64,000 nt of DNA from Sphyrna mokarran (Eukaryota): positions 47,368,001 through 47,432,000 of the forward strand of contig JAGIQG010000014.1 in the NCBI GenBank assembly GCA_024679065.1, read 5' to 3'. This document shows, piece after piece, positions 1 through 64,000 of the stretch. Both the position numbers and the translations under genes were made by a program. Below the pieces are notes generated by a model. It was not told the origin of the DNA, did no database searches, and saw only the letters and a list, made by a program, of their open reading frames with translations. Position 1 is the stretch's first letter, and the number at the start of each line of letters is the position of its first letter.

Positions 1-109
1 AGCGTGCAAGAAACAATACTTTTTGCTATATAATGCATGTTACTAATAAGCAAATCAAACTATACAGCAAATTTTGGTGCATTCTGCAAATTCTCTAATC
101 ATGCCTCAT

Positions 110-960
110 ACATTTATGACATTAACTTATACAGACTAGATCCCAACATGGAGCCCACTGCAAACCATTTCTCATTCGCAAAAGCACTTATTGACTGCTA
201 ATCTTTGTTTCATATCATTGATCCTATTTTGGATCCAATTCACCACTTTCTGCTCTTACTCATGTGATTTCACTTAACTGTCTAGTCTGCCAAGTCAATG
301 TCTTACTAAAATCTATGTAGACAACATCCACTGTGCTACCCTCATTAATCCTCCTTGTTACTTCCTCAAAAATCTGATTAAGTTAATAAAGCATGACCTT
401 CCCCAAATAAAATCATGCTGGTTCTTCCTGTTCAATCTGTGTCTTCCTAAGTGACAGTCTGTCCTGTGTCTCAGAATTATTTCCAATAATTTGTCACCAC
501 TGGTCAGACTGACTGACCTATAATTTTTTGGCTTATTCTGTGCACTTCTTAAGTAATGGTACAATGTTCACAGGCATCTCATCTGTATCTAGTGAGGATT
601 GGAAAATGATACTACGAGCATTTCTTATTTCCTCCCTGGTTTCTATTAACAGCCTGGAATGCAATTTATCCAGCGCTGGTGATTTTAATCACCTTCAAGG
701 ACGTCAGTCCTTTCAATACCTTGTCCCATTGTGTTTGTTTAATATTTTGCATTCCTCTTTTAACTAGGATGTCTGCAACATCCACCTCTTTGGTCTCAAC
801 AGAGACAAAGTGCTCATTAAGAGCTCTAACCACATTTTCTGGATAAGTTAGCTTGTAAATCCTTGATCGTCTCTACTCTTTCCTCAGTTATTCTCTTAAT
901 GTACTGGAGAAACATCTTCGGGTTTTCTTTGATCTTACCTGCCAATACTTTTTCATATCT
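110..960 (-). mobile_element. Degraded CR1-clade (HER1-like) LINE, RT region
   Basis: Minus-strand translation PKNYRSVSLTS...NQHDFIWGRSCFINLI matches the CR1 RT motifs NYRPVSLTS and QHGF..GRSCLTNL; many disruptions. Confidence 0.85.
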
Positions 961-1613
961 TCTCGGCTTTCCTTATTTCCTTTTTTTTTTTTTGCTTCAG
1001 TTCTGTACTTTCTAAGTTTTGAACTTGTTATAATTGTCATAAGCTTTCTTCTTCTGTGTATGTCTGGATAGCCAATGGGCAGTACCAGCTTTTTTCTTTG
1101 TGGTGACCTGTTTACACTGTGCCTGTGGAATGACACTTCTGAATGCCTTCTACTGATTTGATATTGTTTTCCTTTCCAGGACCTGTATCCAGTCCACTTT
1201 TGCCAGTTCATCTCTCAACTTTGTAAAATTTGTCTTTTCCCCGGTTCGGAGCTTTTACTCCTGTTTTATCTTTGTCCTATTCCACATTGATGCTAAATCT
1301 AATTATATTATGGTCACTATTTTCAAAATGGTCCTCCAGCACTAATTCATCCATTTGTGCAACCTCAAGGGACTAACTCTCAAATTGCACCATATCCCCT
1401 GCCCCCGTTGTTCCATCTCATTATTTGGGGGTATGCTCCCAAGTGATGAAAAATAAAATGTTTTAAATTTCCAACAACAATTGAAGTGTAAAGGAATGAG
1501 ACTCCACACTGCCAACCAGTGAAAATGCTTTCTGAGAAGGAGTGCTGCAAGCTGCAGCCTTTCACCATGGCTAGAGCTCCACAATATCACAGTAAAAGCT
1601 TCCCAGCCTGTAA

Positions 1614-2162
1614 CAAAAACAAAGTGCTGGAAAATCTCAGTTGGTCTGGCAGCATCTGTGGGGAGAAAACAGAGCCAACGTTTCAACTCTGGATGACCCT
1701 TCATTGGTTCTGTTCTCTCCATATATGCTGTCAGATCACAGAGCCTATAAAAACTCTACAGTGCAGAAGAGGCCATCTGGCCCATCGAGTCTGCACCAAC
1801 CACAATCCCACCCTGGCCTTACCTACGTATCCCTACATATTTATTCGCTAATCCCTCTAACCTACGCATCGCAGGACATTAAGGGACAATTTTAGTATGG
1901 CCAATGAACCTAACCCTCACATCCTTGGACTGTGGGAGGAAACCAGAGCACCCAGAGGAAACCTACTCAGACATGAGGAGAATGTGCAAACTCCACACAG
2001 GCAGTGACCCAAGGCGGGAATTGAACCCAGGTCCCTGGACCTGTGAAGCAGCAGTGCTAACCAATGTGCTACCATGCCGCCCACACGGCATCTGTTGAGA
2101 TTTTCCAGCATTTTCTGCTTTTGTTTCAGATTCCAGCATTCGTAGTATTTTGCTTTTTTCTC
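1614..2162. mobile_element. Penelope-like terminal-repeat (pLTR) palindromic insertion, family A, interrupted by a SINE
   Basis: Left arm 1614-1703 (-) is inverted relative to the right arm 1704-1736 plus 2089-2162 (+). 12-bp TSD cccagcctgtaa at 1602-1613 and 2163-2174. Hammerhead-like UGAAGGGUCAUCCAGAGUUGAAACGUUGGCUCU on the minus strand. Confidence 0.75.
1737..2085 (-). mobile_element. HE1-like V-SINE with CR1/HER1-type tail
   Basis: tRNA-derived head (ggcatggtagcacattggttagcactgctgc), V-domain core (gtgtggagtttgcacattctc...ctggtttcctcccacagtccaa) and tail ...cttctgcactgtagag. Confidence 0.9.
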
Positions 2163-3439
2163 CCCAGCCTGTAAGTTAGTTTGAAGAAATGTTCCATGTT
2201 GTGTATTCACTCCTCAATGATCCTGTTGAGCTTTACGGAAATAGTTCTGTTGTCTGTTAAAGCCAAATTGCAGGGCTAAAGAGACACTTTATTACCTGTA
2301 GCATTATTCACTTACCTTCCAGACAGTTCCAACCAGTTTCTACATTTGCCTGCAAATTAGCATTAAGTGAAACCAGGAAGAAATCAGGATCCTGCCCCAG
2401 CGTCACTTTGAAAAGATTTCACTCCCCATGCACAACTAAACCCGTCTCCTATTGCTGGGTATATTTGGGAATACAGATTATTTTTATCTGAGTTATATAA
2501 AACTTCTATTCTCTCTGCTCTTGTTAGGTCTTCTAAACACTTGGACTGACTTTTCAAATTGGTTTTGTTAGCACAGATGCTGAGTTGTAAATGGAGCAAT
2601 TTGCATTATTGGTTAAAACAATCTGTGTACTCCAGTGGAAGCCGAACGCAAATGATTTGCAAACCACTCCAATTTACAATCCAAGCAGTGAAAATCCATC
2701 ATAATTACAGCAACAGTTGTGTTGGTGCGAGGGACAACTTCCAGACAATACTGATTTAGTGAGCATAATCCATCAAACTCCCATCTATTTCTGGTTACTG
2801 TCAAAGCAATACATTCACATTTTGAAGAAATCTTCATCTTTTGATTCTTCCTTTCTCCTGTCATTCATCTCAACCCGTCTGAGATGTACTTGGTGATTGT
2901 CATGGCACGGTTGCTGTGACCTGGTGTTTTGTCACTGAAATGTGAAATAATTTGTCAGTTTTTTGGCAGAGGAACAGTCAATAAGAAAATCACCGTTCCA
3001 CCAAAAGCAATCAATACATGTTAAGTACATGTTCTGCTTGATTAATTACAACACAGCCACATTACAGCCAATGAAGCACTTTTGAAATGTAGTCACTGGA
3101 CTAAAGTGCCTTGGGACACCCTGAGGTCATGAAAGGCACTAGATAAATCCAAGACTCTTTTTAAAAAAAAACTTGACAGTTACTTTTTGGAGCAGTACTG
3201 GAGCTGTTTATATTTAACTTGTTGCAGGGAATAATGATTTACCATTACTCCATCTTTGTTTTCAGTGATATTTATTAACTGCCTGCATGCTGATTGCTCA
3301 GTGTTTAAAGCTGGACCCATTCTTTCGGCAATTTTTAAGAATTTATGTAATCATGAAGCAAACAACTTCATTGCTTACGGTGCCCAGTCTTGCATCAGTG
3401 ATAAAATGATTCTAACCGAGAAAATAACCGGTTCTAACC

Positions 3440-3690
3440 CTATCCTGAGTACCAAATCAAGACTGAACCCTCAGTGCAGTAATGAGGGAGTGCTACATGT
3501 TAGAAGTGTCATCATTTGAATAGTACTTCAAACTGAGGTCTTCCCTGCCTAGTCAGATGGACACAGAAAATGCCATAATAATTTTTGGAAAACTCTTCCC
3601 CTATAATGCTGACCATTGATCCCCCTCCAATAAACATAATTAAAAATAGAATTTGGCTATTTATCTCCCTATTGTTTGGGGATAACTATT
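3440..3690 (+). mobile_element. Ancient Deu-domain SINE fragment (SacSINE1/AmnSINE1-like)
   Basis: cagtgcagtaatgagggagtgct...aaactgaggtc...tcagatggac resembles the Deu central domain; strongly diverged. Confidence 0.55.
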
Positions 3691-3843
3691 CAAAATTATT
3701 TTCAAATAAACATAATCTGAGGAATTCATAAAACTGTCAATCAAAACAAAGCTGTTAGTCTCCTTGACAGCTGTATCAACAACCCTTGCCAAGCTGACTC
3801 CAGTAATGGGGTTTAGTGCTTAGTCAAATATTCATAATGAGAT

Positions 3844-3965
3844 AAAAGCAAAATATTGTGGCTGCTGGAATCTGAAACAGAAAATGCTGGAAGATCTCAG
3901 CAGGTTTGACAGCAACTGTGAAAAAAGAATAGAGCCAACGTTTCAAGCCTGGATGACCCTTCATC
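3844..3965 (-). mobile_element. Penelope-like pLTR fragment, family A, single arm
   Basis: 9-bp TSD taatgagat at 3835-3843 and 3966-3974. Minus strand starts GAUGAAGGGUCAUCCAGGCUUGAAACGUUGGCUCU (hammerhead-like core, truncated at the 5' end). Confidence 0.75.
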
Positions 3966-4992
3966 TAATGAGATTCCATTTCACAACTCCATCAATGAAA
4001 TATCCAGAGCTGAATATATTAGAGACTTTGAAGTTGTAGAATAGATAGCCAAATATCTAATAACTGCAAATCAATTTGTAAAGAAAGCTGAAGTAACAAA
4101 AGAAGGGGATAATGGAGAACTCAGGACTGAGCAGCTGAGCTGACCTGACTGGAGGTAATCCTTTGGAAATGGGCTTACAAGCAAATAAACTAACCTCACC
4201 TAATATGCTCAAGGCTTTGATGACAGACGGCTATCTGTTTCACTGCTGTAAATGCTCAACTGATTTTGAAATAATATCAAAGGAATCAGCCATTTTTCGG
4301 TTATTCCAAAGATCCAAGAGATGGCTGGGCTGTCAGTCACTGTAAAGATCAAAGCACAGGGTCTAACTGATACATTCAAATCTGACTCTCAATACTGTTA
4401 AATGCATTTTCTGTTGCATAACGTACTCTAAAGCATCTGAACATGTTTACAATGCTGGTCAATTAAATGGTCATTTATCTCTTACGAACAAGTCCTTCTC
4501 AACAAAGATACTTAAACTACAGCATCAAATTATGACATGTGAAGTTGGCAATAACTTTTAAACTTACCTACCACTAGAACAGCCTTCCTCCATGGTTCAT
4601 CATCCATCCGATCTTGTATGGTCCACACAGGCTTCAGGTAATCGACAACTCAGTGAAATGCAAGATTGGGATGGACAGTCCTGATGGCAATTTGTGTGCA
4701 AGTTGGATCATAACAGCCATATTTTCTGTGCTGGTGAAAGTGACAGCTGGTGAGAATTGTTTGGCATCAGGTTAGCAAAACCCGGTTCTATATAGCTGCT
4801 GCACATGGCAAGACCCCTATCACAATTAAATTGAAATCTTTCCTTTGACAGATATGGGTTGTCATCAAATCTGACCTTTGTGATTGGTCTGGAAGCTGGG
4901 AAGCTCACGTTGTGGTTGAATAAAAGAACCATGGCAAAGCCCACTGTTAAAACAGTGGGTTCCTGAATGGCTCTGTTTAGATATAACTCCAC

Positions 4993-5095
4993 CTGTTAAC
5001 TGTGTTTCAGTTTACAGCGATGCTGCATGATCTGCTGGCTATTTCTAGCATTTCTGCGTTCACTTCAGATTTCTGTTCTTTACAATATTTTGCTG
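4993..5095 (+). mobile_element. Older diverged copy of the family A pLTR
   Basis: gttaactgtgtttc...gatgctgcatgatctgctggctatttctagcatttctg...ttcagatttc...aatattttgct is colinear with the copies at 2089-2160 and 59112-59240. Confidence 0.55.
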
Positions 5096-5479
5096 TTGCG
5101 TTAGTACCATTCACGCATTGACCAGCAGTGGGCTCTCAAGGTCTGGCCTATGAATCACAGAAACAGGTTTGGACTGACTGAGAACTCTTCTGTGTCAACC
5201 TTATATTTTGGAGAAGGCACAGGCAAAGTTACCTATGGTCACCAATTGTATATAGGAAACAAATTAGTCAGCAGGAGCACCCACTCGCTTTTGAAGAGCC
5301 ACATTGAATTCCTGTCCATTCAATCAAATACTGGACTTGAAATAAATCTCGCCTACTCAGTTTTTAGTGTTCTCTTTGTGTCTGGGCTATGATGTTAAGC
5401 CCAGATATTTGCCTAGTGGCAGAATCGACTCTGCTGCAGTTCTTATTTTAATACTTCAATTATTTGTAGAACTTTATAG

Positions 5480-6035
5480 AAAATAGAAGCAAGAGTAGGC
5501 AGTTTGGCCTTTCGAATCTGCTCTGCCCATTTGTTTTGATTAGGACTGATTATCAAATCCAATATCCTGATCCTTCCCCCCCCCCCACCAATATAGCTTG
5601 ATCTCTTTAACCCCATAGCTCTATTCATATTTCCTTCTTGAAATATCTCAATGTTTTGACCTCAGCTACTTCACGTGGTAGTGAATTCCACACAATTACT
5701 ATTCTCTGGATGAAGAAATTTCTCATTTCAGTTCTAAAAGGTTTGCCCCTTATCCTGAGACTATGATCCCTAGTTCTCGACTTCCCCATCATTGAGAACA
5801 TACTTTCTGAATCTACCCTATCTAATCATGTTAGAATTTTATAAATTTCCATGAGATCCCTCTCACTCTCCTAAACTCCAACGACTATAATCCTAATCGA
5901 CTTAGTCACTCCTCAAATGATGGATCTACCATCCCAGGAATCAGCCTGGTAAGCTTTCGTTGTGCTTCCTCTGTGCCAAGGACACCCTTCCACAGATAAG
6001 GACACTAAAATTGCATACAATATATGTGCATGGCC
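5480..6035 (-). mobile_element. CR1-clade LINE 3' fragment
   Basis: CR1 ORF2 C-terminal region and 3' tail (tagaagcaagagtaggc...ttggccttc on +). Confidence 0.85.
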
Positions 6036-6425
6036 TTTGCCAAAAAAAAGTGTAAATGGAAGGATTAATGACCTACTGCTTAATTAGCTAGCTAATTAGC
6101 CAGACCCTAAGGCAATAATCGGGCACTTAACTAGATTATAAAGAGTTGAATAGTGAGTTAAACATGTCTGCAATAAAGCTGCTAGGCAACAACACAAAGC
6201 ATTGTTTTTTGGATCCGACTATGAATGCTGGCTCCCATTAGTTCTTCAGCCAGGCACTGGTGACAATGCCTCAATGCAGACCCAAAAGCCGTGGATGGAT
6301 CACTGATTGTCCTAATCCAAGTCCAGGAGACAGAATCCACACAATGTAAACTTATTTAGTTTGTTAGATGGGTTGGACTTACAAGAAGGAAGAACAGTAT
6401 TATTGATTTTTGAAACTTACGAAAT

Positions 6426-6737
6426 ATCATAAAATTCCTACAGTGCAGAAGGCATTTGGCCCATTGAAGTCTGCACTGACAACAATCCCACCCAGGCTCT
6501 ATCCCAATAACTCTATACATTTATCCTGCTAATCCCCCTGACACAAAGGGGCAATTTAGCACAGCCAATCAACCCTATCCTTTATCTTTGGAGCATGGGA
6601 GGAAACCAGAGCACCCAGAAGAATCCTATGCAGACATGGCGAGAGCTTGCAAACCTGACCAAAAAGTGGGATTGAACCTGGGTTCCTGACACTGTGAGAT
6701 GGCAGTGCTAACCACTGTGTCGCTGAGCCATCCTGCC
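6426..6737 (-). mobile_element. HE1-like V-SINE
   Basis: Same head, V-core and tail as 1737-2085. Confidence 0.9.
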
Positions 6738-7384
6738 ATTCATGGGCCATCACAGTAAGAAGTCTGATAATACCAGATTTAAGTCTAACTGATTTATTTG
6801 ATAGTAAACTCTCAGGTTTTCAGGGTTTCTCCCTTTGTCAGATGAATGGAGAGTTCTGGCCTCAGACAGAGCATATAACAGCACACTTTACAGATTACTG
6901 ATTAGAATGCGAGTCTTTACAACTAACCTACTATTCAAGTCTTAAAGATGTGACAATATGAATGGAAAGAGCATTAAGCATAGGTTAAAGAGATGTGTAT
7001 TGTCTCCAGACAGTACAGTGAGTGAGGTTTTGCAAACCCAGGCAGCAGATAGTGCGACATGAGCTCAAGATCCCTGTTGAGACTACTACAACGGTACGAC
7101 AATGGACGAATGAACATTGCTCGACAATCACCAGGCAAGACTGTTCCCTTCCTGTTGGCGAACACTTCAGGGTCACAGATATTTGGCCTGTAACCTTCGG
7201 GTAAGCATGCTCCAAGGTAGCCTTCATGACACACAACAGCGCAGAGTCGCCGAGCAGAGGCTGATAGCCAAGCTCCGCACACATGAAGACGGTCTCAACA
7301 GAGATTTTGGGTTCATGTCACACTACCTGTAATCCCCATGACTTGCCTGGTTTTGCAAAACCTCACTTACTGTACTGTCTGGAG

Positions 7385-7563
7385 TGTAAATTTAAGGTGA
7401 GAGGGGAGAGGTACAAAAATGTCCAGAGGAGCAATTTTTTCACACACAAGTTGGCGAGTGTCTGGAACAAGTTGTCAGAGGTAGTAATAGAGTGGGTACA
7501 ATATTGTCTTTTAAGAAGCATTTAGATAGTTACATGGATAAGATGGATATGGACTAAATGCAG
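7385..7563 (+). mobile_element. CR1 3' fragment nested in the Penelope pLTR
   Basis: KFKVRGERYKNVQRSNFFTHK...WNKL is the CR1 ORF2 end; it is absent from the inverted arm. Confidence 0.85.
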
Positions 7564-7720
7564 ACACATCCCTTTAACCTGTGCTTAATGCTCTTTTCAT
7601 TCATATTGTTGGTATCTTCAAGATTTGAATAACAGGTTAGTTGTAAAGATTCGCATTCTAATCTGTAATCTGTAAACTGTCTGTGCTGTTATATGCTCTG
7701 TCTGAGGCCAGAACTCTCCA

Positions 7721-7757
7721 TTCACCTGACAAAGGGAGAAACCCCGAAAGCTTGTGA
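7721..7757 (+). ncRNA. Degenerate minimal type I hammerhead ribozyme motif
   Basis: UCAC-CUGACAA-A-GGG(AGAAA)CCCC-GAAA-GCUU-GUGA: stem I closes UCAC/GUGA and a palindromic AAGCUU takes the place of stem III. Core G8 is A at 7731, so it is predicted inactive. Confidence 0.6.
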
Positions 7758-9169
7758 GTTTACTATCAAATAAATTGGTTGGACTTAAACCTGGTGTTGT
7801 CAGACTTCTTGCAGTATTTACCCCAGTCCAACACTGGCATCTCCACTTCATGGACCATATCAACTGTTAGTGATCTCAAAGTATTATCCCAACACAGGAG
7901 ATTGCTAAGACGCCTCAAAAAAGGGCGCAAATGCCATCAATTGAATTTAATTACTGTTACCATTGAAAGTGATGTTGCTCACTCAAGCGCAGCTCCTGTA
8001 ACCATACACAGATCCACAGAGAAATGAATAAGTGTTGGTGTTGTTCACTTTATTTCCTCACGATGCCCCGAAACATTTCACATTTAATGTGCTTTTGAAT
8101 TGTTGCCTCTGTTATTACATAAGCAGATACTGCAGGCCAATCTTCACACTGTAAAGTGTCATAAATGATAGAGATAATTTATCAGTTAATCAGCTTTTGC
8201 AATGATGGATAATTTTGGGCCAGTGCAGTAGGAAATTTTCTTGCATTTTGGTTTCGTGGTAATTTCTATAGCCACCTGGGGATTCAGTCTTAACAAACCC
8301 TCAGTAATCCCTCCAGTTTCGGGTTCCAGCATGGGTTATACATTCTGAGATCAGAGTAATGTTTGAACACACAACCTTCAGATACAGAGGTGTGAGAGTG
8401 CTACCAAGCAGATATTTGTAAATTGTAATGCTACATGGTACATGCTCCATTTAGGTTTTGCTTTGTTTCTGGCAAAGGCCTAAAACAGATGTTTGGTGTG
8501 ATTTGAATGGGGAAAGGGCATACAGCTGGTTAAGGCAGAGGCCCCAGATACCTGGGCTACCATCTTTTCTTATCTGGCAGCACCTGTGCTACAGGGGAAA
8601 AAACAAAATGAGCAACATTATTCCTGAGAGTTGATCCTCATTGCCCTTGTATCCCCCTATTAAAGGTAATGTTATATGATAAAATATAATTTGTGGGTCT
8701 GTAGTGCACCCAACCAGGTAGTGGGCTCTTTTGCCTTAGGAAAATGTGGTTGTGAGATTACAACAGAATAAAAAATTTGAAGTAATTGGATGTTGTGTTT
8801 TATTGTTATGCTGCACCATGCCTCAGTCGATCCAAGCTTTATCCCATTGGTAATTTGAGAATGCAGCATTTTACTTTCTTTGTTGATCACAAAAGTGTTA
8901 TTAGCTGAGAGAGACAAAATGACACTTATCTATCTCATTATAAATAAAACAATTTTTTGTTTACTTAACAAGAAGATTTGGCTGAAGTTATACGTACTTT
9001 GCATTCCTTGAGTTCCTACAGTATCAAATAATATTCAAGATTGAATATCCGGTAGTGCATATGGATTCATATTGTAATTTTTCTACTTTTTAGTAAGTAG
9101 ATACAGGCCTTAATTTTTCACCCGTCAGGCATATGCACTCAGCAGGCCGGGAAGTGATGTAAACCATAC

Positions 9170-10320
9170 TCTGGGTGATGGAGGTTACAGAGGTAGAAAG
9201 AATGGGGGCACAGAGAGATTTGAAAATAAGGATGATCATTTTAAAACTGAGATTCCACTTGAGCAGGGGCGAATGTGATCTGGGTGATGGGTGAAGAGGA
9301 CTTGGTGGGAATTTGGACATGAAAAGCAGAGGTCTGAATGAATTCAGGTTTATGAGGGTAGATGGTGGGAGACAGACTATGACTGCAATAGACTAATAAA
9401 GCCTAGAGGTAACACTCGTGTGGATGATGGTTTTAGCAACAGATGATCTGTGGCAGGTGTGATGTCGGACACAGGTAACAGACAATCTTATTGTTTGCGC
9501 AATCATACAATCAAAATCTAATCCAACAGAACACCCAAGTTTATAAACAGTCCAGTGCAGCCTCAGACGCTTGCAGGAAGAAGAATGGAGTTGGTTGCTA
9601 GGGAGCTGATTCTGAAGATCTGTTTTCCAGAGATTTAGTTGCCAGAAATTTCTGTTCACCCAGGACTGGATGTTGAACAAACAGTGTGACAATATAGGGT
9701 CTATGGTGGAAGCAGTTGAGGTAATGGTGAGATAGAACTGGATATTATCAGTGTACATGTGAAAACTGAACTTAGGCTTGATTTTACTGGTGTAAGTTGC
9801 TGAGTTTTGATTGAGTTACAGTCTTATTCTGTGTTTTTAGATGATGCTGCTGAGTTCAGGGGATAACTGAGAAGAAAGGTGAGTTTAGCGTAGATCATTC
9901 AGGGACATCAGAGGGAATGATGTGGGAGCAGAAGGTTTGCAGGTCATTCTTTGGCTGCATTTAGATGGATGAGAATGGGACTAAGTAGGCATAGCCCCTT
10001 TATGTGAGGTGGAGAGGCATCGGAAGACAATGTGTGGTCAGCTGTGTCCAAAGCTGCAGACAGATCTAGAAAGATGAGGAGGAATACATTGTCATTGTCA
10101 CAGTCATATGGGATGTTATTTGTGACTTTGATAAGAGCTATTTCAATACTGTGACAGGCGCAGAAGCCTGATTGGAGAGACAAAAACATGAACTTCAGGA
10201 AAATGGCAATATGGTTTTGGGAGGTGACAACATGTTCAAGGACTTACGGAGAGAAAATGAAATTGAACTGTAGTTCACAAGGGTTGGGTTTTTTTTGAGG
10301 AGAGGGGTGATAATAGATTA
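9170..10320 (-). mobile_element. Old L2-clade LINE, RT fragment
   Basis: LQSGFCACHSIEIALIKVTNNI...LLIFLDLSAALDTADH and YTDNIQFYL match the L2 RT motifs QSGFR..HSTETAL, LDLSAAFDTVDH and YADDTQLY. Confidence 0.85.
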
Positions 10321-11182
10321 CTATGCAGTTCAAATATTAAAATATCAGAGTGGTTAATATCAACCATTGTCAAGTACAAATCAAAAGCTGAACAAATCAT
10401 TTAGAAAACATTGCTAATATATAGTGCACCTGAATATTAAATAATTTCTTGTATTTTCCTGTATAAACACATTCAAAAATTCTTCTGTGGTACAAATGAA
10501 GAATTCTGCATGGTTAAATCAGCAAAACTGGGTTGTGACAGGAATATCCAACACTTCTTGTAATTGTGGACGAATATCAGAGAAAATGGTGTGAATACTC
10601 ATTGGGGACCCCCACTTTCCTTCCAGTACTGATAGTCTGCATAGAAGAAAATAGCAGTTTGTGTCAGTGCTGTGATTTCAAAATGTATTTTACTGATCTT
10701 GCTTTCAAGAAAATTGGTGAGTAAAATGGTAGGAAATTAAGAAAAAACACTGAACTTCTTGTGAAGGAATACATCCTTAATGTCTTAACTGAAAGACCCA
10801 AGATGAATTGATTCTTTTCCTCATAGATATCTAGGGTGGAACTTTACCAAAAATCTCTCATTCATTATGTGTGTGAACTTGATTACATCGCTGGCGAGGA
10901 ATGGCAAGAATCAGAGATTGTAAATCACTGGTGAGATTCGCAATTTCCGGGTTTCACCGGTCTTGAGCCCCTGCCACCATTTCCGCAGATGGAAAGTGTG
11001 AGCTTGGGATCACCCCCACTGTCCCTTCATGTACATAGAAATTCAGTGCTGGTATCATGGGTCTGTAGCCTGTTTTTCTTGTTGTGTTTTAAGAGTTTGG
11101 CAATGAGGTAACCACGTTAGTTGTTTCACCGACAGGACTATGTGAAAATCCATTTGGATTCATCTGGTTCTGTTGGGGAGTG

Positions 11183-11342
11183 GGGCGGTGATTCTCTGGC
11201 CACCCTGTGGCATTTTACTCATGGCGGGAGATCACATGCTATTCACCAGCTCCCACCATTATCAGTGGGATTTCCCATTGACTCTGTGTCCATCAGCGGG
11301 ACGAGAAAATCCCACCGGTCTGAACAGCTGAAGAATTCTGGC
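11183..11342. mobile_element. Short MITE-like element (Harbinger-like termini)
   Basis: Imperfect terminal inverted repeats ggcggtgattctc...gaagaattctggc and internal gtgggatttccc/gaaaatcccac symmetry. Confidence 0.5.
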
Positions 11343-12330
11343 TGAGAGTGAGAGGGAATGATTTATAAACAACAGTTTTAGCTGAGAGCATATCCTGAAA
11401 CTGCAGTATGAATATCAAATCCCAGCTGCAACTTGTCAAAGGACTTATAAAACAAAATGAAATGATCCATGCACAATTCCTCTTTGACAGATCTTTAACA
11501 GATATGAAGTTAGTTGAATTTCATAAATGCATTCTAATTCTTTCAAAAAAGACAGAGGATTGGCAAATCATAAATATCGGATGCTGAATAAAAACCTACC
11601 TCATTATTTTGCCCCTCCCAGCAATATAGTTCTTTTTGAAAGTTCATGGTTTAACATAAATATTAAGGTTACAGAAGATCACTTTCACTGTTTCAGTCCT
11701 TCGAAGCCTGGCAAACTGCAGCATGAATTCAAAATTATTTTGATTTGCATAGAATCGTCCAAATATATGCTTTGCTGAATATTTTTGAATTCAGTATCAA
11801 TAAATTCCATTAAGACTTTCCTGATCGCAAATTAATCACTTCATATGCTGCGTTTCCTTTATGGCTTTACATATTTGAACATGTTGGGGACGGGGTGGTT
11901 GATAGCAAGCTGGAAATTTTTACACTGCACTCTCCCCTGTGTGGGGTACGTCTTGCTGCTTCACCTTTTAGTAAAGCTGGCAAATGGATTTTTGGAATTA
12001 CTGGAAAGTGCAGCGTTCCTGGGGATTGAGATGGCTGCACCACAGTAAAGACCTAACACCAACTAAACAAAAATAAAAGTGGCTATGGTTATATAAGCCT
12101 AGAAAAACCATGGCTGAAATCCTCTCATCCTGCAACAAGCTGGCAGAGGTATGACATGATTGGATTGTCCACATGATCCACAATGCAAAAAAATCTTTTG
12201 TTGAAATTGCAGAATTTACTAATGGGTAGATTTACTTCTTTGAATAGAAACTGGTCAAACATCTGGATCGTTGATCTTAAATTTTTATGCAATTCCGCCA
12301 ACATTAATTAACGTTGGACTCTTGTTCTCT

Positions 12331-12643
12331 TAGAATCCTTACCGTGCAGAAGTAGGAGATTCGGTCCATTGAGTCTGCACTGACAACAATCTCACCTAGG
12401 CCCTTTCCTTGTAACCCCACGTATCTACCCTGCTAATTGCCCTGACACTAAGAGGCAATTTAGCATGGCCAATCAACCTAACCTGCACATCTTTGGACTG
12501 TGGTGGGGGAGTCTAAAGCACCCAGAGAAAACCCACGCAGACACAGGGTGCAATTTCCATGCAGACAGTGACCGGAGGCTAGAATTGAACCGGGTCTGTG
12601 GCACTGAGGCAGCAGTGCTTACCACTGTATCACCATGCCACCC
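12331..12643 (-). mobile_element. HE1-like V-SINE
   Basis: Head, V-core and CR1-type tail as in the other copies. Confidence 0.9.
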
Positions 12644-12719
12644 GCACTGCGCAATGTTGTTAAGGTGACTGTGGTTTAAAAAAAACAATGATTTATTTCT
12701 ATCTTTATTATTTTAGTAG

Positions 12720-13420
12720 ATTATTCATTTTGAATGGGCACTCCTCAGGCTACATTTGATTGATGCAGGAAGTGTCCTTTTGACAGGCCAGAAAACTGGG
12801 TTCCCATGCTTGGCTGTTCAGACTATTCCACTTATGCTTTTGTGTGCTCAGGCAATTAACTGGCTGGCTTTGGGCTTCTGTCTCTTTAAAAGAAAATGGG
12901 AGCCAAGGCCCAAGAGTTACTGGCCAATTGGAAGGCAGGCAGTTTCTCTGTCTCAGCAGCACCACCAGGAGGGGAGGCCATTGCTGGGACTGTGACTGTA
13001 AAAAAAAAATGGATATTGATCTCCCCACAAGGTAAATGAGCTTGGAGGTCATCAAAGCCCTGCCTGTTGGGTCTAGTGAGGGCAGGGTGCAGTTTCTTCC
13101 ATGAAAGCAGCCCTTAGCGATGGCAGGAGGCGGTTCTTCTGTGAGCCACAATGTGCTCCCTGTTCTTGAGGCCACACTCAGCCCAAAAGCAGGCTGCCAG
13201 CCTTTACCACGTTGTGTGCCATGCATGCAACCAATGAAGGTACAATACCAGCAGCAGCAGGAAGGATCCTGAACAGACTTTTTAGTTGGACGGCCGTCCT
13301 CCACTGTCCCCACCGCTGATAAAATTCACAGTGTCAGACAAACACTCCTGCTCTTGCTTTGCCTTTTCATCTTACCTTTGACTCCTAGCCTGTTCCTGGA
13401 AGGCTGGTAAAATTCAACCC
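12720..13420. mobile_element. GC-richer non-autonomous DNA-transposon-like repeat
   Basis: Ends ggtaaaattcaaccc and shares motifs (ctggccaattggaaggc, aatgagcttggaggt) with other repeats in the window; the overlapping ORFs have no recognisable protein motif. Confidence 0.4.
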
Positions 13421-14364
13421 CTGATACCTGGAGGAAATCAAGCCAAATTTCCTGATGGCCAATAGTAGAATGGGACGTAGACCAAGTTCCCATCCTTGTC
13501 CACTTGAGTAATTATGGAAACGTATATAACTCTGGAGAAAAATCACACAATTGTATTTAATATCTTCTGGTATGACCTTGTATCTAATGAGAGATATACA
13601 ATGAACGTGTGAAAGTTGTTGCCAAGCAACCTCTTAAAATGTACTCTAAAGCATTTCATTAACTGTATTTACAGTGTTAGACTTGGGAAGCTATCAATTG
13701 CATGTACTGCTTTCTCCACTGAGCAATATTTATTTTCTTCCATCCTCTTGTTATTTGGTAAAGTCCTGTGTTGTTTCTTTGTATTTACATATATTTCCTG
13801 AATGGATATTTTCTTCCTGTTATTGACATGAATGGATTTTGGTTACTATTAGCTAAACTTTTGGTAGTCCCTGTTAGGAATAAGCACACGGTTAGCAAAT
13901 GCACTCCGAGGGCCTTGTGTTATTTTGTTATGGAATAGGTGTGTAAGTAAATGGTTAAAAATAAAGCATTCACTATTAAAAGTGAATTGTGTTGTACAGC
14001 AATGTTTGGTTTCACACTTGCATTATACTGTGGCTTTTAAGACATTGCCTCTGCAAGCACTATCCAGTTAAGGAACAGCATTGTTCAGCCAGCATCCTCA
14101 CCCAGAGAGGTGGGCACTGCTTTGGCAAGCAGCTGAGTAAGAGAAAGATGGTTGAAATTTTAAAAGGTATTTGCGGCCACGACAGTGGCCCAATGATAGA
14201 AGTAGCTCTGATAGTGGCAGAGAGTAGGTTTCAGAGGCCAGATTGTGGTGGTGGAGATGACTCCAAATTATTTCCAGGCATCTGCCAGGCTTTGCCCTCA
14301 GCAGGATGGGGCTAACAATTACTGAGGAGATCCTGGGCTGTCTCCACCCTGTGCAATTTTTTTT

Positions 14365-14735
14365 ATATATTCTGTCATGGGACATGTGCGTCACCAGCTG
14401 GCCAACGTTTATTGCCTGTCCCTAATTACCCAAGAAAAGTTGAGAGTCAAACACATTGCTGTGGATCTGGAGTTACACGTAAGCCAGATCAGATAAAGAT
14501 GGCAGATTCCCTTCCCTAAAGGGATTTGCAACCTTAAGGGACATCAGTGAACCAGATAGGTTTTTCTGAGAATCAACAATGGTTTGACGGTCATCAGAAA
14601 ATTCTTAATTCCAGATATTTTGTTGAATTCAAATACTACCATTTGCTATGGTAGGATTTGAACCCAGGTCTTCAGAATGTTATTTGAGTTTCTGGATTAA
14701 TAGTCTAGTGCTAATACCACTAGGCCATCATCTCC
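14365..14735 (-). mobile_element. tRNA-derived SINE, lineage C (non-V core)
   Basis: Minus strand: gatggcctagtggtattagcactagac head, ctggttcactgatgtccctt core and aataaacgttggccagctggtgacgc...gtcccatga tail. Further copies at 27385, 28785, 32225, 53640 and 62600. Confidence 0.8.
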
Positions 14736-15419
14736 TCTAAGTAAACACTTAAATGTTCAAATTAGCTAGCTGCCACTGTCAGATGGGTAACCACTGTCAT
14801 TGATGACCTGTTTCTGTCAAGATCACCTGGAGGTGAGAATACATCAGGCACCGACATGACATCTGCATTTATTTCCAAATTTGCTTCCAGTCCCACCTTC
14901 AAGCTCATTTCTACAGAATCAAGGAGTTTCTGTTCAGCATCTGTATTTAAAGAGGGGAAATGCAAGTAATGATGTGTCGCGAGGAACCACATTATAGTAG
15001 ATATTACATGGCCAAAGAAAAATCAGGACTGGAAGCTAAGTACTGCAGAGAGTAACATGTTTAGAAGATAGAGAAAGAAAAAGGGGAGATAGAACAGCTG
15101 TGTATATGTATGAGATTACAAAATGCATTAGAAGGAAGTGATTCAACCATTAGTTGAACAGAATCTGAATCCGTGTGGTCAATTACATTAATAGGGGTCA
15201 TCTACTAACAAAATGAGGTGGAGGATGAAATTGGTTTAAAAAAAAATTAAAAAAACAAGAGAAACACCAAGGAGGTGATCTTATTGACTTATCCTGCTGG
15301 TCATTTGAGCTGGTAAAGTGATGAGAAAGGCAAAAAACCAAGTTTGCCTCTAGTTTTTCGCCTCTCGTGATTCTGCTGGCACTGTGAAGCCTGTGTAATT
15401 GGTCTCCAGGCATGAGACT

Positions 15420-16045
15420 GATTATTATATTTAAATCAGAATTTAAATAGTATTCGTGAGCCTGGACATAAAGGTCCAGGCTCCTTGCATTAATGGCCTG
15501 GCTGGTGGCGATCCTCACCACGAAAGTTATGAATGGTCCGTAGCAATGGGGACCAGACGTGATGGCCTCATGGGTGGGACTGAAGGCCATTGAGGCTCCC
15601 TGGGTGATCTAAGTGTCCAGTGCCTAGCACTACCTACTGGGCATCTTGTCACTGCCTACTGCAATTGGGATGTTGGGGGTATGATTCTGGACACCTTGGC
15701 ACTGCCCACTGCAGTTGGTTTGGTGGAGTGTTGTGCCAGGTAACTTGGCACTGCCCACTACAATCAGGACAGTGGAGGTGGATCTCTGGAGAGTGGGGAA
15801 CTGAGCGATCTCCCAATGCATCAACTGTGCGTAGTTTTGTAAAGATCTGTGCTTGCACAGTAGCGCTCATTAGCTATCAGCTGGTGGCTTCCCAGTGCAA
15901 ATAGATTCCATCCACTCCCCCTACTGGCATGAGTCATGCTTTGCCTGTTAAGTAGCATAATATCGTGTATGAGAGCTCGCCCGAAAATTGGGCTTGATTC
16001 TCTCCGGTTTTCACACTTAGAATTTTTTGGCAAGATCACCCCCAA
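15420..16045. mobile_element. Harbinger-like non-autonomous element inserted in an old CR1 endonuclease fragment
   Basis: Terminus ...tttttggcaagatcaccccc. The flanks (about 15000-15200 and 16046-16260) resemble the CR1 APE endonuclease (gtaatcatggggtttcaacc, close to VIMGDFN). Confidence 0.45.
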
Positions 16046-16803
16046 GAGTAGTAATCATGGGGTTTCAACCTTCCTATAATCAATTTCCCAAAAAAGGGAG
16101 GTAGCGGTGATAAAGGAATTTAGTTCCCATACTATATACGGGGCTACTTTCTAACCCAGTATACATGTAGCCCAACAAGGAGGATCTAGTAATAGGGAAT
16201 GAACCCAAGTAGGTAAGAGAAATAAACATTTGGGAACGTTAAATCAAAAGTGCCTCCCAGGAGCCTCTAACATGCTCTTTTTTGGGAGTTAGTGATTGCT
16301 AGACTACAAATTCTACTCCAATGTATTCCTGGTCTTGAAATATTAGAATCGTGACTTTTTTTTAATTGAAACATGAGAAAACAGTCAAGGTTTCTTTACT
16401 ACCCCTGCATAAGCTGTGAAAAATAAGACTTCTATCCTTATTTTCTTTAGTATTGGTGGCTGCATTTCATCTGGCTCTATGAAGTTATTCAAGCACTTTA
16501 ATTTTTAATGCCTTGTCATTACCAATCTAAATTTTCTCCTTACCCTTTAAAACACCTGCGTGAACATCACACTATTCTCTGTCATAGAATCCTATTATCT
16601 TCTCCCAGTCTCACAATCGTACCATACTTTCCATTAAGGGGCCTCACTATACCATCATAATTTATGCTCCAAAATCTCCTAATTGCCATAATATTCGTTT
16701 CTGTTTTCAATTTTCCTCTGTCTTTATGGGTTACGTTGGGCACTTTTTAATTTTATTTTTAATATATTTTCCAATTGCTCCTAAATGTGGAGATATAAAA
16801 AAT

Positions 16804-17882
16804 GACTGCCTCACAGCGCCAGGAACCCAGTTTCAGTTCCTGGCTTGGGTCACCATCGATGTGGAGTTTGCATGTTCTTCCCATGTCTGCTTGAGTTTCC
16901 TCCACGTGTTCCGGTTTTACATAGAACAATACAGCACAAACAGGCCCTTCGGCCCACAAGTTGCGCCAATCACATCTACCAATCCACAGCCCTATCTATA
17001 ACCCCCTATCCTATTCCTTTCCATATACTCATCCAGAAGTCTCTTAAAAGACCCCAGTGAGTTTGCCTCAACAACCTCCGACGGCAGTCGGTTCCATTCA
17101 CTCACCACCCTCTGAGTGAAAAACCTACCCCTGACATCTCCTTTGTATTTGCTTCCCTGCACCTTAAATCTGTGTCCTCTCGTAGTGACCATTTCCGCTC
17201 GGGGAAATAGTCTCTGAGAGTCCACCCTATCTATTCCTCTCAACATTTTATAAACCTCTATCAGGTCGCCTCTCAACCTACGTCTCTCCAGTGAGAAGAG
17301 TCCCAGCTCCCTCAACCTATCTTCATAAGGCCTGCCTCCCAATCCAGGCAGCATCCTTGTAAATCTCCTCTGAACCCTTTCAATAGCCTCTACATCCTTC
17401 CTATAATGAGGCGACCAGAACTGCGCACAATACTCCAACTGGGGTCTGACAAGAATCTTATAGAGCTGCATCATTATCTCCTGACTCCTAAACTCTATTC
17501 CTCGATTAATGAAGGCCAGTACACCGTATGCCTTCTTGACCACCTGCGAGGCCGATTTAAGATTCCTATGGACCCGGACCCCGAGATCCTTCTGCTCTAC
17601 AACACAGCTAAGACTCCTACCCCTTATATTGTACTCCTCCATCCCATTATTCCTACCAAAATGGATCACTACACATTTATCTGCATTGAAGTCCATCTGC
17701 CACTTCTCCGCCCAGTCTTGCATCCTGTCTTTCTCCCACAGCCCGAAGGACCTGCTGGTTGCTGTGTTCTCTCTCAATGCACCCAAACAGGTGCCAGAGA
17801 GTGGTGACTAGGAGATTTTCACAGTAACTTCATTGCAGTGTTAATGTAAACCTACTTGTGACACTAATAAATAAACTAAACT
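16804..17882 (+). mobile_element. V-SINE lineage B (gtgacactaataaataaact tail), split by a LINE insertion
   Basis: 5' half 16804-16917 ends ...ttccggttt; 3' half resumes near 17730 at ttctcccacag and ends ...aacttcattgcagtgttaatgtaaacctacttgtgacactaataaataaactaaa. Confidence 0.85.
16918..17729 (-). mobile_element. Young 5'-truncated CR1/HER1-like LINE, ORF2 C-terminus still open
   Basis: Uninterrupted frame WAEKWQMDFNADKC...LVRPQLEYCAQFWSP...LERRRLRGDLIEVYK...FFTQRVVSEWNRLP ending at 16992; short 3' UTR with tail gggccgaagggcctgtttgtgctgtattgttctat; CpGs retained. Confidence 0.95.
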
Positions 17883-17939
17883 GAAATCAATAAAGAAAAT
17901 GAAATAAAAATATAGTAAAGGCAGAGAGAAAGAAAGCCT

Positions 17940-19350
17940 TGGCCAGAATTTTATGTATGAAGTTTGGGTGCGTGCATGACCCGGAACACTTTGGGCAACA
18001 TTCTGATGTCATTGTGCACACGTGTGGTATTTCAGTTGGCAGGAATCAGGTTGCCAATCAAGAATCAAATTTAAATGAATTAAATACCAATTGACCAGAA
18101 TATTGCATTGCATGTGTGCCTTGACAGTTGGCAGGAGGGCCAATTGCCAGGCAGCCTTTATCTTTAAGGTGCAACCCCAATCCAGGGCTGAAATTAAATG
18201 AACAGTTGAGTCAGGGAGCTGAGTTGTGTGTGTGACTGTGCTGCCTGAGTCACTGGCGGCATAGCTTTCTCCATGGATATTTTTTTTCCCCCTGTATCAG
18301 AGCTCCCTGAGACAGCTCCACAGTGGCTGTCCCCCTGAGGATGGCATGTTGGAAGCACCAGCCTGCACTCTTATCCCTTCTTTTCCTTCGGCACTCAGCT
18401 TTTCACAGCCTGTGTTTCATGTTGGTTGGCTGTTGTTTGACCAGTCAATGGGAAGTTGCACTATGGGGCTAACTGCAACTGGAAAATGTGTGCTCTGGGC
18501 CCATCAAATGCACATGTCCGACAGGTGTAATGTTCAGTCCCTTGTGGTTTCTTTTCAATTAGTGGAAAACCAGGTAGTAGAAATCTCTTTGGAAGAAATA
18601 GGTTGGTAAATAGTAAACACCAGTAGATAATTGAGACAACTTTAGAATCAAAGTGGAATTTAATGCTTGAGGTGCGTTTGGAGGTTTTGGAGGGGGAGAG
18701 GGGTGGGGTGGCACCTAATCAAACAGTATGGTACCAATTTGTGGAGAGAGTAGTGGAGCCACCTTCTGACCTCTATCCTGATTTATGATTGGTGGGAAGT
18801 GTTGTGAGCTGTCTTCCCACCCTGCCACAAATTGAGACTGTTAGTCTACTGCCCCTAGTGTTTGCCCTTGTCAGATGTGGGCTTCTGGGAGTAGGAGATA
18901 GGTGGGTGGGAAAAGTGAGATGTACTCAGTGCTTGGGACTTTGGGAAAGGAGGGAGTGTGCTATTAACAATCGTCCTATTGCCAACACCCCTCCCAGCAC
19001 CTTGTACCCAACTCTCCCATCTGAGCTTCACTCACCTGAGGATTGGGTCTCTTGGCAGTCTGAGATTTTCCTTGGGTACATCACTGGCAGCAACCATTGG
19101 TGTTCTTGGTGCTGCCTGCAATGAACAGCTTGCCAGCCTCTGACAGTTGTTATCTCTTAAAAGTGTGTGGGATTTCCAGAAGGCCTGACATTGGCTTCTT
19201 AAGTGCCTAATTGGCACTTAATTCAGTGGGCCTTTCCCAAAATAAGGGCCTCTTGCCAGCCCTCTGGCCAATGAGTGAGACCTCCGTCAGCAGCGTTGGA
19301 CACCACGCAAACTGTGGTTTTATTTATCCCAGTGAGTCAGAACTCCAGCC
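17940..19350. mobile_element. Cluster of old Harbinger-like MITEs
   Basis: Starts ggccagaattttat (17941) and gtggaatttaatg (about 18653), ends gaactccagcc (about 19350); shared ttaagtgcctaattggcactt motif. Confidence 0.4.
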
Positions 19351-21979
19351 TTGTTGTGGATTAGTATACTTGCATTTTGGGCCAAAATGCTGTTTCAAAA
19401 CTAACTTGACAATATTAGTTAAGGAATGAAGGTCAATTTGTTCTCTCAGGGTAAAGGATTGTAATACTGACATTTAGGGGCCAGCGAGTTAGTCGTAAAT
19501 AAAAGCTTGCAGTCATGATGTGGGACTGCTGTATTTGGCAGGCATGGAATGAACCACGTAGACGAATTGTTCCAACAGCAAATAACTTTCAGGCTACAGG
19601 TCAAGAAAGAAAGTGGCCTGTATGGATTGGCAGGACAAGAGGAAAAAGTGATTTTATGCCATGAGGCCAAGCACGGAATAGTGTTGTTCAATTAGTTCAA
19701 CGTGGAACCTCCTCCAAATACACTTTCTTAATGCAACTTAATCTTATTAAATGAGAATGAGAGACTTGCTGATTTATATCTACTCAGTATTGGCAAAATA
19801 TTTATAGTTGACTCGATTTTATTCACAAGTTGGTTTGTAATATGCAACAATAATTACGATTAAGAATAAATTGTTTGTAGTGTGTTTATATATATTGCTG
19901 AGGGCATTACTAAGTGTCAATTTGAATAAATAGGAACTTTCCTCATTTAAGAAGTTTGATTTTTTTTCCCAAAAATCTGTCTTAAATCAACAAATTAGTC
20001 TTGACATGCTCAAAGGAATGCTACAAATTGAGATCTGAGGAATTGAATTTTTTGACTAAATGATTTAATGAAGGAAGTTTCAAACCTTAAACAGAAAGTT
20101 GGTTTTGAAGCGAGCTTAAAAGAAAGTGCACATTTTCTGGGAAGTATATTCAGCTGGGATAGTTGTTACATATTGGATATTAACTTTGAGTAAAACCTCC
20201 TGGCAAAATAACTCTCCAGTCTGATAGGGAAATGACAGTTTTCTCAATCCAATAACAAATAGTCAAAGTACAAATCCATAAAACAACATTAACCCAGAGA
20301 TAAAACTGCAGATTCATCTCAGACAGACAGTCTGCTTGATGACTCATTGTCAGTTTTACAACCTATTGTACTGTTTCTTGCTGCATGTGTCAAGTTAGTA
20401 AAATATGCCAAAGATTTTACTTTCTCGTATCAATCATACATAAGCATGTTGTTTCAAAGACTATTAAATTAAATGTTCTTATTTTCCTTCCCTAGCGCCT
20501 GACCCATTGATTGTCCGTTTGTCTCAGTAAATAGTAAATTGTTGCTTCAAAATTTAATTTTGTTCTTTCAGAACGACATTAATACCATTCTGTCGTTAGG
20601 TGCATGAGTGAGGTCAATTTTTACTATCTTGTCTGTCAGTCATGGTTAAGGCCTCAAAAAGCAACCAGTAGTTATATTGCCCACAACAGATGTAGGTGTT
20701 GAATGGCCTCCTGCCTCCGAATGTCTGAAGCATCTGTCAGACCCAGGTCCCTTCAATATGGGAATTGGTGTTCTATACCAGGAAAAGGACAATACTGACT
20801 ATTTTTCAATGCAACTGGTTGGAGTTTGTGCCTGATAAGTTCAACGTATAGTACGACCCAGAGAGGCCATTTTATCACTGGGATTTTATGACCCTGTTCG
20901 TGCGAGGCTTGTAAAATCCCATCTGAGGCCAACCAAGAATTCCATTCTGTGAGCTTCATCTGCCCTGGAATCGGAGTAGAATTCCAGCCCAAGTGTCCAA
21001 GGAATAGTGCTCTGCCAATGAGAATAATCTGGCATGCCAACATCCCGTGACACTCGCTCTTCATGATAGCAACCAAACAATTTACCTTGCTGGTGGCCAT
21101 TTTGACTTGGTTTTGATCAGTCAGGCTGCATTGGCATGCCTGTTTGTCAACCGGCCAACTACTGTGCTCCATTGAATAATTGTTCAGAAGTCAAACTTCA
21201 ACTCTAGGAGTTATATGAATATAGACATGTTGACAAAAAATATATTATAGATTTTTAAAAAATGCCAGTGTGTTATTTATTTTTGATATTTCAATTTGTC
21301 TTAAGCCAAATGTTATTCCCAGTACTTTGAGTCAACCATGTTCAACTCCAATGTGCACTGAAATAAGTTTATCCATTAATAAACTTTAATTACCCCTTTT
21401 AAAGAAATTGATTTTCCAGGTTTTTCTGCGTTCTGATACTTTTTCTAGCCAGGGCAAGAATTCAACCTTTTGCAAAGATCTGCCTGTCACTTCAGCTCAT
21501 TTTCTGCCCTCACTGACATTTGCATTTTTAGGCAGGTTTTTTTTTAGCCTCCACTGGGGAGAGGTTGGCGGAACTTGACTGCAACAAGGAGTGTGATAAG
21601 TAGCATCAATTCTGAAAAGAAACAGGTTTTTAAATATAGCAACCCAGCCAATTCAGATTGCCCTGCAAATGCTTGCATAGGGCTACTAATCATTAAAACT
21701 TAAGCAACTTTTTTCTCAACCACAGCAAAACTGGATTCCAAAGATGAGCAGCTACATCTGATATCCCCTATTACTGTGTCATAGACACTTGAAAATATTG
21801 AAAAGTTGCAGTTCCGTAATTAATGCAGCTCAACAAGATTCCAACCTGTGCAGACCTTCATTACTTCCATTGGAAAATCCTGTAAATGGCAAAGGTGACC
21901 AGCGAACAAGTGGAATAGCTCAAGAAGTTATTGCTGTAACTAAGCATTGCACAGGATATGTACTGACTGAGCTGGGAAA

Positions 21980-22088
21980 ATGATGTACATGATGTGTAAA
22001 ATATACATTATGCACAAAGTATAGCGCACAAGCAGCAATATGTTTCATTATATATCAAAATATGTGGCAATAATAAATCAAAATCAAA
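21980..22088 (+). mobile_element. Rex1-type LINE 3' tail
   Basis: ...atatgtggcaataataaatcaaaatcaaa resembles the tail of the Rex1-like fragment at 61440-61740. Confidence 0.55.
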
Positions 22089-23869
22089 CCTTTTCAAACA
22101 AGCTGAGATGCACTTCAATCCAGGATTCTAAAATGACTTTTCAACCCAAAGGATTTACATCTTTTAATGTACCTGAATTTGATTTGAATAACTCAAGGCA
22201 TTAATTTGTTAATTACAAGTGGGCTGATGCAACTCTGCTTGTAAACTGGATTCACTAAAGATGCGCAGTGATGTCTGAAGTCTTCCACACACAGCTTAAA
22301 TGAGGAAAATAACTTTCAGCTTGTTTTTGAACTGAAGTTTGGAAAATTGCACTCTATTTTAAAGAAAGACCATTCGCTGTTGCTCTGGAGCATCTTCTTT
22401 GCCAAGACAAAATTGAAGAGACAATTCCAATGTGCAGTTTTATAGTTTACAAAAGTGAAAGTGACTCCAAAACTGTTTAGCTGCTCATCCTCTCATCCCA
22501 GTCTAGCTTTGGAATACCTTGTTCAGGGACCAACAGCATTTCAAGAATGCAGACTTTCCAGATATGGCAAGATCAGTACCATTGAGATGTCCCCACAAGT
22601 TAGGGATTCTTCCATGATACTGTTTAATACTCTTCAATATGCAGTTAATTCTTTAGAATGCAATTGGAATTTGGAGGACAATTCATCGAGATACTTATGG
22701 GTTGGAGGACAGTTTGTGGAATTGAAGAATCTTGTTCTGAATAATCAGTTTCAGGCTGATTGATAATGTCTGTAGTTTGGGTTTGTGAGAAACCCATATG
22801 ACAAAAACATTAAAAAAACTTAAAAATCACCATAAAACTTTGATTATAGAACAGCTTTTGAATTATCAGTATTTAGTGGAAAATTTGGCCTTCCTCTCAA
22901 ATTGCCATCTGTTAATGATTACTTGGGCTTCCATTGGTTAGAATGTTATATATGAGATATGTGCTCTAATTTTAGAATAATCTGGGAGAGATGATACAAC
23001 TTATAGCAGTTATAAACAATTGTTTTGTCTCAATGGAGATGCTTATTCCAGTTTCAGATGTTTAAAAGTATGTAAATATGGTAAAGAAAGACTTGAATTA
23101 GGTTGCAACTGTGCTGAAACTGACACAAAGTGAAGTTACCTCAGCTTTTCCTGTTTTTAGAAATAAAAATAATTTAACTGTAGCCAAACAGGTGTTAGTG
23201 TGGTTGGGAAGGTTTGTTAGATGGGGAGAATGGGGGGTTGGTCAGAGGGATTTGGGTGGTTCAAGATGTGATCAGGACATCAGTGAGGTGGTCAGGGGTA
23301 TCACAGTGTGTAGTCAGAGTGGTGATGATGAGGAGGTGGAGGGTGTTATTGTGAGTTATTATGGGGTCAGTTCTGTAGTTAGCCAGGAGTTAGATTGGGA
23401 TTTTTCCATCTAACACTGCCGAGGTAAATATTCAGGATAGGTCAGAACAGTCTGGAATCTCCAATTCTAATCTGTGTGGAGGGTCTTGGGTGCAGGAGAA
23501 TTGCCCACCAGAAGTTCAAATCTCCAGGGCAATTGAGCAGCTTGCTACAAGAAACCTTGTGTATTTTGTGGAACGGCTCGGTAGTGTTAACATATGCACA
23601 TTCTATTCCTGAGCAGATTCAGCTGTTCTGATGAACTGTACAGGATTATGAGAATTTATTCTCTTCACGTAGTGCAACATTTCTTTGCCTACACAGCTTG
23701 AATACTTCTGCAATAATTTAACCAAAGCCAATGTCCCACATATATCCAGTAAACAGTGACAAATTTATCTTCAGTGAATAACTTATTTATTCATGTTGAT
23801 CAAGTATTTCCAAAGAGAATTACATATGACTTTCTCTGCATCTCAGTCCAAAAAGTTCAGCTCCTTTCC

Positions 23870-24130
23870 CTGAGAATGTGCTCCATGTTTTAGATTCCTC
23901 GACCAGCAGAAACAATCTCAGTGTCTGACCAGGTGAGGCCCTTCAGGATCTTGTACGTTTCAATGAGATCACCTCTCATTCTTTGGAACTGCGTCCAGAG
24001 AACACTGTCCCAATTTATTCAGCTTTTCATCATGGAACAACTGCCTTATCCCAGGAACCAAACTAGTGATCCTTCAAGGTGTCACTTCCAATGCAAGCAG
24101 ATCATTCCATAAATGAAAAGATCAATATTG
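23870..24130 (-). mobile_element. Old CR1 3' fragment
   Basis: ttcaatgagatcacctctcattct is the reverse complement of RMRGDLIE. Confidence 0.7.
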
Positions 24131-24152
24131 CGCAACACGTATTTCAGACATA

Positions 24153-24279
24153 GGGCAGGATTTTCTAACCACACTCACCCCGAAACCAGAAAATCCAGCC
24201 CCAGGTCAACGGACCTTTCCATGGTCCGTCCCTTGCCCGCTACAATTCCTATGGCGAATGAAACTGGAAAATTCACTCC
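24153..24279. mobile_element. Short MITE
   Basis: TIR gggcaggattttc...gaaaattcactcc, inserted at cat; similar to 39245-39372. Confidence 0.6.
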
Positions 24280-25649
24280 ATGGTCTTACCTGTACAATTG
24301 TAGCAAGACTTTTTTTGTTATTCCTTTATTGCCTTCCAATCTTTTTTCAACAAAGGTCAAAAGTCCTGGTTTTGCAAATCTGACAGAAAAGTGAGGTTCA
24401 GTTGAGTCTTGCCACAGGTATTTCTACACTGCAGCCACCAGGGCTCATTTGAGTTAAATTTTGAAGTGTCCTATTTTGAGTAGGTTACTGACATTATAAA
24501 GCTTATGCATACAGCTTGGCCAATGGGACTACGGGAATGTAACGTCCACTTTGTAAGCTGCTCTTAAAGAGTTACAAATCCCCATTAAAGGAGAAGTTGT
24601 GATAGTGGCAAAAAAGCTGATGATTGACTGCTCGCTGTGGCACGGCAAACATAAGAGCGCTGCGAGGTTGCATGCCATGGACAAAACCTCGGGGAAATCA
24701 ACCCTTAAAAACCTCACGGCTTAATAATAAGGATCAGAAATGAATTGAGTTGTTGACAACATTTTGTATGGGAATTGAATCGCAACATCACCTACGCTTT
24801 TGTTCACTTGCCTGTCTGAATGAAGGACTGAAATTATTGAGTCTGGAAATATTGACTAAAACATTATTATTTGCTTTCCAACATGCTAAAATATTGACAT
24901 TAATGAAGATGAGTCACCAGTAAAGAAGCAAGCTATATAATTAAAAGACAGAAACATGCGAACGACATGTGGTTAGCATTAGTTTTAGGTACACAATATG
25001 TACAGCATAGTCTTGGCAAAGCTTTATATTAGAGAAGAATCCAACAGACATCTGCTTTTGTTTTTCTTGCTTTTCTCCCTTCCCTGATGTTGATGTATGT
25101 TGTTTATAATAACTGGAACACTGATTAATTCTGCGATATTCGTTTTCTATGAAAGTCGTGCATTCAAGTCATCTGGAGAGTCAAATAGTTTGTATTTATA
25201 ATCTACCCCCGAACATTCAGCAGCTGAAATTCCTCCAAAGGCTGTATCCCAGTGCTGGAATCCCCAGATGGATGTCACAGCTAATCCTGGTGGACTTTCC
25301 ATGGTAAGCAAAAGATTCCATCTACTGTGTACCTTGTTGTGCCACTGGTGATGCACCTGGATACCTACTGCAGAGAAATGCCACTAATCTGTGAGGAGGG
25401 TGAGGGCATGGCTGTTGTCAGTGCTTCTTCCACCCCCATCACCCCACTATCCACTCCATACATTTCCCAGTACAAGTTAGGTGTGCATTGTTTTAATGGC
25501 TCCATATCGGTAGCTTCCTGTCACTTGACTCTAATGAACACCCACATACTGAGAAGTTATCAATGTGAAATGTGTTACTCAGCCTTGTCCAGTCCATGCT
25601 GGCATTTATCCTCCAGTTGAACAGATAGTTCTAATTCTTCTTATCCACT

Positions 25650-25812
25650 CTTCCAAAATGTGCGATTTCAAGAAGAACTTAGATATATCTCTTGGGGCTA
25701 AAGGGATCAAAGGATATGAGGGGAAGGGAGGGTCAAGAAATTGAATTCTATGATCATAATGAATGATGGTGCAAGCTTGAAGGGCCAAATGGCCTACTCC
25801 TGCTTCTATGTT
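25650..25812 (+). mobile_element. CR1 3' end
   Basis: gggatcaaaggatatg...tgaatgatggtgcaagcttgaagggccaaatggcctactcctgcttctat is a typical CR1 tail. Confidence 0.8.
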
Positions 25813-26519
25813 TCTACATCCCATTGACCCCATTTGTCCTTTACTTGCCAGTTTAATCTTGAATTTTAACATTGTTTCTATCTCAGGCAGTAACATTGGA
25901 GGTGAATTCTACAGCCCCATGGGCTTCTGTCATATATATGTCACCCACTCTTAGTTTTGCCATTAGCCTAGCAAACATGCATTCTATTCATGTTAACAAC
26001 ATTATGGGATGGCTTTTAATGATCAGACAAGTCAGCTGATGGAATATACTGGCTGCTGTCCAGTCCTGTCTGTGACTGTCTGGTTCACATTATCACCTTG
26101 CTTCTGGCCAACTATGGACACCAGGCAAGGATCCCACTGTAGTTCACCCATTCTCGGTTAATGGCAGCTCAGAAGCCAATCTAGTCAGAAGAAACATAGA
26201 TTCTGGGAGAAGCCCAGTCACCAGGGCGTCTTTCACAGTACCTCTCAATAGAAAGCTCCGATGAGAATGGTGGTGGCCGGAGGAGCGGTGCAAATAGATT
26301 AATATTTTACTATTGAAGTTAATACTAAATCAATATTAGGTTAATATGGTACTACTGAGTTAATAATAGGTTAATATTCTGCCATCTAGCCTAACCTGCA
26401 AGATGCAGATTATTCTTCCATTAACCTAGATCTGATTGTAACCATTTCTTCTCCTAAACAGTTTTGACACCAGCAGATATCTTTATGTTGTCTGCAAACT
26501 TGTGTGAGTGGCTGAGTAT

Positions 26520-26870
26520 TGTTAGGGTTTGTAGTGTGGGTAGCATACAAGGTGTGAGGGATTGGTTAGCATCGTCAGGGTGCAGGGACAGGGGATGCAT
26601 TGTCACGGTGTAAGGGAATTGGATGGCATTGTCAGGGGTACATTGTCTCAGGGTAGAGGGAAGTGATTAGCATTTTCAGGGGTGCATTGTGCATTGTCGT
26701 AGGGCATGCAGGTTTGATTACCATTGTTGGGGGTGGAGGAGGGGTGCATTGTCTAAGGATGTGGGGGATTGGTTAGCATTATTGCAGTGCAGGGGTATGC
26801 ATTGTCACAGGTTGTGAGAGATTGGATAGCATTGTCAGAGGTGCATCGTACAGGGTGTGGGGGATTGGTT
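26520..26870 (+). repeat. Degenerate G-rich minisatellite, about 7 units of about 44-55 bp
   Basis: Recurrent unit close to gggtgtgggggattggttagcattgtcaggggtgcattgtcaca. Confidence 0.75.
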
Positions 26871-27109
26871 TGAAGAGGACATGGCTTCACTAGACTTGCA
26901 TTTTGCCACAAACTCCCTGCTTTAATCATCAATGCAGTTCAAGCTGGAGCTGAGGCAGGAAGATCCTAAGGCTCTGGTAAAAAAGTTAAAGTGCAGTTTT
27001 AAACAGGTCACTTGTTTGCTCCAGCTTCACTGCTAATGTAAAGACCTGGGCAGGGAGCTGGACAGGGAAGATGCTGCCAGTATGGTGCCCTCACGGAGAA
27101 ACTTCTTTT

Positions 27110-27807
27110 AGTCAGGTCACAGTTTCAAAATAAGAGCTTTTCATTTAAGGTGGAGACCAAAGAAGGATTTTTTTCCCCCCTTAGACAGTTGTTCATTTTT
27201 GGAATTCACTACCCCAGAGAGCAGTGAGGCTGGGTCATTGAATATATTATAACTAGGTTAAATAGATTTTTGATCTATAACCTTTAGGAGTCAAAAATTA
27301 TGGGACAAGGAAGTGGAGTTAAAACTGTAATCAGATAATCCTCTTGAATGCCAGAGAAGGCTTGAGGAACCCTTTCTCCTACTTTATTCTTTCATGGGAT
27401 GTAGATGTCCCTGACAAGGCCAATACTTTTTGTCATTCCCTAATTGCCATTGAAAGTAGATAAAAGTCAACCACATTGCTGTGGGTCTCGTGTCACATGT
27501 AGGCCATGCTTTGTAAGGATAGCAGATTTTCATTCTTGAAGGAGATCAGTGAACCAGATGGACTGTTAGACAGCTTGGGTCACCGTCTGTGAGGAGTCTG
27601 CAACTTTTTCCAGTGTCTTTGTGGGTTTTCTCTGTGTACTCGTTTCCTCCCACGGTCTGAAAGATGTGCTGGCTATGTACATTGGTCATGCTAAATTGTC
27701 CCTCGGTGTACCCTAACAGACAACAGAGTGTAGCGACTAGGAGATTTTCACAGTAACTTCATTGCAATGTTAATGTAAACCTACAGTGACACTAATAAAT
27801 AAACTTA
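27110..27807. mobile_element. Nested cluster: CR1 3' end (+, 27110-27385), lineage C SINE (-, 27385-27560), lineage B V-SINE (+, 27570-27807)
   Basis: Each part matches other copies of the same family in this window. Confidence 0.75.
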
Positions 27808-28784
27808 AAAATCAACTTTGGTTGTCATGGCTGCCATTATGTTCTTAAATAACTAATATTGATTGGAACAATAAGGTAATATTGTGATTATTGATTTTGA
27901 CCAGTCCAGTATTATTGATTTTTGTACTGACTGATAAACTTGGAACCATAATATGTAAATAAATCTAGATTGGTTTTAAAGATGGCTTTGGGATCCAGCT
28001 AAGTCTGCTGGAAAAGATGTGCAAGAGTCACCAGAGAGAAGAAGATGCCAACTGTCCACCTATATAACTGATTTCCCAGAATTACATTAGCAAGAATCAA
28101 GAACAACAGACCAATACTTGAAGCAGATTGTTGGAAAGTGTCCCAGGCATGTATCAGGCGTACCTTTCCTGACACTGGAAAGAAAATGGCTTATGATGGA
28201 GATAGTTGTGATTATTGGCCCCTGCTGTGGTTTCGCCCAACTGGGGCCACTCCTGATTAAGTTACAATTTAACAAAACCAGTGCAGCACATAGCTTGTGC
28301 CTGACTAAATGAAGTCTAGCTTCTTTTTATTTTAAGCCTAAATTGTGGAAAATGTTTCAAATTTTAAGTGCTGATAGTAGAGTCCTAAATTACTTCCTAC
28401 TAATTATTGGAGCTCTGAATAAAGATGTTTATGAAGATGAAGTGAAAATGGACCGTAGATTTGAGAAGTAAATACTGCATTCAACTTCAGCTGTACATTG
28501 CATGCTTATTTATGCCAGAAAAGGTGCTATCCAAGTGGCTAAGCTGTATACTTTCTGGCTGTGCTTTCACACTAGCTCCCAAATGCAGATAGGGTCTGGA
28601 TTTTTGGTCTTGACAGATACTGAATAAAGCTGCTTCCTCACAGATAAAGGTTTCTGATATTATATAAACAAAAGGGTCATGTTGTTCTGTTGCACAGCCC
28701 TGATATATCTGCTGATGATGGAAGTTGATTTGTACAATCTGTTTTTCAGTGACATTTTTCCATGTGCTTTGCAATAATTTTGTT

Positions 28785-29127
28785 TTTACTCATTTGTGGG
28801 ACATGGGCAACACTGGCTGGCAGCATTTATTGTCCAACCCTGGCTGCCCTTGGCTAGGCCATTTTGGAGGTGCCGTTGAGAGTCAACCACATTGCCAGAC
28901 AAGTAAGGATGGCAGATACCTTCCCTGAAGGACATTAGTGAATCAGATGTTTTTTTTCCCCAACGATTGACAATGGTCATTAGCAGATTCTTAATTCCAG
29001 ATTTTTTTTCTATTGAATTCAAATGCCATATCTATTGTGGCAAGATTTGAACCAGGATTTCCCGGAAAATTAGCTGAGTTTCTGGATTATTAGTATAGCG
29101 ATAATGCCACTAGGCCAGTGTTTCCCC
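28785..29127 (-). mobile_element. Lineage C SINE
   Basis: Colinear with 14365-14735. Confidence 0.8.
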
Positions 29128-29688
29128 CACAGTAAATTCAGAGGAAAAATTCATTAGTTTATTGTTCAGGCAATCCATAACCCAATGTACACACATGCAC
29201 GTTTGTAAGAATGATAGTCACCCAGTATTCAAACTGATGTTTGAAATCATGTTTCCTAATATGCTAGGTTACTTAAAACAATATAGAGTATATAAAAAAA
29301 ATGGGTGTAAAATGGTTTATAAAAGCACTACTGCTTAGTTGAAATGTTCTACCCTAGAATTTAACAATGTAAAGATGAGTTGTCTCTAACCTAAAGTTAT
29401 GCGCCTGTACCTACCTATTGAGAAGCAGTTATGCTCATGCTGTTGTAGTGCTTGATGATGATAAACTCTAGACTTATACAGAATATTAAAATGATGGTTA
29501 CAGTAAAGTTGGTTATGCAGAAGATGGTTTTTGGGGGGCAAGTTTCAGAAATCAGTGAAGTTTTAGATGTGGGTCAAGTTTAAGCGATGCAAGTGTGACA
29601 AAATGGTCATTCAGCCTCCTGTTCTATCTGGCGCTGCCCTCATCCCATTTCCAAAGAGTCATTAAAATGTTCCACTGCTGACAAGGTG

Positions 29689-29871
29689 TAGAGAAAGAAG
29701 TCTCACAACACCAGGTTAAAGTCCAACAGGTTTATTTGGTAGCAAAAGCCACGAAGGATCAGAGGCCCGAAAGCTGGTGGCTTTTGCTATCAAATAAACC
29801 TGTTGGACTTTAACCTGGTGTTGTGAAACTTCTTACTGTGCTTACTCCAGTCCAAGTCGGCATCTCCACAT
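29689..29871. mobile_element. Penelope-like pLTR palindrome, family B
   Basis: 58-bp arms 29695-29752 and 29777-29834 (2 differences); loop gaaggatcagaggcccgaaagctg is a hammerhead remnant. TSD caaggtg at 29682-29688 and 29872-29878. Same 3' end as 7750-7846. Confidence 0.85.
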
Positions 29872-30669
29872 CAAGGTGCAGCAATACGTGGGATGCCAAG
29901 AGAGCGGAATAAAACTGGCTTTGCCATTTTCACATTTCCTTCCAAGGGGGAAAGTGATAGTTTTTTAAAGAAAAGTAATCAGTTTTCTGAGATTACTTAC
30001 CTTTGCCGTATTCTTTTGTGTGTTTCCATGAGGCTCAGAACAGACCATGCAGTGATCTTTTGTAGATGTAATTCTTGTGGGGCAAGTTCTTTAGAGCTAA
30101 TCTCCATGGACTTTCTGGATAATCTTGAGAATGACCTCACTAGATCCTAATATAATTTACATTTAAAGTGTTTGGAATGTGGTATTTTAGCGTCAAAGAC
30201 GGCATTTTATGCTTGAACCTCACAGACCAGGAAACTCCCAGGTTAAGTCCCCGCTCTGTGCTGAGTTAGGTGATCTCAGCTAGGTTGATCTAAATGAGAG
30301 GAATCAACTGTTCACTTGCCAGCACTCCCCACTGGTTTTGTACTAAGTTACAATTGTTAGTTTTGTCATGTTGAATACTAAGAACAAACCTGTTTGAAAA
30401 TGACTCCCTAATTACACACTGCATTGTCAGGTTACTGAACCATACACAATGGTATTGATTGCCTGTGCAATGACTCAGAATGTAAAACAGTATCAAACAG
30501 CAACTATCAAAGAATCCTATTAACTGTGCCCATAACTGCCTTAAGTTGTTTGATTTCAGCTTTATAATGAGCATATCTCCTATATTTTTTGTCATTTTCT
30601 CATCCCACGAAGACAGTAAATTTGGGGATGGATTTGTCTCTCCTGGTGCTTCCCATTTGTAAATACACT

Positions 30670-31335
30670 GGAGGAATTTTCTCTTCTTTGACATTTGGGG
30701 GTAATTTTTCTGGCCCTGTTCAGTGCAGGTGCAATTCCCGTTGGAAACTTTTGAGAGAAGCCATACCGGGATTTGTGGCAGGGAGAATGAGATCCTCTTT
30801 GGCTCCCCAGCAGTGACATCACCTGTTTCACACCCAGTGTGGGCATGAACCTGATTTCAATTCATTTAAATATATTTAAATATTCAAAAAAAAGGCTTAA
30901 CAATATCTTAAGGGAATGGCATATGTTCCCACTTGCTGACGTGATCTAACACATAGGAGTCACTACTCTTCTCCAAAAACAACAATTGGATGTGATGACC
31001 ATACCAGGGGCTCGTCTAGCCCCCAGCTAGTCAGGGACAGGCATTGAGGTGCCCCCTGCCAACACCAGACTGTCAAATTGGCATTGCTAGGCTGGCCCTG
31101 GAGTGGGTGGAGACTCCACAGGTACATGCAGACCCTGTGGATGACCCTTAAAAAAAACAGTGCCCTGATCTCAGTGAAGGTGGGCTGGCTGCTGTGTCTC
31201 CTGTTATGCATATTTTTGCAGGCTGAAGATTAATGATTGGGATTGCCAGCACCAGGGGGAAATATTCCAGTTTCCTGCTAGTGTGGGCATTTAGAACCAA
31301 TTTGGTTAAATCACACTTCGTCATTTTTGGGAAAA
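30670..31335. mobile_element. Harbinger-like non-autonomous element
   Basis: Begins ggaggaattttctc and ends tttttgggaaaatt; the internal tgaacctgatttcaattcatttaaata motif is related to 15420-16045. Confidence 0.45.
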
Positions 31336-31341
31336 TTGTTT

Positions 31342-31607
31342 AATGTTTATTTATTAGCGTCACAAGTAGGCTTATATTAACATTGCAATGAATGAAGTTA
31401 CTGTGAAAATCCCTAGTTACCACACTCTGTCATCTGTTCAGGTACACATGTTTTGGACTGTGGGAGGAAACTAGAACACTGGAGGAATCCCGTGCGGACA
31501 TGGGAAGAATGTGCAGACTCCACACAGTCAGTGACCCAAGCCGGGAGTCGAACCTGGGTCTCTAGCGCTGTGAAGCAACAGTGCTAACCACTGTGCCATC
31601 ATGCCAC
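31342..31607 (-). mobile_element. V-SINE lineage B
   Basis: tttatttattagcgtcacaagtaggc tail, V-core and tRNA head. Confidence 0.88.
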
Positions 31608-32224
31608 TGTGCTGAACTTTATTCCAGCCCGGAATAAAGATGGTCACTGGCTGCACTGCTGTCCTCTCCCACCATATTTATTGTCAGAAAGTCAAGAAAA
31701 ACCTGAATCCAGAGAGTCCACCCCATCAGAAACACTGGCCTTTGACAGGCCCCATCTGACAAAAATGTAAATAAAGAAAGACCTCCTGCACAAGCATGGC
31801 CTCCCTACCCCTAAGTCCACCCAGAAGCCTTATGGCAGTGCAACCAGGGTACAGCCTAGGCCTGACCTTCTTCCAAATTGGGAGTTGTACTTGACTGTGC
31901 GTCCCTGCAGGGACTGTTTAGCAGGTCCCTGTTGGTCAAGATCTGTTGTAAACCCCACTGACATGACATCATGTTGTGGGGTGGGATTGTGGTATGCTTA
32001 TGTGTTGGGATAATACAGCAAAGAAACCTACGACTGACGTTTAAATGTACGGTAATAGGATTCCCGATCTTACATGGTGGGAACCTCATTATGTCATTGG
32101 TGCAGGAGCATGAATCCCCTCCCCATCCCTGCCATTTAAGACTGCATAATTTTAAACACTGCCTCAGAAATTTACCAACTTTTAACTGAAGGTGCATCAT
32201 AGTCCTTTGAAGGTACACTTGAGA

Positions 32225-32530
32225 AATGATGGCATTGTGGTAATGTCACTGGACTAGTAAAGCAGAAGGTTAAAAAATATCCTGGTGAAATTTAAATTCA
32301 ATGAATAAATTTGGAATTAAAAATGTGTCTTAGTAATAGCAACCTCATTGTTGTGAAAAGCCCATCCATTTCATTGGTGTCCCTTTAGGGAAGGAAATTT
32401 GCTGCGCTTGCTTGGTCTGACCTGGTGACTCCAGGCCCACAGCAATGTGATTCATTTTGAAATGGCCCAGAAAGCCACTTAGTTCAAGGGCAACTAGAGA
32501 GATGCCCACATCCCGTGAAAGAATTTTTTT
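32225..32530 (+). mobile_element. Lineage C SINE
   Basis: gatggcattgtggtaatgtcactggactagtaa head; tail aagggcaactag...gatgcccacatcccgtgaaagaa. Confidence 0.8.
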
Positions 32531-33137
32531 TAAATGCCAGAAACACTCTGAAAATAGGCATGTCAAAAGCCTTGAGCAGTGGCTTTAATAATTTAATACA
32601 CTTTAACAATTTTTTTAATTGAGTTTTATTCTTGAAAATGGTTGATCTGGTGTCCACCGCTTGACCTAAACTGTGATGGGTTTCACCTCTGATAACATAA
32701 GTCAGTTCTCAAGTGGGAACTGCTGAATTATCAATCCATTTTCAATTTTCCTGTTTTTTAAGGTCAGTGGTGATGAGGTCACCTAGCTTTCATCACTGCA
32801 CTACACTGCAGCTTGAAAAGCACAACCATTCTTGTCTGAGACACTGTGCTGTAGGACTCAAACTGGGTCTTCAATTACCAGTCACCAGGTGCAACAAAAA
32901 TAGTCATTCCTTTTAAAGCACATCTGCTTTATTTTCCTCCCAAATGTCTGACAGCAGCGATATTCCTTGGGTAGTAAGGGCACATTTGACGTGAACGTAT
33001 TGTTAAAGACATAAAAGCAACAGGGATATCAATGCTTTGAATCAGTTTTGCCATCACAAATGTTCAGATTTTTTTTAAAGTCCATTCTTAAAATTACAAA
33101 GCCAGTGCTCAGAATGGACCGGGCAAGCTCAGATCCA

Positions 33138-33338
33138 ATGAAGGCAAAAATGCAGATGCTGGAATCTGAAACAAAACCAGAAAATGCTGGAGAAATGCAG
33201 CAGATTTGACAGCATCTGTGGGGAGAGAATAGAGCCAACATGTTGAGTCTGGGTCATCCTTTGTCAGAAACGTTGGCTCTATTCTCTCCCCCCAGATGCT
33301 GTCAGACCTGCTGAATTTCTCCAGCGTTTTCTGTTAAA
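33138..33338. mobile_element. Penelope-like pLTR palindrome, family A
   Basis: Left arm (-) ends at the hammerhead CUGAC (33267); right arm (+) starts at GAAACGUUGGCUCU. 10-bp TSD ctcagatcca at 33128-33137 and 33339-33348. Confidence 0.85.
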
Positions 33339-34507
33339 CTCAGATCCATTCCTTGCTTGCTTCCAAAACCAAATTCAAAATCCAATTCACGTTCTCCACT
33401 AGAGAGAGAAACAAGATCTAAGCTGATATGATAAGACATTGAATCCCATCTTGGTCTTGATCTGACACACTTGGTCTGCCTGAGAGTTTCTTCTTTCCAT
33501 AGTTGAATTGCTTTTCAGTTTTGCTACCTTTTTTTGTGGGATGTGACAGTGAGCCCATCACAGTTTTCTGGAATTTAACCATATAGCTTTGAGCATTTAT
33601 GAACCAAATCACAATTTATTTTTACACTCTAGATAGCAAAACCTTCATCTTGCGCCTGGCATGTTAATATTGTCAAGGGAATATGTTCTTTTATCTTGTC
33701 TTTTGATGACTTCAACATTTCCAATCAGCACTCTTTCTGATTTTGGGCACGATGCATTGTTTGTACTTTCTTCTTAGTTGATACTGATCTTACTAGCTAG
33801 AGTAAACCACACAAAGTCATGAAATAATTATTCTATCAGGTGACATACACAATTAATCATGCTGATATATTAACCAATGATTACTGTAGGAAAGGAGTCC
33901 CCTGAGTACATCTTTGTTTGTTTTGAGAGGGAGCCCTCTATCACACTATCCTCTTGGGGAAGAAGCCCAGAGAAATGAACAAAGAATAAAACAAATGTTT
34001 TTTACCCCGCTGAGTTGCAAAGGAAATATTGTGCTATGTGTGAAATGTTGAAAGCTGCTGCCTTGGGAATAGGATGTGAGATGGTTGCAAATCCACACAA
34101 ATAGGATAGTTTTTAAAATAAGCTTGTATTTGTTTTCAGCTAACTCTGAAGCATGATTAACACCTGCAGGTAATTGGGCATTAACGCTATCAAGTTCTCA
34201 GATAGAATTTAAAAATGCAGTGCGTACAATTGACACATCTTATGAAGATTTGTAAAGGTCACATGTACAGAAAGATATCTGGTAGAAATGAGTATTTCAC
34301 ACACTTTTGCTTGCAAAAATCAATGCAAAAAAATCAGTATTGATCACTATTTTCAACAGCGAATGCAGCTCTTTAGATCTCTGAATCATCAAGATAGAAT
34401 TTCAATCTGCGTTTTGCACATAAAACAGATGAGATGCATATCTGTTTTACAATGGATGGCCCATTCAACTTCAGCCCACCACTAAATTAGCCCACCCTAA
34501 TCTAATA

Positions 34508-34797
34508 ATTTAGTTTATTTATTAGTGTCACAAGTAGGCTTACATTAACACTGCAATGAAGTTACTGTAAAAATCCCCTAGTTGCCATATTCCTGCATCT
34601 ATTTGGGTATACTGAGGGAGAATTTAGCATAGTAAGTGCACCTAACCAGTATGTCTTTCGGACTGTGGAAGGAAACTGGAGCATCTGGAAGAACCCACAC
34701 AGACAGGGAGGAGAAGGTGCGTACACAAGTGACCCAAGCCAGGAATCAAACCCAGTCCCTCGCTCTATGAGGCACCAGTGCTAACCACTGTGCCACC
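34508..34797 (-). mobile_element. V-SINE lineage B
   Basis: Tail, V-core and head as in 31342-31607. Confidence 0.88.
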
Positions 34798-36829
34798 TAG
34801 TATTTAACCTTGGGTTATTACTGGCAAAGTGGCCAGTCCATAATATTTTTTGTCCCATTGGGTGAGCTGCCTGTAGAAGCATGATGGGTGCTGACAACTT
34901 GTCTCAAATCTGTAGATAAAGCCTGAGGATCAATGCCTATTGATTCTTGGTTCAGATACTCAGCACTTCCTAATGTTGAATTTCAGGGCAAAATTAGGCC
35001 CAGATTAAAATCTGTTCCACCATCTTTTGTCATTTAAGATAACTTTACAAACATTACTGAAAAGAGAATTTGATTGATGGTTAGATATTTTTATTATTGC
35101 TAAATGAGTAGTTTATAACTCATTAATTTAAAACAAAGTAAATAATACTAATTGGTCTGAAAATAGCAGACAATACTTGGACTATCTTTTAAATAGTGAC
35201 ACTTTGTTGAAATGCATCCCCAATGCAACACCACTGTGCATTATAGTGCATCATCTATAGGACAGTCTAACTTTAAAGAAGCTGTTTTTTGAGAAAGTCA
35301 TCTTTTCCTAATTTATTCTATGAATGATTCATAATCAGTCCCAATTGGTTCTCTATCATCAAATCTTGATGATAAACATGGTTCAAGTTCCTTTTCAGGA
35401 TACTATATAAATCCCTCTAGAATTAGAAAAAGCACTTATTAAAATAGGTCACACTTCCAACATATCTTCTACTGTTCATAATAAGATGTTCATATATAGG
35501 TGAGCATTATGATAATATGAAAATAAAACAAATGCATATGACTTATTTTCTGTCATTTGCATCCTATAAATACATGTCTATGCATCCCTGATGTTCAAAA
35601 TTCCTAACGTCAATTGTGGGGAATTTGAAACGGCAGAAAATTGAGACTCAATGTTCCTTTAAAATCCCCTCTAAGGCCAAGTCTTTGACACAGCGTCAGA
35701 CCAAGTTCAGTTTGATAATGCTTGCGTGATGTGCATTGAGATATTTTACTGTGTTAAAGATGCCCTATATACCTAGACTGGTGTTGAGATTGGCCCAGTT
35801 AAACAAGAGGTCCTTATTCAAAAGCTGTTAACATCTTATGTTCAGATTGCTGGATCCATTTATCTACTTCACATCTGAGTTGGAACTGTGGGCTAAACTC
35901 TTACCACCACGCTTGCTCCAGAATTGGACACGGCTGGCAGAATGGCATTCTCCATTGGCCTTGGATAGGATGTTATGAGCCTTGGGTGGGTGAGGCAGTA
36001 AAATTCTGGCAGTGCAGTCAATGATTTGAGTGCTTCCCTGATATTTGCCCCCTGACCCAAGCTAGTAGAACAGGATTGGAGAATGAACTGCAAGAGTCAA
36101 ACTTTGCTTTACGTACAATGTCAGATCAGGTCCAAAGGAAAATCCCCTAAATTCAGGAATCTACTAGTTTAAGGAAAAGCAATTGTCTGGCCATCTGTTC
36201 AACCTGCTTCTATTGATAAAGTTGCCAGATGATCTCATTGCAAATGCCTGATTGAGCTTCAAGATTGACAACTTACTCAGCTCTATTGTCAATGTTGACA
36301 CAGCTTTAATGGGAGTACTAGCATGTTTGACACTTCTGTGCAGTTGTAATATGTTTTTCTTTCTTCAATGTCGGCTTTTTTATTTGGACAACATTAGGAG
36401 CTGTTAAGAGGATTAAAACTTTATTCATTAATGTTGTGATGGATGTGGTTGGTTGACATTTTTATGAGCAATAGTGTTTTTATAAAGGAGCTTGTGTCTG
36501 TTTTGGAAGCATTTTAAAGATTTTATAAGTACTATTACATTGTCATGGTTCTGTACATAGTGTTTACTGGCATAATGGCTTTGGGGATGTACGTGGATAT
36601 AGAAGAAGCATTGGAGTGATTGAAGGATTATGCAAGGAACACTAGGGGTGGAGCTGGAGTGGGAGTACGTAGGGGTCATAGGGATATGAGAAGCCATTAG
36701 CAAGAGCTTTTAAACTTCCTGTCAGAAGGATTCTGACTTCTCAGACTTTTCTCAAGGTTCATGAACCGATTTGCTTGGTGGGGTTTTCACAAGCTTCCAA
36801 ATTCTTCCTGTCATTAAAAAAACAGCATG

Positions 36830-37372
36830 AAGGGTGAAACTGAAATTTTCCAGAAACCCTAATGGCGACCTGATGTCGCAGGATGTGTTTTTGTTGATTT
36901 GCAACTGGAGATCAATGGTGCAAGTTTGAAATTCTGGCTGCCTTATGCACCCGTTCCTGGTTCAGTTACAGGCAGGGAAGCAAAATTCAGCCCAGAACTT
37001 TAGAAAAGAAACAATGGCTGTGATCTTACTGGCTCACCGTGCAGCACAGGGGAGTGATTGGTAAGGGAAGGGAACGGCGTTGAAATTGGTATGGTGGATG
37101 GGCCATGGAGGAAGTTATAATGGGGGAGACAACAGGAGGTGAACCACGTTGCTATCGGGGGGGGGAGGTTACACTACCACCGATGATGGGGAGTAGGGGT
37201 GAAATGGGTGAGGGTGGGGGAGAGTGGTGGCATGAACTCTCCCAGTTCACTGTGAGATTGAGGCGCCCGTGGAATGGCCTCCTGAACAATCTGCAGCAGG
37301 CTTCATCAGCAAGTTTAGGCCTTGTTCCCCCCATCCTTTCTGGTGAGAATCGCACTTCTACCCAAAAAAGTG
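36830..37372. mobile_element. Two adjacent MITE-like repeats
   Basis: gggtgaaactgaaattttcc...aaaattcagccc (36831-36993) and ggctgtgatcttac...gtgagaatcgcac (37016-37353) have Harbinger-like termini. Confidence 0.45.
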
Positions 37373-39244
37373 CCATACGGTTGCATCTTCAAGCTAGCCC
37401 AGAAAAAGGAACTGAAATTTTGCTGTTTTCACACTCATTCAGCAAGAACATTTTCATAAGGTTGTGCCTAATATTATATGCACGTTTCGCCTTCTTGAGG
37501 TATGTGGTGAGTCATGCATATATAAAATGAGCTGATGTGTAATTCCCCTATATATCGACGACTTTAAATGCAATAATCTGCATAATGACTGAATTCGCAA
37601 CAAACTGCGGTCATTCTGCCATCATAATCTTGTTTTCACCATACTTCGAGTAAGTTCATGAGCGTGTTGTAAGAACAGTTCTGAGGAATTGTAAGGTTTA
37701 AAATTGCTTTAAAATGTTCACATCTGTTTGAGAGCAGTATTACCGTGCAGCACCCAGTGGGGAAGGTAGTAATGGTTTATTCTGTCTTTTTCAACAAAAT
37801 AATCTTTTCTGTTGAGGTCTGAAGAAAATACAGAAAGAACGATCAGTTTGTCAAATTGTTCTCAAGGCCATCTGACAACCAGACTGATATTTTATTCTGT
37901 ATTCCTGAGACTTGGCCATGCTAAACACTGTAATATTTTCATTTACAACTCTGGCATGCATTTTGCACGCTCTCTCTCTCTCGACTCATTGTCATAGTGC
38001 ACAATATTAGTTTTGCAGAGGGGGAGAAGTCTATTTGGGTGGTGAAAAATAATTAAATGAATTAACATTATTCCACTCCTGAAATATGTAATTAGGAAAC
38101 ATATAAGGAAATAATTTTCTGTCAGTTACTCCTATTTTTTCTCTCTCTAAAATAAGTTGAAGTGTTGCTATTAATGTTACAATACTTGCCCTTGGGTGTT
38201 AACCTACTAGTTCTTTCAGTACCATGGAGTCAGAAAGTGTTTGGTGCAATTTTGCTCCAATCTCTTGCTCCCCCAACTGGAAACACTTGTCTGAAAACTT
38301 CTTCACCAGTTCAGTTGACTGATGCAGCTGAGTTTGTGTGGCAAATAGTCCTAGACTTGAATTCATGGTTGCTGCCTAATGCATGCTCCTCCGTGTGAGG
38401 TTAAGAGAGAGCTTTGGGAGGATCATTCAGCTTCAAAATGGCTCCACTGGCATCAAATCAGTATTGCATGCTGATTAGCTTCAGGATATTCCTGCTCTTT
38501 TTACTCCTATAGGATGTTACCTGAGCTTGTGCTAGTGCCCGCACCAAAATGGTATCCAGTGTGATTCATGGTCCATTAAACAACCGGTGCTACTGAGCCT
38601 AATTTTGTGTCCGCCAATTTCCTCATGTATACTATCTTCAAACACACACGGATTGTTTTCCCTGGTGGTACAATAAAACATAAATTTCACTTCCTGAGTT
38701 TCTCACAGAACAAAGAACAGTACAGCGGAGGAACAGGCCCTTCGGTCCACCGAGCCTGCGCTGATCATTCTCATTCCATTTTCTTTTTAGCAAGGAGAGT
38801 GGCCTGACCCAAGCATGCTGTGATTACACTTCATGCTTTGAAGAAATCTGATTTAAGTCGGCCTGCTAAAACAAAAAGCCCAATATTTACTGGCAATAAG
38901 GGTCCGTAATGAAATGTTTTTGTGCGGTTCCTAATTGGCGTGAGGTTACAGTACAAGCCATTCTGAATTGACCTGTAAATAATACAGAATACACAATTTT
39001 TACTCAAATGGATAGTGGGTTGACTGAGGTGGGAAATGGAAAAATGCCACAGCGGTGAACTCAGACTTTGGGAATTGGGCCTGAATCATGTTAGTTTGCT
39101 ATGCTATCTGGTAGGTGTCAGTAGACCCTGAGTAGCAGCAGAAATAGCCCCACATGGAAAGAGAGGGCATAATAACAGCCTCCTCTCCCTTCAATTTGTC
39201 ACAGTACCTTACTGGTTGAAGACTTTAGGCTGAGACCAAAACAT

Positions 39245-39372
39245 GGGCCAGGATTTTATGGCCTCTCCTGCTTGGTCAGATATTACGGTCTTACCAAAAT
39301 AAATGACAACTTAAATTGCTTATCATATTCATTGGGGAGATTGGCCATGGAGTGAGCTGAAAAATCCTGCTC
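39245..39372. mobile_element. Short MITE
   Basis: TIR gggccaggatttt...aaaaatcctgctc. Confidence 0.55.
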
Positions 39373-39635
39373 TTGGTTCAGACAACAGGCAGTGGTGTAG
39401 CCAGTTCAGGAAAACCTAGCTGTCGGTGTCCAGATAGAAAGAGATCCTCACAACCCTAGCAATCCTCACTTTACTAAGCACATAGTTCAGAAGAAAATTC
39501 ACAGTAAATTCAACAAAAAAAACCTTTTGAATGAATGGACTGCTACTTTGAACAGTGAACATTAAGCCATTGTTATTTTGTTATAATAGAAGAAATAGAC
39601 GAATAGCCTTTATCGTAATGTTGTGCTTTTACTTT

Positions 39636-39663
39636 GACTAATAGAGCAACTTCTTTATGACAG
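39636..39663 (+). promoter_or_regulatory. Branch point and 3' splice acceptor
   Basis: gactaAt branch-point consensus (A at 39641) 22 nt upstream of ttctttatgacag; gives a phase-1 exon start, as expected for this exon in ADAMTS2/3. Confidence 0.7.
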
Positions 39664-39854
39664 AACCCGATTTAAGTGATCTGGGAGCCATGTATGAAGG
39701 CATTGAGCAACAAATAAAAACAACCAGGAGAGTACGAAGACATGACCGGGACAATGACTATTATATAGAAGTTCTTCTTGGAGTTGATGACACAGTGGTG
39801 CACTTTCATGGCTTTGAGCATGTGCAGAAGTACCTCCTGACCCTAATGAATATA
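39664..39854 (+). CDS. adamts2: Internal exon of an ADAMTS2/3/14-subfamily procollagen N-proteinase (propeptide end, furin site, start of metalloprotease domain)
   Basis: (E)[25 protein letters not shown]|[38 protein letters not shown]; cag acceptor, GTAAGT donor at 39855, 191 bp, phase 1 to 0. Subfamily assignment is secure; the paralogue symbol is tentative (ADAMTS3 is the alternative). Confidence 0.93.
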
Positions 39855-41134
39855 GTAAGTGCTTTTGGTAATTAATTAATGTGTGTGTTTTAATAACTTG
39901 CTACTTCAGCAGAAAGAACGATTGAAAAAAGTATCTGAGCAAAGTTATGCGTGGTACCAATATTGGATTACAATTTTGCTTTGAAAATTTAATTTGTCTC
40001 CCCACTCGCATCTTTTAAGTTACAGTTTGTAATTATATTATCCCTGATTCAGCAATACCCAGATGCCATTCCAATTTTTCAAGCTCAGCTAGCTCACAGA
40101 TCTTGCTAAAATCTGGATCTTCTAAATCTTGTATTCATTTTTCTTGAATAGTTATTCTAGGTTCAACTCATCTTCCTGATCTGCTTTGTTTCTCATAACT
40201 AAGATCCACTGGTGCCTGTGCTTGTCAGCATATGAACCTGTTTCTTGAGGACGGAGTCATGATGTGTATTTTTTTTTATTATTGAGAGGGTGGCTGCTAA
40301 CCAGTTTGCAAACAGTTTAAAAAACTACTCTCCAGCTGATTTCATGGAGGGATCACAGTTTCACTCATTCAGCAATTGCTTCCCTATCCTCCCACTGATG
40401 TTGGAAGTTCACTGTGTGAGAAATTGTGGGGGCAGCATGCGAATGGGTTTTTTTTAGTACAGCTAACAATGAGCGCAAAGCATTAAGCTTTACTGAATGG
40501 AAATGCACCAAAAATTACAAACTTTTGTTCCGTTACCAGAACTGTAATGAAGGAGACACCTGGCACTGTGTAATAAAACCAGTCTTGGCCCATCCCAATT
40601 TTCAGGAATAGATTAATTTTAATAATCAGGGTAGGTGGTCTGAGAAAGAACAGTAGATATTACTGCCCCAAGGGATTGCATACAAAGGTGCGCAGACCCT
40701 GCTGCTCTGGCTGGTAGAGGCCCCACTCAGACCAAAGTACAAATATAAACATGTATGATGTTTCCCTGTGGCCTGTATTATAAGATGACTGGCTGTCTGA
40801 TTAACTATCTTCGTTCCTGAATTTTTTGAGGCCCAGTGGAGTGGCCCAGTCCAGAACCATTCCTACTCTCAGTAGATGCTACTAGCATTCGACTTATGGG
40901 TGGGATAGCAGGTGGAATTTGCAGGGCAATCTGAAGATATAGCCAAACATAGTCCAAAAGTAGGCTATGGAGTTAAGGAAGACCCCCTCCATTCAGAATT
41001 TGGGAAATATTAATCCCAAGTTCTGGCAGCTCCTTCCATGGACAATGTTTTTGCTTTGCACCCGGGCATTTGAAATTGATTTTCTTTATCTCCAAGCATT
41101 CTGAACTGAGCTTTTGCATTCGAGGTTCACTGTA

Positions 41135-41430
41135 TTTAAGCACCTCAGTGCAGAAGTGAGGAAGCATTGGACTGTCAGGACTACGAGGGCTGCTCCTCTA
41201 TTTAGATAGAGTTAACTAGGGCATTAAAGAAGAATAAGGAGTTCTGTTCTCCTGGCTAACAGTTATCCATCAACCAACACCATGAAACGATCATCCATTT
41301 TTCTGTGCTTGAATCAATTGCCAAGATTTACGTTATAGAAACATAGAAAGTGGACATTCAAACTGACCAGTAGGCTAATACCTATATGATAACAGTGGCT
41401 ACACTCAAGAAGTGATTCATCAATTATGAA
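41135..41430 (+). mobile_element. Ancient Deu-domain SINE fragment
   Basis: ggcattaaagaagaataaggagttct...tcctggctaacagttatccatcaaccaacacca and tail acagtggctacactcaagaagtgattcat. Confidence 0.55.
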
Positions 41431-42680
41431 GGATTTTGGAATATGCCGGTGTAAAATGAAATATTGCAACATTGTAATGTTCAATATAAATCACTGCATG
41501 ATTAACCCCCAAAAACACATTCTCTCACGGATCTAATGATATTTAATTTTTGTTTTAGTACCGCTGGATTTGTTTATAACATTTCTGTTGGCTTACCCAC
41601 CAGTTTATATTGCTGACGTTAAAACCTCCTTTTTAGCAGTGAAGATGCATGTAATAATACCAAAACTGAATATTCCTGGTCATTAATAATAAGTATTTTA
41701 ACAATGTATCTTACATTTAAAGACAACTTCCGATTAGTCACTTCTTCTAAAGCTGGTAAGAATTGCTTGAATTGTATAAACTCATACTAGTTACGATAGC
41801 CAGGAGGCTATTTGCAACATTAACAACAAATGGATATTAAATTTCCCAATCTTTTCCACGGACATGCAAAAGTCAAAATCCCAAAATACGTAACAGGGAC
41901 TTCCCTGGATTAGCAGGTAGTGATGAGTGAGAAATGATGACTCGCAGGGATCAGTACTTGGGCTCCACACTTAACACTATATAAACAAATTGCTTTGGTA
42001 TGTAATAGAAAGAGATATGTCTAGAGTTGCTAATGATACCAAGCTCTCATCATAGTTAGATTCTTTATCCTGGTGAATTGTTGCTGCACTTTTCCAAGAG
42101 TAAATGCTGCCTGAAGTAAGGTACCCTAAACTGAATTTTGTCAATGATCTTGTCTGTCCCTCTCTGGGTTCTTGGTGAGCAGATATCTTTTCTAATGCTG
42201 CTAGTGTACATTAGATGCATAGAATATCATATGCTGGGGACATTGGTGGTTGGGATCAGAATTTTGAATACTAGCAGACAGTGAAAAGATGTTAGTTGTT
42301 CGTGGAACATTGGCATCTTTTTGGTGGGAGCAGGAAGAATGGCAGCTGAGCAGAGCTCTTGGAATTTTCCAACCAAAGTGTTGACCAGGAGGCAAACTGA
42401 TGGTGCTGTGTCAGGTAAGGTCCACCTAGGCAAAAGAAGACTGGTCAAATCCTTCAGCAAGAGCTGGCAATGGTCATTCATTAACTAATCATTGCACAGG
42501 CCCTTCAGTTTTATTCTGACAAAAGATTCTAGGTTAATTATTCTGTGGTATTGTGTGCAGGCTGCCGTATTAACCCCCAATATTTAAAATGCCCCAATTT
42601 TTAGTAAGTTTTAATGACTTGTGTTCCTTAGCCCCTCGATACCCTTGTTTTCAATCTCCTCCCATGATTTAGTCATTAAA

Positions 42681-42967
42681 GGTGGCACAGTGGTTAGCAT
42701 TGCTACCTCAAAGCACCAGGGGCCGGGTTCAATTCCGGCTCAGGTGACTGTGTGGAGTCTACACATTTTCCCCATGCCTGCGTAGGTTTCCTCCGACAGT
42801 CCAAAGATGTGCAGGTTAGATTGATTGGCCGTGCTAAATTGCCACTTAGCGTTGGGGGATTAGGAGGGTAAATATATGGATTACAGGGATAGGACCTGGG
42901 TGGGATTGTTGTCGGTGCAGGTTCGATGGGCCATATAGCTGTCTCCGACACTGTAGATTTTATGATT
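42681..42967 (+). mobile_element. HE1-like V-SINE
   Basis: ggtggcacagtggttagcattgct head, V-core and tail cactgtagattttatgatt. Confidence 0.9.
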
Positions 42968-43021
42968 ACGTTTCCAGGTCCCATTTCTATATTCACATTG
43001 TGATGCCTCATATACAACTTA

Positions 43022-43852
43022 GCGTCATAGAGGATTTTGACCCAACTTGTCCATGCCGCCCTTTTTCTAAAAATCCTTAAGCTAATCCCAATTGCTCACA
43101 TTTGATCCATATCCCTCTATACCCATCGTATCCATGAAACTATCTAAATGCTTTTTAAATGACAAAATTGTATCTGCCTTTATTACTATCTCTGGCAGTT
43201 TGTTCTAGAGACTCTCAACTGTGTGTGAAAAAATTGTCCCTCTGGACACTTTCGTATCTCTCCCTCCTCACCTTAAATCTGTGCCCTATAGTTTTAGACT
43301 CCCCTACCTTTGGAAAAAGATATTGACTATCTATCTGATCTGTGCCTCTCATTATTTTATAGACTTGTATAAGATCACTCCTCAGCCTCCTATGCTCCAG
43401 AAGAAAAAGTCCCAATCTATCCAGCCTCTCCTTGTAACTCAATTCATCAAGTTTCAGTGGCATCCTGGTAAATCTTTTCTGCACTCTTTCTAGTTTAATA
43501 ATATCCTTTCTATAGTAAGCTACCCAGACTTGCACACTGTGTTCCAAGTGTGACCTTATCAATGTCTTGTACAACTTCAAAAAGACATTCCAATGCCTGT
43601 ATTCAGTGTTCTGACCAATGCAACCAAGCATGCTGAATGCCTTCTTCACTACTCTGTCCACCTGATGACTCCATGTACCCCTATGAATATGTACCCCTAG
43701 ATCTCTTTGTTTGTAACTCTTCCCCAATGCCCTACCATTAACTGAGTAAGTCCTGCCCTGGTTCAGTCTACTAAAATGCATCATCTCGCATTTGTCTAAA
43801 TGAAACACCATCTGCCATTTGTCAGCCCACTGGCCCAATTGATCAAGATCCC
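43022..43852 (-). mobile_element. CR1/HER1-like LINE 3' fragment
   Basis: ORF 43215-43838: WADKWQMVFHLDKC...LERVQKRFTRM...RRLRSDLIQVYK. Confidence 0.92.
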
Positions 43853-44424
43853 GACTTGCTTGCTTATTCCATATTCTTTTGCAGTTTTACTTTTTGTCTT
43901 CACAATTCACTCTACCTCCCAGCTTGTTATTAATGGCAAACCTCGACTTTATCCCTTTCTATTCCCATATCAAAATAAATTGTTTATATAGTACAAGTGT
44001 GGGGTCTGAGTATTGATCCCTGGGAACCGTTATTTATCACTTATCACTATCTGCTAATCCCAGTTACACATTTTGGCATTTTGACTTTTGCGTGTGTGTG
44101 AAAAAGATTTGGGAGTTTTTGCTTTAATCTTTCGCAGGATAGCTGGCTAGGTCAACATTTCTAGCTGATCCCTTATTGGTCCCAAGGATGTGGTGGTGAG
44201 CCGCTGCCTTGAACTGCTGCAGTCCGCGAGTTAGATCTAAGTGTGCATTTTAAAACAAAGAGACATTGCCCAAGTTTGAAAAACACCCTCAGGCTGCAAG
44301 CATTGAATTCTGTATGAAGGCAACAGAGTTAGTTTGTGGGTTGCTGCGACTCATCATTTGCATTTGTATAATTCTCTTCTCCTGGAACTTATCAAATGCT
44401 CTCTGAAAATCCTGTGTATAATAT

Positions 44425-44890
44425 TCATTGATCCTTCAGCCCGTTGCTAGGGGAGATCATTAGAGATGCTCTGGCACCTTGAAAGAGAAGGCGCTATTAA
44501 GGAATCTCAGCATGGATTCTGGAAAAGAAGGTCCTGTCTTACCAACTTAGGAGAATGTTTTGAAAAAGTTGCAGTGTTGACAGGTAATAGAAGCCAATCT
44601 GACAGCGTGCATCTTAACTTTCAAAAACTCTTTGATAAAAAGTGCTGTACAAAGGCTTACTAAGCAAAGTTAAATCCTGTGGGATTGATAGGCAGATTTT
44701 TTGGGCTGCATAGGAACTGATGGCATTTGCATAGACAGAAGGTAGAGACTCTCTCTGAGAAGCTGGTCACCAGTGAAAATGCTGGAGAGATCAATGTCAG
44801 TGAGGTTGTTCTTCACAATCTGAAACAAAATATTGGCGGACTTGCTGAAAAGCTGCTGGATGATGGAATGATGTTTAGCTGAAATAATTA
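44425..44890 (+). mobile_element. Old CR1 RT fragment
   Basis: IKESQHGFWKRRSCLTNL...LNFQKLFDK. Confidence 0.75.
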
Positions 44891-44969
44891 TATTATAGAC
44901 AGGTATGTTTTTAATGTGAGAATGACTTGTAAATGTCTTTTGATGTAGATTATTGTCATGGGATGCACT

Positions 44970-45271
44970 TGGTGGCACAGTGGCTAGCATTGCTGCCTCA
45001 CAGTGCCACAGACCTGGGTTCGATTCCCAGCTTGGGTCACTGTCTGTGTAGGATTTGCACGTTCTCCCCATGTCTGCGTGGGTTTCCTCCTGGTGCTCCG
45101 GTTTCCTTCCACAGTCTGAAAGATGTGCTGGTTAGGTGCATTGATCATGCTAAATTCTTCCTCGGTGTCCCAAACAGGCATCAGAGTGTGGCACCTTGGG
45201 GATTTTTGCAGTAACTTCATTGTTGTGTTAATATAAGCCGACTTGTGACACCAATAAAATAAACTAAACTT
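44970..45271 (+). mobile_element. V-SINE lineage B, near full length
   Basis: Head, V-core and tail gacttgtgacaccaataaaataaactaaactt. Confidence 0.9.
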
Positions 45272-45937
45272 GAAAGGAGCAAATTCACCAATATGTGCAT
45301 GTATATGCAAAGCTCAGGGCTGTAAACTGGGGTGACTGTTAATCCTAATAATCCAATGTTGAGGGCAGAATGAACCTGAAGTCAACCTGTACCTTTTATT
45401 TCCAAGCCTGTAGAGTGCAGACTCTCATCCAATTACCCTAGTAACACCTGGTGTTGAACACTTTGTTGTAAACTCGTAATGAACCTGGAAACACCATCCT
45501 AAACGGGACAGCTGCTGTTGATCAGCAGCTTAAAAATGTTCTCTATTGCCACATAATTTTAATATGAACAAAAAAAAACAAACTACAGTTCTGAAATAAA
45601 ACTGAGGATTGAAAAATAACACATTTTCCAGAGTTGTCCCATCTGTTGCTCCATCCAGTTGTCACTACAGGCGTTTCCTTTGGTGAAGCAATCTGATAGC
45701 TGATGGTTTGTTTCAACCCTCTGGAACTGAGAGATTTCCTTTTTCTCCATCATTTGTTTTAAGCTTGCAAGTCACTTAGTTATCTTTTTTCACTCATGTA
45801 CTTTGTGCCGTGCACGCTATCCCAAAAGAATTGATTGTCAATATAGCATTTATATTGGGACATTTGCTTCATCCTCATCCAATGTAATATGTTTAAAAAA
45901 AAAATGCCATGTCAATCACCTCTATCATTGAAAAAAA

Positions 45938-46218
45938 TCATAGAAACCCTGCAGTGCAGAAGTCCATTTGGCCATCAAGTTTGCACCGATCACAATCCTA
46001 TCCAAGCCGTAACCCAATATCCCTTCATATTTTACTCGCTAATCCCAGGAACTAAAGGGCAATTTTTAGCATGGCCAATCAACCTAACCCACACATCTTT
46101 TGACTTGGCGAGGAAAGCGGAGCATCTGGAGGAAGTCAGGAGGAGAATGTGCAAATCCTCACAGACCCAAGCCGGGAATCGAACTCAGGTCCCTGGAGCT
46201 GTGAAGCAGCAATGCTAA
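45938..46218 (-). mobile_element. HE1-like V-SINE inserted in the Copia RNase H
   Basis: HE1-type tail, core and head; RNase H homology resumes on both sides. Confidence 0.88.
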
Positions 46219-47177
46219 CACTAGCAGAGACTCTCTACTAGTGTGAAAATTTCTGCAACCAGGCATCTTTTTAATTACATGCCTTATTTTGTTGGCTTTC
46301 CCTAGCCAAGAGGCAACATTTCCCATTTTTATCCACAAGGAATATTCTGAAACCTATTGCATTTAAAAATCCATCAACAAGGTTTGTGTGAGAGGCATCA
46401 CTGAGCCGACTCAGCTATATATCCTTAGGGTCACATAAAGATTGAAACTTCAGGACATATTTCTCCATCTTTAATTCACCTGTAACATGTCTTGAATTTA
46501 GGGATGTTTCAATATAAGTTCAAGAATATCAAAGCTTGCATTTGGCCAGATGAAGCCCGGCCAGTTTAAGGGTCCAAACAGACTTCATAGTTGTTTTGTC
46601 TTACCTTTGGCAACATCTTTTTTGTGAGGACCTGGCCTGATAGACTACAATGAGCTATCACTTCCGAAATACGATTGCTGGAGTGAAGTAATTACAGACC
46701 CTTACTGTTGCATTTCTAATCCAGTAACTTTAAAAGCCTCAACAACTCGACTTCCAATCTTTAAAGTGTGTTCTAATCCTGTCAAATTTGTTTTGAAACT
46801 CACTTGTTCTATCCTGGAAAAAGTCATGAAGGTGTCTGCCAGTTTTTCATAATGGTTCCAGTAAAACATGGCAAGATCTGCCTTCAGTTAGAGATAACCC
46901 ATCTTTAACAACACTGATTGAATTGAAAAGTACCACACTCTGGGAGCATTGTTTAAACCATACAAGCACTTATTCAACTTCCTCTACTGCCTCCTTAAGA
47001 GGTTTAAGAAACGCTTCCCTTTGGAGGTGATCACCCTACAGAAACACAGCTTTTATATTTATTGATTTACAATCCCACAAAAACATCACCAAGGGGCCAA
47101 GAGAATTTTCAAAATTACCTTCCCTATTATAGGTGAGTTCATTCTGACTTCCTTATCTGCAAAGCAGATAATCATAA

Positions 47178-47628
47178 TTCCAGATAATCATTTTCTTGGG
47201 GGAGGAAATAATATGGCAGGATCAGCTTCATACCGGCATAAAACAGCAGAAACATGAGTTCCTACCGGTCATGATGGGTCATCATTCCTGCCAGAGATTG
47301 ATGTACAATTGTTTACATCCTGGTAATGCACTCTGAAACATCATGTGCAGCAGTGGGTGGTTGGAGCATTAACCATGTGTGTCATCTTGTAGCTTCAGAT
47401 GGAAGGCAGATGGAGGTACTGTTGTGCGATGATTTTATGGTTGCGGGGGGGCTTAGTTTTGATGGAGGGAGAGGAATGAAGAGATGGACAGATGGACAAA
47501 AGACCTGAGTGGGGAGATTGGAGATGGCAGAGGGAAAGTTGAGGGGGTCATGGAAGGGTGAGGCGGTTCATGGAATAGCAGGTAATAATTACAAGCTTAA
47601 GGACTACATTGCAAGTAAACCATATGGG
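47178..47628 (+). repeat. 451-bp direct duplication, copy 1
   Basis: Matches 49348-49798 at offset 2170 with no indels; three substitutions seen by eye. Confidence 0.97.
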
Positions 47629-49347
47629 ATTATTCTTCAGATCCCCAGCTTTAGTCTTGTCACACCACGTTCAATCTTTCCCATGCGGACCCACTGATGT
47701 GACAATGTTGGTTGATCTCTGTTTGGGACTTCTGAAAGCACACCAATCTCCCTCTAGCTATACAACTCCCTCGTTTAGTCCCCAGTAAAGCTTTATCCTC
47801 TAACTTAATAACTGCTACAAAATGTCTTGTTCATGAGAACTCCTACTTTTGCAATGATGTTGAGATAATTCAACCTTCTCCACTTTAATATGTTATCTAG
47901 TCAAACTGCAACTCCCTACTTGCCTGTTCAAGTCTTTCCATGTTTCTACTGTTCAATTCATCCCTTCCTCCCATCTCTCAATACAACATGAGGCCTGTCC
48001 ACAAAAGTGAACATTCAACAGATTTATCAGTGTAACTTGGCCAATGTTTCCTTATTTTCCATTTTTGTACTTCGTGCTCCATTACTACTTTGTGCAGTAA
48101 TGGATCACTACTGATCTATTATCCTGGAATGCAGCTAATTCTTGTATTTTCCAGTAAAGTTTCTTACTTGGCCCATTATCCTTGAATCCCTCCAATTATC
48201 CAATCATTCTGGATGATACAATACCAGGGATCCCACTTTGGGCAGCTGACTACTGAATACAACAGCTCCTTCCCCATCAGACTTTCTATTGATATCTAAC
48301 TTCTGATCCATCAGATCTCGTCCCTCTGCTTCTGCCCCACAAAATTTGAGTATGCGATGCAGATAGTGTTTCACTTTCTTCTTCTTACATTGTTAGTATT
48401 CACAAATTCATTCTGGTCAAATATAAAGAACGGGATTTTATTACCTCATTCCCATATTGAATTGTCACATTTTTCGTTTGTGTCACTTACCCTGGGTCTT
48501 TCCACTCCCTCTGTCTCAGAATAAAACAGATCACCTGAAGGAAATTCTACCTCGTTTATGTAGTGTTGCAAATATTCTCATAATTCTTTCTGAAACCTTG
48601 ATGGAAGTTTTCTGCCTACATAAAAGACATTTATTTAAGGAGGAACAAATGGAATAATGATAGTTCCTTCAAGAGGTGGAAGAGTATCTGGTAACAATGA
48701 AGGCAACTTTGGATTCCTACCATATACAAACTCGTACGGACTACAATTCCCAACAAAATAATTTTTTGCATGGATTGCCCGTGTCAACATCATTTGTAAC
48801 TTATAATCAGGAATGATTAACCAGTATTTTCTACAATATTTCATCAATAACTATATTGTTCCTATCACACAAACCATTGCTGAACCATTTCTTGGCTGCG
48901 ATATTCATGATTAGGATATTCAGATTTTCACACATCCTGAAAATTAGCATTTGCAAATCCTGCTCCATTATCTGTCAGGAGTTTCGTCAACGTTCCTTGT
49001 CCAGTACCCACCTACTCTTCGATGACCTGTTCTACAATGGCCTGTTAATCCTTTTCATTTATTTGCCACATTTAGGAAAGTCTAGGCACTATATCTACAA
49101 AATCTAGCAATAAAATATCCTAATTCTTGTCCATACTTTGAAGTCCATTGCCATTCCTATATTAAATTCGCTGGTCTATAGCAGGCTTATAACAGGACTT
49201 AGTGCTGACCTTTGATAGCTGGCAGAAATGTCACATTGCACTCTAACTCACTCAATGAGAGTGTTGTATTCTTTATTGACTATTGCAGCATCTTGAAAAG
49301 AGCTTTCAATTTCTGTGAATGCTGGTCGTGCAAAATGTCTGTGTAAC

Positions 49348-49798
49348 TTCCAGATAATCATTTTCTTGGGGGAGGAAATAATATGGCAGGATCAGCTTCA
49401 TACCAGCATAAAACAGCAGAAACATGAGTTCCTACCGGTCATGATGGGTCATCATTCCTGCCAGAGATTGATGTACAATTGTTTACATCCTGGTAATGCA
49501 CTCTGAAACATCATGTGCAGCAGTGGGTGGTTGGAGCATTAACCATGTGTGTCATCTTGTAGCTTCAGATGGAAGGCAGATGGAGGTAGTGTTGTGCGAT
49601 GATTTTATGGTTGCGGGGGGGCTTAGTTTTGATGGAGGGAGAGGAATGAAGAGATGGACAGATGGACAAAAGACCTGAGTGGGGAGATTGGAGATGGCAG
49701 AGGGAAAATTGAGGGGGTCATGGAAGGGTGAGGCGGTTCATGGAATAGCAGGTAATAATTACAAGCTTAAGGACTACATTGCAAGTAAACCATATGGG
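49348..49798 (+). repeat. 451-bp direct duplication, copy 2 (probable donor)
   Basis: The 440-bp insert 49359-49798 is flanked by TAAT on both sides and splits the integrase-proximal reading KKAI|IWKLHRHF. Confidence 0.97.
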
Positions 49799-50159
49799 TA
49801 ATTGCTTTCTTTACAGTGCTACTGTCTCATGATTAACCCCATTTGTATCTCTGACATTGGCTGAATCACAGATATCCTGGAGTGTAATGCTTGTTAGACA
49901 GTTCCAGATTCAAATGAGACTCCTGTACCTGATTTTCTAGGATCCAAGTGAGCTCACCTAGTCAATAATTGTCCTCTACTTATGTGCATCTCCCACAGTT
50001 TTTGTTGCTTCAGAAAAATCTTGCCTTTTGAAAAGTGGCACTCTTAGTTTCAACCACCCTGAACGATAATCTTATTTTACATTGATTTTATACCAATCAA
50101 TATTCCAATATATGCACAAGTGAGTTCACCCAAGGAATTCTGGTCTGAAAAGCTCTCCA

Positions 50160-50177
50160 GAACATCCACTGTTGCCA
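50160..50177 (-). promoter_or_regulatory. Degenerate primer-binding site for initiator tRNA-Met
   Basis: Minus strand tggcaacagtggatgttc versus the complement of the tRNAi-Met 3' end TGGTAGCAGAGGATGGTT; lies upstream of the Copia coding remnants and just after ...accaaca. Confidence 0.55.
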
Positions 50178-51974
50178 CTCTTTTGCTGTTGGTGTAAAAG
50201 CTTCTGATGTGGCAGTTTGAAGCCATGCACAGACAGGGTTGTGTATCCAAAAGTTAACATGCATGATAATAGAAAAACAATGAACAAAACACAGAAGTTC
50301 ACAAACTCTCTGGGAACAAAATTTTCAATTCACCAACTAGACTTGTGGGAAGATTTCAGAAATTACCACCTCATTAAATTTGGCTGAATTTAATATAAGC
50401 TTTCATGAACCTCACCTCAACCGCTGTGTTTCATTTGGTCTCCATTTGCTTGGCTAATAGTGTGTCAACCAGAGGCAGTTTTGTCATTCTAATTTTGACT
50501 TTCCAAGTTTAACTTCTGAATATAAAAATACATTAATCAGATTAATAGTACCTAGTACTTAAAATGAATATAAATATGAGCTGGTGGAGTATTTGCAGAT
50601 GTTAAGGTGTACGGCCTGATTACTGATGTTGGCAACTGAGGTTGAGTAGTGCGAGGCTGTGCAGGCAGTGAGCATTACAGGGTGTGAAATCTAGTTTCAC
50701 TTGAGCAGTTCTGATGAGATAATTTCATTTTTTTCAACGTTGCTGAGATTCCAGCTGAAAGTAATTATACTGTTTCCAGAGCTCTGGCAACACTGCTGGA
50801 TAACAGGCTGATGAGGGCAACCGGACAGCTGTTGAGAATGACTCCTTCTCTCCATCCAGAGAGGATGCTGAGCTCCCCCTGATAGTCTGACTGAAACACA
50901 CAGTGGTGAAAATCATTGGCATATTCCCATATCTTATCATTTTTTCACAGCTCAGTGCTTATAAAGCCATCGTGCAACAGAGCAGTACTGTTTGGGAGGG
51001 AGTAAGATGATTTGTTGAATGTGCATATTCTACTGCACTGTTTGCTCTTCCCAGGTTGAGATGGAGTTATCAGATGGATTAAAGCAAAATCTGAATGATT
51101 TAGTTTTGTGCATGACCTGAAATTGTACCTAGTGACTGCACTGCTGTTCCCTCTCTTCTGATTTACACAGAGAATTGAACATTTCAAGATGTCAAAGTCC
51201 TTGCTGAACACACGTAACAATCATTGAAAGTATTGCTGATGGCCAGATAAAAGAAATATTAAAATTCTAGTACTTGGTTAATAAACAAACTATGTAATAA
51301 GATGATGCTTATGTACAGGTTGGAAGTACTGTTTTAAATGGGTTGCAGCAGAAGCCCATCGACATTGCTCTTGTTTATGTTGTTTCAGAACACAGTACTC
51401 AAATCAAAGAAGAAGCATACAATTTAAATTGGGTATTTCATGCCATCCTAACAGAAAAAAAACAAGGTGCAAAAACGAACACCTAAATTTCAACAAACTA
51501 CGTATTCAAAGGGGATTAACGATTGAAGTGAAAAAGAATCTATTCCTGTTTTCATAAACCAAAGTGTCACACAATTTCCTTCAATTGTAATGTTAGCACT
51601 AGAATTCCACTTAGGCAGTTGACAGTGCATTTCCCTTTGGATCTAATAAAGCCTCAGTGTCTGCTGATAACTAACATCTGCTACTGGAAAGTTGAGAAGC
51701 ACGTCTTCAGATAAGAATCAACTTGATAACATTACGGAGACAACTTGCATCAAAGATTGGGAGGCATCCTTTTAATAGTTTAAAAAAATTGATGAGCAAG
51801 TATTTATCAACAAATAGTCTCTTACTTTTCAAGTTACTGAAAATTACTTAAATGAAGAGGAAAGTTTGCCAACAATGTTTTCATGTTTTTTTGTACAAGA
51901 TGATCAGAGACCCAAAACATTTACAATCAAATTGATTCTTACTTAAATGCAGAATTTCTTGTTGATCTTTCACC

Positions 51975-52290
51975 AGAATTGTTCACAGTATCAACATTTC
52001 TTATTCTGGAAAAAATTTACATTAGCTTGCCATATGTAAAAACTGGCCGAGGATTATAAGTATAAATTTTGTTATGGCCCTGGGATGACTTTGAATTTGA
52101 GTTTATATGGTGGCATGCATATTAGAATTAGACAGTTTGGAAATTCTGGATGGTATAAACTGTTATCATCACCCTGGTCTACAGATTCAATGCTGATATA
52201 TTCTTTGAATTCACCTGACAATTTTTTATTCAAATCTAGTGAATCTTCATTTTTAGCAAAATAATAGCTTTTGACTAATGAGTTGTTTGA
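51975..52290 (-). mobile_element. Helitron-type Pif1 helicase remnant
   Basis: AKNEDSLDLNKKLSGEFKEYISIESVD...YHPEFPNCL...MPPYKLKFKV followed, after a deletion, by SQGHNKIYTYNPRPVFTYGKLM*IFSRIR, matching the RepHel motifs EFLNSL...MPPH.L.LKV and SQGQ...PVFSHGQLYVA.SRV. Confidence 0.75.
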
Positions 52291-52519
52291 AATTGTTGCC
52301 TCTGCCATTTTGCCACACCTAATCAATTCCATTATTTCATTCACCTCCCTGTGACATCCAGTGCTATTCCATGCTTTCCACGCCATCCACATCCAACTTT
52401 TGGAATCCTGAATTTTCCCATCAATCCCATTCCATTCCTCTCAACAATCTCTTCAGCCAGACAACTTTGTGATCTCGTTGCCTTCTATGCTCCACTAATC
52501 CCCACTGTGTCTCCCTCCC

Positions 52520-52547
52520 CACACACACACAGACACACACACAGACA
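52520..52547 (+). repeat. Interrupted (CA)n microsatellite
   Basis: cacacacacacagacacacacacagaca. Confidence 0.8.
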
Positions 52548-52697
52548 TGCAAATCCTCTCAATCCATCTACAAATCACTGGCAACTGCAGACACCACCAG
52601 ATCCAACTGTTAAATCGATCAATCAAAACAGTCCAGACAGACAAAATCTAAACATTATTATTAGAATGGAATAAATGCAGGTAAACTTTGATTATCT

Positions 52698-52982
52698 GCA
52701 GCACAGCGGTTAGCACTGTTGCCTCAGCGTCAGGAATCTGGGTTTGATTCCCGGCTTAGGTCACTGCCTCTGCAGCATCTGCACATTCTCCCTGTGCCTC
52801 TGTGGGTTTCCTCTGGGTACTCCACTTTCCTCCCAGAGTTCAAATATGTGTAGGTTAGGTGCATTGGCCATGGTAAAATTTCACTTGGTGCCTGAGTGTG
52901 GCAATGAGGGGACTTTCACAGTAATGTCATTGCAATGTTAATGTGCACCTATTTGTGAAATTAATAAATAAACTTTAAACTA
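52698..52982 (+). mobile_element. V-SINE lineage B
   Basis: gcagcacagcggttagcactgttgcctca head; tail atttgtgaaattaataaataaacttt. Confidence 0.85.
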
Positions 52983-53639
52983 AGTGTTTCTACTCTTTCC
53001 AGTTAGGATTAAAAAAAAAAGCTGAGAAAAAAGAATACATTTTGTAAGGTGAGATGGTGCACTTTCATGAAAAGGCTTCTAGTCCTTAGGTACACTGTCA
53101 ATAGCAAATAAAAGAAAAATTGGCATTGACCTAGAAGAAGTCTGAAAGCCTCAGGAGTATAAACAGTGAAAGGACATAGAAATGTCAGAACTATTCACAG
53201 TGGGCTTGAATATAGACTTGCATTGAAGGTTGGTCTTAAGTTAAAAGACTATTAAATGGCAACTATTACTATTGCAAAACAAAAACTCTGCACTGTGGGA
53301 TTTAAGATAATTTGAGAAAAGGGCTAAGACATTTTCAAGAATCTCTGATCAGTTAAAACATAAGAATGTGTACAGTCTCAAACAATAAGGAAGATGGAAA
53401 AGTTTTTAATATGGGAAAGATGGTTCAATTAAGGTAAACTTATAAATTGGAAGAGAAAAATTGAGGCTGTAGAGCAGAGTAGCAAATTGGATAAAATCAA
53501 GCAGATTGTGTCAAGACAAGAGAACGTTTAATAACAGAAATAGAAAATTATTTATGATGGCCTCATCCCAGAAAAATTACAAAAAGTTAAAAATAAAGTG
53601 CTATGTCAGAATGCATAAAATATTTGCAACAAGTTGGCC

Positions 53640-53960
53640 AACTAGTGGCCCAAACAGGGAGGCCCAGATTGATGCTTTGGGAAGACAAGTTCAAATCCAT
53701 CGTGACAGCTGGGAAACTTCAAATTAAGTTAAATTAACAAATCTAATATGTGAAACTAGTCTCAGCAATGGTGACCATGACAATTATCATCAGTTGTTTT
53801 AAAAACTCATCTGGTTCACTAATGTCCTTCAGAGAGGGAAATCAGCTGCCCTTACTTTGGTCTTATCTACATCTGATTCCAGATCCACTTCAATGTTGTT
53901 AACTCTTAACTGCTCCCTAAGTGGCCTAGCAAACCATTCAGTTAAAGGGTAATTAGGAAT
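53640..53960 (+). mobile_element. Lineage C SINE
   Basis: catctggttcactaatgtccttcagagagggaaatc core; tail interrupted. Confidence 0.75.
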
Positions 53961-54599
53961 AGAGAAAATATACTGACCCTGTTGCATTCAAGATTGAAAG
54001 AATTGCTAGAATTTTAAGCACCCTATGAGTGAGAAGACAGGTGGGGGCAGGATTTGGGTGAGATGGTAGTGTCATGCCATTGTCTACCAACACCAGGGTA
54101 AATGTCAAACCTTTGGGCCAATGGAGGCCCTTTAATCCCTTTCTTCCACCAATTCCACCAAACGCTGTTTCCAAGGAAGTCCCTTCCTGCTAATGGAAAG
54201 GAATCTGGTGAATGCACCACTTGAATTCTTTGCCCCCTCTCCACCCACCTCAACCCCTGCAACACATGTTCCCTACCCCGCCCCCGCCCCCATCACTGTT
54301 TCACCACCCCTGCACCTCACCACAGACTGTCTGACAGGCCCTAGTGAGACCACCTAATTATTTTTCAGTCTGGCCTCTTTCATGGACTGACGGCAGTACC
54401 AGCAATGGCCACTGTTCCTGGTGGTGCCGCAGGGACTGGAAAGCTACCGATTCTCTGGCTGGCAGCCCCTGGCTTTGGGGCATTCTCCCACGTTGTGACA
54501 GAAGCTACAATCTCAGGCAGCTAACTGCCTGTCAACTGTAAAATCCAGTCCTGGCTTCCTGTGCAGACAGAGGCAAGCTCACCATCTTCAGCTGCTTCA

Positions 54600-55465
54600 T
54601 CAACGATAAAGTCAGAAGTGGGAATGTTCGCAATATGATTGCACTATGTTCGGTATCATTCGCAACTCCTCAGATACGGAAGCAGTGCATGTCCAAATGC
54701 ATCAAGACCTGGGCAATATCCAGACTTGGGCTGACAAGTGGCAAGTCATATTCACGCCACACAAGTGCTCAACAATGACCATCACTAAACATCTCCCCTG
54801 ATGTTCAATTGCATTACCATTACTAATTCCTCTACTAACAACATCCTGGGAGTTACCATTGACTAGAAACTGAACTGAACTAGCCATATAAATAATATAG
54901 TCACAAAAGCAGGTCAGAGGTTGGGAATCCTGCACCTCCTTACTTCCCAAAGCCTGTCCACAAAGTATGGCACAATTCAGGAGTGTGATGGAATAGTCTC
55001 CATTTGCCTGGATGAATGCAGCAATTAACACTCAAGAAGTGCAACACCATCCAGGATAAAACAATAGCTTGAATCTCACCCCTTCCACAAACATTTAATC
55101 CACCACCATGGACAAGCAGTGGGACATCTACAAAATGCATTGCAGGAACCTACCAAGATACCTCCGACAGCACCTTCCAAACACAAAAGCACTGCCCTAT
55201 CTAGAAGGACAAGGGCAGCAGAAAAACGGAACGCCACCACCTGGAAGTTCCTCTCCAAATCACTTGCCATCCTGATTTGGAAATATTCCACTGTTCTTCA
55301 CTGTCACTGAGCCAAAATCCTGGAATTCCCTTGCTACCAGCACTGTTGGATATACTTACACGTAAAGGACTGTAGTGATTCCAGAACACAGTCCACCACA
55401 ATCTTCTGAAAGTCAACTAGTGATAAATACTGCTTTAGCCAGCCTACGTCCCATGAATAAATTTT
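54600..55465 (+). mobile_element. CR1-group LINE 3' part, second family (probable partner of lineage C SINEs)
   Basis: HQDLGNIQTWADKWQVIFTPHKC and downstream RT C-terminal motifs; tail gtcaactag...ataaatactgctttagccagc...gtcccatgaataaa resembles the SINE C tail. Confidence 0.8.
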
Positions 55466-55531
55466 TTAAAGTCCTACTTTTTCAGGCAGCGGACAGGGAC
55501 ACCATCTCAGGATAAAATGTAACCTATTGAC

Positions 55532-55862
55532 AAAGAACAGAGAAGAACAAAGAACAAAACAGATCGGGAAACAGGCCCTTCGGCACAACGAGCCCGTGCT
55601 GCCACACCGATGTTCCCACCTCTACCCGTGAACCCTGTCTATGTTTATAGATCTATGGATTAAAAAACAAATTTGAGACAATTTAGGGAGAATTTGTTTT
55701 GCCAGTTAGCCTAAGAGCACATCTTTGGGATGTGGGAAGAAACCGGAGCATCCGGAGGAAACCCATGCAAGCACGGGGAGAACGCGCAAACTCCCACAGA
55801 CACAGGCCCAAATCCATGTATCTGTACAGCACAGCAATAGTCACTGAGCTGTCGTGTTGCCC
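55532..55862 (-). mobile_element. Divergent V-SINE-like module with CR1 tail, contiguous with the LINE at 56065-57787
   Basis: Minus strand: gggcaacacgacagctcagtg head, gggagtttgcgcgttctccccgtg...cccaaagatgtgc V-core and gccgaagggcctgtttccc...(gttcttt)n tail. Confidence 0.75.
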
Positions 55863-56064
55863 ATCAAATGGTCCAGGTCAAGCGTACACTAACGATGTGA
55901 AGCACGAGGATACTCTCAAAATCCAAGAGCAGCCCTCTCACGACCCATCGCGTGTATGCTCCTTGTTAGACAACAAGGTGGACCAAAGCACCTGTAGGAT
56001 AAAAACAAGTACATCAATATCATCATCTATTTACACACTTCCCAGGGACTCCCAAGGCTCATGA

Positions 56065-57787
56065 TCCCTATTTTAAATCAGTTTTCTATACCCCTCTAAT
56101 TCTGTTCATGTGCCCATCTAAGTATTTCTTAAATAACTCCAGAGTGCCTGCCTCCACTACTTTACTTGGCAGCGCATTCCCATTCTGTGTGAAAAAACTC
56201 ACTCTAGCATCCAAATTATACCTTTCCCCCCCTCACCCTAAGCCCATGACCCCTCGTGCTATTTGAGTCCATCCTAGGAAAAACCTTAACCTATTTACTC
56301 TATCTATACCCCTCATAATCTTGTACACCTCTATTAGATCTCCTCTAAGTCTACATCTTTCTAACGAAAACAGCCCCAATTTGCCTAACCTCTCCTTGTA
56401 ACTCAGACCTTCCATACCAGGCAGCATTCTGGCAAACCTCCTCTGCACTCTCTCCAGAGTCTCCACGTCCTTCCAGTAGTAAGGCAACCAGAACTGGATG
56501 CAGTATTCCAAATGAGGTCTAACCAACGTTTTATACAACTGCAACATTAAAGGCCAGCTCTTGTACTCTATACCCCTTCCTATAAAGGCTAGTATACGAT
56601 ATGCCTTCTTCACAACCTTCTCCACTTGCTCTGCCAGCTTCAGAGACTTGTGCACCTGCACCCCCAGGTCCCTCTGCGTTTCTATACTCTTAATAGGTCT
56701 ATCCTTTATCATATACCTCCCCCCTACATTCTTTCTCCCGAAATGCATCACCTCACATTTATCAGGATTGAATTCCATCTGCCATCTGTCTGCCCAAACT
56801 ACCAGCCTATCTATGTCCTGCTGCATCGCCTGACAATGCTCTCGCTATCCGCAAGTCCAGCCATCTTTGTATCGTCTGCAAACTTGCTGATCACTCCACT
56901 TACTCCCTCTTCCACGTTATTTATATATATTACAAATAGAAGACGTCCCAGTACCGAGAACTCTGCGGCACACCACTAGTGACCGACCTCCAGCTAGAAA
57001 AACACCCTTCCACTGTTACTTTCTGTCTCTTATTAACAAGCCAGTTACTTATCCATCTAGCTATCTGATCTTGTATCCCATGAGCCTTGACCTTTTCAAC
57101 TAACCTCCCATGAGGGACTTTGTCAAATGCCTTACTGAAATCCACATAGACGACATCAACGGCTCGCCCTTCATCGACTGTTTTTGTCACCTCCTCAAAA
57201 AATTCTACCAGATTTGTAAGGCACGACCTCCCCTTAACAAAGCCATGCTGCATATCCCTAATCAGATCGCAACGCTCTAAGTGCCTATACATCCTATCTC
57301 TAAGAATCCCCTCCAACATCTTCCCTATCACTGATGTCAAACTCACCAGCCTATAATTTCTAGGGTTATCCCTACTACCCTTTTTCAACAACGGTACTAC
57401 ATTAGCTATTCTCCATCCTCTGGGACCTCACCTGTGTCCAAAGAAGAGACAAAAATTTGCATCAGAGGTCCAGCAATTTCACCTTGCACCTTCCTAAGCA
57501 GCCTGGGATAAATGCCATCAGGCCCCGGAGATTTATCAGTTTTAATGCTACCTAGAAGCTGTAACACTTCTTCCCTCAGTATGGATATTTCCCTCAACTG
57601 GTCCACAGCTCCCTCAGACAAGAGCTGTCAACAAGCCCCTCTCCTTCGTGAATACCGATGCAAAGTATTCATTCAGGATCTTCCCCGTTCCCTCGGGCTC
57701 TAAGCACAGTTCCCCTCCTCTGTCCCTAAGAGGTCCGATTTTTCCTCTAACCATCCTTTTATTTCTAACATAGGAGTAAAAAGCCTT
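56065..57787 (-). mobile_element. Fairly young 5'-truncated CR1 LINE ORF2 (RT and C-terminus, a few frameshifts)
   Basis: KSPGPDGIYPRLL, NYRLVSLTSVIGK, QHGFVKGRSCLTNL, DFSKAFDKVPH, SGVPQ, KFADDTK, RPHLEYC. Confidence 0.95.
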
Positions 57788-57799
57788 CCTTATGGACTT

Positions 57800-59095
57800 G
57801 ATTTGGTAGATATTACTGAAAGATTAGAAAGTAGCAAATATAATCCTATTGCTCAAGTAAAGAAGGATATATAAAATAGCAATCTATAAGTCAGTTAAGC
57901 TGATATCAGTAGTGGGGAGCTGTTAGAGTTAATCTATCAGGATGTAGTACTGTGGTTGTACACAATCACTATTAGGCCAAGTCAGCAAAGTTTTATGAAA
58001 GGGAAATTGTGTTTGAAAATGTATTAGAATTTTTTTTTGAGGATATAATTAGCACAGAAGACAAGGGAGTATTTGTGAATGTAGCATATTTGGATTTTCA
58101 GAAAATATTTGTTAAGGTGCCACACAAAACATTGGGGCTTGTAGGATTGGGGTAAAATACATGGATTGAGGATTAGTAAACAGACAGAAAAGAGAGAGTA
58201 GGAATAAGTCGGTAATTCTCAAGATGGCAGGGTGTAACTGGTGGAGTGCTGTAAGGATCAGTGTTTAGGGCTCAACTATTTACAATTTATATCAACTTAG
58301 ATGAGAGGGCTAGTGTTTTATACACAAGTTTGCTGGCAATACTGATGTGTTTGGGTAAGAAGATTACAGATGGACTTCTGTGTGGGGAAGTGTGAAACTA
58401 TCCACTTTGACAGGAAGAATGTTTTCAAAACATGAGAAAATGAGAATTAGGAAGGCAAATTGTATTACAAGGAAGTTGGAGTTTATGTAGGGAAGTCTTG
58501 CTACAATTATGTACAGCCTTGGTGAGATTGCATCAGGATTACAGTGTACGGATTTGGCTCCCTTATCAAGGGAAGGATATAGTTGCCCTGGATGGGGTGC
58601 AATGAAAATTGACTGAAATTCCTGAGATGAGAGAGCTGCCTGTGAATAAAAGATTGAGTAATGTGGGCTGATACATTAGACTGATTCTAAACTTCACTGA
58701 ATAAGTGTATATTCAGTGAAATTTAGAAGACTGAGAGATGGTTGCATTGAAATGTGAAAACATCTGACAGAACTTGTTGGGCTAAAGCAATTACTTTTCT
58801 CAATTTGTGAGAAGTTGAGAGACTTTTTTTTCTGACTGGAGACCATAATCTCTCCAGTTAAGAAAATGAGGACATTTAGGACTGAGATGAAGAGAAATAT
58901 CTACGCGCAACGAGTGGATTTTCAGTCGATGGGTATTCTCAGGACTAAGATTTATAGATTTTTGGATATTAACGAAATTGAGGGAGAAGGAAAGAAATAG
59001 ACCAGGAAAATGAATTTGATGTAGCTGTTCAGCTTTGATCTTTTGAATGGTGGATAGACTGAAAGGATCATATAGCCTACTCTTGATCTGATTTC
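57800..59095 (+). mobile_element. Old CR1 LINE (RT to 3' tail), heavily deleted
   Basis: tatttggattttcagaaaatatttgttaaggtgccacac (YLDFQK.F.KVPH) and tail tagcctactcttg. Confidence 0.8.
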
Positions 59096-59111
59096 AGTTG
59101 TTCTGATGGAG

Positions 59112-59240
59112 TGAAGAATCATCCAGACTCGAAATATTGGCTCTTTTCTCCCTCCACATATGCTGTCTTGCCTGCTGCGTTTTTCCAGTATTTTCTGCTT
59201 TTGTTTCAGATGCCAGCATCTGCAGCGATTTGCATTTATT
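59112..59240 (+). mobile_element. Penelope-like pLTR fragment, family A, single arm
   Basis: tgaagaatcatccagactcgaaatattggctct...ttttgtttcagatgccagcatctgcagcgatttgc; starts inside the hammerhead core. Confidence 0.75.
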
Positions 59241-59331
59241 GTATGTTTTTATGTTGTACTGGCTATTATACTATGTAAAAAGATAATTGAGTATAAATTT
59301 TAACCTGAGAAAGTTGTGTCTAAAGATTACA

Positions 59332-60000
59332 TGGGTAGAATTTTCTATTCTGGAGACTAAGTGCGTTAGCTGGTGGGAATTCTCAGTCTGATTCCCACTG
59401 GATAGTGGGATAGGTGACCACATACAATCTTCTGCTTTTCGGCTCATTAGTTATGCATTAGCGAGGAGCTTCGTAAATTTTGGAGCGGGTTGGGCAGGAA
59501 GTTGAAGTTCCAGGTGCCATATTTAAAGGGTATGCAGGTAGATATTTACTCATTGCAAGCCAGGAGCTCCATATTATTCCTTCATAGTTCGTACAGCTGC
59601 AGCTCCCACTGGAGAAGTTGACCGATGTGAATAGCCAAATCGCAGGACATACGAGGAAGACTCTAGCATTGTCTGTCAGTCATCTGTAGATGAGAGCACT
59701 GCTGGCAACACATGGTTGGGCCAGTCCTCACCATTGCAGTGGTCTATGTTTGCCAGCCCCATGACCTTATAGATGTGCCGCTGCCTCTTGCTACTCAGAT
59801 CCTTGCTCCCCATGGCTCTGTACAAACTGGAAGCAACAGATTCTCTTTCTCATTGAATTGGAAGCCTTTAATAAGACACGGTTGTCTGCAGCCTTCATCA
59901 TCGACATCACAGTGCTAACTTCCCCTGGACAACTATGCTGGGAACCATCCAATAAAGTGATTTAAATTGCTAACTTTGGATGGTTCTGCCAGTTTTACAC
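59332..60000. mobile_element. Harbinger-like non-autonomous element
   Basis: Starts gggtagaattttctatt; internal ctcattagttatgca and gccatatttaaaggg motifs. Right end uncertain. Confidence 0.4.
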
Positions 60001-61104
60001 TCATTTTTACTCTGAGTAGTAGAGTTAGAAGAGGAACACCCTCCCCCACCCCCAACAACCAGCTCAACTGATCCCAACACCACATCTCTTTCCACCACCC
60101 CTAGCTTTAAGCACAAGGATAAAATAAATCTGCTAATCGGATAGTGTGATGATAAATCACTAATGCTGTGTAATTTTATATTACGGTTTTGAGCTTCTAA
60201 CTAGTTTTGCCATTTAATCAAAATTGGCTGTTCCTTAAGCCCTCAGATAATCCAATATGCTGTAGATGTGACTTGCATAATGAATCAATTCATAATGCCA
60301 GATCCTTGTAGGTACACACATTCATTTAAAATTTCCCTTCAAATTCCTGACATTTAAAAAAAAATTAGAAAGTGCTGAGCAATAATGACTTAAATCCTGC
60401 TTCGTTTTACTTCGCTTCATGCTAATTAATGTCACTTTGGCAATGCTAGAACATTTTTGATGTATGTGAGGTTTGCCAAGGGTTAATGATCCTAATCAGT
60501 CCCTCACCATTATTATCACAACTCCAGCACGAACCTCAGTCTCAGAGGACTGGTGACAGCTTTTACTGCATGTTGTCAGTTTTTTGGGCACAAAGTTGAG
60601 TCCACTTTGAGCTTTCTGATTATTTTGTTTTGTAGACTCCATTATGGGAAGGAATAATAACACACTCTGGCTGTGATTGTTGTCAGTAACAGTGACTCTC
60701 GAGATTATTAGATAAATCCTCAGTACAATGAAGATGACTGTTAATGAGATTTCATTTATTTTGGATTAATTTTTTGCTTGCAAATGCATTATTCATTTCA
60801 GCAAATTTTCTTTTAATGAACTAGGGGGATATTGCCTATTGATTACTATGGGTATGTTATTGCCATTGTGCTGCATAATTTAGATTTTATTAATTTCCTT
60901 CGGGAGCTCCAATGTGACTCTGATACCCTTAGCTTCAAATTGCATCTCGTCTTTTGATCCAAAAAAGAATAAGTGCAAAAAGAAGGACTGATCGTTGGAT
61001 GGGAATTTAGGAAGTTGGAACCAAGCTGGTTTTATAATGCTTTCATCTAAAGAGTTTATTGTTACCTAATACATTCTCTCAAATGTATTTTTCTTTCCCC
61101 ACAG

Positions 61105-61188
61105 GTTAATGAGATTTACCATGATGAGTCTCTAGGGGCCCATGTTAATGTCGTGCTGGTGCGAATAATCATGCTAGGCTATGAAAAG
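61105..61188 (+). CDS. adamts2: Next exon of the ADAMTS2/3/14-subfamily gene (metalloprotease domain)
   Basis: tttttctttccccacag|[28 protein letters not shown]|gtatgg; 84 bp, phase 0 to 0, continuing in frame from LLTLMNI across a 21,250-bp intron (39855-61104). Confidence 0.93.
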
Positions 61189-61258
61189 GTATGGAAAATT
61201 TGTTTTTATCTGAATATGTGTATCAGTTTGCAGTATCATTTTATAGTTCCAGCATATG

Positions 61259-61284
61259 GAGAGAGAGAGAGAGAGAGAGAGAGA
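61259..61284 (+). repeat. (GA)13 microsatellite
   Basis: Perfect GA run 70 bp downstream of the exon donor. Confidence 0.95.
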
Positions 61285-61437
61285 TTAAAATTCCCTTGCC
61301 CTTTTCTGGTTTGGCAGCGTTGGCATCAGTGTCTTTCGTTCCTGAACTTATTGGACTACCTGGGGTCAGGAAAGGATTACCTAGTCTATATGTGCATATA
61401 GGAGTCTTGACTAGTGTGAATATTTCATGGGTGTCAG

Positions 61438-61742
61438 TTGATTTTGATTTGATTTGATATATTTTTGTCACATGTATTAGTATATAGTGAAAAAGTATTG
61501 CATCTTGCACGCTATACAGACAAAGCACATTGAACATAGAGAAGAAAAGGAGAGGGTGTAGAATGTAGTACTACAGTCATAGCTAGGTTGTAGAGAAAGA
61601 TCAACTTAATATAAGGTAGATCAATTCAAAAGTTTGACGGCAGCAGGGAAGAAGCTGTTTTTGAGTCGGTTGGTACGTGACTTCAGACTTTGGTCTCTTT
61701 TTCCTGACGGAACAAGGTGGAAGAGAGTGTGTCCAGGATGCA
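61438..61742 (-). mobile_element. Rex1/Babar-type LINE 3' fragment
   Basis: Minus strand HPGHTLFHLVPSGK...KSRTNRLKNSFFPAAVKLLN and (aatca)n tail. Confidence 0.8.
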
Positions 61743-62599
61743 TAAAACTGCCTTGGAAAATCATCCTTTGACCAGCTTTTAGTTGTTGCCCAATCATCCC
61801 CTATACAAAGGGGCTGTTATCACAAATACTTTCTGTATTCTTATTGGGAGCCCTGGTCAACAGGCCTGTTAGACTGCTGAACTGAACCATATGGCAGAAA
61901 CGTCTCTGATCTTCACATAGCTGAGTAATGCAGCCAAGCCTAAGAAAATTCTGGACATTATAAATCCTTCTTTGCACCATTTCACTCAGTACTGCGGGTT
62001 GTATGTGAGATGAAGACGGTTTCATCTGTTCCAGACCTAAATTGAGATTTGATAAAGTTCTGACATTTCCAGCTCCTGTCAGAATTTGAATGTGCATAGG
62101 CCGTTGCACTCACCTATTATATGCCATTCAGAATACTGATCAAAAATTCATCTCTTTCTCTGAGGTCCATTGCTTTTTAATTAAAATCATTAAATAAATG
62201 GAAAAAATAATTATCTCATCAGAGTACACTTTCCAACTCCATCACATGCAACAACACCGGAAGTGGTGAAATGAGATCGATATTGTGCCAACCTTAAATA
62301 AGGCCATCTAATTCGTACAATCTAGCCCAGTTTAATGTGTACATATTCAAGAGAAGGCATCTGTTTTTGTAAAGTACTTGGATTCTCCTTTTAACACGTG
62401 TACTTGAAAATGCTGAGGAGCACTTGCCAAATCTTGGAATGTAGAAATTGGCGAAATCTCTGCTGAGAATTATTGGCTGGATGATTAAAGCTGTGTGCAG
62501 CTTCGTGAAGTCAGATCACTTGAGTAATTAATCTGAGCTCCCAATGCAGCTTTGACTTTGCACCAGCAGCTTACTAGTTTGCAACCCAAGCTCAAAGAG

Positions 62600-62865
62600 A
62601 TGTTACGGGTTATGGTAGCAAAGTAACTGAGTTTCTGGCCTTGTAATTCATCAGGCTTGGATTATTATTCAAGAGGCATGAATTCACATCCCATCATGGC
62701 ACTGAAAATTTTAAGTTCAATTAATTAAAAAGCTGGTATCTGTAATCAATAATTATATAACTACTGGATTCTCATTAATTATCCTCTCATCTGCTGACCC
62801 ATATGTGACACAAGACCTGCAGCAATGTGTTTTTCTCTTAATTGCTCTTTGAAAGCCCTGTCCCT
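62600..62865 (+). mobile_element. Old lineage C SINE
   Basis: Diverged but colinear with 32225-32530 and 53640-53960. Confidence 0.6.
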
Positions 62866-64000
62866 AATTGGAATGACAACATGCCACCCTTTGCCCTGCT
62901 GCGGACTGAGGAGAGGGTTGCCTCCCAATTGCACACGCACACCCTGCCCACCACCCCACCTCTGGCGCTGGGATGCTCTCTCAACAAAATTCAGCCTGAT
63001 AATTCTCCCAATTAACATACTTCCAGATGTGAGTTTAAAACCAGGTAGCTTGAATCTTAATCCTTTCATATGGACACTTTCCATTTCATTTCCATGTGAG
63101 AAATACAACAAATCCTCGAGTAAGTGTTGTCGAGTCATCGCTCTTCCAGCCATTTTGAATGTGACTTGATGAATGTGACATGGTGCCTGCTGACTGTTGC
63201 CAAACTTAGAGTCTTCTCTGCATCATCATTAAGCTGTGGTGGACCAAGCAGAGTTGTACCCCCTAAGCTGGAAACTAATTTTGGGCTTCACTGAACTGCA
63301 GCTACGTTTCTGGAGGAAACCAGATTTTTGTCAACAAATAGAATGATGAGACTCCAGTGTCAAACACCTGCAATGAATTGAGAACAGCCAATCTCCCTGA
63401 GCCCAACAACAGAGTTATCACTCTCCATTCTTGCCTCTTTTAGTTGATTTTAAATGTTTGCATCAGAAAGCAATGCAAAAACAGGGACAAATTGGCCCAA
63501 TGTTAAGATCCCTGACGCTGCTGAAACTGAGTTGCAAGATCTTGTTAAAGTTTTAATTCCTGTTACTTCATGAGCGGTTACTCAGTGACAGCAGGTTTCC
63601 ATTTGCACTCAACACACTGTTGGTTTAAAAAAAATTAAAATCATTAGATACTGTTCCTGTTGGTCTCCCAAGGCATGGTTTTCATCTGTAAAAGATGCAG
63701 ATCCATCTCCGTTATGTGATTAACAAGGCGTGATGTTCCTAAGCTTTCCTCCCTGTTGTTGTGGCCATGGAGTTTCCACATATGGATGTTCCAAGATGCT
63801 ATCTGAGGAGCCCCTGTTGGAAACATGCTCTTCACGGGTTTGCGAAGTTCTTTAGACAAACTGGCGGAGAGACCCAAAATATATAACTGCATGAACAAAC
63901 AATGGCTTCCTTTTCAGTTGTCTAATTGCAGGTTCCCTTGGCTGATACAAATATGTATGGTAGCTTCAAGTGAACAAAATGCATGTGACAATTTTCAGTT

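Follow-up and report, generated by a model that had tools for sequence, protein, structure and literature searches.

Penelope-like terminal stubs in Sphyrna mokarran and the position of their 5' ends relative to the hammerhead motif

Penelope-like elements and their terminal hammerheads

Insertions of EN+ Penelope-like elements (PLEs) of the Neptune clade are described as 5'-truncated copies that carry a pLTR, an adjacent inverted copy and a tail of 30–40 bp (PMC8557442, PMC3846280, PMC2377424), and a CX2-5CxxC linker ahead of the GIY-YIG endonuclease is given as a trait of the clade (PMC8557442). TATA and initiator motifs are known in pLTRs (PMC3846280), and a pLTR promoter has been mapped in Penelope of Drosophila (PMC2377424). 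In a survey of PLE hammerheads, single motifs and close opposite-strand pairs were interpreted as probable truncated PLEs (PMC4209133). The Anolis Poseidon element PAc has been studied in vitro, where the tail is set by two internal reverse transcription (RT) starts lying about 110–150 nt beyond the hammerhead, both DNA strands undergo cutting and extension, ribozyme cleavage is dispensable, and products are shortened through 5' truncation of the RNA (PMC11167929). Going by the available text of these and related sources, PLE architecture, the hammerhead, internal RT starts, opposite-strand pairs and tandem pLTR retrozymes are already in print. A literature search that covered few subscription journals returned no report of a pile-up of 5' ends at helix I; relevant material may be contained in the supplementary figures of PMC11167929.

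The elements described here resemble Neptune EN+ PLEs in having an RT followed by a C-terminal GIY-YIG endonuclease, a CX4CxxC linker, TATA- and initiator-like motifs in the pLTR, an inverted 5' copy, a one-sided tail and target-site duplications of 7–12 bp, but differ in that their 5' ends peak at one base, whereas truncation in Neptune elements is described as variable in the text at hand. They share with the hammerheads of PMC4209133 the CUGANGA box, an extra base before helix II, the G10.1–C11.1 pair and palindromic positions 15.2–16.2. That report, in its accessible part, proposes cleavage and circularisation, neither of which is reflected in our end profile, and does not map copy ends, which are mapped here. 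PAc belongs to another clade, and the available text of PMC11167929 contains neither a genomic 5' pile-up at the RNA start nor an account of head-to-head copies. Like the non-LTR retrozymes (bioRxiv 10.64898/2026.07.22.740005), our sequences are short, non-coding, pLTR-derived vertebrate hammerhead sequences; however, retrozymes are described there as head-to-tail tandem units, whereas the present copies are dispersed, solo or head to head, and are bounded by a predicted RNA start (+1) and RT starts at the tail sites rather than by cleavage sites.

Two families of stubs in the window

We analysed a window of 64,000 nucleotides (positions 47,368,001 to 47,432,000 of contig JAGIQG010000014.1, assembly GCA_024679065.1, forward strand). 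All six inserts listed in an initial annotation were confirmed, and they belong to two families, A and B (Table 1), five of the six having duplications of 7–12 bp, as had been reported. The last copy, which had been placed at 59112, in fact starts near 59100, and no target-site duplication of at least 6 bp was found at its flanks. Positions within the elements are counted from the base that opens hammerhead helix I (+1), with the cut site falling after +35 in family A and +34 in family B; outputs of the family A profile are numbered one lower than in this scheme. In all five short copies the breakpoints fall between +2 and +35, in the motif or at its edge, in agreement with the annotation. The long copy at 6751-7846 inverts outside the motif, near 7085 in the endonuclease coding sequence. 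The first insert reaches 549 bp only because its direct arm is split at about 1747–2088 by another dispersed repeat of roughly 340 bp, which we take to be SINE-like.

Table 1. Features of the six inserts, in window coordinates
Feature	Position	Strand	Family	Details
Target-site duplication, 12 bp, left copy	1602..1613		A	right copy 2163-2174
Inverted arm	1614..1704	minus	A	5' end +8; short 3' end
Direct tailed arm	1702..2162	plus	A	start about +32; 3-nt overlap with inverted arm
Target-site duplication, 9 bp	3835-3843 and 3966-3974		A	flanks solo stub
Solo stub	3844..3965	minus	A	5' end +7; tailed 3' end
Target-site duplication of 6751-7846 copy	6739-6745 and 7847-7853		B	7 bp exact, 12 with one mismatch
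Inverted copy	6751..7083	minus	B	from short 3' end back into ORF end
GIY-YIG endonuclease, C-terminal part	7085..7332	plus	B	broken, frameshifted; end GLNRDFGFMSHYL
TATA-like box of pLTR (predicted promoter role)	7690..7695	plus	B	30 nt upstream of +1
Minimal type I hammerhead	7720..7759	plus	B	one core change in this copy; +1 at 7720, an initiator-like A that opens helix I
pLTR, 3' part	7760..7846	plus	B	optional ~35-nt tail at about 7811-7846
Hairpin insert	29689..29871		B	7-bp duplication; arms overlap by 2 nt
Inverted arm of hairpin insert	29692-29752		B	5' end +35; short 3' end
Direct tailed arm of hairpin insert	29751-29871		B	5' end +10
Hairpin insert	33138..33338		A	10-bp duplication
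Tailed arm of hairpin insert	33138-33268	minus	A	5' end +4
Short arm of hairpin insert	33267-33334	plus	A	5' end +28
Solo stub	59100..59240	plus	A	start about +2; 5-nt insertion in core

Judged by their sequence, the inserts are pLTR terminal stubs of two Neptune-type PLE families, which bears out the Penelope-like origin first suggested for them. Longer family copies, from which the sequence upstream of the pLTR was read, display the EN+ architecture of an RT and then a C-terminal GIY-YIG endonuclease, the latter recognised by motif (VYLI..YIGET..EHF..E..GLN in B, VYCI..LYI.ETK..EH..EE..GLN in A). The family B RT contains a YIDD motif and matches Pfam RVT_1 with E 3e-6 and 27.4 bits, just below the cut-off of 29.6, while a Pfam scan of the two endonuclease fragments at 7085..7332 gave no match, including none to GIY-YIG. 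Other hallmarks of EN+ elements are also present, namely a pLTR with an optional tail of 30–40 nt, the inverted 5' copy and the target-site duplication. The linker before the endonuclease is CX4CxxC in both families (CHSNLCKTC in B, CNHRRCNTC in A) and would place them as Neptune-type under the definition in PMC8557442, with Nematis sharing this linker.

Both families have the features of a minimal type I hammerhead, that is a CUGANGA/GAAA/UH core, helices I and II and a palindromic stem III (AACGUU in A, AAGCUU in B), as had been proposed. The strict core is kept in 41/80 parsed B arms (of 117) and 6/15 parsed A arms (of 33); it is found in the majority sequence of each family but in none of the 10 arm segments checked in the window. 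Helix II pairs of family B swap between subfamilies, the observed pairing being reached by 0/2000 shuffles, and that of helix I by 1/2000, although related sequences inflate both results; the same shuffle test found no pair-swap signal in family A. Folding z-scores of the monomers are weak (-0.7 to -1.9), and an Rfam scan of the window returned weak hairpin matches only and no hammerhead.

Position of the copy ends across the genome

An unbiased sample of 140 stretches of 10 kb, placed at round coordinates on 13 large contigs (1.4 Mb of a 2.77-Gb genome), was scanned with profiles made from long copies. Alignments built from short seeds or a single subfamily stop falsely at the variable helix II, and the profiles were therefore rebuilt from long arms of all subfamilies. 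There were 87 A and 143 B matches, of which 83 and 133 were kept after dropping those that ended before +80 or were cut by a locus edge. The 5' end lies within 5 nt of +1 in 31/83 A arms and 23/133 B arms. Per 1000 nt at risk, stops over -5..+5 number 106 in A and 27.6 in B, compared to 13.5 and 8.3 in the bin containing the cut site (+33..40) and, in family B, 1.4–2.5 upstream of -70 (about 0.2% per base). Tested against a uniform distribution over -70..+70, the peak at +1 is clear in both families (31/74 A, p 1e-15; 23/87 B, p 1.5e-7), which excludes a uniform spread and agrees with the non-random breakpoints expected by the annotation. The peak at +1 is also seen in sets whose copies were selected solely by sequence lying 3' of the motif (9/29 A, 9/58 B), and 60/69 A and 42/91 B insertions contain no sequence upstream of -10. 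The copies are about 10–20% diverged and single ends are thus uncertain by a few bases; an automatic search for duplications around solo copies was clean in 16/85 rows, too weak for placing 5' ends.

The 3' ends cluster at +95-105 and at +130-135 in a bimodal pattern, giving two classes about 35 nt apart. Inverted arms mostly have the short end (+92..105) and direct arms the tailed one (+130..135), and pairs consist of one short-ended and one tailed arm placed head to head, an arrangement seen in 15/69 A and 45/91 B insertions of the sample. The two classes and the asymmetry of the arms fit two internal RT starts flanking the tail, as described in PMC11167929.

The two families have an initiator-like A at +1, and a TATA-like box precedes this base by 30 nt. 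TATAWR starts 30 nt before +1 in 14/33 long A arms and at -30/-29 in 53/102 long B arms, the box being absent in 38/102 of the latter (some B subfamilies), while initiator-like sequences are present as YYA in 84/102 B arms and as YAG(C/T)T in 21/33 A arms. From this sequence context, +1 is likely to be the start of a pLTR-promoted RNA.

Exact matches were also counted across the whole genome for the base before +1, which is other than the template C in 340/1531 B matches and a purine in 105/334 A matches. Among the first 100 matches listed, a hand tally gave G52/A22/T26 in B and G75/A25 in A, compared to G55/A45 in the first 100 of 138 matches to a control position three bases inside helix I (Fisher p 0.029), a position at which G is itself in excess (55:45, where about 40:60 would be expected). 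Loci unselected for G have G before +1 in 13 cases and A in 6. Inspection, which covered G loci only, attributed the G to adjoining element sequence, duplication or point change in 11/20 A and 8/20 B loci, and left it otherwise unexplained in 9/20 and 12/20. An untemplated 5' G is a described mark of cap copying in L1 (PMC9341517), and the enrichment of a non-templated G before +1 is here no more than suggestive of such copying.

Formation of stubs and head-to-head pairs

We consider it probable that the stubs are integrated run-off products. A capped RNA would be transcribed from the pLTR promoter with its start at +1 and the hammerhead in its first 40 nt, and the enzyme would prime on the pLTR end's 5' copy, at the pair of internal start sites reported for the Anolis element, yielding cDNAs of 100–135 nt that run off at the cap. 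Both target strands could be primed in this organism, with cDNA placed at one or both target ends; where there are two, their 3' ends would be trimmed or padded and then joined head to head, and the hairpin would arise anew at each insertion. Most stubs, being without the upstream TATA box, would be dead on arrival. The 5' ends are likely to pile up at +1 because the RNA starts there and reverse transcription runs off, and the ribozyme would mark the breakpoints by virtue of filling the RNA's first 40 nt and not through cutting or blocking. This reading predicts that the capped RNA starts on the opening base of helix I and that run-off cDNAs are paired, and it bears on how PLEs build their inverted repeats and tails as well as on the role of the hammerhead.

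Strong-stop DNA of retroviruses is likewise a short cDNA that extends to the capped 5' end of its template, where it can gain a C opposite the cap. Full-length L1 copies with a cap-derived 5' G (PMC9341517) are similarly examples of cDNA reaching a capped 5' end. In contrast to either, what seems to be integrated here is the run-off product itself, often as a head-to-head pair.

Ends at +6..+40 are also frequent, with 26 arms in A (p 4e-6) and 23 in B (p 0.07), and family B has a shoulder of ends at -40..-6; a single start site does not explain these. The enrichment in family A is in favour of another, unlikely reading, in which, on a longer RNA, the fold of the hammerhead stalls reverse transcription or frees the cDNA, which then snaps back. 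Self-priming from palindromic inverted junctions has been proposed (PMC3846280), and the arms of most pairs (18/23 A, 43/48 B) are closer to each other than the family average, as a single template would give. However, the peak coincides with the structure's far (5') edge, which does not fit the fold as the main roadblock envisaged in the annotation, and few stops occur at +26..+32 (0/60 and 1/102 at risk). As for snapping back, inverted arms have a fixed short end site, in 4/19 A and 8/45 B pairs the two arms resemble each other less than they do their best matches outside the pair, by 10 points or more, and the zero-loop palindromes that occur at some junctions should be unable to form as single-strand hairpins. 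These zero-loop junctions, together with one pair whose arms come from different subfamilies (L265), fit the joining of two cDNAs better than snap-back.

A second alternative, to which we give little credence, is that +1 marks some other RNA processing boundary such as a 3' splice site. The end of the Drosophila Penelope intron maps to the 5' end of helix I (PMC4209133), and in family A a CTGAT that resembles a branch point is present along with a pyrimidine tract and YAG at +1/+2; yet the stubs retain the AG and have no common upstream exon sequence, and family B peaks at +1 without an AG there.

The junctions themselves bear on whether the hairpin inserts are self-propagating, retrozyme-like units copied whole, as the annotation suggested and as we now regard as very improbable. 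The random set and the 3'-anchored one contributed 100 candidates, and the junction was resolved in 22 pairs of family A and 60 of family B, leaving out weak arms, duplicates, the window and one further locus set. All 60 B junctions and 21 of the 22 in A are distinct (L194 and L212 being merged by eye), and most contain filler rather than microhomology (18/22 A, 38/60 B). The junction common to the two merged loci is perfect and has as its centre AGCT, the self-complementary sequence at +1..+4. This class does recur, in L003, L194, L212, L321 and L322 and in 7/20 inspected loci (three degenerate). However, the exact 26-nt junction is found at 2 loci compared to 334 for a non-junction pattern of equal length, and the loci of the class differ in their outer ends and helix II variants. 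Its recurrence may be put down to the 4-nt palindrome at +1, at which two cDNAs ending there would anneal, as run-off to +1 predicts. Inverted arms of family B match another inverted arm best more often than not (28 vs 18), as copying of whole units would predict, but in family A the count is opposite (5 vs 18), and no head-to-tail arrays were noted among matches in the 1.4-Mb sample, all of which are solo or head to head.

It is highly improbable, and already contradicted as a main cause of the ends, that ribozyme cleavage makes the template's 5' end: in the 29689 copy, +35 is precisely where the inverted arm starts, and a few arms end at +33..40, but there is no peak or significant excess at the cut site (+33..39 against uniform; 7/74 A, p 0.07; 7/87 B, p 0.14), junction-resolved ends fall at +35..37 in just 1/44 (A) and 2/120 (B), and for PAc the available text of PMC11167929 reports that no reads end at the site. 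The end profile is evidence, on an in vivo scale, against templates defined by cleavage, and the interpretation given in the annotation is as a whole partly supported.

A wider reading, in which run-off integration is extended to PLEs at large, is advanced here tentatively, as a possibility that we would not yet call probable. PLEs may mostly integrate strong-stop DNA, made by an enzyme dimer acting on both strands from two internal sites of hammerhead-first capped RNAs, in which case more than 100,000 stubs would form a record of the start site at single-base level, and the ribozyme would be a switch for decapping or template choice and not the maker of template ends.

Extrapolated roughly from the 1.4-Mb sample, family A would number about 140,000 insertions and family B about 180,000, consistent with the abundant class of 120–200 bp inserts postulated at the outset. 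As many of these insertions are short and palindromic, they are easy to misfile as MITEs or microRNA hairpins.

Contacts between and within families

At four sampled genomic loci (L195, L207, L212 and L329), pieces of family B directly adjoin arms of family A, the other of the two Neptune-type Penelope-like retroelements, with the contact lying at the family B tail or at its short 3' end. This direct abutment suggests either nested targeting or template jumps between A and B within a single event. At a further locus, L265, two arms lie head-to-head near 1300–1580; each carries the tail, and each represents a different B subfamily.

Family B subfamilies and upstream ends

One B subfamily, with almost identical copies at six loci (L138, L142, L122, L288, L305 and L309), lacks a TATA box and is probably the youngest. 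In family B the stop rate is also elevated 5' of the main peak of copy 5' ends (+1), reaching 7–14 per 1000 nt at -40 to -6; alternative start sites or promoter-proximal ends are candidate sources of this shoulder.

Reading frame and tail of family A

From +8 onward, family A contains a frame that begins at the ATG within the CUGAUGA core and runs through the tail. The Anolis element Poseidon PAc (PMC11167929) likewise has such a frame. The family A tail contains CAG plus a pyrimidine tract near +103 to +108, close to the short 3' end.

Other repeats in the window

Two Penelope-like copies contain inserted repeats, which we take to be SINE-like (1747–2088) and LINE-like (about 7385–7563); further copies occur elsewhere in the window.

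Foreign repeats inserted in Penelope-like copies
Feature	Window position
Foreign dispersed repeat within Penelope-like copy	1747–2088
Foreign dispersed repeat within Penelope-like copy	about 7385–7563

A 451-bp direct repeat (47178–47628 and 49348–49798; 99.3% identity, spacing about 2.2 kb) is either LTR-like or a recent duplication.
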